Source: Candidatus Levyibacteriota bacterium (GTDB taxonomy: Bacteria > Patescibacteriota > Microgenomatia > Levybacterales > UBA12049). Taken from it: a stretch of DNA of 64,000 nucleotides. The DNA lies in assembly GCA_027459745.1 (NCBI GenBank), contig DAIDHL010000001.1:168290-232289 (forward strand). The letters are read 5' to 3'. Positions within the stretch are counted from its first letter, which is position 1. Each line of letters begins with the position of its first letter. The translations under genes were made by a program, and so were the position numbers. The notes beneath the pieces were generated by a model. The model made no database searches, was not told the DNA's origin, and saw only the letters and a program-made list of their open reading frames with translations. Of this stretch, positions 1-64,000 are shown piece after piece.

Positions 1-163
1 TTCTAGTAATCAATATACGGTGCAAAAGGGAGATAATTTATGGAATATAGCGGTTAGAGCTTACAACAATGGATATATGTGGACAAAAATTGCTCAATCG
101 AATCGGCTTGCAAATCCAAGTATTATTCATTCCGGTAATGTCCTGGTTATCCCCCGAAATTAA
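1..163 (+). CDS. LysM domain protein, C-terminal fragment (5' part outside window)
   Basis: Frame-2 translation ...YTVQKGDNLWNIAVRAYNNGYMWTKIAQSNRLANPSIIHSGNVLVIPRN* is a textbook LysM motif; stop TAA 161-163. Confidence 0.6.
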   Translation, partial: SSNQYTVQKGDNLWNIAVRAYNNGYMWTKIAQSNRLANPSIIHSGNVLVIPRN

Positions 164-225
164 TTTCTATAATAAACTCGTTGTATTTTTCTTCTATCCG
201 GCTATAATAAGCAATTAGAAGTCTT

Positions 226-296
226 GCGGGATTAGTACACCGGTAGTATGATTCCTTCCCAAGGAATAGAAGCGAGTTCGACTCTCGTATCCCGCT
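226..296 (+). tRNA. tRNA-Gly (anticodon CCC), no encoded CCA
   Basis: Hand-folded cloverleaf: acceptor GCGGGAT/ATCCCGC, D-stem GTAC/GTAT, anticodon stem ATTCC/GGAAT with loop TTCCCAA (U33, anticodon CCC, A37), 4-nt variable loop, T-stem GCGAG/CTCGT with T-loop TTCGACT, discriminator T. Confidence 0.75.
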
Positions 297-457
297 CATA
301 ATCAAATTACTTTTTTTTCATCTAACATCTAGCGTTTTTTCTGTAGGGGAGAAGGGATGTAATTTTAGAATGTTCAGTCCTCATAAATAATTGGTCAGAA
401 GTTTGATATGTACTTATATATTTTACTAAAGATGCTTAAAATACACGAATTTGTCTA

Positions 458-486
458 TTGACGACCTAATATTTATTTGTTAGTAT
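458..486 (+). promoter_or_regulatory. sigma70-like promoter candidate upstream of pyrG (TTGACG-17-TAGTAT)
   Basis: TTGACG at 458-463, 17-nt spacer, TAGTAT at 481-486; the GTG at 492 would give a near-leaderless transcript. Confidence 0.25.
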
Positions 487-491
487 AAATC

Positions 492-2171
492 GTGCCCCGC
501 AATAATTTAAAAAATAAAAAAACTAAATATATATTTATTTCAGGTGGCGTAATATCCGGTATTGGTAAAGGCCTCACTTCAGCTTCCATAGCTTTACTTT
601 TAAAATCAGCAGGTTATAAAGTTGTTCCTCTAAAGTTTGAGAACTATTTAAATGTAGACGCTGGCACAATTAACCCTATCGAGCATGGTGATCCTTTCTT
701 GTGCGAAGATGGCACAGAGGGTGATATGGACATGGGAACGTATGAAAAGTTTTTGGATATGGATATGGGGAAAGATAATTTCATTACTATTGGACGTATC
801 TATCAAACAGTTATCGATAGAGAACGACGATTTGAATATAACGGAGAAGATGTAGAAGCGATTCCTCATATTACTGATGAAATTCAGGCTCGTATTTTTC
901 ACTTGGCAAAAAAAACAGATGCCGATATTGTATTAATAGAGTTGGGAGGTACAGCTGGAGAGTATCAAAATGTCCTCTATTATGAAGCATCACGCATTTT
1001 GACATTGCGTAATCCGGGTGATGTGATTCATATACACGTTAGCTATATGCCCACACCAAGTCATTTGGGTGAACCGAAGACTAAGCCTACTCAATTATCT
1101 GTTAGAACTCTTAATGGTATGGGTATCCAACCTGATTTTATCGTTGCACGTTCTGAATCTCATTTGGATAAGCGCCGTCGTGACAGATTTGCGCTTTTCT
1201 GCAATATGCATGCAGATGATATTATCTCCAATCCTGATGTAGATACAGTTTATGAAATTCCTTTGATCTTGCATGAGCAAGGAATTGATAAAAGAATTCA
1301 ACAAAAACTGGGTTTTAAAGTAAAAGAGCCTAAATTGGATGCCTGGAAAGAGCATATTAAAAAAATCAAAGCTACAAAAACAAAAGAAATTACTATTGCT
1401 ATTGTAGGGAAATATTTTGGTACTGGCTCATATCAGTTAAGAGATTCTTACGCTGCGTTGTTTGATGCTATCTCTCATGCTGCGACAGAAAATGGAGTTA
1501 AAGTTAATACTATGTGGGTAGATGCAGAAAAAGTCGAGAAAGAAGGAGCCAAAAAAATCATTGGCCATCCAGACGGTATTATTGTACCTATCGGATGGGG
1601 AGAACGGGGAAGTGAAGGTATGATTGCTTCAGCTATTTATGCTCGTCGCGAAAAAATTCCTTACTTAGGATTGTGTTTTGGCATGCAGTTGGCAGTTGTG
1701 GCATTTGCTCGTGATGTTTTGGGTTGGAAGGATGCAAATACTGAAGAAATAAACCCTAAATCCAAACATAAAGTAATCCATTTCATCGAAGCACAAAAAG
1801 AATTAATTGCCCGTCGGGCTTATGGAGGGACGATGAGATTGGGAGGTTGGGAAGCTTTTGTCAAACAGGGTACACGGGCTTTTGAGATATATAAGAAATA
1901 TAACTCATTTATTGACGAAAAGACAGGTTTGACCAGTGAAAGACATCGACATCGCTATGAATTTAATAATGATTTCGCACAGGATTTTGAAAAAGCGGGA
2001 TTGGTAATATCAGCCAGGTCAGTTAAAGAAAACTTGGTTGAAATAGTTGAACTGCCCAAATCTGAGCATCCTTTCTTTTTAGGAACCCAAGGTCATCCCG
2101 AATACAAGAGTCGTCCTTTGCATCCGCATCCCATTTTTATTGAGTTCATCAAGGCATGCGCGAAGAAATAA
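492..2171 (+). CDS. pyrG: CTP synthase
   Basis: N-terminal KYIFISGGVISGIGKG...NVDAGTINPIEHGD synthetase domain and C-terminal class-I glutamine amidotransferase (LGLCFGMQ, GTQGHPE); GTG start in ORF track. Confidence 0.9.
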   Translation: MPRNNLKNKKTKYIFISGGVISGIGKGLTSASIALLLKSAGYKVVPLKFENYLNVDAGTINPIEHGDPFLCEDGTEGDMDMGTYEKFLDMDMGKDNFITIGRIYQTVIDRERRFEYNGEDVEAIPHITDEIQARIFHLAKKTDADIVLIELGGTAGEYQNVLYYEASRILTLRNPGDVIHIHVSYMPTPSHLGEPKTKPTQLSVRTLNGMGIQPDFIVARSESHLDKRRRDRFALFCNMHADDIISNPDVDTVYEIPLILHEQGIDKRIQQKLGFKVKEPKLDAWKEHIKKIKATKTKEITIAIVGKYFGTGSYQLRDSYAALFDAISHAATENGVKVNTMWVDAEKVEKEGAKKIIGHPDGIIVPIGWGERGSEGMIASAIYARREKIPYLGLCFGMQLAVVAFARDVLGWKDANTEEINPKSKHKVIHFIEAQKELIARRAYGGTMRLGGWEAFVKQGTRAFEIYKKYNSFIDEKTGLTSERHRHRYEFNNDFAQDFEKAGLVISARSVKENLVEIVELPKSEHPFFLGTQGHPEYKSRPLHPHPIFIEFIKACAKK

Positions 2172-2237
2172 TCTAGCCACTTATTGATTTTAGCAAGGGA
2201 TCTTGAGGAATTTTAGAATTTCCGCTATAATACCACT

Positions 2238-2522
2238 ATGCAACAGATAAATTTTGCAGCCGGAGACAGAATTAGAGTTCATCAGAAGATTCAGGAAGGC
2301 GATAAATCTCGCATTCAGGTCTTTGAAGGGATAGTTTTATCCATCAAAGGACGAGGTATAAATAAGACCCTTCAGGTTCAAAAAATGGTTGGGGATATTG
2401 CTGTAGAAAGAATTTGGCCTTTAGCCTCTCCTAATATTGAAAAAATTGAATTAAGAGAAAAATCTAAAAAGAAAATTAGACGAGCCCACTTAAATTATCT
2501 GCGTCTTCCAAAAATTAGTTAA
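2238..2522 (+). CDS. rplS: 50S ribosomal protein L19
   Basis: [26 protein letters not shown]...[11 protein letters not shown]...[16 protein letters not shown] matches the L19 consensus. Confidence 0.85.
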
Positions 2523-2537
2523 TTTTTATAGATTCCT

Positions 2538-2849
2538 TTGTTTTTTATGAAAGAGTCTTTTCCGATACCCTCGTATTCGCAACCTAAAATTCGTAGTTTA
2601 AGACAACAGCTTCTTGATACTGAGCTTTATCCAGACTCAAATAGTCCATCCAGAACAAGAGGACTTATGAGGAGTATTATCGTTATTATGAGTGAGGAAC
2701 ATCCTAAAATTACTCATACGAGTCAAAAATTAGCAAGATTAGCTATACTTAAAAATGCAAGAAGTAATTGGAGTTCGAGAAATCAAGATGTTTTACCTCA
2801 TTTGGACAAGATAATAAACATTATTCAAAGAGACTTACAAAGGGTATAA
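2538..2849 (+). CDS. hypothetical protein
   Basis: 103-aa ORF between rplS and the YraN-like gene; no motif recognised. Confidence 0.3.
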   Translation: MFFMKESFPIPSYSQPKIRSLRQQLLDTELYPDSNSPSRTRGLMRSIIVIMSEEHPKITHTSQKLARLAILKNARSNWSSRNQDVLPHLDKIINIIQRDLQRV

Positions 2850-2856
2850 TAAGCTC

Positions 2857-3228
2857 ATGAATAAATTAGGAGTATTAGGAGAGATGTACGCTACGAGCTA
2901 TCTTAAGAAAAATAATTATAGAATCATGGCTCGTAACTTCCGCTTGCGTAATGGAGAAATAGATATTATTGGCATTGAGAACCCGGATAGTTTGAAAAAC
3001 AACACTTTAGTATTTTTTGAGGTGAAAACACGCACAACCGAAGAATTTGGTACTCCTCTGGAATCAATCACTTATTTCAAAATCAAAGCATTAACTAGAT
3101 CAGCTGAGGTCTATAAAGCGTCTCATCACAATTTGCCCGATGCTATGCGCATTGATGCTATAGCTGTTATTCTTACCCCACTTGGAGAATTAGTTAATAT
3201 AGAGCACGTGAAGAATATATCAGGTTGA
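2857..3228 (+). CDS. YraN/UPF0102 family endonuclease-like protein
   Basis: GEMYATSYLKKNNYRIMARNFR...GEIDIIG...LVFFEVKTR pattern typical of UPF0102. Confidence 0.65.
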   Translation: MNKLGVLGEMYATSYLKKNNYRIMARNFRLRNGEIDIIGIENPDSLKNNTLVFFEVKTRTTEEFGTPLESITYFKIKALTRSAEVYKASHHNLPDAMRIDAIAVILTPLGELVNIEHVKNISG

Positions 3229-3379
3229 ATAATATCAAATTTTTATATCTAAACAGATCTCTAACCGGCGGCAGGTAGGAAAATGTTTATACTTAAAATA
3301 CAAAAATGAACTCGTTTCACTAGTTATTTTGAGCTTAAATATGTTGAGGATTTAAGTATTGGGGTGCAGAAATTACTAA

Positions 3380-5374
3380 TTAGTTGAGTTTTTTAATCTG
3401 GTCGCGGATTTTCATGGCTGTTTCAAAATCCAGGTGGTCAGCAGCGATTCTCATTTCTTTTCTAAGTTTACTCAGTAAATCTTTCTTTTCATCAGGCAAC
3501 AATACTTCTTTCTGTCCCAGCTGGATCAGAGTATCTAAGGTTTCGACTTCCTCGTCTTCGATTATACGATCTATAAGTTTAGCTCTGACCGCTTTTTCAA
3601 TAGTTGTAGGTGTAATATCATGATCTTTGTTGTACTGAATTTGAATTTTTCTTCTTCTTTCGACTTCTTCCATAGCTGCCTTCATTGAATCAGTCATTCT
3701 ATCTGCATAAAGTATGACTTGGGCATCTACATTACGTGCTGCTCTTCCCATAGTTTGAATCAATGAGCTGCGACTACGCAAAAACCCTTCCTTGTCTGCA
3801 TCAAGTATTATAACCAGCGAAACTTCTGGTAAATCCAAACCTTCACGCAAAAGATTTATGCCCACCAATACATCAAATTCACCCAAACGCAAACTATCTA
3901 ACAGGTCTTGTCGATCAAGAGTTTCTACATCAGAGTGAATATAGGCAACCTTAACTTGCTTTTCCTGTAAATAACTAGTGAGTTCTTCCGCCATGCGTTT
4001 GGTCAAAGTTGTAATTAAAACACGTTGTTTCTTACTAACTCTTTTTTCTATTTCTTTAAGTACATCCGGAATTTGTCCTTCTGTGGGACGTACAAACACT
4101 TCCGGATCTACTAACCCTGTTGGTCGAATAAGTTGTTCTACTACTCCATGCTCAGTCTCTTGAGCCAAGGAAAGCTCATATTCATTGGGGGTGGCGCTAA
4201 CGAATACCATCTGGTGGGCTTTACGCATAAATTCATCATACTTTAGAGGACGATTGTCTAGTGCGGATGGTAGACGGAAACCATAATCAATCAACACACT
4301 TTTTCGAGATTGATCCCCATTGTACATACCACGAATTTGTGGCAAAGTAATGTGGGATTCATCGACGATTAATAACCAATCTTTACTTGCATGTTCAAAA
4401 TAATCAATCAAAGTGTAAGGTGGAGTACCTTTGGCACGATTTTCAAAGTATATAGAATAATTTTCTATTCCGTTAACATAGCCAACTTCGCGGATCATTT
4501 CCAAGTCAAAATTAGTTCTTTGAGCTAATCTCTGAGCTTCCAGTAATTTATCCTGAGATCTTAACTCTCCAACTCTTTTGTCCAAATCTGCTTTGATGCG
4601 TTTAAATGCATCATCATAGGTACGCGGATCAGTCATGTAATGTTTGGCGGGATAAATCACGGTTTTATGAATAATTTCTATCACGTCCCCACTCAAAGGA
4701 TCAAATCTTTGCATCGAGGATAATGAATTTTCATTAATTTCCATGCGGATGCCGTCGTCCATATAAGCAGGGAATAGTTCAATTGAGCCTCCCCTGACAC
4801 GAAATGTGCCGCGTTTGAATTCATAATCATTACGGTCATATTGCAGGTCGGTCAAGCGAACTAGAATATCACGTTGTTCGATCTTCATACCCTCCATTAA
4901 CTCAAGAACAAATTTGCCATATTCAACAGGAGAGCCAAGATTATAAATACATGAGACGGATGCGACTACTATGACATCCTTGCGGGTTAACAGATTCGTA
5001 GTAGCAGACAAACGTAGTTTATCAATTTCATCATTAATTTCAGCTTCTTTCTCTATATAGGTATCACTGCGCGGGACATAAGCCTCAGGTTGATAATAAT
5101 CGTAATAAGAAACAAAATAAGACACAGCATTGTCAGGAAAAAAATCTCTAAATTCTTGGTAAAGTTGTCCAGCCAATGTTTTATTATGCGAAATAATTAA
5201 GGTAGGTCGTTGTAGTTTTTGAATTACATTGGCCATTGTAAAAGTTTTTCCACTGCCTGTAACTCCGAGTAAAACTTGATGTTTAGCATTATGTTCAAGG
5301 TTTTCGGTAAGTAGTTTAATGGCCTGGGGTTGATCTCCAGTTGGCTTAAATTTCGAGGCTAATTTGAACTGCAT
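3380..5374 (-). CDS. uvrB: excinuclease ABC subunit B
   Basis: FKPTGDQPQAI..L......QVLLGVTGSGKTFTMANVI helicase motifs, UvrB interaction domain and C-terminal UVR motif (DFETAMKIRDQIKKL). Confidence 0.92.
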   Translation of the reverse strand: MQFKLASKFKPTGDQPQAIKLLTENLEHNAKHQVLLGVTGSGKTFTMANVIQKLQRPTLIISHNKTLAGQLYQEFRDFFPDNAVSYFVSYYDYYQPEAYVPRSDTYIEKEAEINDEIDKLRLSATTNLLTRKDVIVVASVSCIYNLGSPVEYGKFVLELMEGMKIEQRDILVRLTDLQYDRNDYEFKRGTFRVRGGSIELFPAYMDDGIRMEINENSLSSMQRFDPLSGDVIEIIHKTVIYPAKHYMTDPRTYDDAFKRIKADLDKRVGELRSQDKLLEAQRLAQRTNFDLEMIREVGYVNGIENYSIYFENRAKGTPPYTLIDYFEHASKDWLLIVDESHITLPQIRGMYNGDQSRKSVLIDYGFRLPSALDNRPLKYDEFMRKAHQMVFVSATPNEYELSLAQETEHGVVEQLIRPTGLVDPEVFVRPTEGQIPDVLKEIEKRVSKKQRVLITTLTKRMAEELTSYLQEKQVKVAYIHSDVETLDRQDLLDSLRLGEFDVLVGINLLREGLDLPEVSLVIILDADKEGFLRSRSSLIQTMGRAARNVDAQVILYADRMTDSMKAAMEEVERRRKIQIQYNKDHDITPTTIEKAVRAKLIDRIIEDEEVETLDTLIQLGQKEVLLPDEKKDLLSKLRKEMRIAADHLDFETAMKIRDQIKKLN

Positions 5375-5476
5375 CGTCCTGACAGTATAGCATATTAAGT
5401 AAAAAGTGGAATATTGCCAGAACGAATTTGAGAGCTAATGCATATTTCACTTCTCATCATTTTAAGTTGAAGTCTC

Positions 5477-6217
5477 TTATGAAGTATAGGGCAAAATAGG
5501 ACCCGAAGGTAGAGTGGATGGGGGTGCGGGTATGGTTGTGGATGACTCTATAATTGTTTTTAGGCGGGAGAGCGCTCCTAAAGCTTCTTCTAACGAGGTG
5601 AAGCGCGAATTTTTATCTGCTTGCTCTAAATTATGCTGAGTAGACTCTCGATTAATGTGATGAGTTGTTCTGATCGGACTTATTTGAGGGCTGCTCTTTT
5701 TTTTCAAAAAAACTAATAAACTTTGTTTAGTTTGATCTGGGGCTTCATGGAAAAAAATATCAATACTTTTTAAAAAGGCATATGAATCCTTATCGTCATC
5801 TGAAAATGATCTTTGTGGAAGTAATAACGATGTCCTGCTTCCCATCAATCTTATAAGCATAACACGCATACGATCTTTCATTTCTTGAATAGACCATTCT
5901 TCGCTAGATTGATTATGTGAATTTGAGAACGAAGTAAATTTAATCGCTATGGTGGGCCCAGAATGACTTTTATTCATTTTAAGATGCGTTAGAACATTTA
6001 AATTATTAAAAACAGTCTCACCATTCCAAGACGAGAATTTGAATCTCCCACTAGCTAAATCTACGGGGGGGACGAATAGTCGGTTAAGATACTCTTGAGT
6101 AATTAAGGCATTAGATGGAATGAAATAAGAAATGTTATCTTGGGTGGGTTCGGGGGCAGGAACTGTTCGCTGCAACAATGCCCAAAGCCCTTTTATATTT
6201 GGTTTTTCATTTGACAC
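5477..6217 (-). CDS. hypothetical protein (divergent from lexA)
   Basis: 246-aa ORF with no recognisable motif; shares an intergenic region with lexA. Confidence 0.35.
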   Translation of the reverse strand: MSNEKPNIKGLWALLQRTVPAPEPTQDNISYFIPSNALITQEYLNRLFVPPVDLASGRFKFSSWNGETVFNNLNVLTHLKMNKSHSGPTIAIKFTSFSNSHNQSSEEWSIQEMKDRMRVMLIRLMGSRTSLLLPQRSFSDDDKDSYAFLKSIDIFFHEAPDQTKQSLLVFLKKKSSPQISPIRTTHHINRESTQHNLEQADKNSRFTSLEEALGALSRLKTIIESSTTIPAPPSTLPSGPILPYTS

Positions 6218-6295
6218 TCTGAAATTTTAGAACAATCCAGCCATAATGGCAAGTTTAACAATAAATTTTGACTATCTTTGTATCACTTTGTCTGA

Positions 6296-6325
6296 TTGAC
6301 GAAATTATACGAAATGTCGTATATT
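6296..6325 (+). promoter_or_regulatory. lexA promoter (TTGACG-18-TATATT) with embedded 16-bp palindrome ATACGAAATGTCGTAT at 6307-6322, candidate LexA operator
   Basis: Perfect inverted repeat ATACGA-AATG-TCGTAT overlapping the spacer/-10 directly upstream of the probable lexA start. Confidence 0.5.
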
Positions 6326-6334
6326 TTACTAACT

Positions 6335-6961
6335 ATGCCGGGTGTACTATATCGCAAGGAACGTGAATTATTAACATTTTTAGCCCAGTTTCAAAAACAA
6401 TACGGTTATTCTCCAACTCTTAAGGAAATGGCACAAGCAACCGGACATAGCAGTGTTTCTACTGTGCATACCATTATTCGTAATTTAGTTGACAAAGGAT
6501 ATATAAAAAAAGACGAAGGGAATACACGTGCTTTAAGAATCTTGCCAGATGCATTTGCTGTCCCTGAAGCCGGAGTAGTGCGTTCTATTGAGCTTCCTTT
6601 GATGGGTTATATTGCTGCAGGCAGACCTTTAGAACCCCATACTGATCCTAATGCTACCTTTCACGTTTCAGCATCTATGATTTCCGGACATAAGACAGCT
6701 TATGTTTTACAAGTTAAGGGTGAGTCGATGATTGAAGATGGTATTATGGATGGAGACTATGTGGTTATTGAGCGAGTTGCGGATGCAACTAATGGCGAAA
6801 TTGTTGTTGCATTGGTGGATGACAACTTAGCAACCTTAAAAAGATTTTATAAAGAGGGTGGTAAGGTCATTTTGCGACCGGCCAATTCAACTATGGAACC
6901 TATTTACCCTAACACCTGTAAAATTCAAGGTAAAGTAGTGGGGTTAGTTCGCAGATTTTAA
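6335..6961 (+). CDS. lexA: LexA repressor (S24 peptidase)
   Basis: N-terminal winged HTH (ERELLTFLAQFQKQYGYSPTLKEMAQATGHSSVSTVHTIIRNLVDKGYI), Ala-Gly cleavage site (IAAGRP), catalytic GESMIEDGI...LKRF; ORF track opens at TTG 6296 but ATG 6335 fits LexA N-termini. Confidence 0.85.
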   Translation: MPGVLYRKERELLTFLAQFQKQYGYSPTLKEMAQATGHSSVSTVHTIIRNLVDKGYIKKDEGNTRALRILPDAFAVPEAGVVRSIELPLMGYIAAGRPLEPHTDPNATFHVSASMISGHKTAYVLQVKGESMIEDGIMDGDYVVIERVADATNGEIVVALVDDNLATLKRFYKEGGKVILRPANSTMEPIYPNTCKIQGKVVGLVRRF

Positions 6962-6962
6962 T

Positions 6963-7880
6963 CTACTTATTTAATTGTTGCTGCAGGAAAGGGAAAACCA
7001 CTTTTCTATATTGTTCTGGATGGAGTTTATAAGTTTCAATATGGTTACCTCCATAAAATATTTCTAACTTACTTTGTGGGTTGGCTTTAGCCAGTAACGC
7101 CCTTGCATCATTTACAGGTATGGTCGTATCACCATTAGATTGCAAGAATAAGAAAACTCGATTAGGAACCATGGCAACATGGTCGATAGGGTTTATCTGA
7201 TTTACATCAACATGATAAATATATTTCATGGCCATAAAAGTACCAGGCACAAAAATAGGCCAAACTCCGTTTTGTTGTATTAAAACATTAGCAATAATTG
7301 GTTTCATTCTAGCGGCTGAGCTATCTATAACTAAAGCTCCTATATCTTGTAATTTATCGGCTGCCATCAGAATAGAGATTGCCCCCATAGAGTCGCCGAT
7401 AATGCCTATATCTTTGCCTAAAAATCCTTTTTGTTTGGCAAAATTGGCTACCGCTACTACATCCTGACTTTCCAAGAGACCCTGAGTAACGTTACCCGTA
7501 GATTCACCATGCCCGCGGCTGTCATACATAATTAAAGCATATCCCTGTGCATTTAATTCCCTTGCCAAATCAACACCAAAGTAATCTACATTAGCACGAA
7601 TCTGTTTTATACCTGTTACTAAAATGATCAATTTCCCATTAGTACCTGGGAAAAACCAACCTTTAAGTACTGCTCCTTGCGCACCATTAACTGTGATATC
7701 TTCATGAGTTGGAGCTACAAGGTCTGCAGAAACATTAATTTTTTGTGGATAAGATGCTAACACACGTGAGGCAAGATAGACAGAAAAAGCTGTATATATT
7801 ACTACAATTATTAAAACAATTACCAAAATCATAAATATTCTGGACATTTTACTTTTTGAAGAGTTTTTTACGAATCTCAA
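6963..7880 (-). CDS. alpha/beta hydrolase with N-terminal TM anchor (dienelactone hydrolase/S9-like)
   Basis: N-terminal hydrophobic segment; nucleophile elbow GDSMGA; hydrolase fold pattern. Confidence 0.6.
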   Translation of the reverse strand: MRFVKNSSKSKMSRIFMILVIVLIIVVIYTAFSVYLASRVLASYPQKINVSADLVAPTHEDITVNGAQGAVLKGWFFPGTNGKLIILVTGIKQIRANVDYFGVDLARELNAQGYALIMYDSRGHGESTGNVTQGLLESQDVVAVANFAKQKGFLGKDIGIIGDSMGAISILMAADKLQDIGALVIDSSAARMKPIIANVLIQQNGVWPIFVPGTFMAMKYIYHVDVNQINPIDHVAMVPNRVFLFLQSNGDTTIPVNDARALLAKANPQSKLEIFYGGNHIETYKLHPEQYRKVVFPFLQQQLNK

Positions 7881-8478
7881 GTTTATGATCTAGGTACCAA
7901 ATAACAGCCAGAACCAATAGAATAACGATGACTAGCTCTAGTTGACGAAACAAGCCGCTTAATGATTGCCACTTGGTACCCAAATAAACACCAATAAAAG
8001 TTAACAATGAACTATATATTATAGAACCAATAGCAGCATAGGTTATAAACTTCCATACATTCATTTCAAATACTCCTGCAGGAAGAGAAATAATCCAGCG
8101 TACCCCAGGTAACAATTTGCCTATCAAAACCATCTTGTCGCCGTATTTTTTAAACCAGTTAGCAGCATGTTCATACTCGCGATCACTTAGAAGTACATAT
8201 TTGCCATGCTTTTTGATTAAATTTAAAATCACTTTCTCTTCGAGAAAGAAACCAATAAAATATGGCACAAGTGAGCCTAAAACATCAGCGATTACTGCAA
8301 TAGGCACCACAATAAAATAGTTTAACTTTCCTGAAAAAACCAAAAAGCCTGAAAAGGGTAAAACTATTTCTGAAGGAATAGGAAAGACGGATGAACCAAT
8401 CGCTACTAGGGCAAAAATTCCACCATAGCCTCCCGCTTGAATAAAATGTATAATAAACCCTGATAACATCTCGAGCAT
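7849..8478 (-). CDS. DedA/TVP38 family membrane protein
   Basis: YGGIFALVAIGSSVFPIPSEIVLPFSGFL ... KYGDKMVLIGKLLPGVRWIISLPAGV is the DedA signature. Confidence 0.7.
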   Translation of the reverse strand: MLEMLSGFIIHFIQAGGYGGIFALVAIGSSVFPIPSEIVLPFSGFLVFSGKLNYFIVVPIAVIADVLGSLVPYFIGFFLEEKVILNLIKKHGKYVLLSDREYEHAANWFKKYGDKMVLIGKLLPGVRWIISLPAGVFEMNVWKFITYAAIGSIIYSSLLTFIGVYLGTKWQSLSGLFRQLELVIVILLVLAVIWYLDHKLEIRKKLFKK

Positions 8479-9189
8479 ATGGGGATATTGTACATTGTTC
8501 CAACACCAATTGGCAATCTGGAAGATATAACAATTCGCAGTTTGAATTTGTTATTTTCTGCACAATATATAGCTTGTGAAGATACCAGGAAAACCGGTCA
8601 GTTGTTAAAATTACTTAAAGAAAAGTTTTCTACTAATCCAGAAGAAAAAGTAGATCAGCCTCAACTTATTTCATATTACGAACAAAATGAATTTGTACGA
8701 ATACCTGGAATAGTGAACGTATTAAAAAACGATTTTGATGTAGTATTGGTATCCGACGCAGGAACTCCGCTGGTTTCTGATCCGGGTTTTCGTTTGGTCA
8801 AGGCGTGTTATGAAAATAATATAAAAGTGGTATCTCTTCCTGGGCCCAGTGCAGTGACTACGGCTCTAGCTGCATCCGGATTACCCTCAGATAAATTTAC
8901 TTTTCTGGGTTATCCCCCCCATAAACCAGGTCATCGAAAAACATTTTATGAGAATATTAAGCAATCAGCTGAAATTATTTCTTCTACGTTTATCATATTT
9001 GAAGCGCCACATAAGCTTCGCAAAACACTAGAAGAAATTAGCGAAACTTTAGGTGACATTGAAATCGTAATTGCGAGAGAGTTGAGCAAGGTTCATGAGG
9101 AAGTTAGTAAAAAAACTATTAGTCAATATTTATTGTATTATAAAAAACGTGAACCTAAAGGAGAGATAGTGTTACTTTTTCATATATGA
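8479..9189 (+). CDS. rsmI: 16S rRNA (cytidine1402-2'-O)-methyltransferase
   Basis: GILYIVPTPIGNLEDITIRSL..L......IACEDTRKTGQLL tetrapyrrole-methylase-fold signature of RsmI. Confidence 0.85.
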   Translation: MGILYIVPTPIGNLEDITIRSLNLLFSAQYIACEDTRKTGQLLKLLKEKFSTNPEEKVDQPQLISYYEQNEFVRIPGIVNVLKNDFDVVLVSDAGTPLVSDPGFRLVKACYENNIKVVSLPGPSAVTTALAASGLPSDKFTFLGYPPHKPGHRKTFYENIKQSAEIISSTFIIFEAPHKLRKTLEEISETLGDIEIVIARELSKVHEEVSKKTISQYLLYYKKREPKGEIVLLFHI

Positions 9190-9713
9190 CAGAAATTGAA
9201 TTAGAAAAAACTTATTTAGCAAAATATATCCCAGATGATCTGACATCATTTCCTTATGTAGATTTGGTCGATATTTATATGCCCAAAAATACTCCACATC
9301 CACATTTAAGGTTAAGAAAAAGAGGTGAGCAATATTCAATCACTCGTAAGACTCAAACGCAGGAACAAGATGCAAGTAAGCATATAGAAGAAACAATTGT
9401 TTTAACAGAAGATGAATTTGCTGCTTTATCAGTGGTCGAAGGTTTTAAAACCCACAAAGCGCGTTATAAATATAAATGGCAAGGTCAAGAGTTTGAGATT
9501 GATGTGTTTTTGGACAATTTGGCTGGCTTAGTTTTGGTTGATAAAGAATTTAATACAGAAAAAGAATTAAATAACTTTCAAATACCTGAGTTTTGTTTGG
9601 ACGACGTAACCGATGAAGAACTTCTAGCTGGGGGGATGTTAGCGGGCAAAAAATATTTAGAAATTTCTAACTTACTTGATAAATTTAATTATAAACCACT
9701 ACGCTTAGAATAA
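9186..9713 (+). CDS. CYTH-domain protein (triphosphate tunnel metalloenzyme-like)
   Basis: N-terminal EIELEKTYL (ExExK-like) and size/acidic pattern of CYTH domain. Confidence 0.45.
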   Translation: MTEIELEKTYLAKYIPDDLTSFPYVDLVDIYMPKNTPHPHLRLRKRGEQYSITRKTQTQEQDASKHIEETIVLTEDEFAALSVVEGFKTHKARYKYKWQGQEFEIDVFLDNLAGLVLVDKEFNTEKELNNFQIPEFCLDDVTDEELLAGGMLAGKKYLEISNLLDKFNYKPLRLE

Positions 9714-9716
9714 AAC

Positions 9717-10094
9717 TTATCGAGGTTTATGAGGAGAAAAAGGCATAAGATATCTTTTTTTATATCGGTCAAGTCCATTAGCAATGTCGAAAATATCAGA
9801 GTTATAAGATTCAATTATTGCTTTTGTTATGCCTACTTTGCTTAGGTATACTGTCCGTGCATCCATTTGCACATCTTCACTGTTTAACAAAAAATCTTCA
9901 ACTTTAAATAAGAAACTTTCTTCGTAATGTGGCTGATTACTTATTCTTCTTCGTAATATATCTAAAGGGACTACAGTATATGATCCGTTAATTCCGGGTT
10001 GTTTATTAATTGCATCAAATGTAATTGCGCTTTGTTTGGCATTTACAAAAAGGTTAGACCCCATAACTGTTTCATATAGATCTGGTTTTAACAT
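9717..10094 (-). CDS. hypothetical protein
   Basis: 125-aa ORF packed downstream of the acyl-CoA synthetase; no motif recognised. Confidence 0.35.
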   Translation of the reverse strand: MLKPDLYETVMGSNLFVNAKQSAITFDAINKQPGINGSYTVVPLDILRRRISNQPHYEESFLFKVEDFLLNSEDVQMDARTVYLSKVGITKAIIESYNSDIFDIANGLDRYKKRYLMPFSPHKPR

Positions 10095-10097
10095 AAT

Positions 10098-11747
10098 TTA
10101 ATAATCTTCCAAAGTTGAAATATCTCCGATTGGCTGGCCTAATTCTTTGGCACGTAAGATTCTGCGCATAATTTTACCGCTTCTGGTTTTAGGCAGACGA
10201 TCTATAAACTCTATTTCGCGAGGATATGCATGACCGGCTAAATGAGTCTTAACGAAGTCTGCTAACTCAGATTTAAGTTTTTCGGAGGCCAGTGACTCGT
10301 CTTTCAAAACTACAAAGGCTTTAATAATTTCACCACGAACAACGTCAGGTTTACCAATCACTCCTGCTTCAACCACATCTGGATGTTCAATCAACACACT
10401 TTCAACTTCGAAGGGACCAATGCGTTCTCCAGATGTTTTGATCAAATCGTCTGCCCGCCCTATAAACCAAAAATAGCCTTTCTCGTCCTTTTTGGCTTTG
10501 TCACCCGAAATATACCATTCATCTTTAAAATATGATTTATATTTCTCCTCGTCTTGCCAAATTGTTCGCATAATAGACGGCCAATAGGGTTTGAGACACA
10601 AATTGCCTTCTTCATTGACTACCACCTCTTCCATATTATCATCCATTATTTTTGCTTCTACCCAGGGCAAAGGTTTGCCCATTGATCCGGGATGAATACC
10701 TAGTGAGGGAGTATTGGCAATCATGATAGAACCAGTTTCGGTTTGCCACCAGGTATCATGAAAAAATTTACCAAATACTTTGTTACCCCAAAGGATTGCT
10801 TCAGGATTAAGTGGCTCGCCAACTGAGGCCAAAAAACGTAAACTTGATAGGTCATGTTTTTGTACTAATTCTTCACCTTTAGCCATCAACATGCGGATGG
10901 CTGTAGGAGCTGTATACCATACAGTAACTTTGTGTTTGGCAATTATTTCATACCATTTCTCAGCCTCAAATTTACCACCGTACACGACGGTGGTTATTCC
11001 CAGTGCCCAGTTGCTCAAGATGGAGTAAACAATACCGGTAATCCAGCCGGGATCAGCGGTGCACCAATATACATCATTTGGCTGCAGGTCTAAACATAAT
11101 TTGGCACTGGCAATTTGTTGAATAATTGCATAATGTGCATGTACGATGCCTTTTGGTTTTCCGGTTGTACCCGATGTATAAAGCATAAAAGCATAATCTT
11201 CAGCTTGTGTGTGGGCTGTTTCAAAACTGTCTGATTGAGACTCATATTCAGCTATAAATTCTTCGTTGTCTACAACTAATATAGAACTTAATTCGGATAA
11301 ATCATTTTTAATTTTTTCAACTCTTGGCAATAAATTTTTATTAGTGAAGACAATCTTGCTGCCTGAGTTACTCAATCTATCTTTTAGAGCTTCAGATTCA
11401 AAGGCAGAAAAATATACACTGGCAATAGCTCCAGTTTTCATGATTCCTAAGAAAATATAAAACAACTCGGGGATTCTGGGTAGAAAAATAGAGACTCGAT
11501 CTCCTTTTTTAATACCAATTTGATGTAGATAATTCGCAATTCTATTACTTTTTCTGACCAAACTGAAAAAAGTAATCTCGGTGGTCGTTCCATCTTCTGC
11601 TTCATAAATCAAAGCTGTTTTATTGCCATTGCCTTTTTCAATGTTATGATCCAAGACATTGTAGGCCATATTAAGGCTGCCGTCTTCAAACCAAACTAGC
11701 GAGTCTGGAAGGTTTTGAAAATATTCGGAAGTATATTTATTATCCAT
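10098..11747 (-). CDS. AMP-forming acyl-CoA synthetase (acetyl-CoA synthetase family, short form)
   Basis: YTSGTTGKPKG AMP-binding motif and WWQTETG motif shared with Acs. Confidence 0.8.
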   Translation of the reverse strand: MDNKYTSEYFQNLPDSLVWFEDGSLNMAYNVLDHNIEKGNGNKTALIYEAEDGTTTEITFFSLVRKSNRIANYLHQIGIKKGDRVSIFLPRIPELFYIFLGIMKTGAIASVYFSAFESEALKDRLSNSGSKIVFTNKNLLPRVEKIKNDLSELSSILVVDNEEFIAEYESQSDSFETAHTQAEDYAFMLYTSGTTGKPKGIVHAHYAIIQQIASAKLCLDLQPNDVYWCTADPGWITGIVYSILSNWALGITTVVYGGKFEAEKWYEIIAKHKVTVWYTAPTAIRMLMAKGEELVQKHDLSSLRFLASVGEPLNPEAILWGNKVFGKFFHDTWWQTETGSIMIANTPSLGIHPGSMGKPLPWVEAKIMDDNMEEVVVNEEGNLCLKPYWPSIMRTIWQDEEKYKSYFKDEWYISGDKAKKDEKGYFWFIGRADDLIKTSGERIGPFEVESVLIEHPDVVEAGVIGKPDVVRGEIIKAFVVLKDESLASEKLKSELADFVKTHLAGHAYPREIEFIDRLPKTRSGKIMRRILRAKELGQPIGDISTLEDY

Positions 11748-11802
11748 TGGACTTAAATAGCATAAGTCATTTATAAGTAGTTATGCAAGGTTTTCTTTTT
11801 AT

Positions 11803-11830
11803 TTGACAAATATAATATATATCCTATAAT
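11803..11830 (+). promoter_or_regulatory. near-consensus sigma70 promoter TTGACA-16-TATAAT
   Basis: TTGACA 11803-11808, TATAAT 11825-11830, about 35 nt upstream of the ORF at 11868. Confidence 0.5.
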
Positions 11831-11867
11831 ACCTATTATCTCAGAAAGAATTGAACCAATTGACCCA

Positions 11868-12236
11868 ATGCAAAACGAAATGGCTGGCAGGCCAGTAGTA
11901 AATAATAACTTAAAGCAAGATAAGTTATATCCCTTACATGGAACAGTTTATAGAGTTAGAAGTCCCTTAAAGACTAAAGTACAGGAACTTGCATATGATG
12001 GTGTAGATACAGCCTTGGACATTGCTAATGGTTCTTGGCAAATATCGAAAAATTTATATACAAAATATCCTTATTCTTCATCTATTCTAATTCCACCTGT
12101 AGCAGGAGGAGTAACGGACGCTTTAATCGAAGGCAATCCTGTAAAAGGTTTAGTGGCAGGGGTGGTTGCAGGTGTCGGATTAGTTATGAGACACTGGAAG
12201 CGAAAAACCGATTTGCGAACAATAAAGTTTGATTAA
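11868..12236 (+). CDS. small protein with C-terminal Gly-zipper hydrophobic segment
   Basis: 122-aa ORF preceded by a strong promoter; C-terminal GLVAGVVAGVGLV. Confidence 0.45.
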   Translation: MQNEMAGRPVVNNNLKQDKLYPLHGTVYRVRSPLKTKVQELAYDGVDTALDIANGSWQISKNLYTKYPYSSSILIPPVAGGVTDALIEGNPVKGLVAGVVAGVGLVMRHWKRKTDLRTIKFD

Positions 12237-14545
12237 AGGTTACTTTCTATACGAGCAATTTGTTCTCTTGCCGATTCCACCAGATCAGGCGAAATAGAAA
12301 TACTGCTAATTCCCCAACGGACTAATTTTTCTAACATATCCGGATATAAACTTGGTGCTTGTCCACAAATCGATGAACTCACACTATGTTTTTTACAAAT
12401 TTTTAAGACATGCTCAAATGCCCAAAGCATAGCTTCATTTCGTTCGTCAAATTCATGTGCTACCTCACTATTATCCCTATCAGTGCCAAGCATTAGAGTT
12501 GTTAAATTATCGGAACCAATTGAAACCCCATCTAGTCCAACCTCGATAAATTTTTCTAATAAAATCACATTACTTGGAATCTCACACATCATGTAGAGTT
12601 TAAAACTCGGGCTCCTATATAATCCGGCTGAGGCTATTATCTTTTTAACTTCTATCAGTTCACGTACATTCCGCACAAAAGGTACCATAAGCCAAAGATT
12701 TTTTAAGCCCATTTTATTACGCACAATTTTTATTGCTTCCAATTCCATATAGAAAACTTGGGGATCATGAATATAGCGAAAAGCTCCTCGATAGCCAATT
12801 AAGGGGTTTTCTTCTGTTAGTTCATAAGTTTTACCTCCAATTAAATTTCTATATTCATTGCTTTTAAAATCACTAGCCTTATATATTACTGGCCTTTGTC
12901 CAAAATTTCGACAGACATTTTCTAGCTGCCCCGCCAATTTAGCAATATACTCCTTTTGAGTGCCATCTTGAAGAATTTTTTTTGGGTGAATCCCTATACT
13001 TGTTATCATGGATTCTGCTTTTAACAATCCAACTCCGTCTACATCTTTCTGTGCAACTTTATCCGAATTCACTGTTTCTGATAGATTTACATAAACTTTG
13101 GTGGCAGTTTGGAGATGCTTTGGAGTAAGCAGCTCTTTTTTTTGATCTCCGTTGATAAATCCTCCAGAATAAACTTCTCCTAGCGTGCCGTTTACGGTTA
13201 CGACTTGTCCATTTTTCAAGGTTTTTATTGCATTTTCTATACCTGTAATGGCAGGAATGCCTATTTCTTTTGAAACAATAGATGCGAGAGAAGTGTGACC
13301 ACCGATTTGGCTAACAATCGCGTTAGCTTTTTTCATAGCACGCGAATAATCTTGATTCGTATGGTTGACCACTAATACTTCACCTGGTGTGACACTTGAA
13401 ACGTCATGAGAATTTTGTAATATTTTTACTGGACCAGAAGCTATGCCTGGAGAAGCAGGCGCTCCTTTAAGTAATAATCCACCATGCCGCACAGAAGGCT
13501 CATTTGCTTTTTCACTTTTGGCTTTAGAGAATGTTGTAATGGGGCGTGTTTGCACAATGTAAATTTTTCCATCTTCAATAGCCCATTCGCATTCTTGCGG
13601 GAAATAGTAATGATGTTCAAGCTTTTTACCAATTTCAGCCAGTTGGATAATTTCTTCATCTGTTATTTTTTGCTGATTTCCGATAGGAGTAGTTAACTTA
13701 ATTATTCTATTCTCAAAGCTAACTTTTTTTAACATTTTGTCCTGAATTTGAACTTTTTTTTGTAGAATGTAGTAATTCTTTTTATCTATTTCGTAATGAT
13801 CGGGTGTGATTTGTCCTTGTGTGATCATTCCACCCAAACCATAAATCGCTTCAATAACAATTTTATTTTTGTCGTTGGTGATTGGATCAACTGTAAACAT
13901 GTGACCAGATTTATCTGACTCAATCATGTGCTGAACAATAACAGCCATACCTATGCGAAAGTGATCAAAATTCTTTTCATGACGATAAAATATAGTTCTA
14001 GCATCAAATAATGAGGCCCAGCATTCCTTTATTTTTAACAACACATTACTATATCCTTTGATATTTAAATAAGTATTCTGCTGACCTGCCAGTGAAGCTA
14101 AGGGTAAGTCTTTGGTTGTTGCCGAAGAGCGAACTGCAACTTGTTTTTGTTTAAAGAGTCCGCTTAACTTAGAGTAAGACTGTGTAATATCTTCAATCAA
14201 TTCTTTAGATTGTTGAGCTTCTAAAATAAGCTTTTTGATATGTTCAGAGACTTGGGCAGTTGATTCAGGGCGATCATAGTTAATTGTCGACAGTAAGTGT
14301 TTAATTTTTTCAGATAATCGATTTTCTCGCAAAAAATTGAAATAAGCATGAGAGGAAACGATAAAGCCATTAGGTACTGAAAAGCCTGCTGAAGTAATTT
14401 CCCCTAAATTTGCGCCTTTTTCCCCGACTAAATAAACATCTTCTTTATCAACTTCCGAAAACCATAGTACAAGATTAGTCGAATGGGCAGACATGTCTCT
14501 ATTATTACTGTATGTGCCTTGAGTTGCAAGTATTTTTATTGACAT
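12233..14545 (-). CDS. ppsA: phosphoenolpyruvate synthase / pyruvate, water dikinase
   Basis: N-terminal PEP/pyruvate-binding domain, central phosphohistidine swivel domain GGHTSLASIVSKEIGIPAITG, C-terminal PEP-utilising TIM-barrel. Confidence 0.85.
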   Translation of the reverse strand: MSIKILATQGTYSNNRDMSAHSTNLVLWFSEVDKEDVYLVGEKGANLGEITSAGFSVPNGFIVSSHAYFNFLRENRLSEKIKHLLSTINYDRPESTAQVSEHIKKLILEAQQSKELIEDITQSYSKLSGLFKQKQVAVRSSATTKDLPLASLAGQQNTYLNIKGYSNVLLKIKECWASLFDARTIFYRHEKNFDHFRIGMAVIVQHMIESDKSGHMFTVDPITNDKNKIVIEAIYGLGGMITQGQITPDHYEIDKKNYYILQKKVQIQDKMLKKVSFENRIIKLTTPIGNQQKITDEEIIQLAEIGKKLEHHYYFPQECEWAIEDGKIYIVQTRPITTFSKAKSEKANEPSVRHGGLLLKGAPASPGIASGPVKILQNSHDVSSVTPGEVLVVNHTNQDYSRAMKKANAIVSQIGGHTSLASIVSKEIGIPAITGIENAIKTLKNGQVVTVNGTLGEVYSGGFINGDQKKELLTPKHLQTATKVYVNLSETVNSDKVAQKDVDGVGLLKAESMITSIGIHPKKILQDGTQKEYIAKLAGQLENVCRNFGQRPVIYKASDFKSNEYRNLIGGKTYELTEENPLIGYRGAFRYIHDPQVFYMELEAIKIVRNKMGLKNLWLMVPFVRNVRELIEVKKIIASAGLYRSPSFKLYMMCEIPSNVILLEKFIEVGLDGVSIGSDNLTTLMLGTDRDNSEVAHEFDERNEAMLWAFEHVLKICKKHSVSSSICGQAPSLYPDMLEKLVRWGISSISISPDLVESAREQIARIESNL

Positions 14546-14578
14546 AAAGTCTAATGAAGTTTATAGTATGTAGAGTTT

Positions 14579-15331
14579 ATGGACGAGCAGACCAAACAAA
14601 AATATCATCAGCTTTTCCTTCAATCAGCCAAGCAATATTTATTCAGTTTTAATACTAATCTAGAAAATTATTTACGTAGTCAGACAGAACAAGCTGCTGT
14701 CGAGCAAATGTTTATTGCAGTGCATTCTATCAGAAGCCAATGCAACGTAATGGGATATCGTGATTTAGGCAACGAGTGCGCTGAGGTTGAGCAAATGCTA
14801 AGACCGCTTAGGGATTCTTCTACCCCGTTGACTTCTGAACAACTGAATTATCTACAGGATAGAGGTAAAAAAATCAATTTGATGTTAGGATCAATTGCCA
14901 TACCAAATACTGAGGTCTTAGTAAATGACCAACAACAAGGCCAGGAATCTCCAGTACAAAATAAAAAAATACTACTGGTTGAAGATGATCATTTTTTTCA
15001 ACAGTTCTATGCTTATAAGTTAAAGCAGAGTGGTTTTATAGTAGAAGAGGCCGCTAACGGTGATGAAGGAATAAAAAAACTAACTACTTTTTTGCCTAAT
15101 ATAGTTTTGTTGGATTTGATTATGCCTGTGAAAGATGGCTTCGAGTTTTTAGCTGAGAAGAAACAGTCTGAATCACAACAAATTGTAAATATTCCAGTGA
15201 TTATTTTTTCAACTCTAGGACAGGAAAAGGATATTCAAAGAGCTAAAGATTTAGGAGCCAATGACTATGTAAATAAGAGTTTTTTTGATTACTCCACACT
15301 TATTCAAAAAGTCCAGCAATTTTTAGGTTAA
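14579..15331 (+). CDS. Hpt-like / receiver (REC) domain response regulator
   Basis: C-terminal REC (KKILLVEDD...LLDLIMPVKDGFEFL...ANDYVNK); N-terminal 110 aa has an Hpt-like AVHSIRSQ (HxxKG-like) helix. Confidence 0.65.
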   Translation: MDEQTKQKYHQLFLQSAKQYLFSFNTNLENYLRSQTEQAAVEQMFIAVHSIRSQCNVMGYRDLGNECAEVEQMLRPLRDSSTPLTSEQLNYLQDRGKKINLMLGSIAIPNTEVLVNDQQQGQESPVQNKKILLVEDDHFFQQFYAYKLKQSGFIVEEAANGDEGIKKLTTFLPNIVLLDLIMPVKDGFEFLAEKKQSESQQIVNIPVIIFSTLGQEKDIQRAKDLGANDYVNKSFFDYSTLIQKVQQFLG

Positions 15332-15440
15332 GATAGATATTGGGTTAGAGTTCAGCCTTCTTTAAACACCTTGTATATACTCTTTTATATTTACTTATTA
15401 TTTAGATCTCCTCTGGTGACAATTTCAGCAATTTGTTATT

Positions 15441-17150
15441 ATGAATATAGCTTTATCAAACCTGCCTATGATCATAAGTGATGTTACGCTTAAAGAAATC
15501 ATTCTGCAAACCAAACTGTTAGATGAGAAAAAAATTGATGAGATGCTGGATTTTGCTAAAAATACACATATCAGTTTGGCAGATGCATTAGTAGAAAAAG
15601 ACTTAATTTCAGATGAGAATCTGGGAATCCTTATTTCTGATGCGCTTAAAATTCCATTCATCGTTTTGTCCAAAATAGTATTAGATCCACAAGTAGCCCG
15701 AATTATCCCTGAACGTATAGCTCTCAAACATCATACCATTCCCTTTGCCATCGAAAATCAAACGGTTAAGATCGCTATGTCTGACCCATCAGATAAAGGT
15801 ATCCAGGACATCATTGCAAGAAAAACCAACATGCAGGTGATAGCATATTTAGCCACAGAAAGAGATATTTATGCCTCACTGCGTATTTATCAGAAAAATT
15901 TGCAAAAGTCGTTTGACGAATTAATCGAAGACGAAGTTAGAAAAAGTGGCCATGTAAAAAATGACGCGCCTATAGCTAAGATTGTTGACTTAGTTATTCG
16001 CTATGCCTATCAGGATCGCGCGTCGGATATCCATATTGAACCGGAAGAGTTAAATTCTTTAGTTCGTTTTCGTGTCGATGGCATTTTACATGATGTCTTG
16101 TTTTTACCTAAATCTTTACATGACCAGGTTATCAGTAGAATTAAAGTATTATCACGTTTAAGGACTGATGAGCATTTAGGTCCGCAAGACGGGAAAATGC
16201 GAGCTAAGTTAGAAGAGGAAGATTTAGATATTCGTGTATCTATCCTTCCAGTCGTAGATGGTGAAAAAGCTGTTTTGCGTTTACTTGCCTCGAGATTTCG
16301 CAACTTTTCTTTGCTTGATTTAGGCATGACGGAAGAAGATTTAAAAATTGTCACTGATGGATTCAATAAGTCATTTGGTATGGTTTTATCTACTGGACCT
16401 ACGGGTTCAGGTAAAACGACATCTATTTACTCTATTTTAAAGATTTTAAATATTCGAGAGAAAAATATTACAACCATTGAGGATCCTGTGGAGTATCGTA
16501 TCAAAGGTGTAAATCAAATTCACGTAAATCCGAAATCGGGTTTAACTTTTGCCGATGGATTACGTTCTATTTTGCGTCAAGATCCCAATATCGTTTTTGT
16601 CGGTGAAATTCGTGACAATGAAACTGCGGAAATCGCGGTAAATGCAGCTTTAACCGGACATCTAGTTCTTTCTACACTTCACACCAATGATGCCGCAACT
16701 ACCTTACCTCGTTTGACAGACATGGGAGTTGAACCTTTCCTAGTAGCCTCAACTGTAAATGTGATTTTTGCACAAAGGTTGGTGCGTAAAATTTGTGAAA
16801 TGTGTAAAACGTCTGTTACAGTTGAAAGAAAGAAGCTTATAGAACATATTTCTGAGGGAGAAATTTCCAAGTTTTTCCCTGCCAATCAGCAGATCATGCT
16901 TTATCAAGGAGCAGGCTGTAAGGTTTGTCATAATACTGGGTATGAAGGAAGAATTGGAGTGTTTGAAGTTTTAAAAGTAACAAAAAACATTCGTGATTAT
17001 ATTTCGCAAAAAAAAGATGCCGATTTTATTCAACGTGTAGCCGTTGAAGAGGGTATGAGAACCATGCTAGAAGATGGGTTGTCCAAAGTAGCTAGAGGTT
17101 TAACTACAATTGAAGAAGTATTACGCGTAACCAAGGTTGAATCAGAATGA
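15441..17150 (+). CDS. pilB: type IV pilus assembly ATPase PilB (GspE family)
   Basis: GspE-N domain, Walker A GPTGSGKTTS, tetracysteine motif CEMCK...CKVCHNTGYEGRIGVFEV. Confidence 0.9.
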   Translation: MNIALSNLPMIISDVTLKEIILQTKLLDEKKIDEMLDFAKNTHISLADALVEKDLISDENLGILISDALKIPFIVLSKIVLDPQVARIIPERIALKHHTIPFAIENQTVKIAMSDPSDKGIQDIIARKTNMQVIAYLATERDIYASLRIYQKNLQKSFDELIEDEVRKSGHVKNDAPIAKIVDLVIRYAYQDRASDIHIEPEELNSLVRFRVDGILHDVLFLPKSLHDQVISRIKVLSRLRTDEHLGPQDGKMRAKLEEEDLDIRVSILPVVDGEKAVLRLLASRFRNFSLLDLGMTEEDLKIVTDGFNKSFGMVLSTGPTGSGKTTSIYSILKILNIREKNITTIEDPVEYRIKGVNQIHVNPKSGLTFADGLRSILRQDPNIVFVGEIRDNETAEIAVNAALTGHLVLSTLHTNDAATTLPRLTDMGVEPFLVASTVNVIFAQRLVRKICEMCKTSVTVERKKLIEHISEGEISKFFPANQQIMLYQGAGCKVCHNTGYEGRIGVFEVLKVTKNIRDYISQKKDADFIQRVAVEEGMRTMLEDGLSKVARGLTTIEEVLRVTKVESE

Positions 17151-18202
17151 AACTAGCAGATATATCAATATCAACAAATGAAGAGATAAATTTAATTAGC
17201 AACATGTCTACCATGTTGAAGGCTGGTATTCCGATTATAGAAGTCATAGACTCGCTTTTAGAAGATTCAAAAGGACATCTCAAAATTGTTTTAGAAACAC
17301 TGCGTGCTGATTTGATGCAGGGTAAAAGAATTTATACATCTTTCTCCAAATTCCCTAAGATCTTCGATAGTGTAACAATTAATCTTATTCGTGCAAGTGA
17401 AGAAGCTGGGACGCTAGATGTTTCTTTGGAAGATTTAAAAATAAACATTCAAAAACAAATGGAATTTAATGATCAGATAAGAGGGGCTATGATTTATCCT
17501 GTTTTTATTATATTTGTCTTTTTTAGCGTGATGATAGTGATATTAATTGTAGTTATCCCTAAAATTTCCACCGTATTTTCTAGTTTGGGGGCTACCTTGC
17601 CTTTGCCAACGCAGATTATGATTACAGCCTCAAATTTTTTGCTTAAAAATACGCTTGAAGCTGTTACTAGCGCTGTTTTAATAACAGCTTTTATTCTTTA
17701 TATGATTCGTAAACAGAAAAAATTCTTAATAAGAATGCTCTTAAGTCTTCCTGTTATCTCCAAACTTGGTAAAGAAATAGATATTGCCCGTTTTACCCGG
17801 AGTTTGTATTTGTTACTTAATTCTGGTTTACCCATAGGCAGTGCTTTAGCGTTGGCAGGTTCAGTGGTAAATAAAAAAGATGTTGCACTGGCCATTGAGC
17901 ATTCCAGACAAGTTGTTTTAGCGGGTAAAAATTTATCCGAAGGGTTTAAATCTCATAAAGATATTTTTCCCAGTATGATTATTAAAATTACTGAGGCAGG
18001 GGAGAGAAGTGGTTCCTTAGATAAATCTATGCAGGATGCCTCGATTTATCTGGATTATCAAGTTTCACAGACCCTGAAAACAGTAACAGCATTAATAGAG
18101 CCTGTGATGTTGGTAGTAGTTGGTTTGTTAATTGGTGGCATGATGTTAGCGATCATTGCGCCAATGTACGGAATGATCAGCCAGATCAGCAACCCGCAGT
18201 AA
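17147..18202 (+). CDS. pilC: type IV pilus platform protein PilC (GspF family)
   Basis: Two GspF-like repeats, polytopic membrane protein, coupled to the pilB stop. Confidence 0.8.
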   Translation: MKLADISISTNEEINLISNMSTMLKAGIPIIEVIDSLLEDSKGHLKIVLETLRADLMQGKRIYTSFSKFPKIFDSVTINLIRASEEAGTLDVSLEDLKINIQKQMEFNDQIRGAMIYPVFIIFVFFSVMIVILIVVIPKISTVFSSLGATLPLPTQIMITASNFLLKNTLEAVTSAVLITAFILYMIRKQKKFLIRMLLSLPVISKLGKEIDIARFTRSLYLLLNSGLPIGSALALAGSVVNKKDVALAIEHSRQVVLAGKNLSEGFKSHKDIFPSMIIKITEAGERSGSLDKSMQDASIYLDYQVSQTLKTVTALIEPVMLVVVGLLIGGMMLAIIAPMYGMISQISNPQ

Positions 18203-18213
18203 TCCTTAAATTT

Positions 18214-18699
18214 ATGACAAGGAATGTACAAAAAGGTTTTACTATTATCGAACTAGTTGTTGTAGTAGTTCTTTTTATAACAATTTCCGCTTTTGTTACG
18301 ACTAATTTAATTGGTGCGCAGCATAGTGCAAGTCTTTCAACTGCCATGTCCATTTTGGTGGCAGATATTAAAAATCAACAAAGTTTGGCTTTGACGGGCA
18401 AGAATAGTTTGGGTTCGAATGGTAATTACTTTGGAGTTCATTTTGATACTAATTCTTATACATTGTTTAGTGGATCTGTCTATAATCCTTCAGGTTCTAA
18501 TAATCAAACAATAAATTTAGATCCTGAGTTTCAGTTCACCAATATTACGCTTACCAATGATAATCTGATTTTTATTCCATTAAATGGTGAAGTATATGGT
18601 TACAGCTCTAACACAAACTCAGTTGAGTTACTGGATACTGTAAGTAATCAACAAAAAATTCTGCAGTTTAATTATTTAGGAGTAATTACAAATGATTAA
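18214..18699 (+). CDS. prepilin-type N-terminal cleavage/methylation domain protein (minor pilin)
   Basis: QKG|FTIIELVVVVVLFITI class-III signal peptide with Glu+5. Confidence 0.7.
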   Translation: MTRNVQKGFTIIELVVVVVLFITISAFVTTNLIGAQHSASLSTAMSILVADIKNQQSLALTGKNSLGSNGNYFGVHFDTNSYTLFSGSVYNPSGSNNQTINLDPEFQFTNITLTNDNLIFIPLNGEVYGYSSNTNSVELLDTVSNQQKILQFNYLGVITND

Positions 18700-20698
18700 A
18701 ATGAAAGGACAAACTTTAGTCGAATTATTAGTCACAATCGGCTTGGCAGCTATTTTGTTGCCAGCACTACTTGTTGGATCTTATGCATCCAACAGTGGTC
18801 GTGCACAAAATGAGCAACATATTCAGGCTTACACCATGATTCAGGCTATGGAGGAAGAAATGCGGAGTATTCGTGAGGGCAGCTGGTCAGCTATAGCAAA
18901 TGATGGAACTTATTATATAAAAAATGCCGGAACAACCTGGACTTTAGCTTCTGGTACACTCACTGCTAACGGCTTTACCCAGCAGGTAGTAATAGGAGAT
19001 GTATACCGTAATAGCTCAGGTAATATTACCACGTCGGGTGGAACGATAGATCCTTCGACTAAGTCCATAACAATTACAGTTTCTTGGAATTATCCTTATC
19101 CTTCTTCAAGCTCAGAAACATTTTACCTAACTCGATATCTTAATAATTATTCTAAAATTGATACGAGTGTCACCGATTTTAATGTCGGTACTTTGATAGG
19201 TACTGCAGTTACTAATACCAATGGTGGTGAAGTCACTTTGGGTAATGGAGGAAATGCGGACTGGTGCAAACCACAAGATTCCCTGATAAACACTTTAACT
19301 ATGCCCAAACAAGCTAATACCATTATGGCACTCCCTGGAGAAGCATACGTAGGAACAGGGGACGGAACTTCAGGGGTAACATTCGTTAATGTCGGCATCA
19401 CACAACCTTTGCCTCCAGCTACACCTTCAGCTTCGATTGTAGGGACGTATTCAAGTAGCTACAAAACAAATGCTATCTTTTCAGACGGAAGATATGTTTA
19501 CTTAGCTACAGATGGATCTGCTCAACAGGTATTGATTTTGGATACTTCTTCTACCCCGTATAGCGTAATTGGAACTATATCAGTTCCAAGTGGAGTAGGG
19601 GCAAATGGTGTATATGTTTATAATAATACAGCTTATGTTACTAGTTCCAACAAGCTGTATACTTTTGATGTTACTACCAAAACAGGTGCCCATACTACCC
19701 CTTTGACATCCATAACAATGTATTTTAGCTTTTTTAGTCCTAATCCATTGGCAAAGCAGGTTGTAGTGTCTAATGGGTATGCTTTCGTAGGAACGGCAAA
19801 CACTCTATTTGGGTTGCAGAAATTTAAAATAATTAACAATGGTTCGTCTTTAGGTTTAGTTGGGGTATCTAATTTCACATGGAATCAATCATCTGAGGGA
19901 TTGGCTGTCAACAGTGACGGAACAAGAGCTTATATAGCTTTTGACAAAGGTAGCGGCTTTGGTGCATTATTTCCAGATGGCTTTTTTATAGTCGATACTT
20001 CCTATCCGGATCAAGGCTCTTGGTGGTCCCAGTTTTTTCCTAATTTTTATAACATAATTGGAACCTATAATTCAGGAGCTACCGATCCGGATGGCATGGC
20101 AATTGCCGCATCAAACAGAGCCATATTAGTAGGAAATGGCGGATCACAACAATATCAGGTTATAGATACATCCAATGAAGCTCATCCTGTTTTATGTGGA
20201 GGTATGAGTTTTTCACAAGGAATATTTGGTGTTTCTACCGTATTACAGTCTAATGGTTATGCGTACTCTTACATAATTTCAGGTGAAAGTAAAGATCAGT
20301 TTAAAATTATCGAAGGAGGAGTAGGAGGATCATATTCAGATTCTGGCACTTACGAATCTAAAACTTTTGATGCTAGTGCGCAGGCAGCATTTAATAGTGT
20401 GTACGTAGATATTAGCCAGCCTCCTTTAACTCAAATAAAAATGCAGGTTGGTGTAACAAATCCTGTGAGCGGAAGCTGCGGCAATGTTCCTTCTTTTACA
20501 TATGTAGGGCCAAATGGAGACCCAACACAGTATTTTACCTCATCTTCCTCAGCTATCATGGCACCCATACCGATTGGTTCATATGGAGCAAATTATGCTA
20601 ATCCAGGTCAGTGTTATCGTTATAAACTTTGGCTTTCAACTAATAGTCTGACTCAATTACCAGTAGTTTACGATGTGTCGACTAATTACTCACTATGA
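18692..20698 (+). CDS. large (668 aa) prepilin-like protein, putative pilus-tip/adhesin subunit
   Basis: MKG|QTLVELLVTIGLAAILL prepilin N-terminus followed by about 630 aa of S/T/G/N/Y-rich sequence. Confidence 0.6.
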   Translation: MIKMKGQTLVELLVTIGLAAILLPALLVGSYASNSGRAQNEQHIQAYTMIQAMEEEMRSIREGSWSAIANDGTYYIKNAGTTWTLASGTLTANGFTQQVVIGDVYRNSSGNITTSGGTIDPSTKSITITVSWNYPYPSSSSETFYLTRYLNNYSKIDTSVTDFNVGTLIGTAVTNTNGGEVTLGNGGNADWCKPQDSLINTLTMPKQANTIMALPGEAYVGTGDGTSGVTFVNVGITQPLPPATPSASIVGTYSSSYKTNAIFSDGRYVYLATDGSAQQVLILDTSSTPYSVIGTISVPSGVGANGVYVYNNTAYVTSSNKLYTFDVTTKTGAHTTPLTSITMYFSFFSPNPLAKQVVVSNGYAFVGTANTLFGLQKFKIINNGSSLGLVGVSNFTWNQSSEGLAVNSDGTRAYIAFDKGSGFGALFPDGFFIVDTSYPDQGSWWSQFFPNFYNIIGTYNSGATDPDGMAIAASNRAILVGNGGSQQYQVIDTSNEAHPVLCGGMSFSQGIFGVSTVLQSNGYAYSYIISGESKDQFKIIEGGVGGSYSDSGTYESKTFDASAQAAFNSVYVDISQPPLTQIKMQVGVTNPVSGSCGNVPSFTYVGPNGDPTQYFTSSSSAIMAPIPIGSYGANYANPGQCYRYKLWLSTNSLTQLPVVYDVSTNYSL

Positions 20699-21216
20699 AG
20701 AAAAAAATTTCCAAACTATATCTAATGTTAAAAAATCCTAAAGGTTTTACTTTGGTAGAGATGTTGCTATATATGGCTATTTTTTCGATATTGATGGGAG
20801 TACTGATACAGATATTTTTTTCAGCAATTGATACTCAGTTGACGTCTAAAGCAACTTCTAGCGTAGACCAGGACGGAGCATATATCTTATCCAGATTAAA
20901 TTATGATATCTCCCGCGCACAAGCTGTAACATCTCCCAGCAGTTATGGAGTTGGTGCTAGCTCATTGTCTTTACAAATAGGAGGAGCTTCATATACATAT
21001 TCTTTAGATTCTAACGAAAATTTAGTTCTAAACAATACTTATGGCATAAATCAATTAAATAGTGTGGACACTGTATTGAGTAACCTTTCCTTTACCAGAA
21101 TAGGTAATCCGGGCGGTAAAGATACAATTCAGCTTAATTTTCAGCTCAAAAGTACGACTCAAAGAAACACTGGTTATGAATTAAGAAATTTTACTACAAC
21201 AGTAAGTTTGCGTTAA
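20695..21216 (+). CDS. minor pilin / pseudopilin
   Basis: KG|FTLVEMLLYMAIFSIL with extended leader. Confidence 0.65.
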   Translation: MKKKISKLYLMLKNPKGFTLVEMLLYMAIFSILMGVLIQIFFSAIDTQLTSKATSSVDQDGAYILSRLNYDISRAQAVTSPSSYGVGASSLSLQIGGASYTYSLDSNENLVLNNTYGINQLNSVDTVLSNLSFTRIGNPGGKDTIQLNFQLKSTTQRNTGYELRNFTTTVSLR

Positions 21217-21217
21217 T

Positions 21218-21598
21218 ATGAAGCACTTAACTCAAAAAGGACAAGCATTGATAACTTTACTATTATTTGTAATTATTTCTGTTACGATTACGAGTGGTGC
21301 AATTATAGTTATTTTATTAAACTCACGCAATGTAACACAAATTTCTCAGGCTGGAACTTGTAAAGTTATTGCGGAAACAGGAGCAGAAAATGCATTGTTG
21401 CGCATCTTGCGAGATCCAAGTTATACTGGAGAAGTAATGTCCTTGGATGGTGGCTCAACTACCGTGCAAGTGGCTAGTAGTGGAGGAACCTTCACCATTA
21501 CATCGTCAGCTACACTTGATTCATATCATAGTACTATTCAAGTAGTAGCTAATGAAACTAATGATGTGATGAGTGTATCTTCCTGGAAGGAGTTATAA
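21218..21598 (+). CDS. minor pilin-like (Glu+5 missing, PilX/GspK-like)
   Basis: KG|QALITLLLFVIISV; Thr replaces Glu+5. Confidence 0.55.
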   Translation: MKHLTQKGQALITLLLFVIISVTITSGAIIVILLNSRNVTQISQAGTCKVIAETGAENALLRILRDPSYTGEVMSLDGGSTTVQVASSGGTFTITSSATLDSYHSTIQVVANETNDVMSVSSWKEL

Positions 21599-21599
21599 T

Positions 21600-22763
21600 A
21601 TGCCAGAAAATAAAACATTTGCCGTAATATACTTAGATACACAATATTTCGATTATTATGCCCTTCATTTTCAAACACCTTTAAGATTTACTTTCACTAC
21701 AGACACTGTGGGACATATGGATGTCTTGTCGATAGATAAATTAACTGGTCAATTGACCAGCTTTATAACCAATTATAAATTGCCGTCTGCCTCTATCCTT
21801 TTGATACTTTCTGATCGTATGTTATTTTGCAAAGAATTTAACCTTATAGCTCCAGATTCGTCAGAAAATGAAGATATCAAGAATTTTTTAGACATGGTGC
21901 CTTTTGAACACGTGCTCAGTAAAGTATACAAACTTGATCGGAAGATAATTGTTGCCGCCACAAATCAGGATTTTATAAACGTATTTACTAGGGCATTTAA
22001 AGTCAGTAGTCAGATAGATGTATGTATCCCTAGTTTTCTACTTGGCAAAGAATTTAATTTAGATAAAGGATTGTCAAATGAATATGCAAGACTGCTGATA
22101 GAAAAACTTGGCAGTATAAAAATGTGGTCTTTACCTCTTGATCATGATTATGTTGCCCCTGTTTTACCTAAAAGTAGGACTGTTAATAATGCACATAGTG
22201 ACAATTTAAAAGATAGTACTGATTTACAACCGGAAGATCAACCTAAATTGAATAAACCTAACAATACTAGAATTTTTGCTATGGTTGGGATATTTCTATT
22301 GCTCATAGGTATTTTGGTTTTTATGTTTATACAACAATCAATACAAAATAATAAGGCTGATGCATTAGCCAAAGCAAATAATCAAGCTAAGCTTAAACAA
22401 CAGCAAGCTAATGCAAATAATAATTCTATTACTCCGAATACTGTTTTACCCACCGGAGAACCAGCAACGGCTTTTACTGCCACAACAGAAGAACAAAACT
22501 TAACAGTTTCAGTGCAATACACTACAAATTATGCTTCTCAAGCTGCGCAGATTGTGAATAATTTAAACGGCTTCGGCATCAAAAATGTTAGTAGCTTGCC
22601 AATCAGTAGCTCTTCTAATAAACAAATTGTAGTTTTAACATCTGACAAACTTTCAGCTGCGTCTCGACAAAGAATTTTGTCTCAAGTACAAAAGGTAGAA
22701 TCTAATGCTATCTTAGGCTCTAACTCTCAATTATCCGTGGATGTATTAATATTGCTACAGTAG
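21600..22763 (+). CDS. pilus assembly protein, possible PilM-like cytoplasmic domain fused to PilN/O-like bitopic C-terminus
   Basis: About 235-aa cytoplasmic N-domain, one TM (IFAMVGIFLLLIGILVFMFI), Q/N-rich periplasmic coil; operon position between pseudopilins and major pilin; ATG at 21600 chosen over the overlapping 21573 start. Confidence 0.35.
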   Translation: MPENKTFAVIYLDTQYFDYYALHFQTPLRFTFTTDTVGHMDVLSIDKLTGQLTSFITNYKLPSASILLILSDRMLFCKEFNLIAPDSSENEDIKNFLDMVPFEHVLSKVYKLDRKIIVAATNQDFINVFTRAFKVSSQIDVCIPSFLLGKEFNLDKGLSNEYARLLIEKLGSIKMWSLPLDHDYVAPVLPKSRTVNNAHSDNLKDSTDLQPEDQPKLNKPNNTRIFAMVGIFLLLIGILVFMFIQQSIQNNKADALAKANNQAKLKQQQANANNNSITPNTVLPTGEPATAFTATTEEQNLTVSVQYTTNYASQAAQIVNNLNGFGIKNVSSLPISSSSNKQIVVLTSDKLSAASRQRILSQVQKVESNAILGSNSQLSVDVLILLQ

Positions 22764-22767
22764 AAAC

Positions 22768-23232
22768 ATGAGTAGTGCAAAAAGTCTTAAATTTCAAAAA
22801 GGGTTTACGTTAATCGAGCTTTTGATGGTTATTGGAATCTTATCTGTTTTAGTTGGCATTGTATTAGTAGCGATTAACCCTTCTAATCAATTTAAGCAAG
22901 CGAATGACACGAAGAGACAAAATGATGTAGTGGCAATTCTTGGAGCAATCGGACAATATCAGGCAGATCATAATGATGCTCTTCCAGCTGGTTTATCATC
23001 TAATATGTCGTCTACAGAACTTTCCAGTAATGGAGCTAATATTTGTGCTAGTCTTGTCCCAGCTTATATAGCAGCTTTACCTGAAGACCCATTAATATCT
23101 GGTGGAGTAGGAATTACTAACTGTAGTAGTAATTATGATACAGGTTATACCATCGCAATTTCAGCTACAAATACAATTACAATTGCGGGCACAGCTGAAA
23201 TGCCAGGAGTGACTATATCAGTAAGTAGGTGA
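22768..23232 (+). CDS. type IV major pilin
   Basis: FQKG|FTLIELLMVIGILSVLVGIVLVAI with Glu+5 and ANDTKRQNDV hinge typical of T4a pilins/GspG. Confidence 0.75.
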   Translation: MSSAKSLKFQKGFTLIELLMVIGILSVLVGIVLVAINPSNQFKQANDTKRQNDVVAILGAIGQYQADHNDALPAGLSSNMSSTELSSNGANICASLVPAYIAALPEDPLISGGVGITNCSSNYDTGYTIAISATNTITIAGTAEMPGVTISVSR

Positions 23233-23269
23233 GGGGTTGGTTGATTGTAGGTTAACTGATTTACTAAAT

Positions 23270-23707
23270 TTATTTCTCCTCACGTTCTTTTTTTCTTTGA
23301 TCTTCGGTTTCATCAGGACGTTTATAATCATCTTCAAGTCTGTATGTTGTGCCGATTTCAGGTGTAGAAACCTCAATGACGTCACAGTCCGTAATGCCTA
23401 CTAGGCGGTGTTTCTGACCCAGAGCACAGGTATAACCAACATTTGCTTGAAGTTCGGTCTCCATTAATTCACCTAGATTGTTTTCCCAGACGACCTTGGC
23501 ACGTCCATTCGTGAGTAACCAGCTCTCTTGTTTTTTGTCATGTACTTGTAGACTTAAGCGGCTGCCAGCATTGATATGAATGATTTTACCCATGTAGGGG
23601 ACATTTGCAGGTACCCAGTGCAATTCATAACCCCATGGTTTTTCAATTTTTCTGACATAAGAATCATTAGAAAACTTGGATTTATCAATTTTATTAAGAT
23701 CAAACAT
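23270..23707 (-). CDS. cupin domain protein (mannose-6-phosphate isomerase type II cupin-like)
   Basis: KPWGYELHW...GSRLSLQVHDKKQESWLLTNGRAKV cupin motifs. Confidence 0.6.
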   Translation of the reverse strand: MFDLNKIDKSKFSNDSYVRKIEKPWGYELHWVPANVPYMGKIIHINAGSRLSLQVHDKKQESWLLTNGRAKVVWENNLGELMETELQANVGYTCALGQKHRLVGITDCDVIEVSTPEIGTTYRLEDDYKRPDETEDQRKKEREEK

Positions 23708-23721
23708 ACTATATTTTGAGG

Positions 23722-25089
23722 TTATGCCATCGAGTTAATTAAATCTACTAATTCTTTGGTTTTTTCTTTTTCTACTTTCTCTGAACGAGCCTCAACATTT
23801 ATGCGCAATAGTGGTTCGGTATTTGACTTACGTAGATTAAATCTCCATTGATCATATTCAACTGATAAACCATCAACAAACTCTTGTTTTCCGTCATTAT
23901 ATTTCTCTTTTATGGCCTCAATTATTTTATCTTTATTTTCAGTTTCAAAATTAATCTCGCCAGAAATAAAATATTTACTTGTATAAGGAGACACCAACTG
24001 TGATAATGTTTGGGAATACTTGGACATCATCTCCCAAATTAAGAAGAAAGGAATCATGCCATTGTCACGTCCATAGTTTTCTTTGAAGTAAAAATGAGAA
24101 GACATTTCTCCGCCGAAGATGGCGTTTTCAGTTTTCATATTACCAGCGATAATTGTCATACCAGGAGGACTAATAAAAGGTGTGCCTCCATTGGAAGTAA
24201 TAGCTTCAGTGGTAGCCCAAGTTAAACGTGGATCAATAATTACAGTTGATCCGGGACTTTTCTTTAATAACTCAACTGACATTACTGCCGTCATGAAATA
24301 ACCTTCAATAAAATTAGCTGTTTCATCAGCAAAAAAACATCTATCTCCATCTGCATCCCAAGAGACTCCCAAATCAGCTTTTTCTTCAGAAATTGCGGCT
24401 AGTAATTCTTTTCTGTTACCGGGAAGTAATGGGTTGGGTGGACCTTTAGGGAAAGTGCCATCTGGTCGGTCGTTAAGAGGAACAATTGTCAAAGGTAAAT
24501 TAAATATCTCTACGGCTCTTTTTAACATAATTACGTCCACTCCAAAGTTAGCATTAGCGACCACTTTAATTGGTTTAAGCTGTTTATAATCTACAAATTC
24601 TACGGCTTTTTTTAAAAAGTCATCTAAAACATCTTTTTCTTCTACCGTGCCTTTAGCATCTGACTTTAGTGGCTCAAAACCCTTATCTACCAAATCTCTA
24701 ATATCAAATAAACCTGTTTTGGAAGAAATAGGTTCAGCACCTCTTTTGCAAATATTCATGCCATTATATTCACGTGGGTTATGTGAGGCTGAAATAGTAA
24801 TACCACCATCCACTGGCAATTCACCTACCGCAAAATAGAAGACATCTGTAGAAACTACTCCAATGTTTATAACATTTACACCTGCATCCAAAAAGCCATT
24901 TAAAGCAGCATTAAACAACGATTCACCCGACTCTCTGACATCTCTACCTAAAACTACAATTTTAGGGTTATATAATTTAACATAGGCTTGAGCTACTTGA
25001 TAAGCTATTTCTTCATTAAAGTCTGTGGGGTATATTCCGCGGATGTCGTAAGACTTAAATATAGATGGGTTTAGTGCCATATCCCACAT
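23722..25089 (-). CDS. phosphomannomutase/phosphoglucomutase
   Basis: Active-site loop TISASHNPREYNG and four-domain PGM/PMM architecture. Confidence 0.85.
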   Translation of the reverse strand: MWDMALNPSIFKSYDIRGIYPTDFNEEIAYQVAQAYVKLYNPKIVVLGRDVRESGESLFNAALNGFLDAGVNVINIGVVSTDVFYFAVGELPVDGGITISASHNPREYNGMNICKRGAEPISSKTGLFDIRDLVDKGFEPLKSDAKGTVEEKDVLDDFLKKAVEFVDYKQLKPIKVVANANFGVDVIMLKRAVEIFNLPLTIVPLNDRPDGTFPKGPPNPLLPGNRKELLAAISEEKADLGVSWDADGDRCFFADETANFIEGYFMTAVMSVELLKKSPGSTVIIDPRLTWATTEAITSNGGTPFISPPGMTIIAGNMKTENAIFGGEMSSHFYFKENYGRDNGMIPFFLIWEMMSKYSQTLSQLVSPYTSKYFISGEINFETENKDKIIEAIKEKYNDGKQEFVDGLSVEYDQWRFNLRKSNTEPLLRINVEARSEKVEKEKTKELVDLINSMA

Positions 25090-25090
25090 A

Positions 25091-25777
25091 TTAAATCTCA
25101 GCTAAAAAAAAGTCAAGGGTATCAGGTAAGGGTTGTGTAAGATTGCCTGTCTTGTATTGCCAGTCAAAATTAAATAATTTTTCATGTAGGATTAGTAACT
25201 TTTTAGTTGAAAAAAGCTTGCTTTGTTTTATCAACTTGGGTTTTTGCCACTGCATCATATTAATTTCAGAGATGCTGGTAAGTGAGTTTTCTTTTAGGGC
25301 TAAAAGTAAACGTATTTGTTTGCCAATCATAAATAGAATTATTTCCGGTTCTATATTTTGCAAGGTTTGGTGATAAAGAAAAATTAATCGTTTGCTATTT
25401 TCAGGTGCTAATGCATCAAGCAATTGAAAAAGAGTTTGTGGGTAAGAAAATTCTCTAAATACTGCTCCGGCCAGTTTTTTCTGTTGTGGTTTTGAGAGCT
25501 GTTTCTGTTCCCATAATGCAATGTTGCCTTTATTATGTTTATGTAAAAAATCAATTAAAATATCCAGTTCCTTTCCGGCATGTTTTTTACTTAAAAGGTT
25601 TTCTATAAAGACGTCTTTATTTTCCACAAATAAACCATTTCCTTCAACAGCTTCTGTTAAATCAGTCAAAGTCATTTTATCACCCTGCAATGTAATCGCA
25701 TCAAGTGTGCTTTGTTTAAGCTGAAAATAAAAGTTACGAGAATCTTTTAAATTATCACCGTGAATAATAGTTAACAT
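25091..25777 (-). CDS. possible DNA polymerase III delta subunit (HolA-like, short)
   Basis: Weak pattern match (N-terminal IIHGDN, C-terminal LxxxLxxD..KTG); low confidence. Confidence 0.3.
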   Translation of the reverse strand: MLTIIHGDNLKDSRNFYFQLKQSTLDAITLQGDKMTLTDLTEAVEGNGLFVENKDVFIENLLSKKHAGKELDILIDFLHKHNKGNIALWEQKQLSKPQQKKLAGAVFREFSYPQTLFQLLDALAPENSKRLIFLYHQTLQNIEPEIILFMIGKQIRLLLALKENSLTSISEINMMQWQKPKLIKQSKLFSTKKLLILHEKLFNFDWQYKTGNLTQPLPDTLDFFLAEI

Positions 25778-25815
25778 AGTTTAATAATCCAACAAACACA
25801 TATTCTAATATTTAA

Positions 25816-26196
25816 CTATTCATTTATTCTTTTTTTGTACTCTTTAAATAATTTACCTACTGATTGACCGATATTTTGGTGTCGAGTTTTATGAGGAACT
25901 AATGCACCAGAAAAATTCTTAGGTATATGTAACAATTCATGAATTAAAACCTTGGTTTTTTTCTCATCGTCCAGCTTGTCATAATATTTTGATAGAACTT
26001 CAATCACGTATGCCGGCTCAACCTCCAGAGCCTGTTGAAAAATTTTAGGAAATGCCCAGGTGCGGGCATAAGCACGGGATTTTGAGCCATAAGTACGATA
26101 ACAAAAAACTCTATTCAAATTAATGTATGGTAAATCGAGAACTTTTATTATTTGTTCTAATTTTTTTTTGATATCTTCAGCTATTTCCCAATCCAT
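25816..26196 (-). CDS. small HExxH protein, putative Zn-metallopeptidase-like (SprT/DUF45-like)
   Basis: LIHELLHIP HExxH motif in a 126-aa protein. Confidence 0.4.
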   Translation of the reverse strand: MDWEIAEDIKKKLEQIIKVLDLPYINLNRVFCYRTYGSKSRAYARTWAFPKIFQQALEVEPAYVIEVLSKYYDKLDDEKKTKVLIHELLHIPKNFSGALVPHKTRHQNIGQSVGKLFKEYKKRINE

Positions 26197-26362
26197 AAAA
26201 TGATAAACCTTAAATCTAAATTTTCAGAAGACTAGGAATACTCAGTTAATCTGAAAATTAGACTTCCAGTGAATCAGATTTTCAAATATATACTGACTTT
26301 TCTAAAATTCGGATCTACCGAAACTCTGAGTGTTCAAAGTTTTCTGAATATCGAATTCAATT

Positions 26363-27544
26363 TTAGATTTTCAATAGCCATTTTAACAAAATTTTAACAG
26401 ATGTTGGTAAGATAAATTTAGGTTGGGTGGTATTTATGACATTGGGGAAATTTTTGGTGGGAGGGTTGAATGTTTTTACTGTAGCAGCAGCTAGAACCTG
26501 GGAACTATTTAATACAGGTTTGCCCTTAGTTTTAGATATGTTTTTTAAGAATTTATATTCATTTGTTTGACTATTGTCAGGTTTTATCAATGAGAAAGGT
26601 TGGAATGGTCCAGCTGCTGCATCTAAGAGAAAAGGGGTGATTGCAACAATACTAGGGTCGTTCCATACGTTATTAAAGGCTTGTTGATAATAACCAACGA
26701 TAGTATTGTCGCTTACAATATCATCCTCCCAACCTGTTTCCGTAATAAATACAGGCAACTTTTTACCTCCTAATTGTTGTAATAGATTTTGTTCGTAGTG
26801 AAAACTGTAAATACTTTCAGTTGTATTAACACTGGGGGGTTGAATAAAGCCTGGATTGGGGTAGGAGTGGCTAGAAAATCCGTCAATCTCAGAAAAAATA
26901 TTCGGTACTGCTTGTGCCATCGCCTCGTAGTACTGATATTCATTCATATATTGATTGCCTTGAGTAGGTGCAGCATTATCCATGCCTGCACTTATCATAA
27001 AAAAATCTGGATTTACAAATTTAAACTCTTTAACAGCATAATCCAGCAGTTGTGCATAGCCTGCTGGATCGACTGATCCTCCCCATTCGTCAGCTCTATT
27101 TACCTCGTTATATACAATTATATATCGATTTCTAGTAGGCCAATTCAATGAATTTAAAAAATTAGCGAAATCTATGATGTCGTTATAATCAGGCTTACTC
27201 CAGTCTTGTGTATTAAAATAATCACCAGTAGTGGCCAATCTAATAATGGGAATAATGTGATCTTTTTTACACTCATCCATAAAATTTTGCCATTTTACCA
27301 GATCTTTATCATCAGACTGAATGGGAATGGTGACGTACCCCCAGTCACCTCCATTGCCATTAACTAAACCAGCAGCGTTATCTACCTCACTAGGGAAAAG
27401 AATATGTATGCCAATTTTGTTATTTGGTACGGACAGGGGGTTTTCTATGGCATAAATTTGTTTTACGGGGAAGAGAATAAAAACAAGAAGGAATAGTATA
27501 TAAATAAAAAGTTTTTTCATCCAATTAATTATATCACTTGACAT
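26363..27544 (-). CDS. secreted/membrane-anchored protein, possible TIM-barrel glycoside hydrolase-like
   Basis: N-terminal signal/TM; IIVYNEVNRADEWGG resembles a GH clan-A NEP strand; weak. Confidence 0.3.
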   Translation of the reverse strand: MSSDIINWMKKLFIYILFLLVFILFPVKQIYAIENPLSVPNNKIGIHILFPSEVDNAAGLVNGNGGDWGYVTIPIQSDDKDLVKWQNFMDECKKDHIIPIIRLATTGDYFNTQDWSKPDYNDIIDFANFLNSLNWPTRNRYIIVYNEVNRADEWGGSVDPAGYAQLLDYAVKEFKFVNPDFFMISAGMDNAAPTQGNQYMNEYQYYEAMAQAVPNIFSEIDGFSSHSYPNPGFIQPPSVNTTESIYSFHYEQNLLQQLGGKKLPVFITETGWEDDIVSDNTIVGYYQQAFNNVWNDPSIVAITPFLLDAAAGPFQPFSLIKPDNSQTNEYKFLKNISKTKGKPVLNSSQVLAAATVKTFNPPTKNFPNVINTTQPKFILPTSVKILLKWLLKI

Positions 27545-27628
27545 TAGATTAAATAAATCTTATAGTATTGCGATATTTTAATTTTAACATAATCCAGGCA
27601 CGAATCTATCTACTTGGAATAATTAACT

Positions 27629-28318
27629 ATGAAAAAGGAGTTTATAATAGATTCAAGAATAATAAATAATCTTGATGCTGCATCAGATGGGAAACAAAGT
27701 AAAGGGCAACATCCTTTAAGAAATCCTCTTATCAGGAGGATTTTTGATTCATTGATTGTTAACGGAATGGAGTATTTCTCAGTTCATGATACATTAAATA
27801 TAAACGGTGAAACAACTTTCTGTTTGCAAGCTTTTCCATATGTGAATGAAATCAAAGATGTTGAGACTTTTCTGGATAAAGTAGGTCAATTATATAAATG
27901 GTTAACTATGTTTACAGATGCAAAGTGGACTGAAAAACCTTTTGAAGTTGGGCATACAAGCGCAGAGAGTTTATATTTAGGTTCTTTGGAGACTACAAAT
28001 TATTTTCCAGTTTCAGAAAAGTATAGAGCCTCATATCATGATGTATTAAGAGAATATACGAGAACGCATAAACGAAATGCGAGGTTTTGGCGAAAATTAA
28101 ATGAGTGGTACTTAGAACGTTTGGCTGTCGAAGCAAATAGAGAGTATTATAAAACAAATATTCAGGTCATCCCATATCCAGCAAGAAGATTTGCAGAGGC
28201 AGGAAGAATGTCATCTTTAAGAAAAGGGCAAGCGAGAGTAAGTCATCAAATGGTTATTCAGTCCACAAGAAATCCGGGACTTAACAATGCGCAGTTTATA
28301 TCATTATTGAATGAGTAA
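27629..28318 (+). CDS. hypothetical protein
   Basis: 229-aa ORF, no motif recognised. Confidence 0.4.
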   Translation: MKKEFIIDSRIINNLDAASDGKQSKGQHPLRNPLIRRIFDSLIVNGMEYFSVHDTLNINGETTFCLQAFPYVNEIKDVETFLDKVGQLYKWLTMFTDAKWTEKPFEVGHTSAESLYLGSLETTNYFPVSEKYRASYHDVLREYTRTHKRNARFWRKLNEWYLERLAVEANREYYKTNIQVIPYPARRFAEAGRMSSLRKGQARVSHQMVIQSTRNPGLNNAQFISLLNE

Positions 28319-28345
28319 ATAATATACAATAGATAATTAAATCTA

Positions 28346-29314
28346 ATGAAAAATAATAATTTCTGGAAAGATTTACCAAGACCATTTTCAGCATTGGCTC
28401 CTATGGATGGAGTAACTGATGCTGTTTTCCGACAAATTATTGTAGAAACAGGCAAACCTGATGTATTGTTCACTGAATTTACCAATTGTGACGGGTTACT
28501 ATCTAGTGGAAAGGATAAAGTTATTCAAAGATTGAAGTTTAAGTCAAATGAACATTTTATAGTCGCACAGATTTGGGGAAACGATCCTAAAACTTTTTAT
28601 GAATCTGCCAAGATTTGCGTAGATTTAGGTTTCGATGGAATTGATATAAATATGGGTTGTCCAGTGCGAGACATCACACAGCATGGAGCATGTTCTGCTT
28701 TGATTGATAATCCTAAATTGGCGGGAGAGATTATTCAGGCTACTAAAGACGGAGCAGGAAAATTACCAGTAAGTGTAAAAACTCGTGTAGGGAGAAAAAT
28801 GGAAATTATTGATCAGTGGATAAGGTTTTTACTTCAGCAGGACTTGCCTGCATTAACTATACATCTGCGGACAGTAGCCGAAATGTCAAAAGTGCCCGCT
28901 CACTGGGAATACATGGCCAAAATAGTTAAATTGCGAAACGAGATTGCACCCCAAACATTACTGGTTGGGAATGGCGATGTACAAAATTTAGTAGATGGAG
29001 AAGAAAAGACACAAGTATATAGAATTGAGGGGATAATGTATGGAAGAGCTGTTTTTAGTGATCCTTGGTTATTTAATAAATCAATAGATAAAACAACAAT
29101 TACAGTTAAGCAACGGCTAGTACTTTTTCAACAACATTTAGATTTATTTAGAAGTGAGTATGGAGAAACGACAAATTATGCCATCCTTAAAAAATATTGT
29201 AAAATATACATGAATAGTTTTTCCAATGCAGCTGAGTTGAGAGAGAAAATCATGTTAACGAAAAGCTTAACCGAAATGGAACAAGTCACTAAAGATATGA
29301 TAAAGAGCTTATAA
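28346..29314 (+). CDS. tRNA-dihydrouridine synthase
   Basis: ALAPMDGVTDAVFRQI...VAQIWGNDPKTF...GFDGIDINMGCPV Dus signature with catalytic Cys. Confidence 0.85.
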   Translation: MKNNNFWKDLPRPFSALAPMDGVTDAVFRQIIVETGKPDVLFTEFTNCDGLLSSGKDKVIQRLKFKSNEHFIVAQIWGNDPKTFYESAKICVDLGFDGIDINMGCPVRDITQHGACSALIDNPKLAGEIIQATKDGAGKLPVSVKTRVGRKMEIIDQWIRFLLQQDLPALTIHLRTVAEMSKVPAHWEYMAKIVKLRNEIAPQTLLVGNGDVQNLVDGEEKTQVYRIEGIMYGRAVFSDPWLFNKSIDKTTITVKQRLVLFQQHLDLFRSEYGETTNYAILKKYCKIYMNSFSNAAELREKIMLTKSLTEMEQVTKDMIKSL

Positions 29315-29366
29315 TATATAAAGTAATTGCTTGTCTGAAAGTTCCTATTATGTATAATAAACATAT

Positions 29367-30077
29367 ATGAATACTAAATTAAGTGTTATTATTCCAACCT
29401 TTAATGAAGAGGAGTTCTTGCCTAATTTACTGGATTCATTAAAAAAACAAACTTTCCGTCCCGAAGAAATTATAGTAAGTGATGCATTTTCAACTGATAA
29501 TACTCGTAATATAGCTGCGTTGTACGGATGTAAAGTCATTGACGGAGGACGTCCTGCTCATGCTAGAAACAAAGGAGCAAGCGTGGCAAAGGGGGAGATC
29601 TTACTATTTTTAGATGCAGATGTAGTTTTGCCTAAAAATTTCCTTAAAGATACGATTTCTGAATTCGAGAAGCGTAAGTTAGATATTGCTTCCTGTTTTG
29701 TAACCCCTTTGTCCAATTTGACGGTGGATCACATGCTCCATTCACTGGTGAATTATTATATTAAACTCACATCGGAATTCTACCCTCATTTACCAGGTTT
29801 TTGTGTTTTTGTAAGAAAAAGTACACATAATAAAATTAAGGGTTTTGACGAAGAATTATTATTAGCAGAAGATCATGATTATGTGCAGCGAGCTAAGCAA
29901 TTTGGTAAGTTTGCCTTTTTAAATGCTTATAAAGTTCCTGTATCAGTGAGGAGATTATCAGAAGAAGGTAGATTCAAAATCGCTCTTAAATATGTTGCAA
30001 TTGAGATCCATTTATTCTTGCTGGGGCATATTAAAGAGAATATATTTGAATACAATTTCGGCAAACATCATAAATAG
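29367..30077 (+). CDS. family 2 glycosyltransferase
   Basis: LSVIIPTFNEEEFLPNLLDSLKKQ...EIIVSDAFSTD and DAD motif (LFLDADV). Confidence 0.8.
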   Translation: MNTKLSVIIPTFNEEEFLPNLLDSLKKQTFRPEEIIVSDAFSTDNTRNIAALYGCKVIDGGRPAHARNKGASVAKGEILLFLDADVVLPKNFLKDTISEFEKRKLDIASCFVTPLSNLTVDHMLHSLVNYYIKLTSEFYPHLPGFCVFVRKSTHNKIKGFDEELLLAEDHDYVQRAKQFGKFAFLNAYKVPVSVRRLSEEGRFKIALKYVAIEIHLFLLGHIKENIFEYNFGKHHK

Positions 30078-30080
30078 TCG

Positions 30081-30920
30081 ATGATATATAGTAGAATTAC
30101 CAAAAAAAGTTTCTCTCCTGAGCCAAATGTGACAGATTACTACTGGGTATGCGGTAACGAGTCTAATCCAGCTTTATTGTTTCTTCCTGGATACACAGGT
30201 ACTCATAAAGATCTTTTAGAAATGTCTGAAATTCTCAAAGAAGAATATTTTGTTTTGATTCCGGACTTACCAGGCTGGGGAGATTCGCAGCCCTTATATG
30301 AACGCTTAACCTTAACTAACTATGCCGATTATCTGGAAAAATTGCTTAATTCAATAGCGCTACAAAGACTTATTGTATGTGGCCATTGTATGGGAGCTAC
30401 TTTAGCTATAGAGCTAGCTCATAAATATCCTGATTTGGTTAAAGAATTGTTTTTAATAAGTACACCCTATATACATAATACCTTAAGTGAAACTATGTTT
30501 TTGCACTTGGCTGATTTAAGCGAACATTCTCCAAGGCCATTTAAAAGTTTTTTCTTCTTGTGGAGAAGTAGAATTTTTAGCGTCCCTTTAAGCCTTTTTA
30601 TTTTAAAATTCCGTAGTTTTAGAAAGATGTTAAAAATTACATTTAAAACAGCGTTTTCGCAAACTAAACAAGACGAAAAAGCTGTAGAGGAAAACTGGAT
30701 TAGCTTGATTCATTTTGATTATAAAAAGATTCTTAATTTAAACATTCCCATTTATTTAATTTATGGAGATGAGGACCTGATCATAAACAAGAAACAGGCA
30801 TATAAGTTTCATTCTTTACGACCCTCAGTGCCATTACACTTTATTCCTCATGCTGGGCATTTACCTCCCGTAGAAACACCTGGTAGTCTAGCTAACTATA
30901 TAAAGAGCCTTACGGCATAG
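30081..30920 (+). CDS. alpha/beta hydrolase with Cys in the nucleophile elbow (GHCMG)
   Basis: LIVCGHCMGATLAIELA at the GxSxG position; C-terminal HAGH. Confidence 0.6.
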   Translation: MIYSRITKKSFSPEPNVTDYYWVCGNESNPALLFLPGYTGTHKDLLEMSEILKEEYFVLIPDLPGWGDSQPLYERLTLTNYADYLEKLLNSIALQRLIVCGHCMGATLAIELAHKYPDLVKELFLISTPYIHNTLSETMFLHLADLSEHSPRPFKSFFFLWRSRIFSVPLSLFILKFRSFRKMLKITFKTAFSQTKQDEKAVEENWISLIHFDYKKILNLNIPIYLIYGDEDLIINKKQAYKFHSLRPSVPLHFIPHAGHLPPVETPGSLANYIKSLTA

Positions 30921-31004
30921 TTTTCTACAAAATCTGTTATCAAAATCCTTCAATCTAAATAAGATTTTGCGAATGATTTAGCGCATAAATGCGACTTACA
31001 TTAT

Positions 31005-31778
31005 GTGAGACGAGAATTATTGTGTCTGAAATTAGGTGGATCTATAATCACAAATAAAGCAAAACCATATACTGCCGATATCACAAATATAGAGTCTATT
31101 GTTAGTTTACTGCAGAGTATAAAAATACCTTTGGTGATAGTACATGGCAGTGGAAGTTTCGGACATGTGTCGGCTAAGAAATATGGAGGAATACATGGTT
31201 ATTCATCTGCTAAAGGTATAGCTAAAGTAGCTTATGATGCTTCACATATAAACCAAATTTTAATGGAGGTATTTATTAAATATAAAATGCCTGTAATCTC
31301 ATTTAGTCCTCGTAGTTTTTTGTTAGCAAGTGACGGAAAACTTAAAGAAGCTTTTTTGCGTCCGATTGAGCAGGCATTAGATCAAAGCTTAATTCCTGTT
31401 ACCTTTGGAGATGTAATTTGGGATGAATCATGGAATAGTACGATATTTTCTGGAGAAGAAACATTAAATATTATGTACCGTTTTTTGTGCAAGAAGTATT
31501 TTTTTACAAAAATCATCGAGCTTACTGATGTTAATGGCGTATTAGACTCTTATGGGAATATTATACCGTTGATAAACGCACAGAATTGGCAAGAGGTAAA
31601 AACATACTTTCATAGCTCTAAAAATCCAGACGTTACAGGGGGTATGCGACATAAAGTGGAAAAAGCACTGGAAATGGCTAAATCAGGAGTAAAGACTTTA
31701 ATTATAAATGGCAAGGACCAATCAGCAGTTAAAAAGGCTTTAAATGGTGGTCAAGTAGGAACATTAATTTCAAATTAA
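31005..31778 (+). CDS. isopentenyl phosphate kinase (amino-acid kinase family)
   Basis: LKLGGS, VHGSGSFGH, FSGEE, TDVNGV and DVTGGM motifs line up with archaeal IPK. Confidence 0.75.
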   Translation: MRRELLCLKLGGSIITNKAKPYTADITNIESIVSLLQSIKIPLVIVHGSGSFGHVSAKKYGGIHGYSSAKGIAKVAYDASHINQILMEVFIKYKMPVISFSPRSFLLASDGKLKEAFLRPIEQALDQSLIPVTFGDVIWDESWNSTIFSGEETLNIMYRFLCKKYFFTKIIELTDVNGVLDSYGNIIPLINAQNWQEVKTYFHSSKNPDVTGGMRHKVEKALEMAKSGVKTLIINGKDQSAVKKALNGGQVGTLISN

Positions 31779-31781
31779 ATT

Positions 31782-32411
31782 ATGGAACGGATTGTATTGT
31801 CAAATCAAGAACAGAAAGAAATGAGTCGTCCGGTAATAGGGATGGCTGCCGTTATTATTAATGCCAGTACGGGGGAAATATGGTCAGTTGAAGAGCAAGT
31901 ATCCAAAGCACTTACGGGCCGGCAAGCCGGACAGCTATCAATTCCACTTGAGACGAGAAAAATAGGAGAAAGTATAATGAGCAATTTAGAAGGAGCTATG
32001 GCAGAAGCATCGAGTGATAAAGATAGCGTGGGTAATGATGTAAGAGAGCAGGTTATAGGAAATCTATTCCATTTTAATACAATTCCTCAAGGCGTAGTAA
32101 TTGTACCAGTGGGTAGTAGAATGATCAGATGCGACTTGTCAGTTTTATTATATGGTGGTATGGATACACTACCTCAACCTTATTCGACGGAAGTAATCAA
32201 TGCTCGTTGGATTGACCCTGTAAAATTATTAGAAGGAAATGTAAGGCCTTTAGCTAGGGATGTTGTAAATTATACTTTAGATTCAGGGCTTTATGTCAAA
32301 AGTTTGTCCCATTTCAGACAAGAACCCTGGAGAGCGCAAAAAACATTTTCACCTAATTTTTCTATAATTTCAAATCATACAAGACGAGAATTGTTACCTG
32401 ATTGTAGCTAG
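31782..32411 (+). CDS. hypothetical protein (degenerate Nudix-like G..E..GE stretch)
   Basis: 209-aa ORF; GRQAGQLSIPLETRKIGES only loosely Nudix-like. Confidence 0.35.
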   Translation: MERIVLSNQEQKEMSRPVIGMAAVIINASTGEIWSVEEQVSKALTGRQAGQLSIPLETRKIGESIMSNLEGAMAEASSDKDSVGNDVREQVIGNLFHFNTIPQGVVIVPVGSRMIRCDLSVLLYGGMDTLPQPYSTEVINARWIDPVKLLEGNVRPLARDVVNYTLDSGLYVKSLSHFRQEPWRAQKTFSPNFSIISNHTRRELLPDCS

Positions 32412-32457
32412 ATTATACTTATAAGTATAATAAAATTTTTTACGGAAAGATTAATCA

Positions 32458-33351
32458 TTAAGACTGATGAATATTAAGAAGTACTTTTCCATCTTGTATA
32501 CCTAAAGTGCTATTTGGATGAGTACTCACATAAGCATTAAGAGTATTGGCAAGCCTTTGCTTCATGGTCTTTATAGATCCTTCTACTCCCGATTCTAAAG
32601 TTCTCTTTCGTAATGATTCAGAAATTCTTTGTTTACTGTCACGTTCGTATAAGATTCCACCCATCTCTTCATAGGGAGATTGTAAGAGGTATTCTCTTAG
32701 CGAACGAAACATATGATCATATTCTGCAATTCCAGTAGAATGTCCTTCTAAACCAAAGTAGCATAAGTAGCTTAAATGAGGATCTTTATATGGGGAATAA
32801 CGTTCTGTGCCATCGGTTTCCATGTTTTTTCTAATTCTTTCAGAATAGCCTGTTGCGAATTGTTCGTCTCTTTCTATAAGATATACAGCTATTTTTGAGA
32901 GTACTTGTGAAGGAACATTCGGCTCCAATTGTTTATCTGTATCTTCCTCAGTATCTGGCGTCTCTCCATTAAAATAAGCCATCATATTTTTAATTTCCAT
33001 CTGAGTATCATTTTCGATTGTTTCAACACTAAACGGCATTTCAGTATCAGGATCGGGGTTATGTAATGATATTTTTTTTGTCAGCGTAGTGCTGCTGTCT
33101 TGTTCACCCGGATTTAGAAAATTTATGAGAACTTTTTTACTAGATTCAAAGAGTTCTGCAGCAAAAGTCTCGTCTATTTTCCATTCAGGATGAAGTTGAT
33201 GAATATATTGAAAAAACAAGTCTTGCAAATCAGGATAACCTTGTGAAAATCGGAAAGAAGAGAACAATAGTTTGGTGGCATACTGAATGGATAATTCTCC
33301 TTTTTGTCGTTCATCTGAAGAACTACCGTCAATCTGAGCTTCGCCTGGCAT
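32458..33351 (-). CDS. hypothetical acidic protein
   Basis: 297-aa ORF, no motif recognised. Confidence 0.4.
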   Translation of the reverse strand: MPGEAQIDGSSSDERQKGELSIQYATKLLFSSFRFSQGYPDLQDLFFQYIHQLHPEWKIDETFAAELFESSKKVLINFLNPGEQDSSTTLTKKISLHNPDPDTEMPFSVETIENDTQMEIKNMMAYFNGETPDTEEDTDKQLEPNVPSQVLSKIAVYLIERDEQFATGYSERIRKNMETDGTERYSPYKDPHLSYLCYFGLEGHSTGIAEYDHMFRSLREYLLQSPYEEMGGILYERDSKQRISESLRKRTLESGVEGSIKTMKQRLANTLNAYVSTHPNSTLGIQDGKVLLNIHQS

Positions 33352-33399
33352 ACGTAAATATTATAATATTATTGATAGTATATCAACAATTCAAAAATT

Positions 33400-33567
33400 T
33401 CGGTCAAACTTACATAGATCCTAAGCCGGGGGTTCTTCGTGTGCTGCTTGGTTCGATATGTCCCGCTGGGTTGGCATGGTCATATTCTGGCTTATCGAAT
33501 CGCGAGTTTAACAAGCAATATCAGGCTATTCTTGATATAGGAAGTGGTAATTTTGCAATGAGTACCC
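33400..33567 (+). repeat. direct repeat copy A (168 bp; 164/168 identical to 39820-39987, last 131 bp perfect)
   Basis: Direct sequence comparison; mismatches only in the first 40 bp. Confidence 0.9.
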
Positions 33568-33656
33568 TCAATGCAAATACCATCGAACCGCTTTTGCTTT
33601 GGATCTTTAACTTAATGCATGTTTTTGGGTATAAAGAAAGAGCCTATCGTGTATAA
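33400..33656 (+). pseudogene. 3' remnant of a large serine recombinase gene (no start codon)
   Basis: Encodes ...GQTYIDPKPGVLRVLLGSICPAGLAWSYSGLSNREFNKQYQAILDIGSGNFAMST..., nearly identical to the C-terminus of the recombinase at 38484-40016; upstream part of ORF 33243-33656 overlaps the opposite-strand gene. Confidence 0.6.
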
Positions 33657-33668
33657 TACCATTAGTAT

Positions 33669-33992
33669 ATGAGTACCAAGGCAGATAATGAGATATTGCC
33701 AGAAGATAAGATACAACTCAATCAGGATCAAGAAAATTTGATTACGTTGGCCTTCGCAAAACAGATACCAGTTGACGATGCTGAATTCATTGAAAAGATA
33801 CAAAAACAGGACAGGCCATCAACTGGTGCTTATATTGAGATTGAGGAGTATTTTACAAAGAAATATGGCGAAGAATTTGGGAGAATCTTTCTTGCTACAA
33901 TTACTGGTGGAGAAGCAAGCTACAAAAATACAATAGAGAAGCTTGAGAAAGAACGAGCTCAGAAAAGAATACGTCTTGGAAATAGTAATTAG
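33669..33992 (+). CDS. hypothetical protein
   Basis: 107-aa acidic ORF inside the element. Confidence 0.4.
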   Translation: MSTKADNEILPEDKIQLNQDQENLITLAFAKQIPVDDAEFIEKIQKQDRPSTGAYIEIEEYFTKKYGEEFGRIFLATITGGEASYKNTIEKLEKERAQKRIRLGNSN

Positions 33993-34213
33993 TCAGGAAA
34001 AATATCTGATGCTTTCACCTTTAATGCCTTAATCACTCTATAGATGTTCTGGAAGGTTGTATTGATCTCTCCCCGTTCAATTTTTGCGTAATAATTACCT
34101 TTCATGCCAATCGCCTTAGCCACTTCCTCTTGAGTAAAGTTACCATTTACTCTTGCGTGACGTATCTTTTCGCCGAATTCTTTTTGAGCTTTATGATTAA
34201 CCTTGGTTGCCAT
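33989..34213 (-). CDS. XRE-family HTH transcriptional regulator
   Basis: FGEKIRHARVNGNFTQEEVAKAIGMKGNYYAKIERGE helix-turn-helix. Confidence 0.8.
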   Translation of the reverse strand: MATKVNHKAQKEFGEKIRHARVNGNFTQEEVAKAIGMKGNYYAKIERGEINTTFQNIYRVIKALKVKASDIFPD

Positions 34214-34240
34214 AGATAAAGTATAACAAAAATGGCCTCT

Positions 34241-34265
34241 CAGTGATACATTCAGCAGTGATACA
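34241..34265 (+). promoter_or_regulatory. two direct CAGTGATACA repeats between the XRE gene and divergent ORF
   Basis: CAGTGATACA at 34241-34250 and 34256-34265 in the 60-bp divergent intergenic region. Confidence 0.35.
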
Positions 34266-34273
34266 ATGAGCTT

Positions 34274-34678
34274 GTGGATACGAGTACACTATCTGAATCA
34301 TTTAAGCAAAAAGTACACAAGGCAATGGAGAAACCATATGTATGGCAAGAAGTTGAAGATCTCCAGACTAACGAACAGCTACTCGCACAGAAATATTTGT
34401 ATGGGAAGTTAAGTGGCAGAGAATTTGATCGTCGACTTACACGAATTCAATCGCAAGTTCCTTCACTTATTATTAAATCTCTCGATGAACTGGAAGCAGT
34501 TATGGATATATTGAATATTGGAGAAGAAATAAAAAGGAAAACGCTTCAAGATATGTCTTTTCAATATGAAAAAGCTGTAAAACAAGGATACTTATGTCGT
34601 TTTAGCGTTTGGTTTTATGAAACTATATATAAAGGAACTGCGATGTATTGCGCAACACAAATATATATAAGTAAATAA
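34274..34678 (+). CDS. hypothetical protein
   Basis: 134-aa ORF (GTG start) divergent from the XRE gene. Confidence 0.4.
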   Translation: MDTSTLSESFKQKVHKAMEKPYVWQEVEDLQTNEQLLAQKYLYGKLSGREFDRRLTRIQSQVPSLIIKSLDELEAVMDILNIGEEIKRKTLQDMSFQYEKAVKQGYLCRFSVWFYETIYKGTAMYCATQIYISK

Positions 34679-34695
34679 AAGTAATGTTCCCAAAC

Positions 34696-37131
34696 CTAAA
34701 AAATTTCAGATATTTTTTTTGCTGATTGAAGTAGCTCATATTTTGTATATCGTGGACTTTGTAGATTAATTCTGGGATTGTCTAAATGTATTGGGTTAAT
34801 TTGATAGATATCAGACAAAAATAGTTTAAATTTGCCGGTTTTCTCGTAAGGTTCTATGTTCTTAATTTTACCCATCCATCTTATTACTTTATTTGGTGCT
34901 ACTTCATATAATGCAAGATATTTGAGCTTCTTTTTTGCCTCGGGAGATAGTTTAACTGCCCACCAGGCATGCTGTTCAATAAATGCTCGGCTAAGACCGT
35001 CATTTTTTGTTGCGCAAATGATAGTATCATAATCTTTATCTATAGATTTAGCTACCCTAAAAACCTTCTTTTCAGGAATATGATCTTTTTGTACAATCTC
35101 AACTGGTTGTTTTGATTTTTCTAGTCTAGAGAATATTCTATCAAACCATTCGATCGCAGATTCCCCGTCTTTTCTAATCAACGGATCGCTATCTTTTGCA
35201 TGAGCTATATCATTACGATATTCCCTTAAATCAGTAAGCCTTTTTTGTAATTCTTCCTTAGAGCCGAAAATTGCTTCAAATAGATTCCAGTTTTTTAGTA
35301 TAATCTTTTGATAATCTCCCACATCACAATAATTCAGATAATCTCTTGTAGAAAAGTCAGTAAGATTTTTATATGGATTACGCTTAAGCTCTGAAGCTAT
35401 TTTAATACTTACATTAACCTTAGTATCCTCAGGTATAGATGTATTCCAATAACCTTGATTTACTGATAATGCTGTTTGTATTGTATCTCTTAGTCTTACC
35501 TCAATCATATCTATCGCTTTTTTAGGATCATTTGATAGTAGCTGCATAATTCTGCCTCCAGTTACTTTTTTAAATTCTTCAAAAATATAATTGGCTCGTT
35601 CTAGGATGAATTGTTCATATCGATTATTTTCAACTGCTTGGCTATAAGGAATCATTTGCACTTTTAGTGTTTCTCCAAAATTTGGATTTTCCTTGCTATA
35701 AGTACTAAAATAATCGCTAGGCGCTTGTTTGGAAATCTCTTTATTAAGTTCTGCAGGGATGAAACAGAAGTTAGCGATTGAGTATTCACTATACTTTATA
35801 CCTTTTGATCTTGATTTTAGGAATTCTTTAGGAAATATATGATGTCTCTCAGCAAGGTTTATGCTTGCACATATGGAATCATCTAAAATAATATTATTAT
35901 TGTTTTTAAAATGCTTGGGACTTTTGCTGGCTAAAAGACAAAAGAAAACATTTCTAAGTGAGGATTTCGTTGTTATTTTTGTTTCGATAATTTCTTCTGG
36001 GGTAAGCGTAATTGGATAGTTAATTTCTACGTTGTCCTTTCCTTCAATAAAGCTGTCAAATATATCTTTTCGATCTTCCCACATGTGTGTATCACGTTGA
36101 CTACCGTATCTTTCGCTTAAGGAAGCTTTCCAAAACCATTCCTGAACTTTTTTGGTTACATTTTGGTTGAATGATGCTTTTGGATATTTATAATAAAGAT
36201 ATATAAGAAGAGAGAGAATTGCAGGGTATGGTAAAAATTCATATGTTTTTACTCCTAAATTTGCAGTAAGATGATCCACAGCTTTTTCTACAGATTGGCA
36301 TACTTTAGGCCATGCTGATTTAATCTCTTCTTTTTTAAGTTCAAATAAATATTTTTGGTTACAATATCCTTTAATAATTAACGCAATAGCTAATAATACT
36401 GGTTCTATTGGAATTTCTCCAAAAGATTTTTTGTCATTTATACTCTTACTTAAGGCCTCATACTTCTCTCGTATGTCAAAATCATCTCCCCACGTACTTG
36501 CGACAACGAGGTCAAAAACTGATAGTTTTTTGCCTCCTTGATTAATTCTTTCAAATATTTCAATCGCATCAGCGAGTTCTTTCTCTTTTACGCTAATTAC
36601 AGATAAAGGGTAATTAGCAAAAATTCCAGTCAGTTTTTGAAATATCTTTTTTCTTTCATCAGTCAAGTTCTTAAATATTTCTAAGGATGTTTCCTGACTA
36701 AAGATATCTCTTACAGAAGCAAAATGATTATCTTTTGTCTCTTCCTCGAAAAAAACCTCATCATCAAAATTAAAGCAGATATTACCATAATTAATGGTAT
36801 CTACTGTTAATCCATTAAACGTAACAAATAAAGCAGTCGCTCTTTGTTGTCCATCAAGAATGTATCTCAAATCTGAGTGGCCGTCTGGTTTTGGTAAATT
36901 TAATTCAGGGAAATCCTTATAAAAAAGATTATATTGTCTATCTGCGTCCCAAACAAAAAAACTTCCTATTGGATACTCTCTATATATTGAGTCTAGCAAG
37001 TCAATAATTTTTTTACGTCCCCACACGAATTTTCTCTGAAAACGCGGTATGCGGAGTGTTCCATTTGATATATCGTAAAGAAGATTAGATAATTTGTAAT
37101 TTGATTTTATTTCAATCTTAGATATTTCCAT
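34696..37131 (-). CDS. GmrSD-like nuclease: DUF262 (ParB-like) + DUF1524 (HNH/His-Me) + C-terminal HEPN-like RNx3H domain + unknown C-terminal module
   Basis: RIPRFQRKFVW...YPIGSFF...LDGQQRATAL (DUF262); ERHHIFPKEFL...NFCFIPAELNK (DUF1524); EYRNDIAHAKD (Rx4H); final 150 aa unassigned. Confidence 0.7.
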   Translation of the reverse strand: MEISKIEIKSNYKLSNLLYDISNGTLRIPRFQRKFVWGRKKIIDLLDSIYREYPIGSFFVWDADRQYNLFYKDFPELNLPKPDGHSDLRYILDGQQRATALFVTFNGLTVDTINYGNICFNFDDEVFFEEETKDNHFASVRDIFSQETSLEIFKNLTDERKKIFQKLTGIFANYPLSVISVKEKELADAIEIFERINQGGKKLSVFDLVVASTWGDDFDIREKYEALSKSINDKKSFGEIPIEPVLLAIALIIKGYCNQKYLFELKKEEIKSAWPKVCQSVEKAVDHLTANLGVKTYEFLPYPAILSLLIYLYYKYPKASFNQNVTKKVQEWFWKASLSERYGSQRDTHMWEDRKDIFDSFIEGKDNVEINYPITLTPEEIIETKITTKSSLRNVFFCLLASKSPKHFKNNNNIILDDSICASINLAERHHIFPKEFLKSRSKGIKYSEYSIANFCFIPAELNKEISKQAPSDYFSTYSKENPNFGETLKVQMIPYSQAVENNRYEQFILERANYIFEEFKKVTGGRIMQLLSNDPKKAIDMIEVRLRDTIQTALSVNQGYWNTSIPEDTKVNVSIKIASELKRNPYKNLTDFSTRDYLNYCDVGDYQKIILKNWNLFEAIFGSKEELQKRLTDLREYRNDIAHAKDSDPLIRKDGESAIEWFDRIFSRLEKSKQPVEIVQKDHIPEKKVFRVAKSIDKDYDTIICATKNDGLSRAFIEQHAWWAVKLSPEAKKKLKYLALYEVAPNKVIRWMGKIKNIEPYEKTGKFKLFLSDIYQINPIHLDNPRINLQSPRYTKYELLQSAKKISEIF

Positions 37132-37178
37132 ATTTGGATTATATCAAACACAACAACAAGTAAACAGCTTTAGAACAT

Positions 37179-37958
37179 CTACTCATCCACAATCTTCATC
37201 CAGTTTCCCCACGTATGCTTTGTACCAATCAAGGTATCTTTTGTAGTCACATAGATGCTAACTTCTCCCCATTCCTCTCGTAACACAGTACGAGCGCACC
37301 GCATCACTTTTTTCTGTTCATAGGAAGTCTGTGTAACAAGCAGAAGTGTAGGGAATGCTATCTTCATGACGTCTTCATCCCAAGTATCCGCACAAGTGAA
37401 ATATCTTCGAATTTTACTTTTAATAAATCGTTTAGGTATCTTTTCATCAAACAGTTCAAGAAAATAATATTTAGTCTTTGTCCCTTGCTTCGTTACAGAG
37501 AAATAGCCATCAGCTGGGGGTTGCGGAAGATCAACATAACTCGTGAGTTCTATCTTACTAAAAAATGAGACGTCTTTGTCTTGCTCCTTGTAATACTGCT
37601 TTAAAGAGTAAGCAATCTTAGCAATATCACAACAATGGATTTGAAACCGTTGACTCCGTTGCTTTTCTCGATACAGTTGTGACAATATATATGCCTCACA
37701 GTCCTTTTGTGATTTCAAAATCTTCGCTGCTTTACTGGATAAACAATATATTGCCGGCTTAGTACGATTGATAAATGAAGCTTTATCATAAAACTGAACA
37801 ATATATCCTTTATCTACTAAATCTTTAAGCCATTGCTGAATACGAGTAGGGAGTTTATGTTTTAAATAGAGTTGAATAGTTGGTGTATCTAAGAATCTGA
37901 ATTGGTAGAGTAAAAGCATGATAGCTAATTGTTTTTTTGTTATTTTAAATTCTGGCAT
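37179..37958 (-). CDS. Replic_Relax-like winged-helix protein (putative relaxase/replication-relaxation family), paralog of 61670-62434
   Basis: LYQFRFLDTPTIQLYL...IQQWLKDLVDKGYI N-terminus and clear similarity to the second copy (FVTTKD, YYFLELFDE/RYFLDYFDE). Confidence 0.5.
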   Translation of the reverse strand: MPEFKITKKQLAIMLLLYQFRFLDTPTIQLYLKHKLPTRIQQWLKDLVDKGYIVQFYDKASFINRTKPAIYCLSSKAAKILKSQKDCEAYILSQLYREKQRSQRFQIHCCDIAKIAYSLKQYYKEQDKDVSFFSKIELTSYVDLPQPPADGYFSVTKQGTKTKYYFLELFDEKIPKRFIKSKIRRYFTCADTWDEDVMKIAFPTLLLVTQTSYEQKKVMRCARTVLREEWGEVSIYVTTKDTLIGTKHTWGNWMKIVDE

Positions 37959-38142
37959 AATAAAACCTCACAACACATACTATTTATATATAAATAGAAA
38001 GATGTGGTACATTATATCTTACTCAGCCGTAAACGCAAGCATTTTTTGCATGCACGCTACACGCAAGATTCTTAACGAGCAAAAACGTAAACTGAAGGGT
38101 GCACATTGGCTAAATACTTGGGGAATTAGCCATTATTCCGCT

Positions 38143-38187
38143 TGACAAGCACTTAATTAATTTATATACTGTCTATATATAGACAGT
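38143..38187 (+). promoter_or_regulatory. promoter TTGACA-17-TATACT overlapped by perfect 20-bp palindrome ACTGTCTATATATAGACAGT (38168-38187)
   Basis: Palindrome sits at the predicted +1 of the 92-aa ORF / serine recombinase operon. Confidence 0.5.
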
Positions 38188-38203
38188 CATTATTTATCCT
38201 GCA

Positions 38204-38482
38204 ATGATTGACAATTCAGAAAAGAAATCTCGACAATTTAATCTAAATTATTTTCCTCAGTCATCCATTTTTGCTAACTCACTAAATGAAATGTTCCCAG
38301 AACAGCAACATGAAGATAAAACTGTCAAGAAAGCAAGAGAAGTTCTAGGAGAAAATTATACTTTAGAACAAACAAAAGAGCTGATGGCTTCTTATGAGTT
38401 TATTATTCAAAAGTGGCTGGAAGAATATGAGAAAAGCATTTTTAACAATAAAACATTAAAAGAGCTACTTCAAAAAAATTAA
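38204..38482 (+). CDS. hypothetical protein co-transcribed with the serine recombinase (possible accessory/RDF)
   Basis: 92-aa ORF ending 2 nt before the recombinase start. Confidence 0.4.
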   Translation: MIDNSEKKSRQFNLNYFPQSSIFANSLNEMFPEQQHEDKTVKKAREVLGENYTLEQTKELMASYEFIIQKWLEEYEKSIFNNKTLKELLQKN

Positions 38483-38483
38483 T

Positions 38484-40016
38484 ATGGCTGGAGCTGAACT
38501 AACTAAACAAGCAATTATTTACATCCGAGTCTCAAGCGAAGAACAGGTTGAAAATTTTTCATTGGATACACAAGATGATATTTGCAGAAAAGAAGCAACT
38601 AGGCGAGGTTTTCAAATAATTGAAATCTTTCGGGAAGAAGGAAAGTCTGCAAAAACTATAACGGGCAGACCAGAGTTGATGAAGCTATTAGATTATTGTC
38701 GAAGAAACCGCAGACATGTTGATGCAGTATTTGTATACAGACTTGATCGTATATCTCGACAAACATCTGACTACTTAGCTATTCGAAAACGCTTGGCAGA
38801 TTATGGCATTTCCTTAATTTCAGCTAATGAACCTACTGGAAACTCCCCAACAGAGAAATTATTGGAAACAATTATTGCCAGTTTTGCTCAACATGATAAT
38901 GATGTTCGTTCAGAACGAACAAAAAATGGCTTACGCACAAGATTTCTTGCTGGTATGTGCACGGGCAAAGTGCCAATAGGATACGTTATGGAAGGCGGTT
39001 ATGCAGTAAAAGATAAAAATTTTGAAAATATGAAGAAAGCTTGGAATCTTATGGCAACAGGAACAAAGAGTCTTTCAGAAATGGCTGCGATTATGAATGA
39101 ATGGGGAATACGAAAAGTTGTTGCTGGTAAAGAGCATAAACTACGAATGCAAACAGTCGGTAGATTATTTAGACATAAATTTTATATGGGTGTTCTGACC
39201 TCTACAAAATATCCAGAAGAGATTCGAGGACAACATGAGGCAATGGTAACGGAAGAGCAATTTTATAAAGTACAAGCAATTATAGATGGCAGGAATGTCA
39301 GTGGGATGACTATTGGTAAGCGACTCAATGAGAACCCAGATTTTCCTTTACGACGAGTAATTAAATGTGGAAAATGTGGAGGAGTTTTATCCGGCGCTTG
39401 GAGTAAGGGGAGATCAAAACGATATGCTTACTATATCTGTAAAAACCGTTGTGGTGCTCCATCTATTGCTGTTAAAAAATTGGACGACTCACTCATACAA
39501 TACTTCCAAGATATTACGCCTACTAAAGATCAACTAGATGTATTTCTGATTGTGTTAAGAAAAATGTTTTATCAAAGCCTATCGGGGCTTCAAGCAAAAC
39601 GAGTGATAGCTCAAGAAGAAATATATAAGCTAAAACAAATGAGACAAAAGCTTGTAGAAAAAAATTTGGCAGGGGTCTATTCAGATGAGATATTTAAAGA
39701 GCAAAGGGTTATTATTGAAGACAAAATTGCTACTGCTGAAAGTATTTTAGGACAGACAATTTTTGATAAATACAATTTTGATGATGTCGAGAAATTTATG
39801 CGTGCAAAATTTAAGGATCTCGGTCAAACTTACATAGATTCTGAGCCTGGGGTTCGTCGTGTGCTGCTTGGTTCGATATGTCCCGCTGGGTTGGCATGGT
39901 CATATTCTGGCTTATCGAATCGCGAGTTTAACAAGCAATATCAGGCTATTCTTGATATAGGAAGTGGTAATTTTGCAATGAGTACCCCATCTGGGACGAT
40001 GTTCGTACCTATCTAG
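38484..40016 (+). CDS. large serine recombinase (resolvase/invertase N-domain + recombinase domain + zinc ribbon)
   Basis: AIIYIRVSSEEQ catalytic Ser motif, ...VYRLDRISR; CGKCGG...C zinc ribbon; 510 aa. Confidence 0.85.
   Translation: MAGAELTKQAIIYIRVSSEEQVENFSLDTQDDICRKEATRRGFQIIEIFREEGKSAKTITGRPELMKLLDYCRRNRRHVDAVFVYRLDRISRQTSDYLAIRKRLADYGISLISANEPTGNSPTEKLLETIIASFAQHDNDVRSERTKNGLRTRFLAGMCTGKVPIGYVMEGGYAVKDKNFENMKKAWNLMATGTKSLSEMAAIMNEWGIRKVVAGKEHKLRMQTVGRLFRHKFYMGVLTSTKYPEEIRGQHEAMVTEEQFYKVQAIIDGRNVSGMTIGKRLNENPDFPLRRVIKCGKCGGVLSGAWSKGRSKRYAYYICKNRCGAPSIAVKKLDDSLIQYFQDITPTKDQLDVFLIVLRKMFYQSLSGLQAKRVIAQEEIYKLKQMRQKLVEKNLAGVYSDEIFKEQRVIIEDKIATAESILGQTIFDKYNFDDVEKFMRAKFKDLGQTYIDSEPGVRRVLLGSICPAGLAWSYSGLSNREFNKQYQAILDIGSGNFAMSTPSGTMFVPI
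39820..39987 (+). repeat. direct repeat copy B (inside the 3' end of the serine recombinase gene)
   Basis: See copy A. Confidence 0.9.
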
Positions 40017-40086
40017 CTTCACTTGATAAAAAAGAAAAAGAAGTCCTTAAATTGATGTTTTCCTCAAAAAGTAAGGAGGAAACACA

Positions 40087-40578
40087 ATGTTAGATTTCTG
40101 GAAACGAAAACAAACAAAGGTTGTTTCAGTTTTGCTTACCTCAATTCTACATGATGAAACAACATTTTATCAAGCATTCTTAAAAGATTTACAAGCTGCA
40201 AAAAGAGAGGTCATCATTGAGAGTCCGTATATTACGAGTTATCGAATGCGGATGCTTTACCCAATCTTTGCAAAATTACTTCATCGAGGGATAAAAGTAT
40301 TTATCATAACTCGTCCTCCACAAGAGCATGACAGCGAAAAGATGCGTGCACAAGCAGAGATAGAAATTCGTCGCTTTGAACAAATTGGCATTCAAGCACT
40401 CCTTTGTGTTGGTAGTCATCATAGAAAGCTTGCAATGATTGATCGGAATATTTTATGGGAAGGTAGCTTAAATATTCTCTCTCAGTCATACAGTCGGGAA
40501 TATATGCGAAGAATTGCCAGTCACCAAATCACACAGGATACCTTTATATTTTTAAAATTTGATAAGATTATTTATTGA
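40087..40578 (+). CDS. PLD-family (single HKD) nuclease, Nuc-like
   Basis: GSHHRKLAMIDRNILWEGSLN contains HxKx4D; 163 aa as in plasmid Nuc endonucleases; strong RBS AAGGAGG. Confidence 0.7.
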   Translation: MLDFWKRKQTKVVSVLLTSILHDETTFYQAFLKDLQAAKREVIIESPYITSYRMRMLYPIFAKLLHRGIKVFIITRPPQEHDSEKMRAQAEIEIRRFEQIGIQALLCVGSHHRKLAMIDRNILWEGSLNILSQSYSREYMRRIASHQITQDTFIFLKFDKIIY

Positions 40579-40640
40579 GAGTATAAAAATTGTAGTTTAT
40601 GTTTGCGAAAACAGAAAATATGTGGTAGAAAGGAGGTACT

Positions 40641-40877
40641 ATGGACGATAAAAATGTTGCTATTGAAAAATTTGGACTGGTTATTGATGCATTAACGTAT
40701 GCACATGAGAATAATCTGGATATTAACAGCAAGGAAGATGTTAAAAAAATATTACTTGCACTTGAGCATGATCAGGTAAATGATGAGGAAGTTGACGAGT
40801 TTATGCTTTTGCTTCAAGCAGGGAATATGTTTATAGAAAAAGATGCCCAAAAGCGAAAAACATCAATGCTTAATTGA
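40641..40877 (+). CDS. small acidic hypothetical protein
   Basis: 78-aa D/E-rich ORF with RBS GGAGG. Confidence 0.4.
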   Translation: MDDKNVAIEKFGLVIDALTYAHENNLDINSKEDVKKILLALEHDQVNDEEVDEFMLLLQAGNMFIEKDAQKRKTSMLN

Positions 40878-40889
40878 CATAAACGTGCC

Positions 40890-41201
40890 CTACGAGTACT
40901 TCATCCCAAAAGAAGCATCCGACATGAGAAGGTAAATAATCCCTTCGAAAAAACCAATGATGCCTGGAATACCTGTCCAGCAGAAAAACAGATAAATAAC
41001 TCCTTGAATTGGTCTGCCTAAATAGAATTTATGGATACCAATGTCACCTAGAAATATAGCAAGCAAAGCAGCAGTAATTCTGCTTTTCGTTGTTCTCATT
41101 TCCATTTGCGAAGTGAGATTAGTACGCACTTGTCGTCTGTATGCTTCTTCCTCTTCAATTTTCTTTTTTTCTGCTTCAGTGAGTGCCATAAGTGGCAACA
41201 C
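40890..41201 (-). CDS. TM2 domain protein
   Basis: LAIFLGDIGIHKFYLGRPIQGVIYLFFCWTGIPGIIGFFEGIIYL is the TM2 two-helix signature. Confidence 0.65.
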   Translation of the reverse strand: MLPLMALTEAEKKKIEEEEAYRRQVRTNLTSQMEMRTTKSRITAALLAIFLGDIGIHKFYLGRPIQGVIYLFFCWTGIPGIIGFFEGIIYLLMSDASFGMKYS

Positions 41202-41297
41202 TATATCAAATTGTTGAGCTTATTGCTAGATGCTAGAGATACTGGGAGTTAGCAACTTCCGCTTTGGTGGCACGAGCTCTTCTGCTATAATTCAGCC

Positions 41298-42305
41298 ATG
41301 GCAGATAGTATTCCAGTCAACAAATATATAGGGTATTTACGCTATACAGGAGATTTAGTATCGGATGGCATACTCGATGCAAAACAAGCATCAGATGCAC
41401 TTCGTGGTTTTGACGAGATTTTAAGATTTTTTATAACTCGAGAAAATTCTCAGTTACAAACAGTACCTTTTGAGATTCCTGTATTAATACAAAAAGGTAG
41501 TTGGGAAGCTGTCATTCCGGAGATAGTTAGTAAGATATTGAGTCCAACAGGTATCGCTGAAGCAACTAGTGCAACATATTTAACTGTTAGCGCTAAAAAA
41601 GCTGCAACCGATGGTTTTCTTGAGACAGGAGCTGCGAAAGATATAGCAAAAACATTTAAAGCGGGAATAAGGAGTGCTCAGTGGGTTATTAAAATTGCCA
41701 CGCATCTAAAATCGATTTCACGTAAGGATTTGAATCCGAAAATCATTCGGGACGGAAAGGAAATATTTATCGAAATACCAAATGAAGATGGCAAAACGTT
41801 CATTGTGCCTAAAAAATATTATGATCTCTTTATGATATCGCCGGTAAAATTATTTTCTAATCCAGTTCGTCTTGTTGAAAAAGGTAGAATATTCGAATTA
41901 GGAGTATACGACAACGGAAAGGAAGAAAAAGTAACTATATCCGAAGATGAAAAAGGAATATTTTATTCTGGAGAGGAAGAAGAAGTCCTATTTCCTGAAT
42001 TAAAACACGGCCAATCAGTTGAACTTGAAGGTACTATAACAAAAGGCAATGAAAAATCCAATACGATAGGATTCGAATATTTAGGTCATATATTAACTGC
42101 AAAGCCAGCAGAAGGTAGTATTGTTAACTATAAAAATAGAATAGTTTCCTCTAGTGAAGACCATATTTTCCCACGAGTCAAAATTTCAGGCGTTATCGAT
42201 AGAGCTTATGATTTAAAAGAAGGTGAATTACAAAAAAAACGTCCAATGATAGTTTTTATAAAAATAACTCCGATAGATATCCAAAACGAACAACAGCATA
42301 TTTAA
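41298..42305 (+). CDS. hypothetical protein (335 aa, soluble, no recognised domain)
   Basis: ORF with TTGGTG-16-TATAAT promoter-like upstream; no motif recognised. Confidence 0.45.
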   Translation: MADSIPVNKYIGYLRYTGDLVSDGILDAKQASDALRGFDEILRFFITRENSQLQTVPFEIPVLIQKGSWEAVIPEIVSKILSPTGIAEATSATYLTVSAKKAATDGFLETGAAKDIAKTFKAGIRSAQWVIKIATHLKSISRKDLNPKIIRDGKEIFIEIPNEDGKTFIVPKKYYDLFMISPVKLFSNPVRLVEKGRIFELGVYDNGKEEKVTISEDEKGIFYSGEEEEVLFPELKHGQSVELEGTITKGNEKSNTIGFEYLGHILTAKPAEGSIVNYKNRIVSSSEDHIFPRVKISGVIDRAYDLKEGELQKKRPMIVFIKITPIDIQNEQQHI

Positions 42306-42314
42306 CCTGTTCGT

Positions 42315-42926
42315 TTAAGGATCACCTTGTAAAAACGTCCTCGGATTCACAGGAATCCCATACACATTTATTTGGAAATGGACATGCGGCCCCGTTGCAT
42401 TCCCCGTTTCTCCTTCATACCCAATAACATCACCTGTATCAACAGTTGCTCCCACTTTCGTATTCAGTGCTTCCATGTGTCCATAAAGACTCGTGACATG
42501 ATCACCGTTGTCTATAATCACATGTATACCATACCCCGAGTTATCCTCTCCTGCATAAATCACCGTGCCTTTCGCGAATGGATGAATCGGGTCACCTTGT
42601 TCTCCGTTTGGGTCTGCAATATCAATGCCCGTATGCAGAATTTGGTACGGCGGATCCGGTTGTCCAAACTCCAATGTTACGACTCCCTGCATCGGCCACG
42701 CCATTGCAGCAGTGAAATCTGTAATAGTTCCATCAAGATTATGAATCTCAACCGTATTTGTCTTTGTATCAAGAGTAACGAGTTTATCCGATACAGATTG
42801 AAAACCGAAGCTGGTTATTACGATGATGCCAATAAGCGGAAGCAGGAGAATAAAGAGGAACATACCGGCAACAATTTTTAATTCATTGCGAAAGGAGAAA
42901 AGGGTAAAAGCAGCAAAAGGTAGCAT
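42315..42926 (-). CDS. M23 family (LytM) peptidase with N-terminal TM, likely T4SS-associated cell-wall hydrolase
   Basis: HTGIDIA...GTVIYAG...GYGIHVIIDNGDHVTSLYGHM...GETGNATGPHVHFQI. Confidence 0.8.
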   Translation of the reverse strand: MLPFAAFTLFSFRNELKIVAGMFLFILLLPLIGIIVITSFGFQSVSDKLVTLDTKTNTVEIHNLDGTITDFTAAMAWPMQGVVTLEFGQPDPPYQILHTGIDIADPNGEQGDPIHPFAKGTVIYAGEDNSGYGIHVIIDNGDHVTSLYGHMEALNTKVGATVDTGDVIGYEGETGNATGPHVHFQINVYGIPVNPRTFLQGDP

Positions 42927-42929
42927 TGG

Positions 42930-44762
42930 TTAGAGATATATCTCCTTTGGATCTGTTGTCAGCAACGGATGTTCTTTTTCGCTTGCGACTACTTTGACAG
43001 CCACATGATTTTGGTCGGCAATAATCAGTGCCTCGCCTCTATCGCAGGTAAGGAGGAATTGTTGTTCATATTCACTTAAATGAAATTCTTCAGTCACTTT
43101 TTTTATTGTGGTTGTGTCCTGACGCATCAGAATGCGCAAAGAGGACTGTGACGCAATCGCTCGTCCATAATCTTGTCTGAGAAAATCTTGGGCTTGCTGG
43201 GAGATAATTGTAACACCAAGATAATATTTTCTGGCGCGCCGAACCAATCCAGCGATAAATCGTGCACTTTCTTCATGTTCAAGTAACATCCATCCTTCAT
43301 CAATGACGAGAAGGCGTTTCTGCGGATGAGACTTCACTTGAGCATCAACAAAGTTTGCAATCACCACCATCATAATTTGCCGTATGGATTCATGCAGGTC
43401 TTTAATATCAAAAATAACCAATCGGTTATCAAGCTGAATATTGGTTTGTTCATTAAAAACGTTTGCGAGTGAACCTTTGACAAACCGCTCGAGCCGATGA
43501 CAAATATCTTTTTGTTTCATAACTCGAAGTGTCTGGTATAAATCCTCAATAAGTGGGAAATCTTCTTTGGCTTTTCCTTTTTTCTTCTCACTCATGGTAT
43601 ATCCAAAGTTTTTGTATGTTTGTAATATTGCCTTATCCATCACGGCTCGTTCTTCAGGTGATAAACTCCCAACCATTAACGAAATAATTTCAGTGAGATT
43701 TTGGATGTGTTCTGCCAGGGCATTGTCGCCAGTAAATGACACAGTTGAAAAATCAAACGGATTTATCTTTTCTTTACTGGAACTGGATAATTTGATGAAT
43801 GTTCCTTTCACAGATTTTGCCAGTTGTTTATATTCTCCCTCGGGGTCAATGACAATCACTTTCGTCCCCTGCATGAGATGACGAAGGATTTCTACTTTTG
43901 TGGTATAACTTTTCCCACTGCCAGATTGAGCAAAGATTATAGAGTTTGCGTTATTAAGAGAGAAACGATCAACAATAACGAGTGAGTTATTTGATTTATT
44001 TATCCCATACAAAATACCTGACTCTTGAACGAGTTCTGAAGAAACAAACGGAAACGTAAGTGCTGCACTGGAACTATCTAGGTTTCGTCTCTGCATCAAT
44101 ATATTTTCCCCTCGCGGCAAAATAGATTGAATTCCTTCAAGCTGTTGAAACGTTGCAGTTTTGATGTAGAACAAACGACTGGACATAACTGTTTCAAGAA
44201 TTTTAGTGATTTTATTCAACTCCGCTAACGAATCGGCGGTGATTGCCATGTAAATAGAAATTTGAAATAGTTTCTCTTTGCCGCGTTGAATGTTATCTTT
44301 CAACTGAATTGCAGAATCTAATGGGTCAGTGATTTCAGATCCAACAATTCTACCGTTTTTAATCATTGCCCGTTTTGTTGCTTCAAGTTCGGTGATCTTG
44401 CGGTTTAATTTTGGCAAAGCCAGTAGGGGATCAACTTGTTCAATATGGTATGAGATATCTATGTTGTAATTGAAGTTGATCAGCATGTTCAGCCAGCCAG
44501 TACCTGCAACATACGGATAGCCTGAGATAAAAAGTGTACGAATATATGTATCACCCATTTGAATGTATGATGAACTTTCTTCAAGTCCTGAGTACGACAG
44601 GAGATCAATTTGGTCTTGCTCGCCAAAATTAAATTGGAAGGACTTCTTGAGCAACTCCTTCTTCTTGTTTTTTCGTTTTAGCTTCTTACGCAATTGCTTT
44701 GCAAGTTTTTGCATATCAACTGTGGGTAATTTTTGTAATGGTAGTTGGGATAAGTTAAACAT
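42930..44762 (-). CDS. VirB4-family conjugation ATPase, C-terminal 610-aa portion
   Basis: Walker A IFAQSGSGKSYTTK, Walker B RLLVIDEGW; starts with ATG overlapping the stop of the upstream ORF by 8 nt. Confidence 0.8.
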   Translation of the reverse strand: MFNLSQLPLQKLPTVDMQKLAKQLRKKLKRKNKKKELLKKSFQFNFGEQDQIDLLSYSGLEESSSYIQMGDTYIRTLFISGYPYVAGTGWLNMLINFNYNIDISYHIEQVDPLLALPKLNRKITELEATKRAMIKNGRIVGSEITDPLDSAIQLKDNIQRGKEKLFQISIYMAITADSLAELNKITKILETVMSSRLFYIKTATFQQLEGIQSILPRGENILMQRRNLDSSSAALTFPFVSSELVQESGILYGINKSNNSLVIVDRFSLNNANSIIFAQSGSGKSYTTKVEILRHLMQGTKVIVIDPEGEYKQLAKSVKGTFIKLSSSSKEKINPFDFSTVSFTGDNALAEHIQNLTEIISLMVGSLSPEERAVMDKAILQTYKNFGYTMSEKKKGKAKEDFPLIEDLYQTLRVMKQKDICHRLERFVKGSLANVFNEQTNIQLDNRLVIFDIKDLHESIRQIMMVVIANFVDAQVKSHPQKRLLVIDEGWMLLEHEESARFIAGLVRRARKYYLGVTIISQQAQDFLRQDYGRAIASQSSLRILMRQDTTTIKKVTEEFHLSEYEQQFLLTCDRGEALIIADQNHVAVKVVASEKEHPLLTTDPKEIYL

Positions 44763-45348
44763 AGGTATTTGCTAAGAGCATATCAATTGTTTGACCTTTC
44801 AATGCCTGTGTTTTGATTTGAGATGGATTGTAAAAGGAATAAAAAAGATCGAGTAATTCAAGACTTGTTACTTGTCGTGCTTTCATCCCTAATTTTTCTA
44901 TTCCTTTACTCACAATATCTCGTTGCAAGTGAAGATGCTCTTTGACTGTTGCAAAATCGTTCTGTTTTCCGATGTGACGATAAGGAATAACGACGTAAAA
45001 TCGGCGGGAAAGAATTTTATTGCCGGACACCATTTGTTTGATAAAGGAACAATAGGTATCAATTTGCTCTTTGTACATTGTTTCTTTCTCCTGTAATTTT
45101 TTGGCTTTAATCTGTTCCACATAGGAATCAATATCAACTTCACGAACTCTGATTAGCATTTGCAAAGGACAAGGCAATGAGTTTAAAAAGTTTTGAAAGC
45201 TATCAATCAGCACATCTTGCTCTTCCTCACTTTTTAATTCAAAATTAATACTCGATGTTTCAAGCACCAAACGATATTCATTATTTGGTAATACTAAGAT
45301 ATTATCCTTTACTTCTTTAATCTGAATTTGTCGGCGGCTGCTCGCCAT
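44755..45348 (-). pseudogene. VirB4 N-terminal (CagE/TrbE/VirB-type) domain as a separate 197-216-aa ORF, so split or frameshifted virB4
   Basis: YRLVLETSSINFELKSEEEQDVLIDSFQNFLNSLP...RRFYVVIPY aligns to the first 200 aa of VirB4 proteins; combined length 826 aa equals intact VirB4. Confidence 0.5.
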
Positions 45349-45349
45349 C

Positions 45350-45865
45350 TTATTTGATTTGTTCAAGACCAACATCGAGTCCTCCTTTCTTATTTGTTTT
45401 GACAAAAAATGTAAACGCAGGATTTTGCAATACAGTTTCCAGTCGTATCATGTCTGCCCCTTCTAATACGGGAACTACCGTTTTCTCTTTGGCGGTTGAC
45501 CTCATCTTCTTAAAAATTTTGAATGGTTTCTTTTCAATTTTCGGCAGATACATCTCACGTAAGTAGGTCTCATTTTTATTCAGCACATACCATCTTGGTC
45601 GAAGATTATATCGAAGTAAAATACCTGCCCAATTCAAGACAACCTTTCCTTTTATCCGCAGCGAAAGAGTGACACAAATGATCGCAACAATAAACGCGAT
45701 AACAATTTTTATCACACTCACATGGAGTTTCGGTGGAAGAAGAATAAATTCGACTGTTGTCCAGAAGACAGGAACCATTAATAAAAGAAGTTGTGTCAGA
45801 TTTAAACTCCCTGCAATTCGGTCTTCAACTGTCGTAATTTGAGCTGGAATCACTCTTGTTCTCAT
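45350..45865 (-). CDS. small two-TM membrane protein, VirB3-like (putative)
   Basis: Position immediately upstream of virB4, hydrophobic hairpin LLLLMVPVFWTTVEFILL...VIKIVIAFIVAIICV. Confidence 0.35.
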   Translation of the reverse strand: MRTRVIPAQITTVEDRIAGSLNLTQLLLLMVPVFWTTVEFILLPPKLHVSVIKIVIAFIVAIICVTLSLRIKGKVVLNWAGILLRYNLRPRWYVLNKNETYLREMYLPKIEKKPFKIFKKMRSTAKEKTVVPVLEGADMIRLETVLQNPAFTFFVKTNKKGGLDVGLEQIK

Positions 45866-47157
45866 GCGTTGATATACCTCCGTTTTAGTTTCGCTTCAGC
45901 ATTGTCATCTTCGGTATACCCAGCGTTTGACCCCTCTTGTTTGTGTGTCGTCATCGTGTTGACCATCTGACTTCCCATATGAATAAGAGCGCTCAGTCGG
46001 GATGTATAAAACATCATTTGAAACATCCAGGTAGGAATTCGCAGAAGTGTCAAGAAAAGCCCGATTGCAATAACTATTGAAAGAAGAGAACTATCGGGAT
46101 TATCTGGCAACGCGAGGAAAGAGGACGCAAGTTGAATCACAACGACATGAACAAAGATCATGAAAACAGTGACAACGTATCCTTTGACCGCTGCTTCGGC
46201 GAAATCTGAGGTTTTCGGTATTGCCCACATCAGAAATATGAAAGGAGAAAGCACACCGGCAAGGGCAACAAGAATGAGGCGGACGATGTACATAAATAAC
46301 AATATGATGGCCACAATGAGAAAGATAACGAAAAAGATAAGCGTAATTAATTTTGTATTGCCTGTTAAGAGACTCACGGGATTAATTGCATTGACCACCC
46401 ATGCATGATCCAACCCTCCGGTTGTATTAATAACTTCCTTGACAAGAGCATTACATGTTGTGATGACGTAATCACAAAGAAACAAAGAGACATTCGCACC
46501 AAGGAAGGATAATCCAATTCTCGGCAATAAATGTTTGAGTTCTATTTCCTCAAACCCAAAGGTTGATGCAGACATGAAATGTAATCCAAGTAGTGCAACA
46601 ACGACAACAAAGAGTGAATCAACAATTCCTAGACTAATTGCCCAGAAATGAAAGACAACAGAATTTGTGAGAAGACTTGGTGTCGTGGTGAGATAGCTAA
46701 TGATTGCATTCACAATAGGTTGTGTAGCGCTTTGTACTACATCCTGCAATAAGCCAATGACGGCGTTAATAAGGACTTGCGCGACTCCATCGTTGGGTGT
46801 TTGCGTAGCAAGTGGTGAGAGCGTAAGTGCTTGCGTTGTGGTACTTGCAGTGGGGCTAAGTAATGCGCCTTGCAGAAGGGAGATAACAACATTTGCTCCA
46901 AGAACAAGAGCTAATCCGATGACGGCATTTCTGATCGTTTTCTTGGCGTTTTCTAACGCTTCCGGATGACCGGTTGAGGTCATGTAGTGATAGCCGCCTT
47001 TGATTAAAAAAAATGCCGCCGAAGCGGACGCGAGAAGAGTAATCAGTTGCAACGTATCATTCGTGTAGTTGCTCATATCCGTTCCTACTGCAAACACAGG
47101 AGGAACGACCATAAGATATGTAATAGCTCCGAAAAGAGCATAGAAAGTCTTTTTCAT
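45862..47157 (-). CDS. polytopic membrane protein: N-terminal VirB2/TrbC-like pilin domain fused to VirB6/TrbL-like domain
   Basis: Signal peptide MKKTFYALFGAITYLMVVPPVFA; GGYHYMTSTGHPEALENAKKTIRNAVIGLALVLGANVV paralogous to the adjacent pilin-like gene; more than 6 further TM segments; start moved to MKK at 47157 (RBS GGAG). Confidence 0.55.
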   Translation of the reverse strand: MKKTFYALFGAITYLMVVPPVFAVGTDMSNYTNDTLQLITLLASASAAFFLIKGGYHYMTSTGHPEALENAKKTIRNAVIGLALVLGANVVISLLQGALLSPTASTTTQALTLSPLATQTPNDGVAQVLINAVIGLLQDVVQSATQPIVNAIISYLTTTPSLLTNSVVFHFWAISLGIVDSLFVVVVALLGLHFMSASTFGFEEIELKHLLPRIGLSFLGANVSLFLCDYVITTCNALVKEVINTTGGLDHAWVVNAINPVSLLTGNTKLITLIFFVIFLIVAIILLFMYIVRLILVALAGVLSPFIFLMWAIPKTSDFAEAAVKGYVVTVFMIFVHVVVIQLASSFLALPDNPDSSLLSIVIAIGLFLTLLRIPTWMFQMMFYTSRLSALIHMGSQMVNTMTTHKQEGSNAGYTEDDNAEAKLKRRYINA

Positions 47158-47170
47158 ACTATAAATACTC

Positions 47171-47512
47171 CTACTGAGCAGCCTGTGCTGTACCAAAGGC
47201 AGTCGTTGCAAGATCTGAAACGATGTGCGAGAGTACAAATGCACCAAGCACAACAGCTAAACCAACAGCTGAGTACATAATTGTTTTTTTTGATCGATCG
47301 AGCTGTTCAGGATTTCCTGAACTTGTAATGTAGCCAATTCCTCCCATGACGAAGAACCCGACTGAGATAGCAGCTGCAAGAGAAACGAGTACTTGCACAA
47401 TACTTTGAATAAATGTCTGAATTTTTGTGACATCTGCAGAAGCTGCAAAGGCTGGAGTTACAACGATAAGAGAAGTTATTAGAACTGCTTGTAGGTAGAT
47501 AATTTTTCTCAT
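47171..47512 (-). CDS. VirB2/TrbC-like conjugative pilin
   Basis: Signal peptide, then GGIGYITSSGNPEQLDRSKKTIMYSAVGLAVVLGAFVL two-helix pilin architecture. Confidence 0.6.
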   Translation of the reverse strand: MRKIIYLQAVLITSLIVVTPAFAASADVTKIQTFIQSIVQVLVSLAAAISVGFFVMGGIGYITSSGNPEQLDRSKKTIMYSAVGLAVVLGAFVLSHIVSDLATTAFGTAQAAQ

Positions 47513-47689
47513 AGTCCTCCTTTCTGTAAAGTTTTAGACAAAAAAAGCCGCCCGTCTGAGCAGCCGTAATTTATGAAATATGTATATCAAAAATTTATAC
47601 GAATTGCAATACTCAGCAGTAAGCAAAAATGATAACAAGAACAAAATAGGATAAGAATTCCTGGCAATTATCTAAGAGTTTAGTATAGA

Positions 47690-48883
47690 ATGGTAGAAGA
47701 AATTATTATGCGGCGAAAATTTCTCATCTTTCTTGCTATTGTATTCCTTTTTGGTTTATTTGTATTACCCAAGAGGACACTCGCGCAAAACACAAACACT
47801 CTCCCAGCAGTTATTCCAGACACGTATGTGAAAGGACAAGTTGCACAAATTGTAGCATCAGGATATACAACATCATACGGAACAAAAAGTTATTATGAAA
47901 AACTACAGATTCAAATTATTGAAGGAAAAGAAAAGGGGAAAATTGTTAATATAAATTTTCAAGGCGATTCAATGTTTGGCGATATACAAAAGCTCTCTGA
48001 TGGAGAACAAGTGGTTATTGATGAAAAACCAGATCCATCCGGAAAAATAACATACAGTATTTATGAAGCATACCGTCTAGGAAATTTTTGGTGGCTACTC
48101 GCAGCATTTTGTCTTTTTATTATTTTTGTCGCTGGAAAAAAAGGTGTTGGTGCATTGATCGGACTTTCGATTAGTATTGCGGTCATTACGCTTTATATTA
48201 TTCCACAAATTGTGAAAGGGGTTGATCCGCTAAGCGTTTGTATCAATGGCGCACTTGTTATTCTATTTTTTACGACGTATATTGCACATGGTGTGTCAGT
48301 AAAGACAACCGTAGCAATTATTGGTACTGGTTTATCTCTGCTTATTGCCGTTAACTTATCAACCGCACTGATGCCATTTTTACATCTTATTGGTTTGGGT
48401 AATATGGATGTTTACGACCTCCAGCTTGGAACAGGGAGTAAAGTAAATCCGCAGAGTCTTCTCTTAGGGGGTATTCTTATTGGAACATTGGGCGCACTAA
48501 ATGATATAACCACAACACAATCACTCACGATTTTTACCTTTGTTCGAGAGAATCCAACGCAAAAATTTTATCCTTTATTTCGCAAGGGCATGGAAATTGG
48601 AAAAGAACACATTGCCTCATTAATCAATACACTTATTCTGGCCTATGTAGGCGCAACCTTTGGCGCATTTATTTATATTGCCTTAAACCCTCAGAAAACG
48701 CCATTATGGGTCATACTTAATAATGAGACAACAATTGAAGATATGTTTCGAGCACTCATCAGTAGTAGTGCACTTATTCTGGCTGTTCCCATTACCACTG
48801 CACTTGCTTGTTTTATTTCGTTACGTGGAAAACATTATTTTTCCTCTATCTACTCTTTTATTTTCGCACTTATCCGTTCATAA
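47690..48883 (+). CDS. YibE/F family membrane protein
   Basis: N-terminal signal, then multiple TM with YibE/F-like pattern (GALIGLSISIAVITLYIIPQI...). Confidence 0.55.
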   Translation: MVEEIIMRRKFLIFLAIVFLFGLFVLPKRTLAQNTNTLPAVIPDTYVKGQVAQIVASGYTTSYGTKSYYEKLQIQIIEGKEKGKIVNINFQGDSMFGDIQKLSDGEQVVIDEKPDPSGKITYSIYEAYRLGNFWWLLAAFCLFIIFVAGKKGVGALIGLSISIAVITLYIIPQIVKGVDPLSVCINGALVILFFTTYIAHGVSVKTTVAIIGTGLSLLIAVNLSTALMPFLHLIGLGNMDVYDLQLGTGSKVNPQSLLLGGILIGTLGALNDITTTQSLTIFTFVRENPTQKFYPLFRKGMEIGKEHIASLINTLILAYVGATFGAFIYIALNPQKTPLWVILNNETTIEDMFRALISSSALILAVPITTALACFISLRGKHYFSSIYSFIFALIRS

Positions 48884-48915
48884 CGATTAAGCTCTAAAAT
48901 CTTCTTCAGATCTCT

Positions 48916-48980
48916 TGACAATATGCTCATTACATCGTATTATATCCCTATAAGGGGGATATGCCCGCAAGGGGCATAAA
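48916..48980 (+). promoter_or_regulatory. promoter TTGACA-17-TATTAT with two adjacent GC-tract inverted repeats (ATATCCCtataaGGGGGATAT; TATGCCCgcaaGGGGCATA), CsoR-type operators (coordinates approximate)
   Basis: CCC-N-GGG pseudo-palindromes resembling known CsoR operators, immediately upstream of the CsoR-like gene. Confidence 0.5.
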
Positions 48981-48983
48981 TAT

Positions 48984-49259
48984 ATGGCATATCGACCAAA
49001 AGACACTGAGGAAAGAATAACTCATCGTCTCAAAATAGCTCGCGGTCATTTAGATAAAGTTATTTCCATGATGGAAAATGATACCTATTGCATTGATGTA
49101 CTTCATCAAATTCAGGCAGTTGAGGGTGGATTAAAAGAAACCGGAAACCTCGTTCTAGAAAATCATTTAAAGTCTTGTGTAGCTGATGCTATTAGTAAAG
49201 GGAAAACAGAAGAAACAATTGCAGAGGTAATGGAAGTTTTTAGGAGAAAACAATCATGA
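48984..49259 (+). CDS. CsoR/RcnR/FrmR family metal-sensing repressor
   Basis: RLKIARGHLDKVISMMEND.YCIDVLHQIQAVEGGL...HL..C with C-H-C metal ligands. Confidence 0.75.
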   Translation: MAYRPKDTEERITHRLKIARGHLDKVISMMENDTYCIDVLHQIQAVEGGLKETGNLVLENHLKSCVADAISKGKTEETIAEVMEVFRRKQS

Positions 49260-50416
49260 ACATTATTTTCCATATACTAGAAGCATTAAAAATATCCCTT
49301 TATATGTTTTGGGAAGTATTATGGCCTCTTGTTTTAGGTTTTGCGCTTTCTGGAATTGTACAGGCTGTTGTATCTCATAAATCAATAGCAAAGCTACTGG
49401 GTAATGATTCACCAAAAAGTATTACCGTTGCTACACTGTTGGGTACAGCTTCAAGTTCTTGTTCATATGCTGCAATTGCTCTTGCACGGTCAATCTTTCA
49501 AAAAGGAGCAAGCTTTACATCTGCAATGGTATTTGAGCTTGCTTCAACAAATTTAGTTATTGAACTTGGAATTATTTTAGTCGTTTTGTTTGGATGGCAA
49601 TTTATGGCTGCCGAGTTTGTAGGCGGCATAATTATGGTAATTTTAATAGCCTTGATTTTCCGTTTTACTTTATCCCGACACTTAGTAGAAATAGCAAAGA
49701 AACAAGCTGAAAAAGGTTTGCAAGGAAGAATGGAAGGTCATGCTGCAATGGATATGAGCATAGAGTGGAAGGGCTCATTTATTTCAAAAATACTCAGTAA
49801 AAATGGCTTTACAACAGTTAGCCACTTTTACGTTATGGATTGGGCATCTGTCTGGACCGATATTGCACTTGGATTTTTGATTGCAGGGGCACTTGCTGCA
49901 TGGGTTCCACAATCTTTTTGGCAAGCATTTTTCTTAAAAGGTAACCCAACACTTGCAACAATTGAAGGACCTCTCGTTGGGCCATTGGTTGCTATTATTT
50001 CTTTTGTCTGTTCAGTTGGGAATGTACCTCTTGCAGCAGTGCTATGGAAAGGTGGAATAAGTTTTGGTGGGGTGGTAAGCTTTATTTTTGCTGATTTAAT
50101 TGTACTACCAGTGTTAGATATTTATCGCAAATATTATGGATGGAAGGTAATGAGCTATATTCTCATTACTTTTTACATCACTATGGCAGCTGCAGGATAT
50201 ATTATTGAATTCTTATTTAGCGCATTGCATGTTATCCCAACGGATCGAAATGTTGCTTTGATAACCCAAGGAGTTCACTGGAACTATACATCAATTCTTA
50301 ACATTATCTCCTTAATCATATCAGCTATTTTTATCTATCGCTTTTTTAAGACGAATGGAACTGCTATGCTTAAAATGATGAATATGTCTCTAAAGCAGAT
50401 GGAGCATCACCATTAA
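49256..50416 (+). CDS. DUF318/ArsP-like permease
   Basis: Polytopic; TLLGTASSSCSYAAIALA resembles the Cys-containing motif of this permease family. Confidence 0.55.
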   Translation: MNIIFHILEALKISLYMFWEVLWPLVLGFALSGIVQAVVSHKSIAKLLGNDSPKSITVATLLGTASSSCSYAAIALARSIFQKGASFTSAMVFELASTNLVIELGIILVVLFGWQFMAAEFVGGIIMVILIALIFRFTLSRHLVEIAKKQAEKGLQGRMEGHAAMDMSIEWKGSFISKILSKNGFTTVSHFYVMDWASVWTDIALGFLIAGALAAWVPQSFWQAFFLKGNPTLATIEGPLVGPLVAIISFVCSVGNVPLAAVLWKGGISFGGVVSFIFADLIVLPVLDIYRKYYGWKVMSYILITFYITMAAAGYIIEFLFSALHVIPTDRNVALITQGVHWNYTSILNIISLIISAIFIYRFFKTNGTAMLKMMNMSLKQMEHHH

Positions 50417-50454
50417 CTTAAAGGATTATAAAAGAATACTAAAGAAAATAATAT

Positions 50455-51498
50455 ATGAACCATTACAACATGCTTCTTAGTCATCTTGGTCTGGGCAAGT
50501 CTATGAATTCTATGGAGAAAGCATCATTCGAAGTTGCTTTGAAAGGTAAAAAACAAATAGCAGAAGGAATATATGAATTCGTTTTTGAAAAACCTAAGAA
50601 TTTTCATTTTAATGCAGGTCAGCATGTACGTATGACTCTTCTTAATCCTTCGGAAACTGATAAGAAGGGTAATAGCAGATTTCTAACACTAGCAAATACT
50701 CCACAAGATAAAGACCTTATTGTTGCTATGAGAATGACAGATTCGGCATTTAAGAGAGTTTTAGGAGAGATGCAAGTTGGAGAAAAAGTACTTATTCAAA
50801 TATTACTGCATAGTCCACATGGATCATTTGTAATATATGATGATCCCTCAATTCCTGCAGTATTTTTGGTAGGTGGAATTGGTATCGTTCCTGCTTACTC
50901 TATGATTAAAGACGCAATAGAAAGAAAGCTACAACACAAGATTTTCCTGTTCTATTCCAATAGACGACCAGAGGATGCTCCATATTTAGAAGAACTCCAA
51001 AATTTGGCAAAGCAAAATCCAAATTTCAAATTGATTGCAACTATGACAGAGCCGGAAAAATCAGCAAAATCATGGCAAGGACAAACGGGATATATAGATC
51101 AAGCCATGCTAAAGAATCATCTAAGTGATCTTAAATCTCCAATATACTATGAAGCTGGATTGACAAATATGGTAAATGCAATGAAAAAACTGCTTAAAGA
51201 TATAGGAATAAACGAAGACAGCATACATTCGGAAGATTTTTCTGGGCTTAAAATGGGGCTTATTAACATGACTAATAGTCCAACAGGAAATAAGAACCAT
51301 ATTTTGCTCATAGTAATCGCCTTGGTTTTACTAATCGTTATCGGTATACATGTTAGTATTGCTCTTTCAGTATATAAATCAATTTCTTTTAAAAGTATTT
51401 CTTATATTACGATAGGATTAATCCTTATCATTGTTATGTTTAAGGTCTTTGCTATATTCAAGTTCAAGCAGCATTTGTTAGATAGAAAGAATATATAA
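50455..51498 (+). CDS. FAD/NAD(P)-binding oxidoreductase (ferredoxin-NADP reductase-like) with C-terminal TM anchor
   Basis: FAD-binding beta-barrel (GQHVRMTL...SRFLTLAN), NAD-binding FLVGGIGIVPAYSMI, hydrophobic C-terminus. Confidence 0.6.
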   Translation: MNHYNMLLSHLGLGKSMNSMEKASFEVALKGKKQIAEGIYEFVFEKPKNFHFNAGQHVRMTLLNPSETDKKGNSRFLTLANTPQDKDLIVAMRMTDSAFKRVLGEMQVGEKVLIQILLHSPHGSFVIYDDPSIPAVFLVGGIGIVPAYSMIKDAIERKLQHKIFLFYSNRRPEDAPYLEELQNLAKQNPNFKLIATMTEPEKSAKSWQGQTGYIDQAMLKNHLSDLKSPIYYEAGLTNMVNAMKKLLKDIGINEDSIHSEDFSGLKMGLINMTNSPTGNKNHILLIVIALVLLIVIGIHVSIALSVYKSISFKSISYITIGLILIIVMFKVFAIFKFKQHLLDRKNI

Positions 51499-51504
51499 AA
51501 ATAT

Positions 51505-52128
51505 ATGATTACATATACTTGCCCTATGCATCCTGAAGTGCAGCAGGATCATCAAGGGAATTGTCCGAAATGCGGTATGAAGCTCGCGTCAAAAGGTCAA
51601 GCTGCAACAATGCAAATGGATCATTCTTCTGAAACACAGAATAGTTACAAGCCGCTTTTTATTATTATTGGTCTCATACTACTAACAACTATGGCTCTCG
51701 GTTTGAGAAGTTTATTGACAGAGCAGTTTAGTTGGTCTGTTGTCATGATTAATTTTATGGCTGGATTTTTCTTGGTGTTTAGTGGATTTAAACTGATTAA
51801 TATTACAGGTTTTGCAGAAGGATATTCAACATATGATTTACTTGCAAAAAGGGTATTTGCCTATGGATATATTTATCCATTTCTTGAGCTAATGCTTGGG
51901 CTTTTGTATGCCATGCATATTACACCACCACTAGTTAATCTTTTTACTTTTATTCTGATGGCATTTAGTGGCATAGGAGTTGCAATAAAAGTTGCAAAAC
52001 ATGAGAAATTCCAATGTGCATGCCTTGGTACATTTTTAAAAGTTCCACTTACTAAAGTAACTCTGATTGAGGATTTTGGTATGGCAGCAATGGCGCTCGT
52101 AATGGTTGTCCTACTTTTTAGACACTAA
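51505..52128 (+). CDS. heavy-metal-binding domain (YTCPMHPE...CPKCGM) fused to MauE/DoxX-like membrane domain
   Basis: N-terminal TCPMHPEVQQDHQGNCPKCGMKL HMBD; membrane domain with QCACLGTF. Confidence 0.6.
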   Translation: MITYTCPMHPEVQQDHQGNCPKCGMKLASKGQAATMQMDHSSETQNSYKPLFIIIGLILLTTMALGLRSLLTEQFSWSVVMINFMAGFFLVFSGFKLINITGFAEGYSTYDLLAKRVFAYGYIYPFLELMLGLLYAMHITPPLVNLFTFILMAFSGIGVAIKVAKHEKFQCACLGTFLKVPLTKVTLIEDFGMAAMALVMVVLLFRH

Positions 52129-52593
52129 AATTGAGATAGCATCTCCGGGTTTTAAAATATAATTCTCGTAGAGATTATTTGCTTTCCCATTGACTATCAC
52201 TTTCATGCTATATCGGTTGCCTATAAAATAAGCAGCAAACTGTGTCTTGTTAAATATTATTCCCCAAGTTGTAAATATATCACCGAGTGTAAAGGGAAAT
52301 GGTTTTAAATAATGGACATGTATTTGTCCGCTATGCCCATCATGAACTTGTATGGGATGTAAGCATCCATCTTCAATTCCGATAGTATCGGGAAGGCCAT
52401 ATTGAATTCCCAGTATGACTATTTTTAACATTACCATATAATGCAGCGTTGCCTTCTCCTCATCAATACATTGTGTAAGTACTGAAAGATGATCATTTTG
52501 ATATTGAGCAGATGAAGTTTTGGAAGAAAGATAGAAATCTCGTGCAAGGATTCCAATAAGGGCAAAGAACAAAATTACACAAATGTATTTCAT
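52111..52593 (-). CDS. secreted His-rich hypothetical protein
   Basis: Signal peptide; HPIQVHDGHSGQIHVHY. Confidence 0.4.
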   Translation of the reverse strand: MKYICVILFFALIGILARDFYLSSKTSSAQYQNDHLSVLTQCIDEEKATLHYMVMLKIVILGIQYGLPDTIGIEDGCLHPIQVHDGHSGQIHVHYLKPFPFTLGDIFTTWGIIFNKTQFAAYFIGNRYSMKVIVNGKANNLYENYILKPGDAISILVSKK

Positions 52594-52628
52594 ATTCTAA
52601 CTTTTATTATTGCACTTTTAAAAGGATT

Positions 52629-52645
52629 TTCCTACAATATGTAGG
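52629..52645 (+). promoter_or_regulatory. palindrome TCCTACAATATGTAGGA abutting the blaI/copY-like start (TACA/TGTA-type box, coordinates approximate)
   Basis: 17-bp inverted repeat containing TACA...TGTA half-sites typical of BlaI/MecI/CopY operators. Confidence 0.45.
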
Positions 52646-53026
52646 ATGAAACAAAAAGAGTTAAGCCACTTAGAGCAAGAGGTCATGGATATAGTGTGGG
52701 AGTTAAAGCAAGCTTCTATCCGGGATGTTCTCAATAAAATTAGCAAGGATAGGCAGCTTGCTTACAATACTATTGGCACAATTCTTACTAGGCTAGAGAA
52801 TAAAGGGTTAGTAATAAAGAAAGAAGGTGACGGTTCTTACCTTTATAAGCCAAAAATTTCAAAAGAATCATATGGTAAAGCGATTATTGATGGTTTTATG
52901 CAGAGAGTGATACATTCATTTGGTAAAACCGCTATTTCCTCATTTGCAGAAAGTATTGATAAACTTCCTGTTGAGGAACGTGAGGAATTGTTACGAATGC
53001 TTGAAAAACATGATACAAATAAATAA
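52646..53026 (+). CDS. BlaI/MecI/CopY family repressor
   Basis: LSHLEQEVMDIVWELKQASIRDVLNKI...YNTIGTILTRLENKGLV winged helix. Confidence 0.75.
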   Translation: MKQKELSHLEQEVMDIVWELKQASIRDVLNKISKDRQLAYNTIGTILTRLENKGLVIKKEGDGSYLYKPKISKESYGKAIIDGFMQRVIHSFGKTAISSFAESIDKLPVEEREELLRMLEKHDTNK

Positions 53027-54002
53027 GAATCTACTCATTTTTCTCAGTCTTGCTGTTGGACTTGGAGTGGGTGTCTTAGCTGTTCTTACTAAATTTATCC
53101 CACTCTTTATAGATCACACCGTTTACTACTGCCAGCATCTCGTTGGCTTCTTTTCAATGGAATTTCCTCACCAGATTAGTTTAATTGTCATAGGATTTTT
53201 TAGTATTATACTTTTCGTAACAATACTGAGGATGAGTTGGCTATTTATTGAAGTACACTTATTAAAACGCCAATTGATACAATATAGCAGTAAAAAATTT
53301 CAATTAAATAGGTTGTTACAGCAATATAACTTACAAAATAAAGTCTATCTGATCGAAAATAACCGAACATTTGCCTTCTGCTTTGGTATTCTTAATCCTA
53401 AAATTTATATTTCAACAAATTTACTTTCACTGATGAATGAGAAAGAAATAGAAGCGGTACTACTGCATGAGAAATACCACTTAAAACATAGAGATAGTTT
53501 AACAATGCTCATTGCAACAGTATTACAACACCTTTTTCCATTTTTCCCATTATTTTCTGACTTAATCAGAAACTATAAAATTGAAAGAGAGATTGCAGCA
53601 GATCAACAGGCAATACAAACACTTGGTACAGCACAACCAGTAACCGCAGTATTAAAGAAATTATTATGCATTCCCACTCTTACACTTCCAACAGTTTCAG
53701 CTCTTGCAGAGTATGAAACACTAAGGCCAAGAATTAAAGCAATTGTTGGTGAGCAGTATTCATATATTCGATTTAGTAAAGCAAAAATGCTTATTAGTTT
53801 TTCCGCAGTTGTCGTGATTATCAGTATGCTTGTCGTTCCAGTTCACGCAATGGAAATTCACAACCATAAACAAGATGTAATGATGGTATGTTTGCAAAGT
53901 GGAGGTTGTGTAACTGCATGTACAGATAAAAACGCAAGCACTCCTTATACTGTTCCTTACTCAACAGATAATGCTTCACATCCTTATTCAGTTGCAAAAT
54001 AA
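53010..54002 (+). CDS. BlaR1/MecR1-like M56 peptidase-domain membrane sensor
   Basis: TM segments then LLHEKYHLKHRD (HExxH of M56); start re-picked at MIQINK (53010). Confidence 0.65.
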   Translation: MIQINKNLLIFLSLAVGLGVGVLAVLTKFIPLFIDHTVYYCQHLVGFFSMEFPHQISLIVIGFFSIILFVTILRMSWLFIEVHLLKRQLIQYSSKKFQLNRLLQQYNLQNKVYLIENNRTFAFCFGILNPKIYISTNLLSLMNEKEIEAVLLHEKYHLKHRDSLTMLIATVLQHLFPFFPLFSDLIRNYKIEREIAADQQAIQTLGTAQPVTAVLKKLLCIPTLTLPTVSALAEYETLRPRIKAIVGEQYSYIRFSKAKMLISFSAVVVIISMLVVPVHAMEIHNHKQDVMMVCLQSGGCVTACTDKNASTPYTVPYSTDNASHPYSVAK

Positions 54003-54052
54003 TTTCTCCTCTTGACTTTTGTATTTATATACTCCTACAATAAGTAGGAGGT

Positions 54053-54853
54053 ATGAGAAAAGCAAAAGAAGAAGTTATTAGACATCCTGGTGTCATTGAT
54101 CCAATAGAACCCACGCGTTTCAATTTGCGTATTCCTCGAAATATCAAAACAACGCCAATACTTGTAGTATTACTTATTATCGCTGCTTTCTTTTTGGGAA
54201 TGCTTACTACGAAAGTACAATATTTAGAAAAAGGGAATACTACGGTTGCTGGTGCTATTGCTCCAACACAAGCTGTTCAGGCAGGAAACCAACAACCACA
54301 ACCTACTCTTGGTAAACAAAATGTTGATAATGGACATTTTCCAGTAAAAGGCGATCCAAATGCAAAAGTAACAGTTATAGAATTTGGCGATTTTCGCTGT
54401 CCATTTTGTAAGAGATTCTTCACTGATGTTGAACCACAATTGCAAAAAGATTATATAGACACAGGCAAAGTAAAATTCTACTTCCGGCAGTACGCATTTT
54501 TAGGACCAGCATCAACAGTTGCGGCCAATGCTGCAGAGTGTGCGAATGAACAAAACAAATTCTGGGATTTTCATGATTACTTATATAAAAACCAGCCATC
54601 CGAAACTGATACGTCAATATACACTACAGATAATTTAACACAAATTGTAGGCAACCTCGGTATGGATACAGATCAATTTAGAACATGCTTAGATGGTAAA
54701 AAGTATGACAAAAATGTCAGTGATGATTTAGCTGCAGGACAAAAAGTAGGTGTCAATGCAACGCCAACTTTTTATATTGATGGTAATCAGCTTGTCGGTG
54801 CACAGCCTTATTCAGCGTTTCAAACAATTATAGATCAAGAGTTGAAGAAATAA
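54053..54853 (+). CDS. DsbA-family thiol-disulfide oxidoreductase, membrane anchored
   Basis: VTVIEFGDFRCPFCKRFF CxxC thioredoxin fold. Confidence 0.8.
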   Translation: MRKAKEEVIRHPGVIDPIEPTRFNLRIPRNIKTTPILVVLLIIAAFFLGMLTTKVQYLEKGNTTVAGAIAPTQAVQAGNQQPQPTLGKQNVDNGHFPVKGDPNAKVTVIEFGDFRCPFCKRFFTDVEPQLQKDYIDTGKVKFYFRQYAFLGPASTVAANAAECANEQNKFWDFHDYLYKNQPSETDTSIYTTDNLTQIVGNLGMDTDQFRTCLDGKKYDKNVSDDLAAGQKVGVNATPTFYIDGNQLVGAQPYSAFQTIIDQELKK

Positions 54854-54858
54854 TATGT

Positions 54859-55368
54859 ATGGTATCAATTCGAAAAATATTCCTGCCCACTATCGTTATT
54901 TCAGTTTTTTATATTCTCCTTTTTACGTACTTTCGTAACTTCAATCTTGTTAATACAACACTCATAAATAATACACCGATTCTCTATAAAATAAAGCTGT
55001 TTTCTATCCTTATTGAAGGACTTTCCTCAACGATGACTCAAGTGGGTTTACTTTTAATGTTTCTGACCGGATTTCTAATAGGGTTAAATCTAACGCTGAT
55101 GTTTCAAAAAGTCGCATTTTTAAAACAAGCGGGATCTGTAAAGTTTGTTGCAGGTGGCAGTTCTTTTTTTGGAGTAATTAGCGGAGGCTGTGCATCTTGT
55201 GGGCTGCCTGTTCTATCTCTATTTGGATTAAGTGGCGCAGTTGCTTATCTTCCTTTTAAAGGTGTTGAATTACCATATATTTCTCTTATCCTCCTTTCTG
55301 CATCACTGTTTTTCTTATTACGAAATAAAACCCAACTGCAAGTCTGCGAAGTCAAAAAGACAAAATGA
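54859..55368 (+). CDS. membrane protein with GGCASCG motif
   Basis: 4 predicted TM helices; CxxC in a Gly-rich loop. Confidence 0.4.
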   Translation: MVSIRKIFLPTIVISVFYILLFTYFRNFNLVNTTLINNTPILYKIKLFSILIEGLSSTMTQVGLLLMFLTGFLIGLNLTLMFQKVAFLKQAGSVKFVAGGSSFFGVISGGCASCGLPVLSLFGLSGAVAYLPFKGVELPYISLILLSASLFFLLRNKTQLQVCEVKKTK

Positions 55369-56336
55369 AAAAACATTCAATTTTACTGCCTAAATCAAGA
55401 GTACGCTTAGTAGCGATAGTCTTTATTTTGCTACCACTCTTTATCGTTGGATTATATTATGTACGTTCAGCACCTTCTGTCCAAAAAACAGCAATAAATC
55501 TTGCTTATGATACAAGAAAAATTCCAGTTGTTGGACATCTCATTCCTCTTTCCTGGTTACCAAAACGAGATGTTGCCGAAGAGGTATTACCTAAAGAAGG
55601 ATTTCAAACACAAATTATACTTGGCGATGTCATTCCAAAAATGGTGAAAGTTGGTGTTATTGATCCAGCAAAGATTGAAGATTTGTACAAAAACGACAAG
55701 AGTACACAACAACAAATTAAGCAATTGCTTTCTCAATCATCAAATGCACCCCTTACAATTAACTCAAGTAATACCTTATGGTTATTAAATCTTCTCTGGC
55801 CGTTAGGACTTGCAAACAAAATGAAAGTGAATGAGCAAAGCCAAGTTGCTGGTGCAGACGTTAATAACTTTGCTTCAACTGGTGGGTGGACACTTGGAAA
55901 AGCAGACAGTGGCGGTGGATATTTTAATAAATACCAAATACTTCCATTAACTTCGCAGCAAGAACAAAGAGTAAAAACGATTGCTGATACAATTCATAGG
56001 CCATGTTGTAATAATTCTGCTTTTTTCCAAGACTGCAATCATGGTTCTGCAATGCTCGGACTTGTAGAGCTTGGAGTAAAAGAAGGATTATCAGATGAAG
56101 AGATCTACAAAACTGCGCTTGCATTTAACTCATTCTGGTTTCCGCAAAACTATATGGAAACGGCATTGTATTTTGAGAAAGTAAAAGGGCAAGATTGGGA
56201 AGAAATTGATTCCAAATTGATTTTATCAAAGCAATACTCGAGTATTAGTGGATGGATGGCAAATGTTGATACGGTTGCTCGAAAAACACCTGGTCTAATA
56301 CCAACTACACAAAATGGTGGTAGTTGTGCGGTATAG
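55365..56336 (+). CDS. membrane-anchored Cys-rich exported protein (PCCNNSAFFQDCNHG)
   Basis: N-terminal TM, extracytoplasmic domain with CC...C motifs; paralogous motifs in next gene. Confidence 0.45.
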   Translation: MKKHSILLPKSRVRLVAIVFILLPLFIVGLYYVRSAPSVQKTAINLAYDTRKIPVVGHLIPLSWLPKRDVAEEVLPKEGFQTQIILGDVIPKMVKVGVIDPAKIEDLYKNDKSTQQQIKQLLSQSSNAPLTINSSNTLWLLNLLWPLGLANKMKVNEQSQVAGADVNNFASTGGWTLGKADSGGGYFNKYQILPLTSQQEQRVKTIADTIHRPCCNNSAFFQDCNHGSAMLGLVELGVKEGLSDEEIYKTALAFNSFWFPQNYMETALYFEKVKGQDWEEIDSKLILSKQYSSISGWMANVDTVARKTPGLIPTTQNGGSCAV

Positions 56337-56367
56337 TTTTTCGGTATAATAACTGATGTAAAATTAC

Positions 56368-57063
56368 TTGTATATGAAACGTCAACAAATTCTTATAGGG
56401 ATTGTTCTAATTGCTACAGTAGCATTAGGATACTTTGTGCTTAATCCATCAGCACTTATTTCACTCATAAATCCAAATAATCCAGATGTGGTACATGCGC
56501 AATTACTTTCTACCTATAACTCAATTCCTACCTCATCTGGAAAGAACGCATTTTTGAAACAAAGTAATAATCTGACCACAAAAGTTGATACGGAATTAGC
56601 AGATTTAGATAGCGAAATTATTTCTTGTGACGCAAATGTTGATAATCTCATGTCTACTGGTAGTATTGGTGGCAGTTGTGTAGGTGGTGGTACAACGTTG
56701 CCAACTGCAAAAGGAAAGTTCTTAGGTGGACAATGCTGTGGAGCCATGACTACTACCAAAGATTATCATGCGCAACTACAGAAGTTGCAGGTATATAAAA
56801 ATATTCCAGATATGCCTCTAAATCCCTATAAAACGCCAGTAGAATTAGCAAAAAAATGGATTGATGTTGATAAATCAACAACCTTATCAGCAGACCAGCA
56901 AAAAGTCTTTAATCAAGCATTAAGCATGTCAAAGGAAGGGCCATGTTGCTGTAAGTGTTGGCATTATTATGTGAATGAAGGGATTGCAAAAAAGATGATT
57001 CAAGATAACGGGTGGACTGGACAACAAGTTGCACAATTTTGGGATAATTCTAGTATTTGCTAA
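56368..57063 (+). CDS. membrane-anchored Cys-rich exported protein (GQCCGAM; GPCCCKCWHYY)
   Basis: N-terminal TM, CC motifs similar to 55365-56336. Confidence 0.45.
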   Translation: MYMKRQQILIGIVLIATVALGYFVLNPSALISLINPNNPDVVHAQLLSTYNSIPTSSGKNAFLKQSNNLTTKVDTELADLDSEIISCDANVDNLMSTGSIGGSCVGGGTTLPTAKGKFLGGQCCGAMTTTKDYHAQLQKLQVYKNIPDMPLNPYKTPVELAKKWIDVDKSTTLSADQQKVFNQALSMSKEGPCCCKCWHYYVNEGIAKKMIQDNGWTGQQVAQFWDNSSIC

Positions 57064-57098
57064 AAATCTTTACTATACTACGTCTTGTAGGAACTGTT

Positions 57099-58055
57099 AT
57101 GAAAAAATCATTACCAATTATTGTTATCGTTGTTCTTGTAATCATTGGGATTATCTATATTACAACAAAAAATAGTAGTAATTCCAATATGCAAGGAATG
57201 CATATGATGAATGGCAGTAGCATGCAGGGTATGGATATGGGCGATAAGCAGTCAGCAGCCCAAAGCAATCGAACCTACACCTACACACTCCAATTAACAT
57301 CTTCAACAAGTAATTTACAACCGAATCAACAGACGACAATCACTTATAAAATTGTAGACGATCAAGGGAATATTTTAAAAGATTATGCTCTTGACCATAC
57401 AAAATTAATGCATTTTATTGTTGTGAGAAAAGATTTACAGGATTTTCAACATATTCATCCTGATTTCAATAAGAACACAGGTGAGTTTCGTATTCCTGTT
57501 ACCTTTCCGGAGATAGGGACATATCGGTTATTTGCCGATTTTACACCTGCAAATGGGCAAAAAGATGCACAAGGTGATATTTTAAGTGTTACGCCATATA
57601 AAGATGTAAATGTGGGAGACATCACAAAATATACACCGCAAGCAGTAACACCTGATACCCAGACAATAAAAACAGTAGGAGACTTTCAAATCACCTATAC
57701 GCTTCCACAACCGTTACAGGCAAACAAGTCCGCTACTATCACAGCTCACGTAACTAAAAACGGACAACCTGTTACTGATATGCAAGAATATTTAGGGGCA
57801 TTAGCACACGGTATTTTACTCAAACAAGACACATTAGATTTTGCTCATTTACACGATATGGGGCAAATGGGGAGTGGTAGTATGCAAGGAATGAGCATGC
57901 AGAACATGAATACAGGCAATGCTAAAATAACCAATACGGGTCCTAATATTACCTTTACCTATTCATTTCCTTCAAGTGGGGTATATAAACTCTTTACGCA
58001 ATTTGAAGAACAAGGTAACGTGATAACAACAGACTATACAATGCAGGTGCAATAA
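57099..58055 (+). CDS. Met/His-rich exported protein, putative Cu-binding
   Basis: Signal/TM MKKSLPIIVIVVLVII; MQGMHMMNGSSMQGMDMGD and HLHDMGQMGSGSMQGMSMQNM Met-motifs; start re-picked at 57099. Confidence 0.5.
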   Translation: MKKSLPIIVIVVLVIIGIIYITTKNSSNSNMQGMHMMNGSSMQGMDMGDKQSAAQSNRTYTYTLQLTSSTSNLQPNQQTTITYKIVDDQGNILKDYALDHTKLMHFIVVRKDLQDFQHIHPDFNKNTGEFRIPVTFPEIGTYRLFADFTPANGQKDAQGDILSVTPYKDVNVGDITKYTPQAVTPDTQTIKTVGDFQITYTLPQPLQANKSATITAHVTKNGQPVTDMQEYLGALAHGILLKQDTLDFAHLHDMGQMGSGSMQGMSMQNMNTGNAKITNTGPNITFTYSFPSSGVYKLFTQFEEQGNVITTDYTMQVQ

Positions 58056-58090
58056 TACTGATTGAAGTTATTGCAAAATATAAGTTTTTT

Positions 58091-58864
58091 ATGAACAAAT
58101 TTTCTTCTTCACCTGTCACGCATCACATTGCAACTAAAGTTCCAGAGATCACTCTCATCTTTTGGATTATTAAACTACTCTCTACTGCGATGGGTGAATC
58201 AACCACTGACTATTTTGTTTACCAATTTAATCCCTACATTATTGTAGTACTTGGATTTATTGGCTTGGCCGCTGCGCTTACATTACAATTTTTTAGACGT
58301 CGTTATATTGCATGGATTTATTGGTTAACAATTGTCATGGTTGCCATATTTGGAACAATGGCAGCAGATGTTGCACATATTGTCATAGGAGTGCCCTATT
58401 TTATATCGACACTATGTTTTTCACTAGTACTTGGTATCGTTTTCTTCTCTTGGTATTTCAGTGAAAAAACACTATCTATCCATAGTATCTATACACGCCG
58501 AAGAGAATTGTTTTATTGGGCAACGGTTATGGCAACATTTGCTCTTGGTACCGCTGCAGGTGATATGACTGCTTCAACGCTGCACTTAGGATACTTTTCA
58601 TCATTTATTATATTTGTCATATTGTTTGCTCTCCCCGCTGTAGCATATAAGCTATTTGGGTTAAATGAGATTATTGCTTTTTGGTTTGCCTATGTCATCA
58701 CCCGACCACTCGGTGCGACATTTGCCGATTGGTTAGGAAAATCAATTCTCGGTGGTCTTGGAATAGGTGATGGAAAAGTAGCTTTGGTATTGACGATATT
58801 AATTATTATTTTTGTTGGCTATGTGACAGTCACAAAAACTGATGTAGATAATATGAAACTATAG
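58091..58864 (+). CDS. polytopic membrane protein, function unknown
   Basis: About 7 hydrophobic segments with internal duplication. Confidence 0.45.
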   Translation: MNKFSSSPVTHHIATKVPEITLIFWIIKLLSTAMGESTTDYFVYQFNPYIIVVLGFIGLAAALTLQFFRRRYIAWIYWLTIVMVAIFGTMAADVAHIVIGVPYFISTLCFSLVLGIVFFSWYFSEKTLSIHSIYTRRRELFYWATVMATFALGTAAGDMTASTLHLGYFSSFIIFVILFALPAVAYKLFGLNEIIAFWFAYVITRPLGATFADWLGKSILGGLGIGDGKVALVLTILIIIFVGYVTVTKTDVDNMKL

Positions 58865-58879
58865 TCAAAAACCCAGTAC

Positions 58880-59884
58880 TTATTCTGTATTATTTATGAT
58901 TGTTTTCGCTCCAGAAATGTACCCATAAGAATTCCATGATATATTGAGATAATGCAATAATGCTTGTCCGGTCATATATCCAGGTCGCACACGAAAGAGA
59001 AAATACCTATTCTGCTGGTTTTGCTCATTTCCTGCAATTGTTGACGCTGCTGTCGTGAATCCTGCCTGCTTTACAACACTGAGTGTCTGTGCATCAAATG
59101 CACCATAAGGATAGGCAAAGGAATAGACATGGATATGATATTCTTGCTCAAGCATCGTTTTGCTGGTATCAACTTCCTCTTGTACATATGCGAGCGGTTT
59201 CCCTTTCAGTAATACGTGATGAACAGTATGCGCACCAATGTCCACCAGACCACTGTTAACAACGTCTTGGAGCTCTTTTGGAGTAAGGGAGTCAGAGTTC
59301 GTACCCACAAAGCCTGGGACGATATATGCCGTTACTTTTATATGGTATTTTTTCAAAATTGGTAGAACGTTTGTGTCTAAATCCCAATGTCCATCATCAA
59401 ATGTCAAAATTATTGGATTTTGGGGAAGTGGCATCTTTCCATCAAGGATATCTCCTAATTCTTTTGCAGTAATAAAGGTATATCCGGCTTGCAAAAGGGT
59501 TTGAATTTGCTCTTCAAAGACGTTTGGGTCAACATTTAAAAGTTGACGTTCTGTATCTTTGGTATTTTGTACGTACTCAACGTAATGGTACATAAGAATA
59601 GGCACATGCAGCGTTGCAGAGATACTTGCTGTGTGTGTTTGTTGCTGGAGGACTTTTCTCACATCGGATGGTATCTTTTTCAGAGAGTTTTTCTCAGTTT
59701 CAGGAACCATTTTTTGATGTAAAGACGATGTTCTATAGAACAAAAAGCCTCCAAGTAAAGTAAGGATTGCTATAGCAATAAGTAATGGTATATATCGTTT
59801 TTGATGCAATACTTCCCCAAGGAGACTTTTTTTAAGAATTATTTTATTTTTCTGACGACGTCTTTTACGTTGTTGCACTGGCAT
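58880..59884 (-). CDS. polysaccharide deacetylase (NodB homology), membrane anchored
   Basis: ILTFDDGHWD...HTVHH motifs of CE4. Confidence 0.75.
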   Translation of the reverse strand: MPVQQRKRRRQKNKIILKKSLLGEVLHQKRYIPLLIAIAILTLLGGFLFYRTSSLHQKMVPETEKNSLKKIPSDVRKVLQQQTHTASISATLHVPILMYHYVEYVQNTKDTERQLLNVDPNVFEEQIQTLLQAGYTFITAKELGDILDGKMPLPQNPIILTFDDGHWDLDTNVLPILKKYHIKVTAYIVPGFVGTNSDSLTPKELQDVVNSGLVDIGAHTVHHVLLKGKPLAYVQEEVDTSKTMLEQEYHIHVYSFAYPYGAFDAQTLSVVKQAGFTTAASTIAGNEQNQQNRYFLFRVRPGYMTGQALLHYLNISWNSYGYISGAKTIINNTE

Positions 59885-59970
59885 AGCTGGGATAAATGAA
59901 CACTAGGAATTTTAATTATAACATGAGTTTATAAAACAATGATTATCTTGGATAAAACAAAGGAGGAGGA

Positions 59971-60198
59971 TCAGAAGGGAATCAAGTCTTTTATCTTCAC
60001 TCCCAAAACTTGCGAAATCTTATACATCGTCTCAAAGGCAGGGAAGTTATATCCTGCTTCAATATATGCAATAGACGTTAAGGCTAATCCCGCTCTTTCT
60101 GCAAGCTGTTCTTGGGTTAACCCTTTCTCTTTTCTCAACTTCTGAATATGTCTTCCCAACGTTTGCCGCATATTATTTAGTTTAGTATCATTACTCAT
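59971..60198 (-). CDS. XRE-family HTH regulator
   Basis: LRKEKGLTQEQLAERAGLALTSIAYIEAG; C-terminus similar to the XRE at 33989-34213. Confidence 0.8.
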   Translation of the reverse strand: MSNDTKLNNMRQTLGRHIQKLRKEKGLTQEQLAERAGLALTSIAYIEAGYNFPAFETMYKISQVLGVKIKDLIPF

Positions 60199-60230
60199 AC
60201 TTACAGGCTAACATAATCAGCGGGAAAATC

Positions 60231-60303
60231 TATTAGTCTATGACTAATAATGCATCTTGACAACCTGCAAACTTTGAGGCAATATATTAGTCATAGACTA
60301 ATA
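60231..60303 (+). promoter_or_regulatory. divergent switch region: two 19-bp palindromes TATTAGTC-TAT-GACTAATA (60231-60249) and TATTAGTC-ATA-GACTAATA (60285-60303) flanking TTGACA (60257-60262) -35
   Basis: Both palindromes perfect; second overlaps the -10 of the rightward promoter. Confidence 0.6.
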
Positions 60304-60306
60304 AGT

Positions 60307-60651
60307 ATGGAGCTATATCTAGAAGATATTGTATGGGGGAATAGGCTGTACGTTAACGCACAGTTTACAGTTACATTTGTATCATTGCTTCAAAAGTATG
60401 CGCAAGGGAAAATTCCTCTCGCCTACTTCTTTTCTTATGCTCATGCTATAAAAATGCAACGAAAAATCATACTTTATAAAGATTTAGCCAGACAAATAGA
60501 TGAGATTACTACTCTTGAAGATCTCATTAAGACAGGAAAGGTAACTCTTCGTGATGTTCGTGTGATCCACTACATTATAAATCGGGTGTATATCCAGCTT
60601 ACAGGAGCCCCCTTAGACTTTGTAAGAACTTCTAACGATACATTATCTTAA
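60307..60651 (+). CDS. hypothetical protein (114 aa) downstream of the XRE-controlled promoter
   Basis: ORF track starts at 60250 but that overlaps the promoter; internal ATG 60307. Confidence 0.45.
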   Translation: MELYLEDIVWGNRLYVNAQFTVTFVSLLQKYAQGKIPLAYFFSYAHAIKMQRKIILYKDLARQIDEITTLEDLIKTGKVTLRDVRVIHYIINRVYIQLTGAPLDFVRTSNDTLS

Positions 60652-60681
60652 TCCCTACCTCTGTTAAGGGCTGCGCCCCTC

Positions 60682-60776
60682 TTTTGCAAGGGTATATAAA
60701 CGAAGTCGTTGCTTCGCCCTTGCAAAATTCACCCTGCTATTGCATCGCAGGTATAGGAAGCAGGCAGGCTGCTTCC
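60682..60776. other. GC-rich non-coding segment with three consecutive hairpins, candidate oriT or structured RNA
   Basis: TTTTGCAAGGG...(nested CGAAG/CTTCG)...CCCTTGCAAAA; CCTGC-9-GCAGG; GGAAGCAG-5-CTGCTTCC. Confidence 0.35.
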
Positions 60777-60821
60777 TAAAAAATATTTTCAAATATACGC
60801 AGCCAGAAAGGGGTGAATAAA

Positions 60822-61160
60822 ATGAATCCAGTAATTACAGCAGATTTCTCACAATTTGGTATACGAGAACTGACCTTTGCACAGCTATTACTCAAAGCAT
60901 ATGCAGAAAGAGGTGCCGATTTTTTAGGGTGTGGGTTAACAGTCAATTTCAATACACACAGTGGGTATGTTTTCTTATCGGATGAAGATTACAACGTTGG
61001 TGTACTCGATGAAACAGAAGAATACATCGTGCAATTTTACTCATGCCCACAATGTGGCTATGAAGGGACACAACAAGAAGCAGTGGATAATGGCTGTGAC
61101 TTCGTTAAAAACGACGGGTACTGTTCGAAAAAATGCTACGAGCGTGAGTGGAGTTGTTAA
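60822..61160 (+). CDS. Cys-rich small protein with zinc-ribbon-like CPQCG...C..C
   Basis: ATG 60822 after GGGG Shine-Dalgarno; ORF track starts at GTG 60813. Confidence 0.45.
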   Translation: MNPVITADFSQFGIRELTFAQLLLKAYAERGADFLGCGLTVNFNTHSGYVFLSDEDYNVGVLDETEEYIVQFYSCPQCGYEGTQQEAVDNGCDFVKNDGYCSKKCYEREWSC

Positions 61161-61669
61161 AAAAATTCTGCCCACCTGCCCATAATATTATTTGACAATC
61201 TACCAGCAGAACAATATACTGAGGTTATTATCATGGAGAATGGCGAACAATCAGAACAACGGCCACAACAATTTCAGGAATACGGAGACGTAAACCTCCT
61301 GATGACCAATGGAGTAATATAACTATTACTCGCCCACTACGTGGAGGCAAGACAGAACAGATAGAACTTCGGTTCCCTTTACGACTACAGAACTAGATAC
61401 CATAAATGCAGCCAGACAAGCGAGGGATACACTTGCGGATGAAGCATTAGCAGGAAGTGGTCATGTGCGAACTTTTTATACCCAGGAATCAATACCGCAA
61501 GGCTATTCACTGCAAGATAGATCAAGTGCAGTACAATCAATGCGAAAAGCCGCAATGTATGCAGCAACACTTCTTGATCGACCTGGCATTTCAAACCCAT
61601 CAAGGGCAACATTGACGACAGTAGTTGATACACTGCAGCCATTCCTTGCTCCTAAGAAGGGATAAATAG

Positions 61670-62434
61670 CTAGTCAACAGTTTCCCAAATATTTACATTA
61701 GATTGTGCAAAGCGAATTTTATCTTTGGTTGTCACAAAAAAGGAAATGTCAGCAAATGATTTCTCCAGTACCGCCTTTCCGTAATATACAATATGCTTTT
61801 TCATTCGCTCATTTGCACAAATAAATAATATAGTTGGAAACGGCGCATCATCTGTATTTGTACTCCAATCTCCTTCGTCAAGGTATTTCAAGTATCCTTG
61901 CAGTCGCCCCCGAATAACACGGGAAGGAGTCGCTTCGTCAAAATAGTCGAGAAAGTATCGCTCAACTTTGTCCTTTGCCAGTTCTGTAATATACGCATCA
62001 GGTAATGGCTCAGGAAAATAATCATACATCCATAATTCAGATTGGGTAAAATAGTCTACTAGTGTACTTTCTCCTTTCTGTTCACAAAAGAAAAAATAAA
62101 GGTCAGCAATAAAAAGATTTCGATTAATAAAATTTTTCGTCTTTGTTTTTTCTTTGTATAACCACCGAAGTAAATTGGGATTGCATGCTTCATTTTCTTT
62201 AAGAATATGTCGTGACTTACTCTCCAAATGAAAGATATATGGTTTTGTCACATTACTTTTATCTGATATACAACCAATATATCCTTTTTCTTTTAAATCT
62301 GTTACCCATGCTTTAATGCGATGGGGGTCTTTGTGATGAAAGAGTTTTTGGAGATGAGAAATAGTAAGAAAGCGGAATCGATAGAGTTGATATTGTAGTT
62401 CTTTTTCTTTTTTAGTGGTCGGTGGTAATACCAT
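61670..62434 (-). CDS. Replic_Relax-like protein, paralog of 37179-37958
   Basis: LYRFRFLTISHLQKLF...IKAWVTDLKEKGYI...FVTTKD. Confidence 0.5.
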   Translation of the reverse strand: MVLPPTTKKEKELQYQLYRFRFLTISHLQKLFHHKDPHRIKAWVTDLKEKGYIGCISDKSNVTKPYIFHLESKSRHILKENEACNPNLLRWLYKEKTKTKNFINRNLFIADLYFFFCEQKGESTLVDYFTQSELWMYDYFPEPLPDAYITELAKDKVERYFLDYFDEATPSRVIRGRLQGYLKYLDEGDWSTNTDDAPFPTILFICANERMKKHIVYYGKAVLEKSFADISFFVTTKDKIRFAQSNVNIWETVD

Positions 62435-62581
62435 AGAGTTTATTAAAATATATCTGTTTGTGAGTCCATTTCGATCCTCTTATATACTATATAAGAATAA
62501 GAAGGATGTATTTCTCATAAAAATAGATTCAAAACCAACAAATTTATGTACCCACACGTAGGTACAATTCGTCGGTACTAT

Positions 62582-64000
62582 TCATTGTCCTTTTTTGCGC
62601 TTGGGTAATCGGTTATTTGTTACAGATTCCTCCTTCGTTCCATTGTCTTCTTTGTTAGTCTTCTCATCATTTGTAAATGTAGGTTTGATTACTGCTTTTG
62701 TTATTTTTTTGACTATTTTCTTCACGTAAATAATCGCATAATTCTTCCTCGATGCTTCAATCAACCGTTGTATTCTTATCTGATCTTTAACAATTGCCTC
62801 TTTGATTGTTTCTCCTGAGAATGGTTCTTCTGATTCAAGGGCAGTAATTTTAATATAGAATCGAAAACGGGGAAGATTCATGATTTCTCCCTTTTGTAAG
62901 AACGGTGCAAATTGCGAAAGCAATAAGTCTTCATCAATGGGATTACCTGTTCGGAAACTGACAATGGTTGTGACATTAGCTAAGATAACGGGAACAATTG
63001 TTCTATCTTGTTGCTGAGACGTTGACTGCTCGGCAATGATTAACCGTAGTCCATATTTACGTCCCTCGGCAAGCAACTTGGTAAATGATTGGGTTGCAAA
63101 GTTTTGGAATTCATCAACATAGAGATAAAATGGTCTTCGTGTTTCTTCTGGAATGTTTGCCCGTTTGAGTGCTGCTTGTTGCAGTTTTGTTAGTATCGTT
63201 ATTCCTAACAGTCGTGATGTATCTTCACCGATGCGTTGTGAGAAATTACAGATGAGGATTTTCCCATTTAATATTTCATCAAAGTTAATGGTTGACTTTG
63301 GTTGTTCCAATATGCGTCTCGCAGTAGGCGATCGGAAGAATCGACTTACCTTTGCTGTGACACCTTGTGTCATTTTGACGACTTGGAAGTCACCTGCTTT
63401 GCCAAATTCATATTTCCAAAAGTCGAGTAATTCCTCATCGTCAGTTATTTTTTTGAGGACATCATTTCTGAATTTTGGGTTCGATAATATTTTATTCAAT
63501 GTGAATAATGTTGCGTCTTCGACATAAAATGCTGTATAAATCGTTTGTCGAAGGATATGCTCAATGCGATGGGCATTGGCATGTTCTTCTTTGGAGAAGA
63601 CTTTGCGAAAGAGCGAAACAACACCCTCTGTGACTGTTTCTTTTTCCAGTTCTGTCTCATCGTCATCTAATCCCTTGGTCAATTCCAATACGTTGATCCC
63701 AACTGGATATTTCAAATCGGCTGGATTAACGTACACAAGATCATTGATACGTTCTTCAGGGATCGTCGCGAGTAATTCTTGTGCCACATCACCATGCGGA
63801 TCAATAAAAGCAATCCCTCTGCCTTTTTGGATATCTTCCATTGCCATACGAAACATCATGGTTGTTTTCCCACTTCCGGTTCTTCCCAGAATATACATGT
63901 GCGTTGCCCGCTGCTCGTCAGTTAGACCAATTTCTGTTGTTATGCCTCCATAGGTATTTTTAGCAAAGACGACATCCAATTGTTTGCCTTGTTTAAGCGA
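62582..64000 (-). CDS. type IV coupling protein-like ATPase (TraG/VirD4/TcpA-like), N-terminus beyond window
   Basis: Walker A GRTGSGKTT, IDPHGD, Walker B YLYVDEFQNF; reading frame stays open to the window edge. Confidence 0.7.
   Translation of the reverse strand, partial: SLKQGKQLDVVFAKNTYGGITTEIGLTDEQRATHMYILGRTGSGKTTMMFRMAMEDIQKGRGIAFIDPHGDVAQELLATIPEERINDLVYVNPADLKYPVGINVLELTKGLDDDETELEKETVTEGVVSLFRKVFSKEEHANAHRIEHILRQTIYTAFYVEDATLFTLNKILSNPKFRNDVLKKITDDEELLDFWKYEFGKAGDFQVVKMTQGVTAKVSRFFRSPTARRILEQPKSTINFDEILNGKILICNFSQRIGEDTSRLLGITILTKLQQAALKRANIPEETRRPFYLYVDEFQNFATQSFTKLLAEGRKYGLRLIIAEQSTSQQQDRTIVPVILANVTTIVSFRTGNPIDEDLLLSQFAPFLQKGEIMNLPRFRFYIKITALESEEPFSGETIKEAIVKDQIRIQRLIEASRKNYAIIYVKKIVKKITKAVIKPTFTNDEKTNKEDNGTKEESVTNNRLPKRKKGQ

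Follow-up and report, generated by a model that had tools for sequence, protein, structure and literature searches.

The question raised by this locus concerns the role of a 668-aa prepilin-like protein encoded among the type IV pilus genes of a Patescibacteria genome; pilins of the GspI/PilV/ComGE class are small single-module proteins of about 80–190 aa. A sequence-only reading of the locus had proposed a very large minor pilin of a small-genome bacterium, acting as a tip adhesin and subject to diversifying selection. We analyzed the gene within a 64,000-nt stretch of DNA (hereafter, the window). The reading that we favor, and consider reasonably probable by analogy with known pilus-tip systems, is that the protein is a core minor pilin of modular build, equivalent in function to a fusion of PilV and PilY1, and that it would display a binding head at the tip of the pilus.

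The target open reading frame is unbroken and can start at two positions. The ATG at 18692 has an AGGAG sequence 9 nt upstream and overlaps the stop codon of the upstream pilin gene, mpH, while the alternative start at 18701 yields a protein of 665 aa; in the closest orthologue, the equivalent of the latter (MRG...) is the only possible start, because an in-frame stop codon is located just upstream. A class III signal peptide is obtained with either start, as the sequence-only reading had recognized: the N-terminus, MIKMKG/QTLVELLVTIGLAAILLPALLV (the slash follows Gly(−1)), consists of a short, basic leader whose last residue is Gly(−1), followed by Glu at +5 and approximately 20 hydrophobic residues. 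Both Gly(−1) and Glu(+5) were invariant in an alignment of 36 N-terminal modules of the family and ≥90% conserved among 100 homologues. The target scored below the cutoff of Pfam model PF07963 (N_methyl; 16.6 bits, cutoff 21.2, E = 0.006), probably due to the unusual Gln at +1; three homologues (P0045, P0047, and P0082) have precomputed matches to this model, and 3 of the 36 family members matched TIGR02532 at E ≤ 0.1. The previously noted richness in Ser, Thr, Gly, Asn, and Tyr was also confirmed (47% of residues 41–668, as compared to 26% in 17 other proteins encoded in the window); similar levels (41–48%) were found in the operon's four small pilins, suggesting that this composition is a trait of the whole pilin set.

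The gene is part of a compact type IV pilus operon, in agreement with the sequence-only reading, which includes genes for a PilB-type ATPase, a PilC-type platform protein, and four prepilin-like proteins in addition to the target (Table 1). The minor pilin genes are arranged as mpH (GspH-like), target, mpJ, and mpK (GspK-like and lacking Glu5), i.e., in an H-I-J-K order with the target in the second position; the start of mpJ overlaps the target stop codon by 4 nt. This order is kept in all related loci of sufficient length to reveal it (among loci L001–L013, found with an 11-sequence alignment), and the target is present throughout in the minor-pilin cassette of these loci. Glu5 was also absent from all eight mpK orthologues that were read, and its presence in the target means that the target is not the terminal cap. 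For mpH, matches below the cutoff were found to GspH (E = 3e-05) and ComGD (E = 1e-03). The response regulator gene at the beginning of the cluster holds the same position in loci L001, L004, L009, and L012, and the ATPase scored 539 bits against TIGR02538 (PilB), under the 676-bit cutoff. The gene in the PilM/N position is syntenic in all loci, with an identity of merely 22–75%, and its product had no significant match in Pfam, PDB, or PHROG; its true start is probably the ATG at 21600, and the orthologue in L001, which encodes 386 aa, starts directly after the mpK orthologue. No gene for a prepilin peptidase (Peptidase_A24) or PilT was found among the window open reading frames scanned.

Table 1. 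Window positions of the type IV pilus genes and of the predicted parts of the target protein. Residue numbers of the parts count from the Met at 18701; slashes follow Gly(−1).
Feature	Positions	Strand	Supporting observations
Hpt and receiver-domain response regulator, at the start of the pil cluster	14579–15331	+	PF01627 Hpt, E = 7e-08; PF00072 Response_reg, E = 5e-21
PilB-type assembly ATPase with MshEN N-terminal domain	15441–17150	+	PF00437, E = 4e-128; PF05157, E = 3e-16
PilC/GspF platform protein	17147–18202	+	PF00482, E = 1e-46, two stretches; NCBIfam GspF/PilC matches
mpH, minor pilin, GspH/FimU-like	18214–18699	+	leader MTRNVQKG/FTIIE; PF07963, 23.4 bits, above cutoff
Target, modular minor pilin, 668 aa	18692–20698	+	alternative start at 18701 (665 aa)
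Target: class III signal peptide and α1 helix, residues 1–60	18701–18880	+	conserved G3 (−1) and E8 (+5); AlphaFold2 helix 4–60
Target: pilin globular β-sheet, residues 61–146	18881–19138	+	invariant W62, D117, and W129; AlphaFold2 strands
Target: β-strand linker, residues 147–186	19139–19258	+	AlphaFold2 strands 150–180
Target: seven-bladed β-propeller with LVIVD-type repeats, residues 187–540	19259–20320	+	invariant W188-C189 (DWCxP motif) at start; invariant C499
Target: C-terminal jelly-roll β-sandwich, residues 541–665	20321–20695	+	invariant C593 and C638; terminal NYS motif
mpJ, minor pilin, GspJ/ComGF/PilW-like position	20695–21216	+	leader ...KNPKG/FTLVE; PF07963, 34 bits; weak ComGF, GspJ, and GspH matches
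mpK, minor pilin, GspK/PilX-like, without Glu at +5	21218–21598	+	KG/QALIT; weak GspK match, E = 1e-03
Membrane-spanning putative assembly protein, PilM/N position	21573–22763	+	function suggested by position only
Major pilin, 154 aa	22768–23232	+	leader MSSAKSLKFQKG/FTLIE; PF07963, 30 bits; TIGR02532, 30 bits; GspG/ComGC-like

The AlphaFold2 model of the target (pLDDT 91.5) has four parts. In this model, residues 1–146 form a prepilin-type module with a predicted lollipop fold, which consists of an α1 helix of 57 residues followed by six strands (69–76, 79–84, 87–89, 92–103, 115–129, and 135–144; regional pLDDT 75–96), and onto which a propeller of approximately 350 residues and a sandwich of 125 residues are grafted. 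The sequence-only reading had suggested a search for a β-propeller or a lectin-like fold; the model contains both, as the seven-bladed propeller, which has a WD40-like geometry, is followed by a sandwich that is galactose-binding-domain-like (discoidin/CBM32-like fold class). Each grafted domain contains an invariant pair of cysteines (C189/C499 and C593/C638), which, judging from their conservation, probably forms a disulfide; the window also encodes a DsbA-like thioredoxin, compatible with extracytoplasmic disulfides. The target scored 16.3 bits against PF08309 (LVIVD; cutoff 20.2), a repeat for which we take IPR013211 to be the corresponding entry, while homologues P0010, P0006, and P0013 scored 37.2, 35.4, and 31.9 bits, respectively, suggesting that the family is LVIVD-type and the target a degenerate member; approximately 45 of the 120 listed homologues carry a precomputed LVIVD match. 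Sequence searches against the PDB (with the full protein, an N-terminal profile, and a C-terminal profile) returned only α1-helix matches to major pilins (E ~ 0.1). Modular pilins have been defined as proteins whose N-terminal pilin module is combined with one or more extra domains not specific to type IV pilus biology (PMC8179133, Raynaud et al. 2021); the target, in which a propeller and a jelly-roll come after the pilin module, fits this definition.

By sequence, the pilin module most resembles minor pilins of the GspI/PilV/ComGE class. Twenty-one of the 36 N-terminal modules matched ComGE (best E = 2e-07), four matched XpsI, and one matched GspI; these ComGE/GspI matches are below the cutoff and driven largely by the α1 helix, and the score of the target itself was 16.1 bits against a cutoff of 49 bits. 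This resemblance fits the place of the target in the H-I-J-K gene order. The size of the target exceeds that of a core minor pilin, with approximately 520 of its 668 residues representing extra domains beyond the pilin module, which makes it a modular derivative rather than a standard member of this class; the claim of a very large minor pilin holds.

A word-indexed search identified 159 homologues of the target, and in an exhaustive search the number of cluster representatives at E ≤ 1e-30 reached at least 1,569, well above what chance would give. The 90% cluster contains only the target and P0001, and among genomes the closest one is a MAG of Candidatus Levyibacteriota, in the Microgenomates group. 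In family members of approximately 1,020 aa the propeller module is tandemly duplicated, with the Cys pair kept in each copy, and longer proteins, reaching 1,998 aa, contain still more copies. The linker is not duplicated in the two-propeller variants; the repeated unit of P0010 begins at target residue 185. The propeller module thus behaves as an evolutionary cassette, and the family varies mainly in propeller copy number (one, two, or many) rather than by sequence hypervariability.

Conservation of the target was compared with that of the flanking pil genes. Against the closest orthologue (L001), the target showed 90.5% identity (dN = 0.054), as compared to 90.6% for PilC, 80–87% for the other minor pilins, 75% for the PilM/N-like protein, and 56% for the major pilin, which is the fastest-evolving pil gene in this comparison (dN/dS = 0.21); the same ranking was found in eight more distant syntenic loci, and the target is more conserved than all other pilins in the nine loci. 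While dS against L001 is saturated at synonymous sites, dN/dS was 0.01–0.05 in each 60-codon window of the target in which dS could be estimated, and sliding-window identity to L001 ranged from 83 to 97%. Column entropy among 100 homologues was flat (1.2–2.4 bits per 20-residue window, mean 1.73); blades 3–5 (residues 281–460) were slightly more variable and indel-prone, with entropy of up to 2.4 bits. The domains are about equally conserved (mean identity 44–51%), with the propeller being the most conserved domain among close relatives, and no hypervariable block was found along the target in the entropy profile or the domain identities. The protein is conserved and not enriched in variable regions, which is in essence the result that the sequence-only reading had said would refute it; the comparison with flanking genes that the sequence-only reading had proposed placed the target level with PilC and above the other pilins.

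On the evidence of the window and the homologues, the possibility of a diversity-generating retroelement (DGR) was rejected along with diversifying selection. Among the direct and inverted repeats of the 64-kb window, none involves positions 18692–20698 (i.e., there is no TR/VR pair at the gene) and none of the 39 window open reading frames scanned encodes a reverse transcriptase (RVT) domain; conservation is flat and dN is low. The only long repeat of the window (180 nt, at 33.4 and 39.8 kb), one copy of which forms the 3′ end of the gene for a serine recombinase, was considered as a TR/VR pair and discarded, since its mismatches are not adenine-specific.

These results bear on four accounts of the head. 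What speaks for a hypervariable tip adhesin that is under diversifying selection, and that a DGR may diversify, is the general expectation that adhesins on the surface of episymbionts often vary and that DGRs occur commonly in Patescibacteria, along with the slightly higher entropy of blades 3–5. The high identity and low dN/dS, a conservation above that of all other pilins, and the searches for hypervariable blocks, repeats, and reverse transcriptases all argue against it, as does the C-terminal fold, which differs from the C-type-lectin fold typical of DGR targets; we regard this account as extremely improbable. Of the earlier proposal of a tip adhesin under diversifying selection, analogy with modular pilins and TM7x PilX2 makes the adhesin role plausible; the diversification is not supported. 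The conservation of the target at the level of PilC suggests that its ligand or partner is probably conserved and that pilus biogenesis or function probably depends on the protein, which would then not be a variable, host-specific adhesin open to exchange. Host-specific adhesins do not usually show such conservation, and it fits a role in structure or assembly equally well. PilY1 primes pili and antagonizes retraction, and the target may likewise be mainly an assembly or anti-retraction factor, the head of which primes or stabilizes the pilus, or docks the tip complex to an envelope or S-layer conduit, with ligand binding being secondary. Uniform conservation of all domains (highest in the propeller among close relatives), the constant presence of the gene in the minor-pilin cassette, and the lack of PilT in the operon are consistent with this account. 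However, in the only Patescibacteria precedent that has been tested, the propeller-bearing PilX2 is dispensable for filament extrusion and needed for efficient host binding (PMC11623550), the discoidin/CBM32-like fold class of the C-terminal domain is typically ligand-binding, and the duplication of the propeller is more suggestive of a binding head being tuned in valency; we consider this account possible, though on the unlikely side, and adhesin and assembly roles could coexist.

A conserved ligand such as DNA would also account for the strong conservation, and the pilus could then be of a competence (Com-like) type, with the head capturing extracellular DNA for uptake. Such uptake would serve the need of small-genome bacteria for nucleotides. 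In sequence, the pilin module comes closest to ComGE, a minor pilin of the Com pilus; the remaining minor pilins have weak matches to models of the ComGD, ComGF, and ComGG type; and Foldseek matches of the target include WD40-type propellers, e.g., DDB1 complexes. The DDB1 matches are, however, generic propeller matches, and the content of Lys and Arg in the head (4.0%, as compared to a background of 11.3%) is unfavorable for DNA binding; moreover, the ATPase, with its MshEN domain, is PilB/MshE-like and not ComGA-like (539 vs. 243 bits), and the propeller-bearing T4P-2 of TM7x makes no contribution to competence. We find a DNA receptor improbable.

Under the favored reading of a modular minor pilin with a binding head, prepilin peptidase would cleave the leader of the target, and the α1 helix would assemble with mpH, mpJ, and the Glu5-less cap mpK into a complex that primes polymerization on PilC/PilB and ends up at the filament tip. 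By analogy, the propeller and sandwich would then probably act as a bulky, distal ligand-binding head, and a single polypeptide would cover the job of PilV plus the non-pilin PilY1 in Proteobacteria, or that of PilX2 in Saccharibacteria. The ligand would most likely be either a glycan or some other conserved structure on the surface of a partner cell.

Modular pilins and propeller-bearing tip proteins are already known principles, and the locus reveals no new kind of system. The family is, however, among the most conserved extracellular proteins of the Microgenomates pilus system, with at least 1,569 cluster representatives, and its confidently predicted head of a ligand-binding type makes it a practical target for finding what Microgenomates cells bind. 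We know of no cultured representative of Microgenomates such as Levybacteria.

Among known modular pilins, the target can be compared with PilB (vWA) and PilC (ConA-like lectin) of Streptococcus sanguinis, which also combine a class III pilin module with a bulky C-terminal module predicted to be exposed at the tip (PMC8179133, PMC9934059); the grafted modules differ, being a propeller and a jelly-roll in the target as compared to a vWA or ConA-like module in S. sanguinis. Architectures that join a pilin domain (IPR012902) to IPR013211 repeats, a motif described as being of unknown function, have been catalogued, including a CPR protein with 12 copies (PMC8179133).

The operon also resembles those of T4aP (FimU-PilV-PilW-PilX plus PilY1/PilC) and T2SS (GspH-I-J-K), with four minor pilins in an H-I-J-K order and a K-type cap lacking Glu5, and it shares with PilY1 systems a seven-bladed β-propeller encoded in the minor-pilin operon. 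By analogy with the minor-pilin/PilY1 complex, the target would have a priming role and be located at the tip (PMC7541494; PMC8179133). The resemblance to PilY1 is one of function and architecture only: membership in the PilY1/PilC family was rejected, as the target lacks the C-terminal PilY1-type propeller domain (Neisseria_PilC/IPR008707), and PilY1 is a non-pilin that carries a Sec-type signal and is found in association with minor pilins, whereas the target has a pilin module of its own and a signal peptide of class III.

Podophage tail nozzles (Pa223, 9nwi_Y; GP4, 8jov_A; Sf6 gp8, 7sg7) were also compared with the target; sequence identity was 8–12%, the global TM-score was low (0.33–0.41), the genomic context of the nozzles is entirely different from the pil operon, and the target had no sequence match in PHROG. 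This likeness is probably a shared domain combination and not demonstrable homology. A bolder proposal, which we think quite doubtful, is that in Microgenomates-type Patescibacteria a PilV-class minor pilin and a PilY1-like propeller head were fused into a single essential, highly conserved subunit, the propeller-plus-jelly-roll head of which would share ancestry with podophage nozzles; if true, this would link the cell-contact apparatus of these episymbionts to a phage host-penetration module, and would offer a single conserved handle, with a ligand-binding head in >1,500 sequence clusters, for identifying attachment partners of Microgenomates.

The closest precedent is PilX2 of Saccharibacteria (Nanosynbacter lyticus TM7x, T4P-2), which we compared with the target by its published description. 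PilX2 is a minor pilin with a heptabladed propeller that has been proposed as a tip adhesin with lectin-like activity (PMC11623550), and both proteins are minor pilins of a Patescibacteria pilus locus in which a lollipop module precedes a heptabladed β-propeller. The propeller of PilX2 consists of RCC1 repeats and resembles PLL-type fucose lectins, whereas that of the target has LVIVD-type repeats and a WD40-like geometry, and no RCC1 Pfam match was found in the target. Unlike PilX2, for which no PilD signal peptide is predicted, the target has a canonical Gly(−1)/Glu(+5) signal, and it carries a C-terminal jelly-roll domain in addition to what is described for PilX2. Finally, the pilins of the PilX2 system are poorly conserved across Patescibacteria, whereas the target is strongly conserved across hundreds of Microgenomates-type genomes; the Saccharibacteria theme of a propeller-bearing minor pilin that mediates partner binding would be extended by the target to a second major lineage of Patescibacteria.

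Computational analysis confirmed that the 668-aa protein read from sequence alone as prepilin-like is encoded by an uninterrupted reading frame in a type IV pilus operon; the gene is flanked by genes encoding PilB, PilC, and other pilins, in a compact cluster with all genes co-directional (see table). The N-terminus, MIKMKG/QTLVELLVTIGLAAILLPALLV, corresponds to a class III (prepilin) signal peptide in all three respects (i.e., a short basic leader with a final Gly, Glu at +5, and a subsequent hydrophobic stretch). Gly(-1) and Glu(+5) did not vary among 36 aligned N-terminal modules of this family and were conserved at a level of at least 90% among 100 homologues; the Pfam N_methyl score on this sequence alone was below threshold (16.6 vs. 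21.2 bits). An AGGAG motif lies 9 nt upstream of the ATG at 18692, and this ATG overlaps the stop codon of the GspH-like minor pilin gene mpH; an alternative start is located at 18701, and the closest orthologue can start only at the equivalent of this position because an in-frame stop precedes it. The previously reported richness in S, T, G, N, and Y also held (47%, vs. 26% across 17 other window proteins), and the operon's four small pilins were equally rich (41-48%).

Positions of pil cluster genes, domains of the 668-aa pilin (residues counted from the Met at 18701), and conjugation-like genes
Feature	Position	Strand	Remarks
Hpt-receiver response regulator	14579-15331
PilB	15441-17150		MshEN domain
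PilC	17147-18202
mpH	18214-18699		GspH-like minor pilin
668-aa pilin	18692-20698	+
alpha1 helix	residues 4-60		AlphaFold2 model
pilin sheet	residues 69-144		AlphaFold2 model; six strands
beta linker	residues 150-180		AlphaFold2 model; short
propeller region	between residues 195 and 540		AlphaFold2 model; 29 strands
C-terminal all-beta domain	residues 548-664		AlphaFold2 model
mpJ	20695-21216		second minor pilin
mpK	21218-21598		126-aa pilin; weak GspK match; no Glu at +5
Membrane protein, PilM/N position	21573-22763	+	386-396 aa
Major pilin	22768-23232	+	154 aa
VirB4/TraG-P-loop ATPase	42930-44762	-
TraC-like protein	44755-45405	-
T4SS_pilin-domain protein	45862-47253	-	463 aa
Coupling-protein-like ATPase	62582-63979	-

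The start of the large pilin gene overlaps the mpH stop and its last 4 nt, at the stop, overlap the start of mpJ, suggesting coupled translation within a minor-pilin cassette. Glu5 was missing in all eight mpK orthologues read and retained in mpH, mpJ, and the 668-aa pilin; absence of Glu5 is a hallmark of GspK/PilX-type capping subunits of T2SS and T4P tip complexes. Together with gene order, the Glu5-less mpK therefore identifies the cassette as H-I-J-K, with the 668-aa pilin in the I position. Individual NCBIfam scans of the first 150 residues from 36 family members gave matches to ComGE, the GspI-equivalent of Com pili (21/36; best E 2e-07), GspH (9/36), XpsI (4/36), and GspI (1/36), all below curated cutoffs; being sub-cutoff and partly driven by alpha1, these matches are supporting, short of conclusive. 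The ComGE/GspI-type matches agree with the place in the gene order, and the data support assigning the protein to the I class as a modular minor pilin. No prepilin peptidase or PilT gene was found among the 39 window ORFs scanned. The listed start of the PilM/N-position ORF is a GTG overlapping mpK; as the orthologue in L001, the related locus carrying the closest orthologue of the large pilin, has 386 aa and begins directly after mpK, translation probably begins at the ATG at 21600 (MPENKTF...). Pfam and PDB searches with this protein gave no match, and PHROG no meaningful match.

The AlphaFold2 model, computed with a 100-sequence alignment, was confident (mean pLDDT 91.5, pTM 0.75). At the sequence level, its propeller is predicted to be of the LVIVD type (the entry that we take to be IPR013211); the LVIVD match is weak in the protein itself, reaches 32-37 bits in three homologues (P0010, P0006, and P0013), and was precomputed for approximately 45 of the 120 homologues listed. 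Four cysteines are invariant, namely C189 and C499 at the two propeller ends and C593 and C638 in the C-terminal sandwich. Variants of approximately 1,020 aa (P0005-P0015, including P0010, encoded at 7001-10048 of locus L012) contain two tandem propellers with a unit corresponding to query residues ~185-535, each copy retaining its own DWCxP...CGG cysteine pair; one disulfide may thus clamp each propeller, with another in the sandwich. Two representatives of 1,267 and 1,998 aa (P0233 and P0250) showed 7 and 11 matched stretches, respectively. The main axis of variation in this family is propeller copy number (one to many), not sequence. The window also encodes a 266-aa DsbA/Thioredoxin_4 protein (54053-54853, +), compatible with disulfides in exported proteins such as a four-Cys pilin.

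A word-indexed search yielded 159 homologues, annotated at source only as proteins of Patescibacteria, Levybacteria, or Shapirobacteria or as "pseudopilin PulG"; more than 100 of them are full length, at about 620-700 aa and with 34-91% identity. In an exhaustive profile search, 1,569 representatives of clusters built at 50% identity had E <= 1e-30, most of the best 150 being full length. The nearest genome is a Microgenomates-group MAG assigned to Candidatus Levyibacteriota. The order PilB-PilC-mpH-large pilin-mpJ-mpK-PilM/N-like-major pilin was retained in all related loci long enough to show it; the two-propeller locus L012 retains it with additional genes inserted, and a Shapirobacteria locus (L013) retains the mpH-large pilin-mpJ core, with other genes between this core and PilB/PilC. 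Three loci (L007, ~9971-10891; L009, ~9959-10908; L012, 10045-10965) contain an additional gene of ~300 aa between the large pilin and mpJ, without a Pfam match, and L012 encodes, ~4.8 kb downstream of the large pilin, a 1,262-aa protein combining RCC1 propeller and Peptidase_M23 domains. Six loci (L003, L005, L006, L009, L010, and L011) place a Patescibacteria-type pil operon in MAGs titled "uncultured Gammaproteobacteria" or "Candidatus Sulfotelmatobacter sp.", probably reflecting placeholder taxonomy or bin contamination.

The proposal that this pilin is under diversifying selection, possibly through a DGR, was contradicted by sequence comparisons. Identity to the syntenic L001 orthologue was 90.5% (dN 0.054), as compared to 94.6% for PilB, 90.6% for PilC, 86.5% for mpK, 80.7% for mpH, 79.9% for mpJ, 75.1% for the PilM/N-like protein, and 56.2% for the major pilin; dN/dS was 0.01-0.05 per 60-codon window where dS was estimable, synonymous sites being saturated. 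Across eight more distant loci, its identity (52-62%) was level with PilC (54-69%) and higher than that of mpH (36-50%), mpK (31-56%), and the PilM/N-like protein (22-40%). Column entropy among 100 homologues was flat (1.2-2.4 bits per 20-residue window, mean 1.73), mean identity per domain was 44-51%, and the propeller was the most conserved domain among the ten closest relatives (67% vs. 53-59%); only blades 3-5 (281-460) were slightly more variable and indel-prone. The 90% cluster contains two sequences only. None of the repeats in the 64-kb window, direct or inverted, touches the gene, and no reverse transcriptase was found in the same 39 ORFs. Given the low dN, even conservation, and lack of repeats in the window at this gene, hypervariability was rejected. 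The major pilin diverges further from its L001 orthologue than its neighbours do (56% vs. 75-95% identity) and presents the cluster's highest dN/dS (0.21); fast evolution or diversifying pressure among the pil genes, if any, would be found there.

Elsewhere in the window, a direct repeat of ~170-180 nt (33388-33567 and 39808-39987; 96% identical, 6.4 kb apart) was rejected as a DGR because its mismatches are not adenine-specific. One copy constitutes the 3' terminus of a gene for a large serine recombinase (Resolvase, Recombinase, and Zn ribbon), and the other lies inside a small ORF; an 811-aa GmrSD_N and HEPN protein and a Replic_Relax protein are encoded between the copies, with a PLD-like nuclease next (genes at 34696-37131 and 37179-37958, both -, and 38484-40016 and 40087-40578, both +). 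The region has the appearance of an integrated island of mobile or defence type, with an att-like duplication. Conjugation/T4SS-like genes are located at 42930-47253 and 62582-63979 (both -). A 229-aa ORF (27629-28318, +) without a Pfam match is 23% identical to the L001 gene at the syntenic position, with flanking genes at 79-88%, suggesting gene replacement or very rapid divergence.

The reading frame, signal motif, fold, synteny, and conservation were established computationally. From these, we infer that the 668-aa pilin is processed and incorporated at the pilus tip; its alpha1 helix would enter the H-I-J-K priming and tip complex, carrying a propeller-plus-sandwich head that may bind a ligand. 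High conservation points to conservation of the ligand, to an essential role in structure, or to both; an assembly or anti-retraction factor, which strong conservation fits, is therefore retained as the main rival, although we consider it unlikely. That the protein is a DNA receptor appears considerably less probable still, as K and R make up only 4% of the head, unfavourable to DNA binding. As a candidate binding head, the family is conserved and well folded; this candidate, the correction of the hypervariability idea, and the range of propeller copies from one to many represent the useful results.

Minor pilins of modular build and pilus tip proteins that carry a propeller are an already known kind of system, and a specialist would find this protein unsurprising; its family is uncharacterised and very widespread in Microgenomates-type Patescibacteria. 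A survey of modular pilins, with which it shares the "grafted module" design, already catalogues pilin-IPR013211 architectures, including 12 copies in one CPR protein, and gives the function of this motif as unknown (PMC8179133). The nearest functional precedent is PilX2 of TM7x, a minor pilin bearing a heptabladed propeller of RCC1 repeats, for which a role as a lectin-like tip adhesin has been proposed; its deletion significantly reduced host binding, with filament extrusion still possible (PMC11623550). Membership in PilY1 was rejected, since the 668-aa protein has no PilY1-type domain and is itself a pilin. Its module type differs from those of both PilX2 and PilY1; functionally, it resembles PilV and PilY1 within one polypeptide.

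Follow-up and report, generated by a model that had tools for sequence, protein, structure and literature searches.

A duplicated serine recombinase gene end in an apparent tandem stack of integrative elements of a Candidatus Levyibacteriota bacterium

Integrative elements can accumulate at a common site. In streptococci, the accretion-mobilisation model accounts for arrays of ICEs, IMEs and cis-mobilizable elements. In staphylococci, SCC and SCCmec elements are inserted at the 3' end of rlmH/orfX by the CcrAB large serine recombinases, and composite islands arise by tandem additions at this one site, including recombinase-less remnants. Serine recombinases make 2-bp staggered cuts and generate no duplication. 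We know of no characterised serine integrase that inserts at tRNA gene 3' ends, and none was found in the literature searched. In the integration-dependent immunity of mycobacteriophages attP lies within a gene of the element, so that integration alters the C-terminus of that protein; integrase genes overlapping attL are also found. At tRNA hot spots, the tycheposons of Prochlorococcus show accretion with integrase remnants, and 910 of the 937 elements in that study carry a tyrosine recombinase (bioRxiv 10.1101/2020.12.28.424599).

The 64,000-nt stretch of DNA analysed here (the window) appears to contain a tandem stack of three elements, E1, E2 and E3. It is like the tRNA-hot-spot arrays in that site-specific elements pile up and displace older ones, with degenerate elements and fragmented integrase genes between them, and like accretion arrays in that a small element lacking a secretion system lies beside a probable conjugative one. 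Tycheposon-type arrays, however, use tyrosine recombinases and have partial tRNA copies as separators, whereas the window has a large serine recombinase (LSR), no duplicated tRNA fragment, and the 3' end of a recombinase gene as separator. SCC elements share the use of serine recombinases, the conserved gene 3' end as target and the tandem stacking, but their junctions carry direct repeats of about 15-20 bp rather than a 168-bp recombinase gene end, their ccr genes are internal, their target is protein-coding and their hosts are staphylococci. With the phiC31, Bxb1, A118 and TP901-1 integrases the present family shares a resolvase catalytic domain, a recombinase domain and a zinc ribbon; as with serine integrases generally, its normal members lack long flanking repeats and the attP-like site is palindromic. 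It differs in its usual target, tRNA 3' ends of at least 24 anticodon types, and in having an attachment arm inside the last codons of the recombinase, so that the protein tail and stop codon are supplied by the partner DNA. An attachment site within one of the element's own genes, here the LSR gene, recalls integration-dependent immunity, but there the integrases are tyrosine recombinases and the split gene encodes a repressor with a degradation tag.

The repeat and the two recombinase gene ends

The features at and around the repeat are as follows.

32458..33351, - strand: 297-aa ORFan on the left flank of copy A, possibly host DNA, possibly a relic of E1
33381..33567, + strand: copy A, a headless LSR 3' remnant assigned to E1 (HMM, tblastn, identity to copy B)
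38484..40016, + strand: LSR2, an intact 510-aa large serine recombinase with Resolvase, Recombinase and Zn_ribbon_recom domains
39801..39987, + strand: copy B, the 3' end of LSR2 including the P arm of the attachment site (repeat search, HMM, identity counts)

A repeat search of the window found one direct repeat in two copies, 33388-33567 and 39808-39987 (180 nt, 96% identity, spacing 6420 bp). The preliminary description had put the identity at 164 of 168 positions with the last 131 bp perfect, and a position-by-position count of 33400-33567 against 39820-39987 gave exactly these figures: 131/131 in the rightmost block (33437-33567) and 33/37 in the middle block (33400-33436). Weaker homology extends leftward to 33381 and 39801 (10/19 in block 33381-33399); left of 33381 the identity is at background level, which averages 27% in ungapped register. 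The mismatches are unevenly spread, with 13 in the left 56 nt (77% identity) and none in the right 131 nt, a clustering with a chance of about 1.6e-7 under uniform spread. The divergence of the left part resembles that between family members, e.g., 76.5% identity to the related locus L001. The clustering argues that E1 was related to, but different from, E2 and was later homogenised with it. To the right of the two copies the flanks are identical at 16 of 33 positions in register (P=0.007) and share TCGAACC/TCGTACC at equal offset. The window contains exactly two instances of a 68-nt core of the repeat (none expected; 100 shuffles), and among the related loci that were fetched, DNA matches to the repeat were confined to LSR gene 3' ends. 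What was found is thus a two-copy sequence coding for an LSR C-terminus, not the common multi-copy element unrelated to recombinases that had been considered beforehand.

LSR2 matches the Pfam families Resolvase (E=2.8e-34), Recombinase (E=4.7e-9) and Zn_ribbon_recom (E=3.7e-8); its residues R15 and S17 are invariant in a 46-sequence LSR alignment, and its 1222 homologues are for the most part from Patescibacteria. Residues 7-321 are covered by sequence matches to the structures of the TP901-1, A118 and phiC31 integrases, and among the structure matches there was no solved relative of the C-terminal ~190 residues. Copy B lies, as had been proposed, inside the LSR2 reading frame, ending 29 nt before its stop; the last 9 codons and the stop are past the junction, within the end of the neighbouring element. 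When copy A was compared with recombinase C-termini, it was matched by the LSR C-terminus HMM at profile positions 16-77 (83.9 bits) and in tblastn by LSR residues 442-510 (80% identity); of E1's LSR gene only the last ~62 codons survive. The earlier claim that copy A has no start codon did not hold, an in-frame GTG at 33243 opening a 137-aa ORF (33243-33656). No recombinase sequence was found upstream of copy A by ORF domains or tblastn, and because this ORF lacks a recombinase N-terminus, the reading of copy A as a remnant stands. The ORFan to its left has no Pfam or PHROG match, and its sole database match is itself.

The junctions and the elements that they bound

The copy A junction and E2, with its genes other than LSR2, are listed here.

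33552..33577, no strand: junction J_A, an imperfect palindrome, TTTGCAATGAG / TACC / CTCAATGCAAA, that spans the right end of copy A
33568..39987, + strand: E2, an IME-like integrative element of 6,420 bp, bounded by both junctions
33669..33992, + strand: 107-aa ORF with no Pfam, PADLOC or PHROG match
33989..34213, - strand: 74-aa XRE-type HTH regulator (HTH_3, E=1.3e-12; PADLOC "control protein", E=2.3e-12)
34274..34678, + strand: 134-aa ORF with no family match in Pfam, PADLOC or PHROG
34696..37131, - strand: 811-aa cargo protein with a GmrSD_N (DUF262) and a HEPN-like domain
37179..37958, - strand: 259-aa Replic_Relax-family protein (PF13814, PHROG)
38204..38482, + strand: 92-aa helical protein directly upstream of the LSR gene, conserved across loci

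In 56 of 60 related loci of Patescibacteria the same LSR codon adjoins an antisense tRNA gene at its 3' end, the tRNA end lying 4-7 nt ahead of the profile position equivalent to 39986 and 33566 in the window; the targets of these loci are the tRNAs whose anticodon types are counted above. LSR protein tails in the family diverge exactly past "...ST", and the tail of LSR2, 9 aa in its present context, would be 29 aa if read across the copy A junction. At J_A an inverted-repeat search found arms of 11 nt (33552-33562 and 33567-33577), 10/11 complementary, around a 4-nt spacer, and found no such palindrome at the copy B junction. A palindrome of this quality with the same P arm arose in 0.2% of random window flanks (empirical P of about 0.002). 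J_A is what would be expected of an attP-like core formed by the P arm of the LSR gene end and the left end of E2, and the crossover site probably lies within GTACCC (33562-33567). The tRNA-abutting codon, the palindrome and the conserved unit that starts at 39988 (below) show that the right ends of both copies are a site-specific recombination junction. Neither junction in the window has a tRNA gene at it or close by, so the link to tRNA targets rests on the relatives and on a site predicted outside the window. Neither a direct repeat nor a duplicated tRNA fragment was seen at about 50 related LSR loci, which is as expected for serine recombination. The left ends of related elements likewise carry no terminal inverted repeats or duplicated tRNA fragments by which to locate them, and the left boundary of E2 therefore rests on the end of the repeat and the palindrome.

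E2 is IME-like, having its own recombinase and a nicking/relaxase-like protein and lacking a secretion system. Its backbone of Replic_Relax (-), an ORF of ~92 aa (+) and LSR (+) is kept in most related loci. The 259-aa protein scores 25.1 bits to PF13814, against a cut-off of 25.3, and matches the PHROG "replication initiation by nicking" (E=1.5e-7); most related loci have a homologue (25-38% identity) upstream of their LSR, making it a candidate for a nicking, replication or relaxase function. Homologues of the 92-aa protein directly precede the LSR in ~60 loci. None of its 21 database homologues has a Pfam domain, and its AlphaFold model, four helices with a pLDDT of 76.8, has no PDB fold match at E<=0.001; a directionality or regulatory factor is possible. 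The 811-aa protein matches GmrSD_N (E=1.5e-30), HEPN_Swt1 (E=8.9e-6, under the Pfam cut-off) and the PADLOC models PDC-M55C (E=3.2e-48) and HEC-05 (E=8.8e-45), and is a candidate anti-phage defence nuclease. Homologues of the XRE regulator adjoin the PLD gene described below in six other loci (L084, L085, L090, L095, L099, L101).

To the right of copy B lie the features assigned to E3.

39988..40021, + strand: conserved motif of 35 nt, (C)CATCTGGGACGATGTTCGTACCTATCTAGCTTCA, which forms the P'-type arm at the left end of E3, the PLD-led element
40087..40877, + strand: first genes of E3, a 163-aa PLD-family nuclease (40087-40578) and a conserved 78-aa ORF (40641-40877)
42315..47253, - strand: type IV secretion genes (M23 peptidase, VirB4, TraC-like, PrgI, pilin; Pfam)
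61670..63979, - strand: Replic_Relax paralogue (61670-62434) and TraG/TrwB-type coupling protein (62582-63979; Pfam)

In the LSR frame the motif encodes PSGTMFVPI followed by a stop, and the stop is at the same position of the motif elsewhere (TAG in 11, TAA in five and TGA in one). The motif is followed by a PLD gene also in L018, L056 and L082/83 and in 18 metagenome loci. This unit starts exactly at the position equivalent to 39988 in about 20 independent loci, with at least eight unrelated left flanks that share only a 6-nt core, GTACCC or GTGCAC; the unit is therefore the end of a mobile element, and 39987|39988 is a junction. The nuclease matches PLDc_2 (E=8.9e-12) and the PADLOC models MkoC (E=3.7e-14) and DrmC (E=1.5e-4), and its homologues, with 50-60% identity, come after the motif in L018 and L056 as well as in 12 metagenome loci. 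By tblastn the 78-aa ORF has a homologue in L018, and the similarly placed ORFs of L086 and L089 look like it by eye only. The type IV secretion genes possibly belong to E3; homologous clusters lie at most 10 kb upstream of the LSR in nine loci (L008, L019, L013, L011, L055, L064, L037, L052, L041). In ~35 related loci a pair of Replic_Relax and coupling-protein genes precedes the LSR|tRNA junction by 1.7-4 kb, and the coupling protein of the window is up to 70% identical to its counterparts there. This pair, found in the window at 61670-63979, is the family's canonical right-hand module, and its presence predicts that a tRNA gene and a third LSR follow just past the window end. E3 is probably a conjugative, ICE-like element that runs past the end of the window.

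History of the locus

The repeat is likely the 3' end of an LSR gene present twice, the result of two related integrative elements having been stacked head-to-tail. In this Patescibacteria family the LSR gene closes the element: its last codons hold the P arm of the attachment site, and its reading frame continues over the junction into target DNA, which is usually an antisense tRNA gene at its 3' end. E1 would have been resident first. E2 may then have recombined at the target-side junction of E1's LSR end, which would place that 3' end directly ahead of the left end of E2. The bulk of E1 would later have been deleted, leaving ~185 bp as copy A, and the junction-proximal 131 bp would have been homogenised with the LSR end of E2, probably by gene conversion; a perfect 131 bp beside a segment of 77% identity does require an extra event, either gene conversion or mosaic ancestry. 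With the left end of the third, PLD-led element to the right of copy B, E2 would thus lie within a tandem array. An independent parallel is L084, where a 60-nt LSR stub immediately precedes the same 35-nt motif. No canonical serine integrase is known to us to take an attR-like or attP-like junction as its target, which makes the route of E2's entry uncertain. Searches turned up neither an intact E1 nor an empty site nor a circular junction, the window's proteins being absent from the contig index searched, and a viral scan was empty. The preference stated beforehand for accretion, or insertion beside a resident remnant, over target duplication is supported by the relatives that have no direct repeat, the family-wide recombination junction at the right ends of both copies, the uneven mismatches and the L084 parallel.

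An unlikely alternative is that the arrangement was made by the assembly, E2 being a free 6.4-kb circle or lying elsewhere, the chromosome holding the stub followed by the PLD-led element, and the two having been joined through the 131-bp repeat. The contig was assembled from a metagenome (P0001 is recorded on one NCBI contig of 265,673 bp), and the perfect part of the repeat, 131 bp, falls in the k-mer range of common assemblers and under typical read-pair spans. Further, the copy A junction looks exactly like the circular attP of E2, which encodes a nicking/replication-type protein. Yet within the 37 positions that precede the perfect block the copies show four differences, with each variant tied to its own upstream sequence, and while both paths fit a graph equally well, the read pairs on which modern assemblers draw exceed 131 bp. 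The similar stub-before-element layout of L084 is, moreover, on an unrelated metagenome contig.

It also seems improbable that circular E2 entered by a Campbell-type insertion, i.e., a RecA single crossover into a resident LSR stub beside the PLD element. Such a crossover between circle and chromosomal stub gives exactly an element flanked by direct repeats, for which 131-168 bp of homology suffices, and L084 is a stub right before a PLD element with no adjacent element. It leaves the identity of the right 131 bp beside a different left part unaccounted for, however, as the stub must already have matched. The repeat ends at the site-specific junction and the centre of the palindrome, as expected of a recombinase, although this also fits a Campbell-type insertion, in which the homology would end there. 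This insertion is the same as the integration into a resident recombinase remnant named in the preliminary description.

That E1 was E2 itself, two copies having come to lie head-to-tail by dimer integration or unequal exchange and all of the left one but its last ~185 bp having then been lost, is very doubtful. The 13 mismatches all fall in the left 56 nt, where the divergence is like that between different family members, a pattern that uniform decay from an initially identical copy would be very unlikely to produce. The perfect 131 bp and a junction equal to E2's own attP would suit such a dimer, and for integrative elements of other systems tandem repeat junctions have been documented. A target-site duplication or other by-product of insertion chemistry, or an unrelated multi-copy repeat, was rejected as extremely improbable, for although the copies lie in direct orientation on either side of an element, the 168-187 bp of the repeat far exceed any known target duplication, ~50 related loci have no such repeat, and its just two copies in the window code for an LSR C-terminus, with matches in the fetched loci limited to LSR 3' ends.

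If the locus arose by stacking of related elements, copy A and the left end of E2 would together be an exact copy of the attP of E2. RecA-type recombination between the 131-168-bp repeats would free a 6,420-bp circle that carries attP and one intact LSR gene, with a single stub staying in place, and excision of the 6.4-kb circle by way of the repeat is plausible. In sum, a stub beside a stacked element is an ordinary scar of element accretion.

A duplicated recombinase gene end

The only long direct repeat in the window, 33388-33567 and 39808-39987 (180 nt, 96% identity, spacing 6,420 bp), is an ordinary scar of mobile-element stacking. The identity of 164/168 given in the preliminary description was recovered in a position-by-position count, with 131/131 positions identical over 33437-33567 and 33/37 over 33400-33436. 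Further left, 33381-33399 matches its partner at 10/19 positions, and leftward of that, identity is at the 27% background. The repeat is not a common multi-copy element, since its 68-nt core occurs exactly twice in the window vs 0 expected in shuffles. The right copy, copy B, lies inside a plus-strand ORF (38484-40016), ends 29 nt ahead of the stop, and is thus, as first described, the C-terminal end of a 510-aa large serine recombinase (LSR), here called LSR2. Judged by its catalytic, recombinase and zinc-ribbon domains, LSR2 is indeed a member of this class: the resolvase-type catalytic domain (PF00239, E=2.8e-34) covers residues 10-156, the catalytic residues R15 and S17 do not vary among the 46 aligned family sequences, and the Recombinase domain (PF07508, E=4.7e-9) and zinc ribbon (Zn_ribbon_recom, PF13408, E=3.7e-8) both pass their cut-offs. 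Structure matches were to TP901-1 and other resolvase-domain structures, and to the A118 integrase C-terminal domain at residues 231-321.

The left copy, copy A, had been read as a recombinase 3' remnant, and the family searches agree: the LSR C-terminus profile matches it over positions 16-77, and tblastn matches residues 442-510. Neither profile nor tblastn found catalytic, recombinase or zinc-ribbon sequence upstream of it. The description of its frame stands in part, as the frame has no recombinase N-terminus, but it is not startless, for an in-frame GTG at 33243 opens a 137-aa ORF. From this coding content copy A is a remnant that fails as a functional LSR family member. To its left lies a minus-strand ORFan of 297 aa (32458-33351), which matches no family and, among 5.8 billion proteins, has no homologue but itself.

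A recombinase family at tRNA 3' ends

LSR2 has more than 1,200 homologues, the named ones overwhelmingly from Patescibacteria/CPR assemblies. Their proteins can be aligned as far as '...FA(L/M)ST', the codon at the repeat's right end, past which the tails differ, reading GSRTRD or GIRTPD, for example. Ahead of the LSR lies a conserved backbone, a Replic_Relax gene on the minus strand followed by a ~92-aa ORF directly upstream of the recombinase, and most loci also carry a TraG/TrwB-type coupling protein. The 92-aa partner belongs to no Pfam or PHROG family; its predicted structure is helical, with no fold match in the PDB.

Related loci (L001-L101) were fetched for comparison. The count was restricted to loci in which the LSR C-terminus was complete and was followed by at least 60 nt of sequence. 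With tRNAs called by ARAGORN, an antisense tRNA 3' end was found 4-7 nt before the profile position matching window 39986/33566 in 56/60 loci. These junction tRNAs represent 24 anticodon types. The LSR is thus the last gene of its element, convergent with the host tRNA, and its frame runs out into the tRNA; the ARAGORN positions likewise explain the divergent tail strings. The window is one of only 4 loci without a tRNA at the junction: its only tRNA is at 226-297, none lies within 33000-41000, and no tRNA-like element was seen at either junction, a permissive Rfam scan of 33000-41000 giving chance-level matches only.

The relatives have no long direct repeats at their LSR loci and no duplicated tRNA fragments at their left ends, as expected for serine recombination; two apparent fragment matches (L042, L058) were rejected because the search range overlapped the query itself. 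Terminal inverted repeats were sought with the reverse complement of each locus's P arm, the attachment-site arm inside the last LSR codons, in the 12 kb upstream, and none exceeded shuffled controls. Among L001-L081, junction tRNAs have more G·U in acceptor pairs 1-3 than other tRNAs of the same loci (18/150 vs 9/183, P=0.016), for example G1·U72 in the tRNA-Glu of L001, and none has a mismatch. The excess is a weak hint, and would fit an element that provides the final few nucleotides of the tRNA.

Two loci depart from the simple arrangement. In L031 no more than the 3'-terminal ~40 nt of a tRNA-Gly (11491-11530) follow the LSR, with a complete tRNA-Gly(gcc) 7.7 kb on at 19242-19314, which suggests that an element of a different type, one duplicating a tRNA fragment, inserted between the partial and the complete tRNA-Gly. 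In L052 (6712-9004) a cluster of three tRNAs lies between two convergent LSR genes, one of which runs into tRNA-Glu and the second, interrupted by the contig end, into tRNA-Pro, so that both sides of a tRNA cluster can be occupied. The second C-terminal match of this locus was considered as a further stub, but a full-length second LSR gene, cut off by the contig end and convergent on tRNA-Pro, is the likelier reading.

The clade is a large, apparently undescribed group of Patescibacteria serine integrases inserting at tRNA 3' ends. The literature searched contained no description of such a tRNA-targeting family, which does not prove that none exists.

Element ends and contents

The arrangement is read as three tandem elements, E1 (of which only copy A is left), E2 and E3. 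The features of E2 and of the region to its right are as follows.

33568-39987: E2, 6,420 bp, its ends placed by the repeat end, a palindrome and the neighbouring element's conserved end
39988 onward: start of E3, with the end motif, the PLD nuclease gene (40087-40578) and a conserved 78-aa ORF
42315-47253: type IV secretion genes (VirB4, TraC-like, PrgI, pilin, M23 peptidase)
47690-59884: accessory-looking block (YibE/F, ArsP-type permease, HMBD-MauE protein, M56/M48 peptidase, DsbA-like thioredoxin, DUF347, polysaccharide deacetylase)
61670-63979, minus strand: second Replic_Relax gene and TraG/TrwB-type coupling-protein gene

The repeat delimits the ends of E2 to within a few nucleotides. 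At J_A, the junction where copy A ends, the palindrome TTTGCAATGAG-TACC-CTCAATGCAAA, centred on 33564/33565, is made up of the LSR end together with the opening bases of the 6.4-kb segment; random window flanks gave one as good in 0.2% of cases, and the copy B junction has no palindrome partner. The crossover is predicted to fall inside GTACCC. The 33 nt right of the two copies are identical in register at 16/33 positions (P=0.007), with TCGAACC and TCGTACC at the same offset. Where a tRNA is actually present, its corresponding T-loop sequence is ~5 bp nearer to the junction. A half-site offset between attP and attB is known for serine integrases, and the ~5-bp shift recalls it, as a lead only.

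Copy B is followed by a 35-nt end motif, CATCTGGGACGATGTTCGTACCTAT..., which together with the PLD gene at 40087 makes up a conserved unit that recurs in L018, L056, L082/L083 and 18 metagenome loci. Right of the boundary the conservation is at the nucleotide level, while to the left the sequences are unrelated, with non-recombinase flanks of at least 8 kinds, and share only a 6-nt core, GTACCC or GTGCAC. This is the pattern of a mobile-element left end inserted at many sites. In some of these loci the left flank ends in TGGTACCC or TGGTGCAC, the reverse complement of the final nucleotides of a tRNA acceptor end with CCA, which suggests that attL may keep the ~8 terminal tRNA nucleotides displaced by insertion. 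Taken with the repeat-free relatives and the J_A palindrome, the shared core is consistent with recombination at short att sites with a 2-bp crossover and without target duplication. A reverse-complement partner of the motif was sought in six motif-bearing loci; five gave nothing above shuffles, and the score of 21 in L086, vs a shuffle maximum of 20, was not taken as significant, so that the logic of the J_A palindrome is not extended to PLD-led elements. The end motif had 0 matches among the viral contigs scanned.

Where an LSR frame enters the motif from the left (window 39988-40016; L018, L056, L082-L101), it reads PSGT(M/K/T)FVP(I/M) and then stops, at the same motif position, with TAG (11), TAA (5) or TGA (1). 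The variable sites of the motif include the synonymous changes GGG/GGT and ATC/ATT. The codon pattern suggests that the stop is conserved for the incoming LSR frame, as if selection maintained a stop codon that is provided in trans, from the other side of the attachment site.

In two motif loci, L086 (~1455-1462) and L089 (~3670-3677, both in oriented coordinates), AGTACCC occurs ~35-55 nt past the stop of the 78-aa ORF that follows PLD. This is the same core as at the left junction, and the motif, PLD and 78-aa ORF could possibly form a cassette of ~0.9 kb that lacks a recombinase and has a core sequence at either end; the corresponding window bases belong to a TM2 gene. L056 and L087 were considered as minimal 2.4-kb elements (motif, PLD, small ORF, LSR) and rejected, their LSRs being C-terminally truncated with no identifiable right end.

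With its own intact site-specific recombinase and defined ends, E2 has the make-up of an integrative element. It encodes two unknown ORFs, an XRE regulator, an 811-aa GmrSD_N and HEPN-like protein, a Replic_Relax protein, the 92-aa ORF and the LSR. The 811-aa protein matches candidate defence families, making E2 a compact, bounded 6.4-kb carrier of a GmrSD/HEPN defence-type gene. The Replic_Relax match scores 25.1 bits vs the Pfam cut-off of 25.3, and the same protein matches the PHROG 'replication initiation by nicking' at E=1.5e-7. Neither a type IV secretion nor a coupling-protein gene lies in 33568-39987, and in this respect E2 resembles an integrative mobilizable element (IME); no oriT was identified in it.

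We infer that everything from 39988 onward is one element, E3. VirB4, pilin, PrgI, a coupling protein and Replic_Relax are present, and its integrase and right end would fall beyond the window. The block at 47690-59884, with metal/thiol-type genes and lying between the secretion genes and the coupling module, looks like cargo of this putative large element. In ~35 related loci, including L005, L006, L008, L011, L015, L018, L019, L025 and L069 (at ~6.0-8.3 kb), the module of Replic_Relax and coupling protein lies 1.7-4 kb upstream of the junction of LSR and tRNA. The window ends inside this canonical module, so that another LSR, the third, and a tRNA are expected a little beyond 64000. On this model a ~95-aa ORF would also be found there, 1.5-5 kb past the window end, and the tRNA would be antisense, its 3' end overlapping the final LSR codons. 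A 124-aa ORF (63153-63527, plus strand) is antisense to the coupling-protein gene and has tblastn matches at the equivalent antisense position in many loci; most likely these matches only reflect how well the coupling-protein gene on the opposite strand is conserved.

Proposed accretion, its alternatives and its consequences

The preliminary description had explained the repeat by tandem accretion of related elements or by insertion beside a recombinase remnant. This interpretation is supported by the family-wide junctions, by the repeat-free relatives and by L084, where the same PLD-led element is immediately preceded by a 60-nt stub of an LSR gene that shares 94% identity with the L082 LSR end. 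Lying at an element boundary, the L084 stub is an independent parallel to copy A. Ahead of it, L084 carries a Phd/YefM-ParE-like pair, a Fic protein and a metallophosphoesterase (oriented 278-3705). In the mechanism we propose, the attP of each incoming element would recombine with the junction that adjoins the target, and older elements would be moved further from it. The LSR end of E1 would thereby have been placed directly ahead of the left end of E2, and E1 would subsequently have been lost except for ~185 bp.

Two other explanations are less likely. The assembler may have walked a circular E2 through the 131-bp repeat. Alternatively, a RecA-mediated Campbell insertion into a pre-existing stub would give the same structure and differ only in the route of entry. 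A dimer of the same element followed by deletion is disfavoured by the distribution of mismatches: all 13 fall in the left 56 nt of the homology and 0 in the right 131 nt, with a probability of ~1.6e-7 under uniform decay. At 77% identity, the left part has diverged about as much as different LSR family members have from one another. These two features argue that E1 was related to but different from E2, and the clustering further points to homogenisation, probably through gene conversion, of the 131 bp nearest the junction. A target-site duplication or generic repeat is contradicted by the two-copy count in the window, by matches confined, within the fetched loci, to LSR ends and by the repeat-free relatives, and E2 is not a transposon with such a duplication, as the repeat is 168-187 bp of coding sequence and there are neither terminal inverted repeats nor a transposase domain.

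The closest known phenomenon to such an accretion array is the stacking of integrative elements at tRNA hot spots, as in tycheposons, which leaves fragmented integrases (bioRxiv 10.1101/2020.12.28.424599). The likeness lies in the remnants of elements or integrases between elements, here copy A and the L084 stub. In the tRNA arrays the separators are partial tRNA copies, whereas in the window the separator is an LSR gene end with no tRNA fragment, and the recombinase of the window family is a serine integrase targeting tRNA 3' ends. The P arm lies within the final codons of the LSR itself, and what is repeated between elements is therefore the end of a recombinase gene, not part of a tRNA. Tandem SCC arrays built by the Ccr serine recombinases are a second parallel.

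With the P arm inside the LSR gene and insertion on the target side, every internal element of an array would be flanked by two attP-like junctions. For E2, copy A and the element's left end would constitute its attP, and both flanking junctions would be attP-like. To our knowledge, canonical serine integrases do not pair two attP-like sites. If the repeats recombined by homology, a 6,420-bp circle would be set free that carries the LSR gene intact and gives the LSR a tail of 29 aa instead of 9 aa. In the joint reading, the stub would be more than debris, kept and homogenised as a perfect chromosomal attP copy and a RecA-dependent escape route, within a stop-borrowing, tRNA-3'-end-reading integrase clade widespread in Patescibacteria; that all of this holds together is rather unlikely. 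If it were true, the route would serve a defence-carrying IME able to ride the neighbouring conjugative element.

Patescibacteria type IV secretion loci have recently been surveyed and are reported to be mostly chromosomal and mostly without a relaxase (PMC12102498). The companions of the LSR clade are the Replic_Relax protein, the coupling protein and often a type IV secretion cluster: secretion genes lie at most 10 kb upstream of the LSR in L008 (2-4447), L019 (136-2866), L037 (1491-6230), L052 (51-3324), L041 (6-2326), L055, L064, L011 and L013. The Replic_Relax protein could be the overlooked relaxase of these systems, and some of the loci may be, or derive from, LSR-integrated conjugative elements. 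The clade offers a natural set of attP/attB pairs for tRNA-target integrases, and its context bears on whether the type IV secretion loci of ultra-small bacteria are or were conjugative elements.

Follow-up and report, generated by a model that had tools for sequence, protein, structure and literature searches.

A probable stack of mobile elements, each closed by its recombinase gene, in a Patescibacteria-type genome

The window described here, the whole analyzed stretch of 64,000 nucleotides from Candidatus Levyibacteriota bacterium (GCA_027459745.1 DAIDHL010000001.1:168290-232289), contains stacked mobile elements, namely a ghost of 180 bases (X), a 6.4-kb element (A), and a large conjugative element (B), in a genome of the candidate phyla (Patescibacteria-type). 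Related genomic loci compared with the window are labeled by L-numbers (L010, L011, etc.). The ghost and element A comprise the following features.

33388-33567, plus strand: ghost X of an older A-type element, the left copy of a 180-nt direct repeat; recombinase 3′ end, last ~60 codons
33562-33600, plus strand: core GTACCC and left terminus of A (attP-type P′ arm), TCAATGCAAATACCATCGAACCGC; the L010 left end, GGTGACC followed by TCAACGCAAATACCATCGAACC, is homologous from the same base
33669-33992, plus strand: left-end gene of A, 107 aa, with a 47%-identical homologue at the same position in L010
33989-34213, minus strand: XRE-type repressor of A, 74 aa (HTH_3, E 1.3e-12)
34274-34678, plus strand: small ORF of A, 134 aa, divergent from the XRE gene
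34696-37131, minus strand: GmrSD_N plus HEPN cargo of A (Pfam GmrSD_N 1.5e-30, HEPN_Swt1 8.9e-06)
37179-37958, minus strand: MOBC-type (Replic_Relax) relaxase of A (PF13814, 25.1 bits against a cut-off of 25.3)
38168-38187, unstranded: perfect 20-nt palindrome ACTGTCTATATATAGACAGT, just upstream of the orf92-recombinase pair
38204-38482, plus strand: orf92, a small helical protein whose stop, at 38482, is followed by the recombinase start at 38484
38484-40016, plus strand: large serine recombinase (LSR) of A, intact (Resolvase, Recombinase, and Zn_ribbon_recom domains)
39808-39987, plus strand: right copy of the 180-nt direct repeat, the P arm of A, inside the recombinase gene; 96% identity to the left copy

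Element A (33568-39987) is an intact mobilizable element with all genes full length. It encodes its own recombinase and relaxase, lacks a coupling protein (T4CP) and a T4SS, and is flanked on both sides by the 180-nt repeat. The homology of A to the solitary L010 element sets in, on the left, precisely at 33566-33568, and the ends of this solitary copy start at the same nucleotides as those of A; its layout is hypothetical gene–XRE…relaxase–orf92–recombinase, followed by tRNA-Glu. The full-length genes, together with a solitary homologue that has the same ends, contradict the preliminary description, in which the left element was decayed. The sole decayed member is X, a third element of which 180 nt are left. 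A matches a recurrent T4CP-less class (L010, L011, L028, L036, L038, L040, L053, and L062).

Neither the 107-aa left-end gene nor the 134-aa small ORF matched a family in Pfam or PADLOC. Homologues of the A-type XRE protein adjoin the left terminus in L010, L011, and L028, and adjoin the PLD gene in many T4SS loci. In PADLOC, the cargo protein matched PDC-M55C (3e-48), HEC-05 (9e-45), and PDC-M34B (6e-13); with a DUF262/GmrSD N-terminal domain, a HEC-05-like core, and a HEPN domain, it is, judged from its sequence, a candidate anti-phage nuclease. The gene had been thought to occupy the place of a lost T4SS. It sits in the cargo slot between XRE and relaxase, whereas the T4SS of conjugative relatives lies between the PLD/XRE end and the relaxase. 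PF13814, the MobC relaxase superfamily (PMC5357655), was matched by 40 of 41 aligned members of the relaxase family (best E 2e-15). Palindromes with symmetrically changing arms recur at the position of the 20-nt palindrome in at least 10 of 31 related loci, marking it as a candidate operator or oriT hairpin. The adjacent orf92, a candidate directionality or accessory factor, belongs to no Pfam family, with weak DUF349 matches in 12 of 43 members; its AlphaFold model (pLDDT 77) is all-helical and gave no fold match in the PDB. The recombinase has kin among the TP901-1, A118, and phiC31 integrases, its nearest homologues (66-75% identity) come from Microgenomates-type MAGs, and the final 10 codons of its gene extend into the terminus of element B.

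Element B runs from 39988 to beyond 64000, with the following features inside the window.

39988-40086, plus strand: left terminus of B (P′ arm CATCTGGGACGATGTTCGTACCTATC...), up to the PLD start codon; common to eight metagenomic loci
40087-40578, plus strand: PLD-like nuclease, terminal gene of B (PLDc_2, E 8.9e-12)
42315-47512, minus strand: T4SS module of B, comprising M23 hydrolase, VirB4 (two overlapping ORFs), PrgI/VirB3-like, VirB6-like, and pilin (Pfam)
47690-59884, unstranded: cargo block of B, comprising YibE/F, CsoR, ArsP permease, NAD-binding oxidoreductase, HMBD-MauE, a BlaI/BlaR-like pair, DsbA, YtkA, DUF347, and polysaccharide deacetylase (Pfam)
59971-60198, minus strand: XRE of B, 75 aa (HTH_3, E 2.5e-15)
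within 59971-61160 together with XRE, plus strand: two small ORFs of B, the first at 60250-60651
61670-62434, minus strand: MOBC-type relaxase of B (PF13814, E 1e-3)
62582-63979, minus strand: VirD4/TraG-type T4CP of B (TrwB_AAD_bind, TraG-D_C, and T4SS-DNA_transf matches)

With a T4SS, 12 kb of metal/redox cargo, XRE, relaxase, and T4CP, B is a complete-looking conjugative element; its recombinase and target tRNA are expected 1.5-4 kb beyond the end of the window. Eight metagenomic loci match the B terminus from the same first base (39988) to the PLD ATG and then diverge leftward, where they carry the 5′ end of a neighboring tRNA gene and no recombinase. A reading of 39988-40086 as a decayed tRNA was rejected after checking. 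Beyond M23/XRE, PLD ends the gene series in more than 20 related T4SS loci, at least seven of which have a tRNA gene directly after it. The T4SS gene order recurs in 80 metagenomic loci, with VirB4 73-80% identical. Relatives have a pilin-to-relaxase gap of 1-6 kb, and L073 carries a CsoR gene in the same slot. Homologues of orf115 of B (56% identity) adjoin the relaxase in L018 and L029, and the nearest relative of the B relaxase is that of L014 (51%). The B T4CP is 70% identical to those of L014 and L091, where the recombinase lies ~1.7-2.4 kb further on. T4CP, relaxase, and T4SS occur together, in the order of the window, in L091, L120, L122, L014, and L061, and L091 also has a recombinase beyond the T4CP.

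The genes named in the preliminary description, and their order, were all recovered by Pfam; their assignment to elements was wrong. Across 61 related genomic loci the conserved module is relaxase (minus), usually T4CP (minus), small ORF (plus), and LSR (plus), with the 3′ end of the LSR gene adjoining a tRNA gene. Among the 41 related loci with at least 6 kb of upstream sequence, the relaxase is left of the recombinase in 36 (on the opposite strand in 33 of those), the T4CP is also left of it in 30, and the small ORF is immediately 5′ of it in 34. Because these genes lie upstream of the recombinase in relatives, the recombinase at 38484-40016 closes the left element and does not open the right one, as had been proposed; B starts at 39988. 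The recombinase is the last gene of each element, not the first, and the earlier boundaries were one module out of phase. An antisense tRNA stands at the recombinase 3′ end in at least 44 of the 55 loci with downstream sequence, most commonly Glu (20 loci), then Gln and His; in solitary family members, the site is the 3′ end of the antisense tRNA gene directly after the recombinase gene. The family layout would read, from a conserved left terminus, small gene or PLD, XRE repressor, cargo and/or T4SS, MOBC-type relaxase, usually T4CP, small ORF, and, at the right end, the LSR, the 3′ end of whose gene would double as one arm of the attachment site.

The two repeat copies, 33388-33567 and 39808-39987, are 96% identical over 180 nt and end at 33567 and 39987; all four mismatches fall in the first 36 nt and are followed by 135+ identical nt. 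The recombinase remnant of the preliminary description is therefore real, at 180 nt, and lies left of where that description began. Used as a tblastn query, the recombinase matched at ghost X with residues 442-510 only, and no further remnants of recombinase, relaxase, or T4CP were found within the window. Such a ghost is recurrent: a compact element in L011 has, at its left end, 70 nt of a recombinase 3′ end.

The genes that A and B share are far more diverged. The two XRE proteins are homologous, as suggested earlier (32% identity, E 2e-10, pairwise BLASTP), with lengths of 74 and 75 aa rather than the same length. The two relaxases, earlier called clear paralogs, align at 33% over 242 aa (E 2e-40, BLASTP) and match homologues from other genomes at least as closely (best 37-51%). 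The motif said to be shared, FVTTKD, is common to both as VTTKD, one protein reading YVTTKD and the other FVTTKD. Between the small divergent ORFs (34274-34678 and 60250-60651) BLASTP found no significant similarity (E 0.038), and a dot plot of 33.4-38.2 kb against 59.9-64 kb revealed no DNA similarity, the relaxase pair alone matching, at the protein level. The kinship of A and B is of family level only.

The attachment sites have a common geometry. In the element termini of L010, L011, and L028, the T-loop-like motif TTCGAACC and the core are 15, 13, and 13 nt apart, and in the tRNA 10, 8, and 8 nt, a shift of +5 bp in the element each time. Both A and B have a T-loop-like motif at the shifted position in their window termini; in the left terminus of A the motif is TCGAACC, with 5 bp more between it and the core than in the tRNA arm. 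The attP/attB rule for serine integrases describes the same 5-bp motif shift between element arm and host arm (PMC3783163).

We conclude that X, A, and B are probably three integrative elements, arrayed head to tail, that belong to a single Patescibacteria family. Serial integration of related elements at one site, with one member reduced by deletion, is supported, and to that extent the earlier idea of tandem related elements stands. The position of the right end of B (recombinase and tRNA), which falls beyond the window, counts against the array, as do two junction features. Ungapped dyad symmetry at the X/A junction is weak, at 12 of 26 positions where the window-wide mean is 8.1 (sd 2.0), and the A/B junction has two extra C relative to solitary B-type termini (GTACCC/CATCTGG versus GTGCAC/CATCTGG).

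As to how the array may have formed, hosts appear to have only the tRNA half of the target in common. The recombinases must then accept an outer arm that varies, and the right junction of a resident (recombinase end plus tRNA) could therefore still be a target. New arrivals would enter beside the tRNA, displacing earlier elements away from it; the observed gradient fits, the full ICE B being nearest to the predicted tRNA, A beyond it, and ghost X most distant. We infer this order of arrival, the use of attR as target, and the mobilization of A by B, in which a B-type element would lend A its T4CP and T4SS. Exchange between attP and attR is not a reaction of canonical serine integrases, so accretion by this route would call for relaxed specificity, which is assumed here and also counts against the array.

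Homologous recombination may instead have built the X/A arrangement, through a cross between circular A and a resident recombinase 3′ remnant or through an A-A tandem duplicate that was later trimmed; we regard this as possible, if rather unlikely. One crossover within the 180-nt homology would reproduce the flanks exactly (left copy–A terminus, right copy–B terminus), and the confinement of mismatches to the outer repeat end, with a long identical tract by the core, resembles conversion or crossover, in L011 as in the window. The origin of an earlier X/B junction is left unexplained by this route, however, and the precise ending of the repeat at the att core, in both the window and L011, fits site-specific exchange equally well.

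The window comes from a metagenome-assembled (MAG) contig, which counts against the array and leaves room for an assembly loop, in which A is a free circle (excised or plasmid-like) threaded in through the 135-nt identical repeat and the true chromosome has X joined to B. The 135+ identical bases exceed many assembly k-mers, an assembly graph would hold such a cycle, and if 39987 is joined to 33568, the recombinase gene of the resulting circle is intact and the junction attP-like. We nevertheless consider it improbable. L011 has the same layout with just 53 identical bases on a MEGAHIT k141 contig, so a loop of that kind is impossible there, and the four private mismatches of the left repeat copy indicate a separate locus. 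X, A, B, and their boundaries would be unchanged either way.

It is very improbable that the T4SS and the 40-60 kb region are ordinary chromosome, with A at a non-tRNA site and the right-hand XRE, relaxase, and T4CP forming a separate small element. In a 2025 survey (PMC12102498), only a few virB4 genes of Patescibacteria had a relaxase nearby, and its authors argued that the system serves something other than conjugation. In most of our related T4SS loci, likewise, neither a relaxase nor a T4CP turned up in the 7 kb next to the pilin gene, so T4SS-relaxase linkage is not always demonstrable, a further point against the array. Yet the T4SS unit ends in a conserved terminus of attP geometry beside differing tRNAs (Gln, Lys, Leu, Val, and Pro) across genomes, terminus-like sequence is absent between 59885 and 59970, and T4CP and relaxase are directly linked to the T4SS in the five loci listed above. 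Scarcely credible is the original proposal that the recombinase opens each element, the left one being a decayed ICE that gained GmrSD for its lost T4SS and cargo and the right one starting at the intact recombinase: the order recombinase, XRE, small ORF, relaxase does occur twice, and a recombinase remnant does precede the left segment, but relatives place the relaxase upstream of the recombinase within one unit and the tRNA after it, L010 homology runs from the 107-aa gene through the recombinase, the sequence after the recombinase is the conserved terminus of a PLD-ended T4SS unit, and the remnant, 96% identical to the intact gene when the other pairs are only 32-33% identical, is not one old copy together with the left XRE and relaxase.

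Among known systems, the streptococcal IME_Class_8 combines a VirD4 coupling protein, a MobC/PF13814 relaxase, and a serine integrase (Coluzzi et al. 2017, PMC5357655). The window shares with it the compact set of coupling protein, Replic_Relax/MobC relaxase, small gene, and serine integrase at the element end, and the hitch-hiking logic of elements without a T4SS. The window elements differ in phylum and in targeting tRNA 3′ ends; A also lacks the coupling protein, and both relaxases are so divergent that they fall below the Pfam cut-off.

ICEs, IMEs, and CIMEs are known to accrete at one attachment site, as in ICESt1/ICESt3 with CIMEs and in tRNA-linked island arrays, through tyrosine recombinases and with identical core repeats at every junction. 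The array likewise places related elements head to tail at a single site, includes decayed members, and has hybrid junctions inside it, but it uses a large serine recombinase, and its internal junctions each consist of two attP-type arms. The SCCmec/ACME composite islands at rlmH are built by Ccr serine recombinases of documented relaxed site specificity and carry neither relaxase nor T4SS. These too are serine-recombinase-driven tandem stacks at a conserved gene 3′ end, with newcomers beside that gene; the SCC target is a protein-coding gene, whereas that of the window family is a tRNA, and for the enzymes of this family relaxed specificity is an assumption.

Phage large serine integrases (A118/LI, phiC31, and Bxb1) have the same domain set, include the sequence kin among solved structures, and follow the same half-site rule, the distal motif of the element arm being 5 bp more distant from the crossover than that of the host arm (PMC3783163). 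In the window family, by contrast, the host arm is the tRNA acceptor plus T-arm, which the element arm mimics, and the recombinase gene itself spans the attachment site, so its last codons differ between excised and integrated forms. For the Patescibacteria T4SS clade, the 2025 survey described mostly relaxase-less clusters, favored a non-conjugative role, and did not mention integrases or tRNA sites (PMC12102498). The window cluster resembles that clade in VirB4, VirB6, VirB3/PrgI-like, T4SS_pilin, and cell-wall hydrolase genes (PMC12102498), and differs in being part of a unit that has a T4CP, a MOBC-like relaxase, and a defined terminus.

Open reading frame (ORF) listing and Pfam scans recovered every gene named in the preliminary description. 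Housekeeping genes (CTP synthase, UvrB, phosphoglucomutase, Dus, and others) occupy the window left of ~31.8 kb, and the following features lie to their right:

33669–33992, plus strand: hypothetical gene, 107 aa
33989–34213, minus strand: XRE repressor of element A
34274–34678, plus strand: 134-aa ORF
34696–37131, minus strand: GmrSD_N/HEPN protein, 811 aa
37179–37958, minus strand: Replic_Relax protein of element A
38204–38482, plus strand: orf92, 92 aa
38484–40016, plus strand: large serine recombinase, 510 aa
40087–40578, plus strand: PLD-like gene
42315–47512, minus strand: T4SS block (M23 hydrolase, VirB4, PrgI, VirB6-like, pilin)
47.7–59.9 kb, mixed strands: metal/redox cargo
59971–60198, minus strand: XRE of element B
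60250–61160, plus strand: two small ORFs
61670–62434, minus strand: Replic_Relax protein of element B
62582–63979, minus strand: coupling protein (T4CP)

Two ORFs (209 and 297 aa; 31782–33351) separate the last of the housekeeping genes from the recombinase ghost X, and neither matches a Pfam family. Homologues of the 297-aa protein were sought as a route to the empty site, with none among 5.8 billion proteins; the pair is either chromosomal or the remains of an older element.

The boundaries of A follow from the only long repeat in the whole window, a 180-nt sequence at 33388–33567 and 39808–39987 (96% identical). It represents the 3′-terminal part of the recombinase gene, short of the stop codon by 29 nt, with all four mismatches in the first 36 nt and more than 135 identical bases thereafter. 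By tblastn, the copy at 33388–33567 holds only recombinase residues 442–510. The left end was placed by comparison with L010, a solitary homologue of A that has a recombinase 71% identical to the window's, a homologue of the 107-aa gene (47%), and an XRE gene at its left end. Across this end, L010 reads GGTGACC and then TCAACGCAAATACCATCGAACC, and the window from 33562 reads GTACCC and then TCAATGCAAATACCATCGAACC; similarity begins exactly at the core and continues into the 107-aa gene. A therefore spans 33568–39987 (6.42 kb), from the end of the repeat copy on the left to the end of its own recombinase-borne arm on the right.

Gene order in related loci supports the same unit. Relatives of the recombinase number in the hundreds across Patescibacteria metagenomes, and a scan of species-representative genomes supplied 62 loci, which were queried by tblastn with the window proteins. 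Among the 41 with at least 6 kb of upstream sequence, a Replic_Relax gene lies left of the recombinase in 36 (on the opposite strand in 33 of these), a T4CP gene separates the two in 30, and an orf92 homologue immediately precedes the recombinase in 34. This order indicates that the recombinase closes a unit holding the relaxase to its left, making 37179–40016 a single module, which the boundary previously placed between 37958 and 38484 would split. Eight loci (L010, L011, L028, L036, L038, L040, L053, and L062) have no T4CP, and their relaxase lies 0.5–2.3 kb from the recombinase, a spacing that matches A. We do not claim a single IME lineage for such elements, as they are polyphyletic in a rough neighbor-joining tree of the relaxases, where A's relaxase occupies its own long branch.

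The recombinase itself consists of a resolvase catalytic domain (PF00239, 2.8e-34) followed by recombinase (PF07508, 4.7e-09) and zinc-ribbon (PF13408, 3.7e-08) domains, as in large serine recombinases, with the catalytic serine in the context YIRVSSEEQ. The preceding orf92 gave no informative match in Pfam, a PDB sequence search, or Foldseek with an AlphaFold model; by its position, it is a candidate directionality factor. Just upstream of this gene pair is a perfect 20-nt palindrome, ACTGTCTATATATAGACAGT (38168–38187), with counterparts at the same position in L003, L010, L011, L012, L016, L019, L025, and L062. Its arms covary across related loci (CTGTC/GACAG, CTATA/TATAG, CTGTA/TACAG), implying that the dyad symmetry is under selection; possible roles are as an operator or as a hairpin at oriT.

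The preliminary description had proposed two related conjugative elements in tandem, the left one decayed. Kinship of the paired proteins was borne out by alignment of the XRE proteins (32% identity, E 2e-10) and of the relaxases (33%, E 2e-40). Pairwise comparison of the two small divergent ORFs gave no significant similarity, and a DNA dot-plot of the left against the right segment showed zero similarity. The recombinase remnant, which had been assigned to the left XRE and relaxase, is instead the end of an A-type recombinase (the 96% identical DNA), and every gene of A is full length. Serial integration with decay was thus correctly perceived, but the boundaries were misplaced and the decayed member is a third element, X, rather than the left one.

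With its own integrase and relaxase, no T4SS, and defined ends, A belongs among the IMEs, together with the eight related T4CP-less loci. Both window relaxases score just below or below the PF13814 cut-off of 25.3 bits (25.1, and 19.7 for B's), and 40 of 41 homologues match the family (best E 2.2e-15); no solved structure was found among their relatives. PF13814 corresponds to the MobC relaxase superfamily (PMC5357655). From two features, the shared relaxase family and the neighboring B-type T4CP and T4SS, we infer that A would be mobilized by a helper conjugative element. The cargo slot of A lies between XRE and relaxase, where L028 has a DinG-like helicase and L011 unknown genes. A's cargo protein matches GmrSD_N (1.5e-30), PADLOC PDC-M55C (3e-48), and HEC-05 (9e-45; residues 120–524), and also has a HEPN domain. 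Type IV GmrSD enzymes are recognized by a DUF262 N-terminal domain and a DUF1524 His-Me nuclease domain; DUF1524 was undetected by Pfam, and the HEPN domain, in contrast, is absent from classical GmrSD. Judged by sequence, the protein is a candidate defence nuclease, and thus a candidate case of a defence gene carried by a 6.4-kb mobilizable element in this phylum.

To delimit B, metagenomes were queried with VirB4, yielding 80 loci at 73–80% identity. In the orientation of the window, these read terminus, PLD, XRE, variable genes, M23, VirB4, PrgI, VirB6, and pilin, with a relaxase and/or T4CP after the pilin in L079, L091, L120, and L122 and also a recombinase in L091. The outermost gene is PLD, and at least seven loci have a tRNA gene immediately past it. 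Eight loci match the window over CATCTGGGACGATGTT[ACG]GAACCTAT..., from its first base as far as the start codon of PLD. To the left of this base, they carry the 5′ end of a neighboring tRNA, and the window carries A's recombinase. This places the start of B at 39988; at the A/B junction, A's recombinase-side arm is joined to B's terminus.

B has the mating-pore genes of a conjugative element (M23 hydrolase, VirB4 with P-loop_TraG/AAA_10, PrgI, a VirB6-like protein, and T4SS_pilin; 42315–47512), a relaxase (61670–62434), and T4CP domains (on 62582–63979). Its left end is set by homology in the eight loci, and its integrase and right end are predictions based on L091, L014, and other loci. With 28 loci as a guide, the recombinase should start ~3.2–3.5 kb past the relaxase, near 65.6–65.9 kb, outside the window. 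No recombinase, relaxase, or T4CP remnant and no terminus-like sequence was found within 40–60 kb, and an element end sought between 59885 and 59970 was likewise not found. The 12-kb cargo fills the pilin-to-relaxase slot, which measures 1–6 kb in relatives and contains a CsoR gene in L073. The cargo (47690–59884) encodes CsoR, an ArsP-type permease, HMBD-MauE, DsbA, YtkA, and a BlaI/BlaR-like sensor pair, and looks like a copper/metal and thiol-redox set. CsoR homologues (63–71% identity) adjoin related elements at L073 4141–4410 and L031 17369–17638. VirB4 (42930–45405) is divided between two overlapping ORFs, one for a 216-aa N-terminal portion and one for a 610-aa ATPase. The gene is divided in this way in related metagenomic loci as well (L064–L143), indicating a conserved arrangement rather than a pseudogene. 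The T4CP begins directly at the Walker A region with no N-terminal membrane segment, and its homologue in L001/L003 has 1006 aa with an extra DUF8128 region.

The related loci identify tRNA genes as the integration target. At least 44 of the 55 loci with downstream sequence have an antisense tRNA gene whose 3′ end touches or overlaps the end of the recombinase ORF, and a looser criterion adds four more. The tRNAs targeted are those for Glu (20), Gln (6), and His (5), with Lys, Gly, Arg, Leu, Ala, and Tyr also represented. Recombinase ORFs usually continue into the tRNA on the opposite strand, and the G-[IN]-R-T tails that recur among their products are the translated T-loop (seen in L002–L061); A's recombinase is an exception, with no tRNA-like sequence after it in the window. 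Because the ORF spans the attachment site, its C-terminal tail must differ between the integrated and excised states. As assembled, the tail (39988–40016) reads PSGTMFVPI; in a circle (33568–33656), it would comprise 29 aa, LNANTIEPLLLW....

Serine integrases bind attP and attB half-sites through the zinc-ribbon domain, with its motif 5 bp nearer the crossover in attB (PMC3783163). Three loci allow a within-locus comparison of the spacing between the shared core and the T-loop-like TTCGAACC. It is 15 nt in the element terminus and 10 nt in the tRNA arm of L010, and 13 and 8 nt, respectively, in both L011 and L028; the 5-bp shift holds in all three, and the window offers element arms only. Both window termini, from 33568 and from 39988 onward, carry a T-loop-like motif in the shifted position, which speaks for an element end, rather than a degraded tRNA, from 39988 onward. 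A decayed tRNA at 39988–40086 was rejected: nothing exceeded shuffled controls in ARAGORN, Rfam, or local alignment against 46 tRNAs. Other PLD-adjacent terminus families follow the window termini in this pattern, with an acceptor-like 7-mer, ~13 nt, and then TTYGAACC. The element arm can be read as mimicking the tRNA arm in the attP register, and this 5-bp-shifted copy would allow element ends to be read straight from sequence. A search of 46 loci for left ends, using the reverse complement of the recombinase-side arm, gave none that was convincing; the arms match too imperfectly, and most elements are longer than the 10-kb flank. Ungapped dyad symmetry of the junctions was unexceptional (12 of 26 positions; the X/A junction was unremarkable), and the boundaries therefore rest on terminus homology, not symmetry.

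How X came to abut A can be approached through parallels. In the window, the ghost copy is followed by A's terminus, a junction resembling the attP of circular A. L011 has a 70-nt recombinase 3′ fragment (1330–1401; inner 53 nt identical) that ends 8 nt into tRNA-end sequence and is followed by that element's terminus, independently paralleling X. L028 retains a 17-nt tRNA 3′-end scar (4949–4965) 120 nt outside its terminus. Evidently, integration sites get reoccupied, and what survives longest of an outer element is the part adjoining the inner one. Across hosts, conservation of the target is confined to its tRNA half, so the enzymes would have to accept a variable outer arm; a resident's recombinase-end/tRNA junction may still serve as a target, with newcomers entering beside the tRNA. 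Such a route fits the graded decay of the array, in which X is a ghost, A is intact but lacks transfer genes, and B is a full ICE; it also fits the resemblance of B's terminus to a tRNA-Glu arm with a 5-nt insert. The model has three weaknesses: to our knowledge, canonical serine integrases do not recombine attP with attR; a single homologous crossover inside the 180-nt repeat would yield the same X/A picture; and the A/B junction has two additional C residues that the model leaves unexplained.

The assembler could have threaded a free circular A into the chromosome through the 135 identical repeat bases; the L011 parallel, however, has 53 identical nt on a k141 contig and cannot be such a loop. 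Even an assembly loop would leave the ghost, both elements, and their ends unchanged, casting doubt only on A's integrated state. Each internal junction pairs two arms of attP type, which may lock the array members in place unless the 180-nt repeats undergo homologous recombination; that would free a circle with an intact recombinase gene and attP.

ICE and IME accretion at a single site is well known for tyrosine-recombinase elements, and SCC composite islands are a precedent with a serine recombinase. Targeting of tRNA genes is rare for serine recombinases compared with tyrosine ones, and the Patescibacteria in question are uncultured. The kind of object is known, and the core intuition of tandem stacking and decay, which was right, describes ordinary biology; the machinery and host are unusual, and what is new is the form taken here, with a serine recombinase, a tRNA target with a mimicking arm, and a Patescibacteria ICE and IME pair. 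The literature searched contains no account of serine recombinase elements that target tRNA genes in this phylum. The streptococcal IME_Class_8 likewise combines a coupling protein, a MobC relaxase, and a serine integrase in this arrangement (PMC5357655). A 2025 study of the Patescibacteria T4SS clade, to which the window T4SS belongs, found few relaxases nearby and favored a non-conjugative role, without discussing integrases or tRNA sites (PMC12102498). In this locus and its relatives, a T4SS, a coupling protein, and a divergent MOBC relaxase lie within one unit with recognizable tRNA-adjacent termini, so the role of the T4SS becomes a testable question.

Jointly, and tentatively (we put the composite a little below an even chance), these loci may represent a widespread family of Patescibacteria conjugative and mobilizable elements. 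Their large serine recombinases would target tRNA 3′ ends, with a terminus that mimics the acceptor/T-loop arm at a 5-bp outward shift and a recombinase tail that switches between excised and integrated states. Newcomers would enter at the tRNA-side junction, producing arrays that decay away from the tRNA, and at least one major clade of supposedly non-conjugative T4SS would serve as the transfer module of genuine ICEs whose MOBC relaxases are hard to detect.

Several loci show further peculiarities. Many metagenome-assembled genomes (MAGs) among L009–L061 are labeled uncultured Gammaproteobacteria, Pseudomonadales, Anaerolineae, or archaea, yet contain the same module of Patescibacteria type, which could reflect unreliable labels or mixed bins. 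L106 has a duplicated 22-nt tRNA-Gln 5′ fragment (~19960–20050) beside its PLD terminus. After the recombinase, L016 has a second T4CP gene in place of a tRNA (12740–13732) and L055 a terminus-like arm (TGGTGAAC...TCCGAACC; 1388–1430), and L039 has a second, distant recombinase 8 kb downstream (19256–20167); these three may be further arrays.
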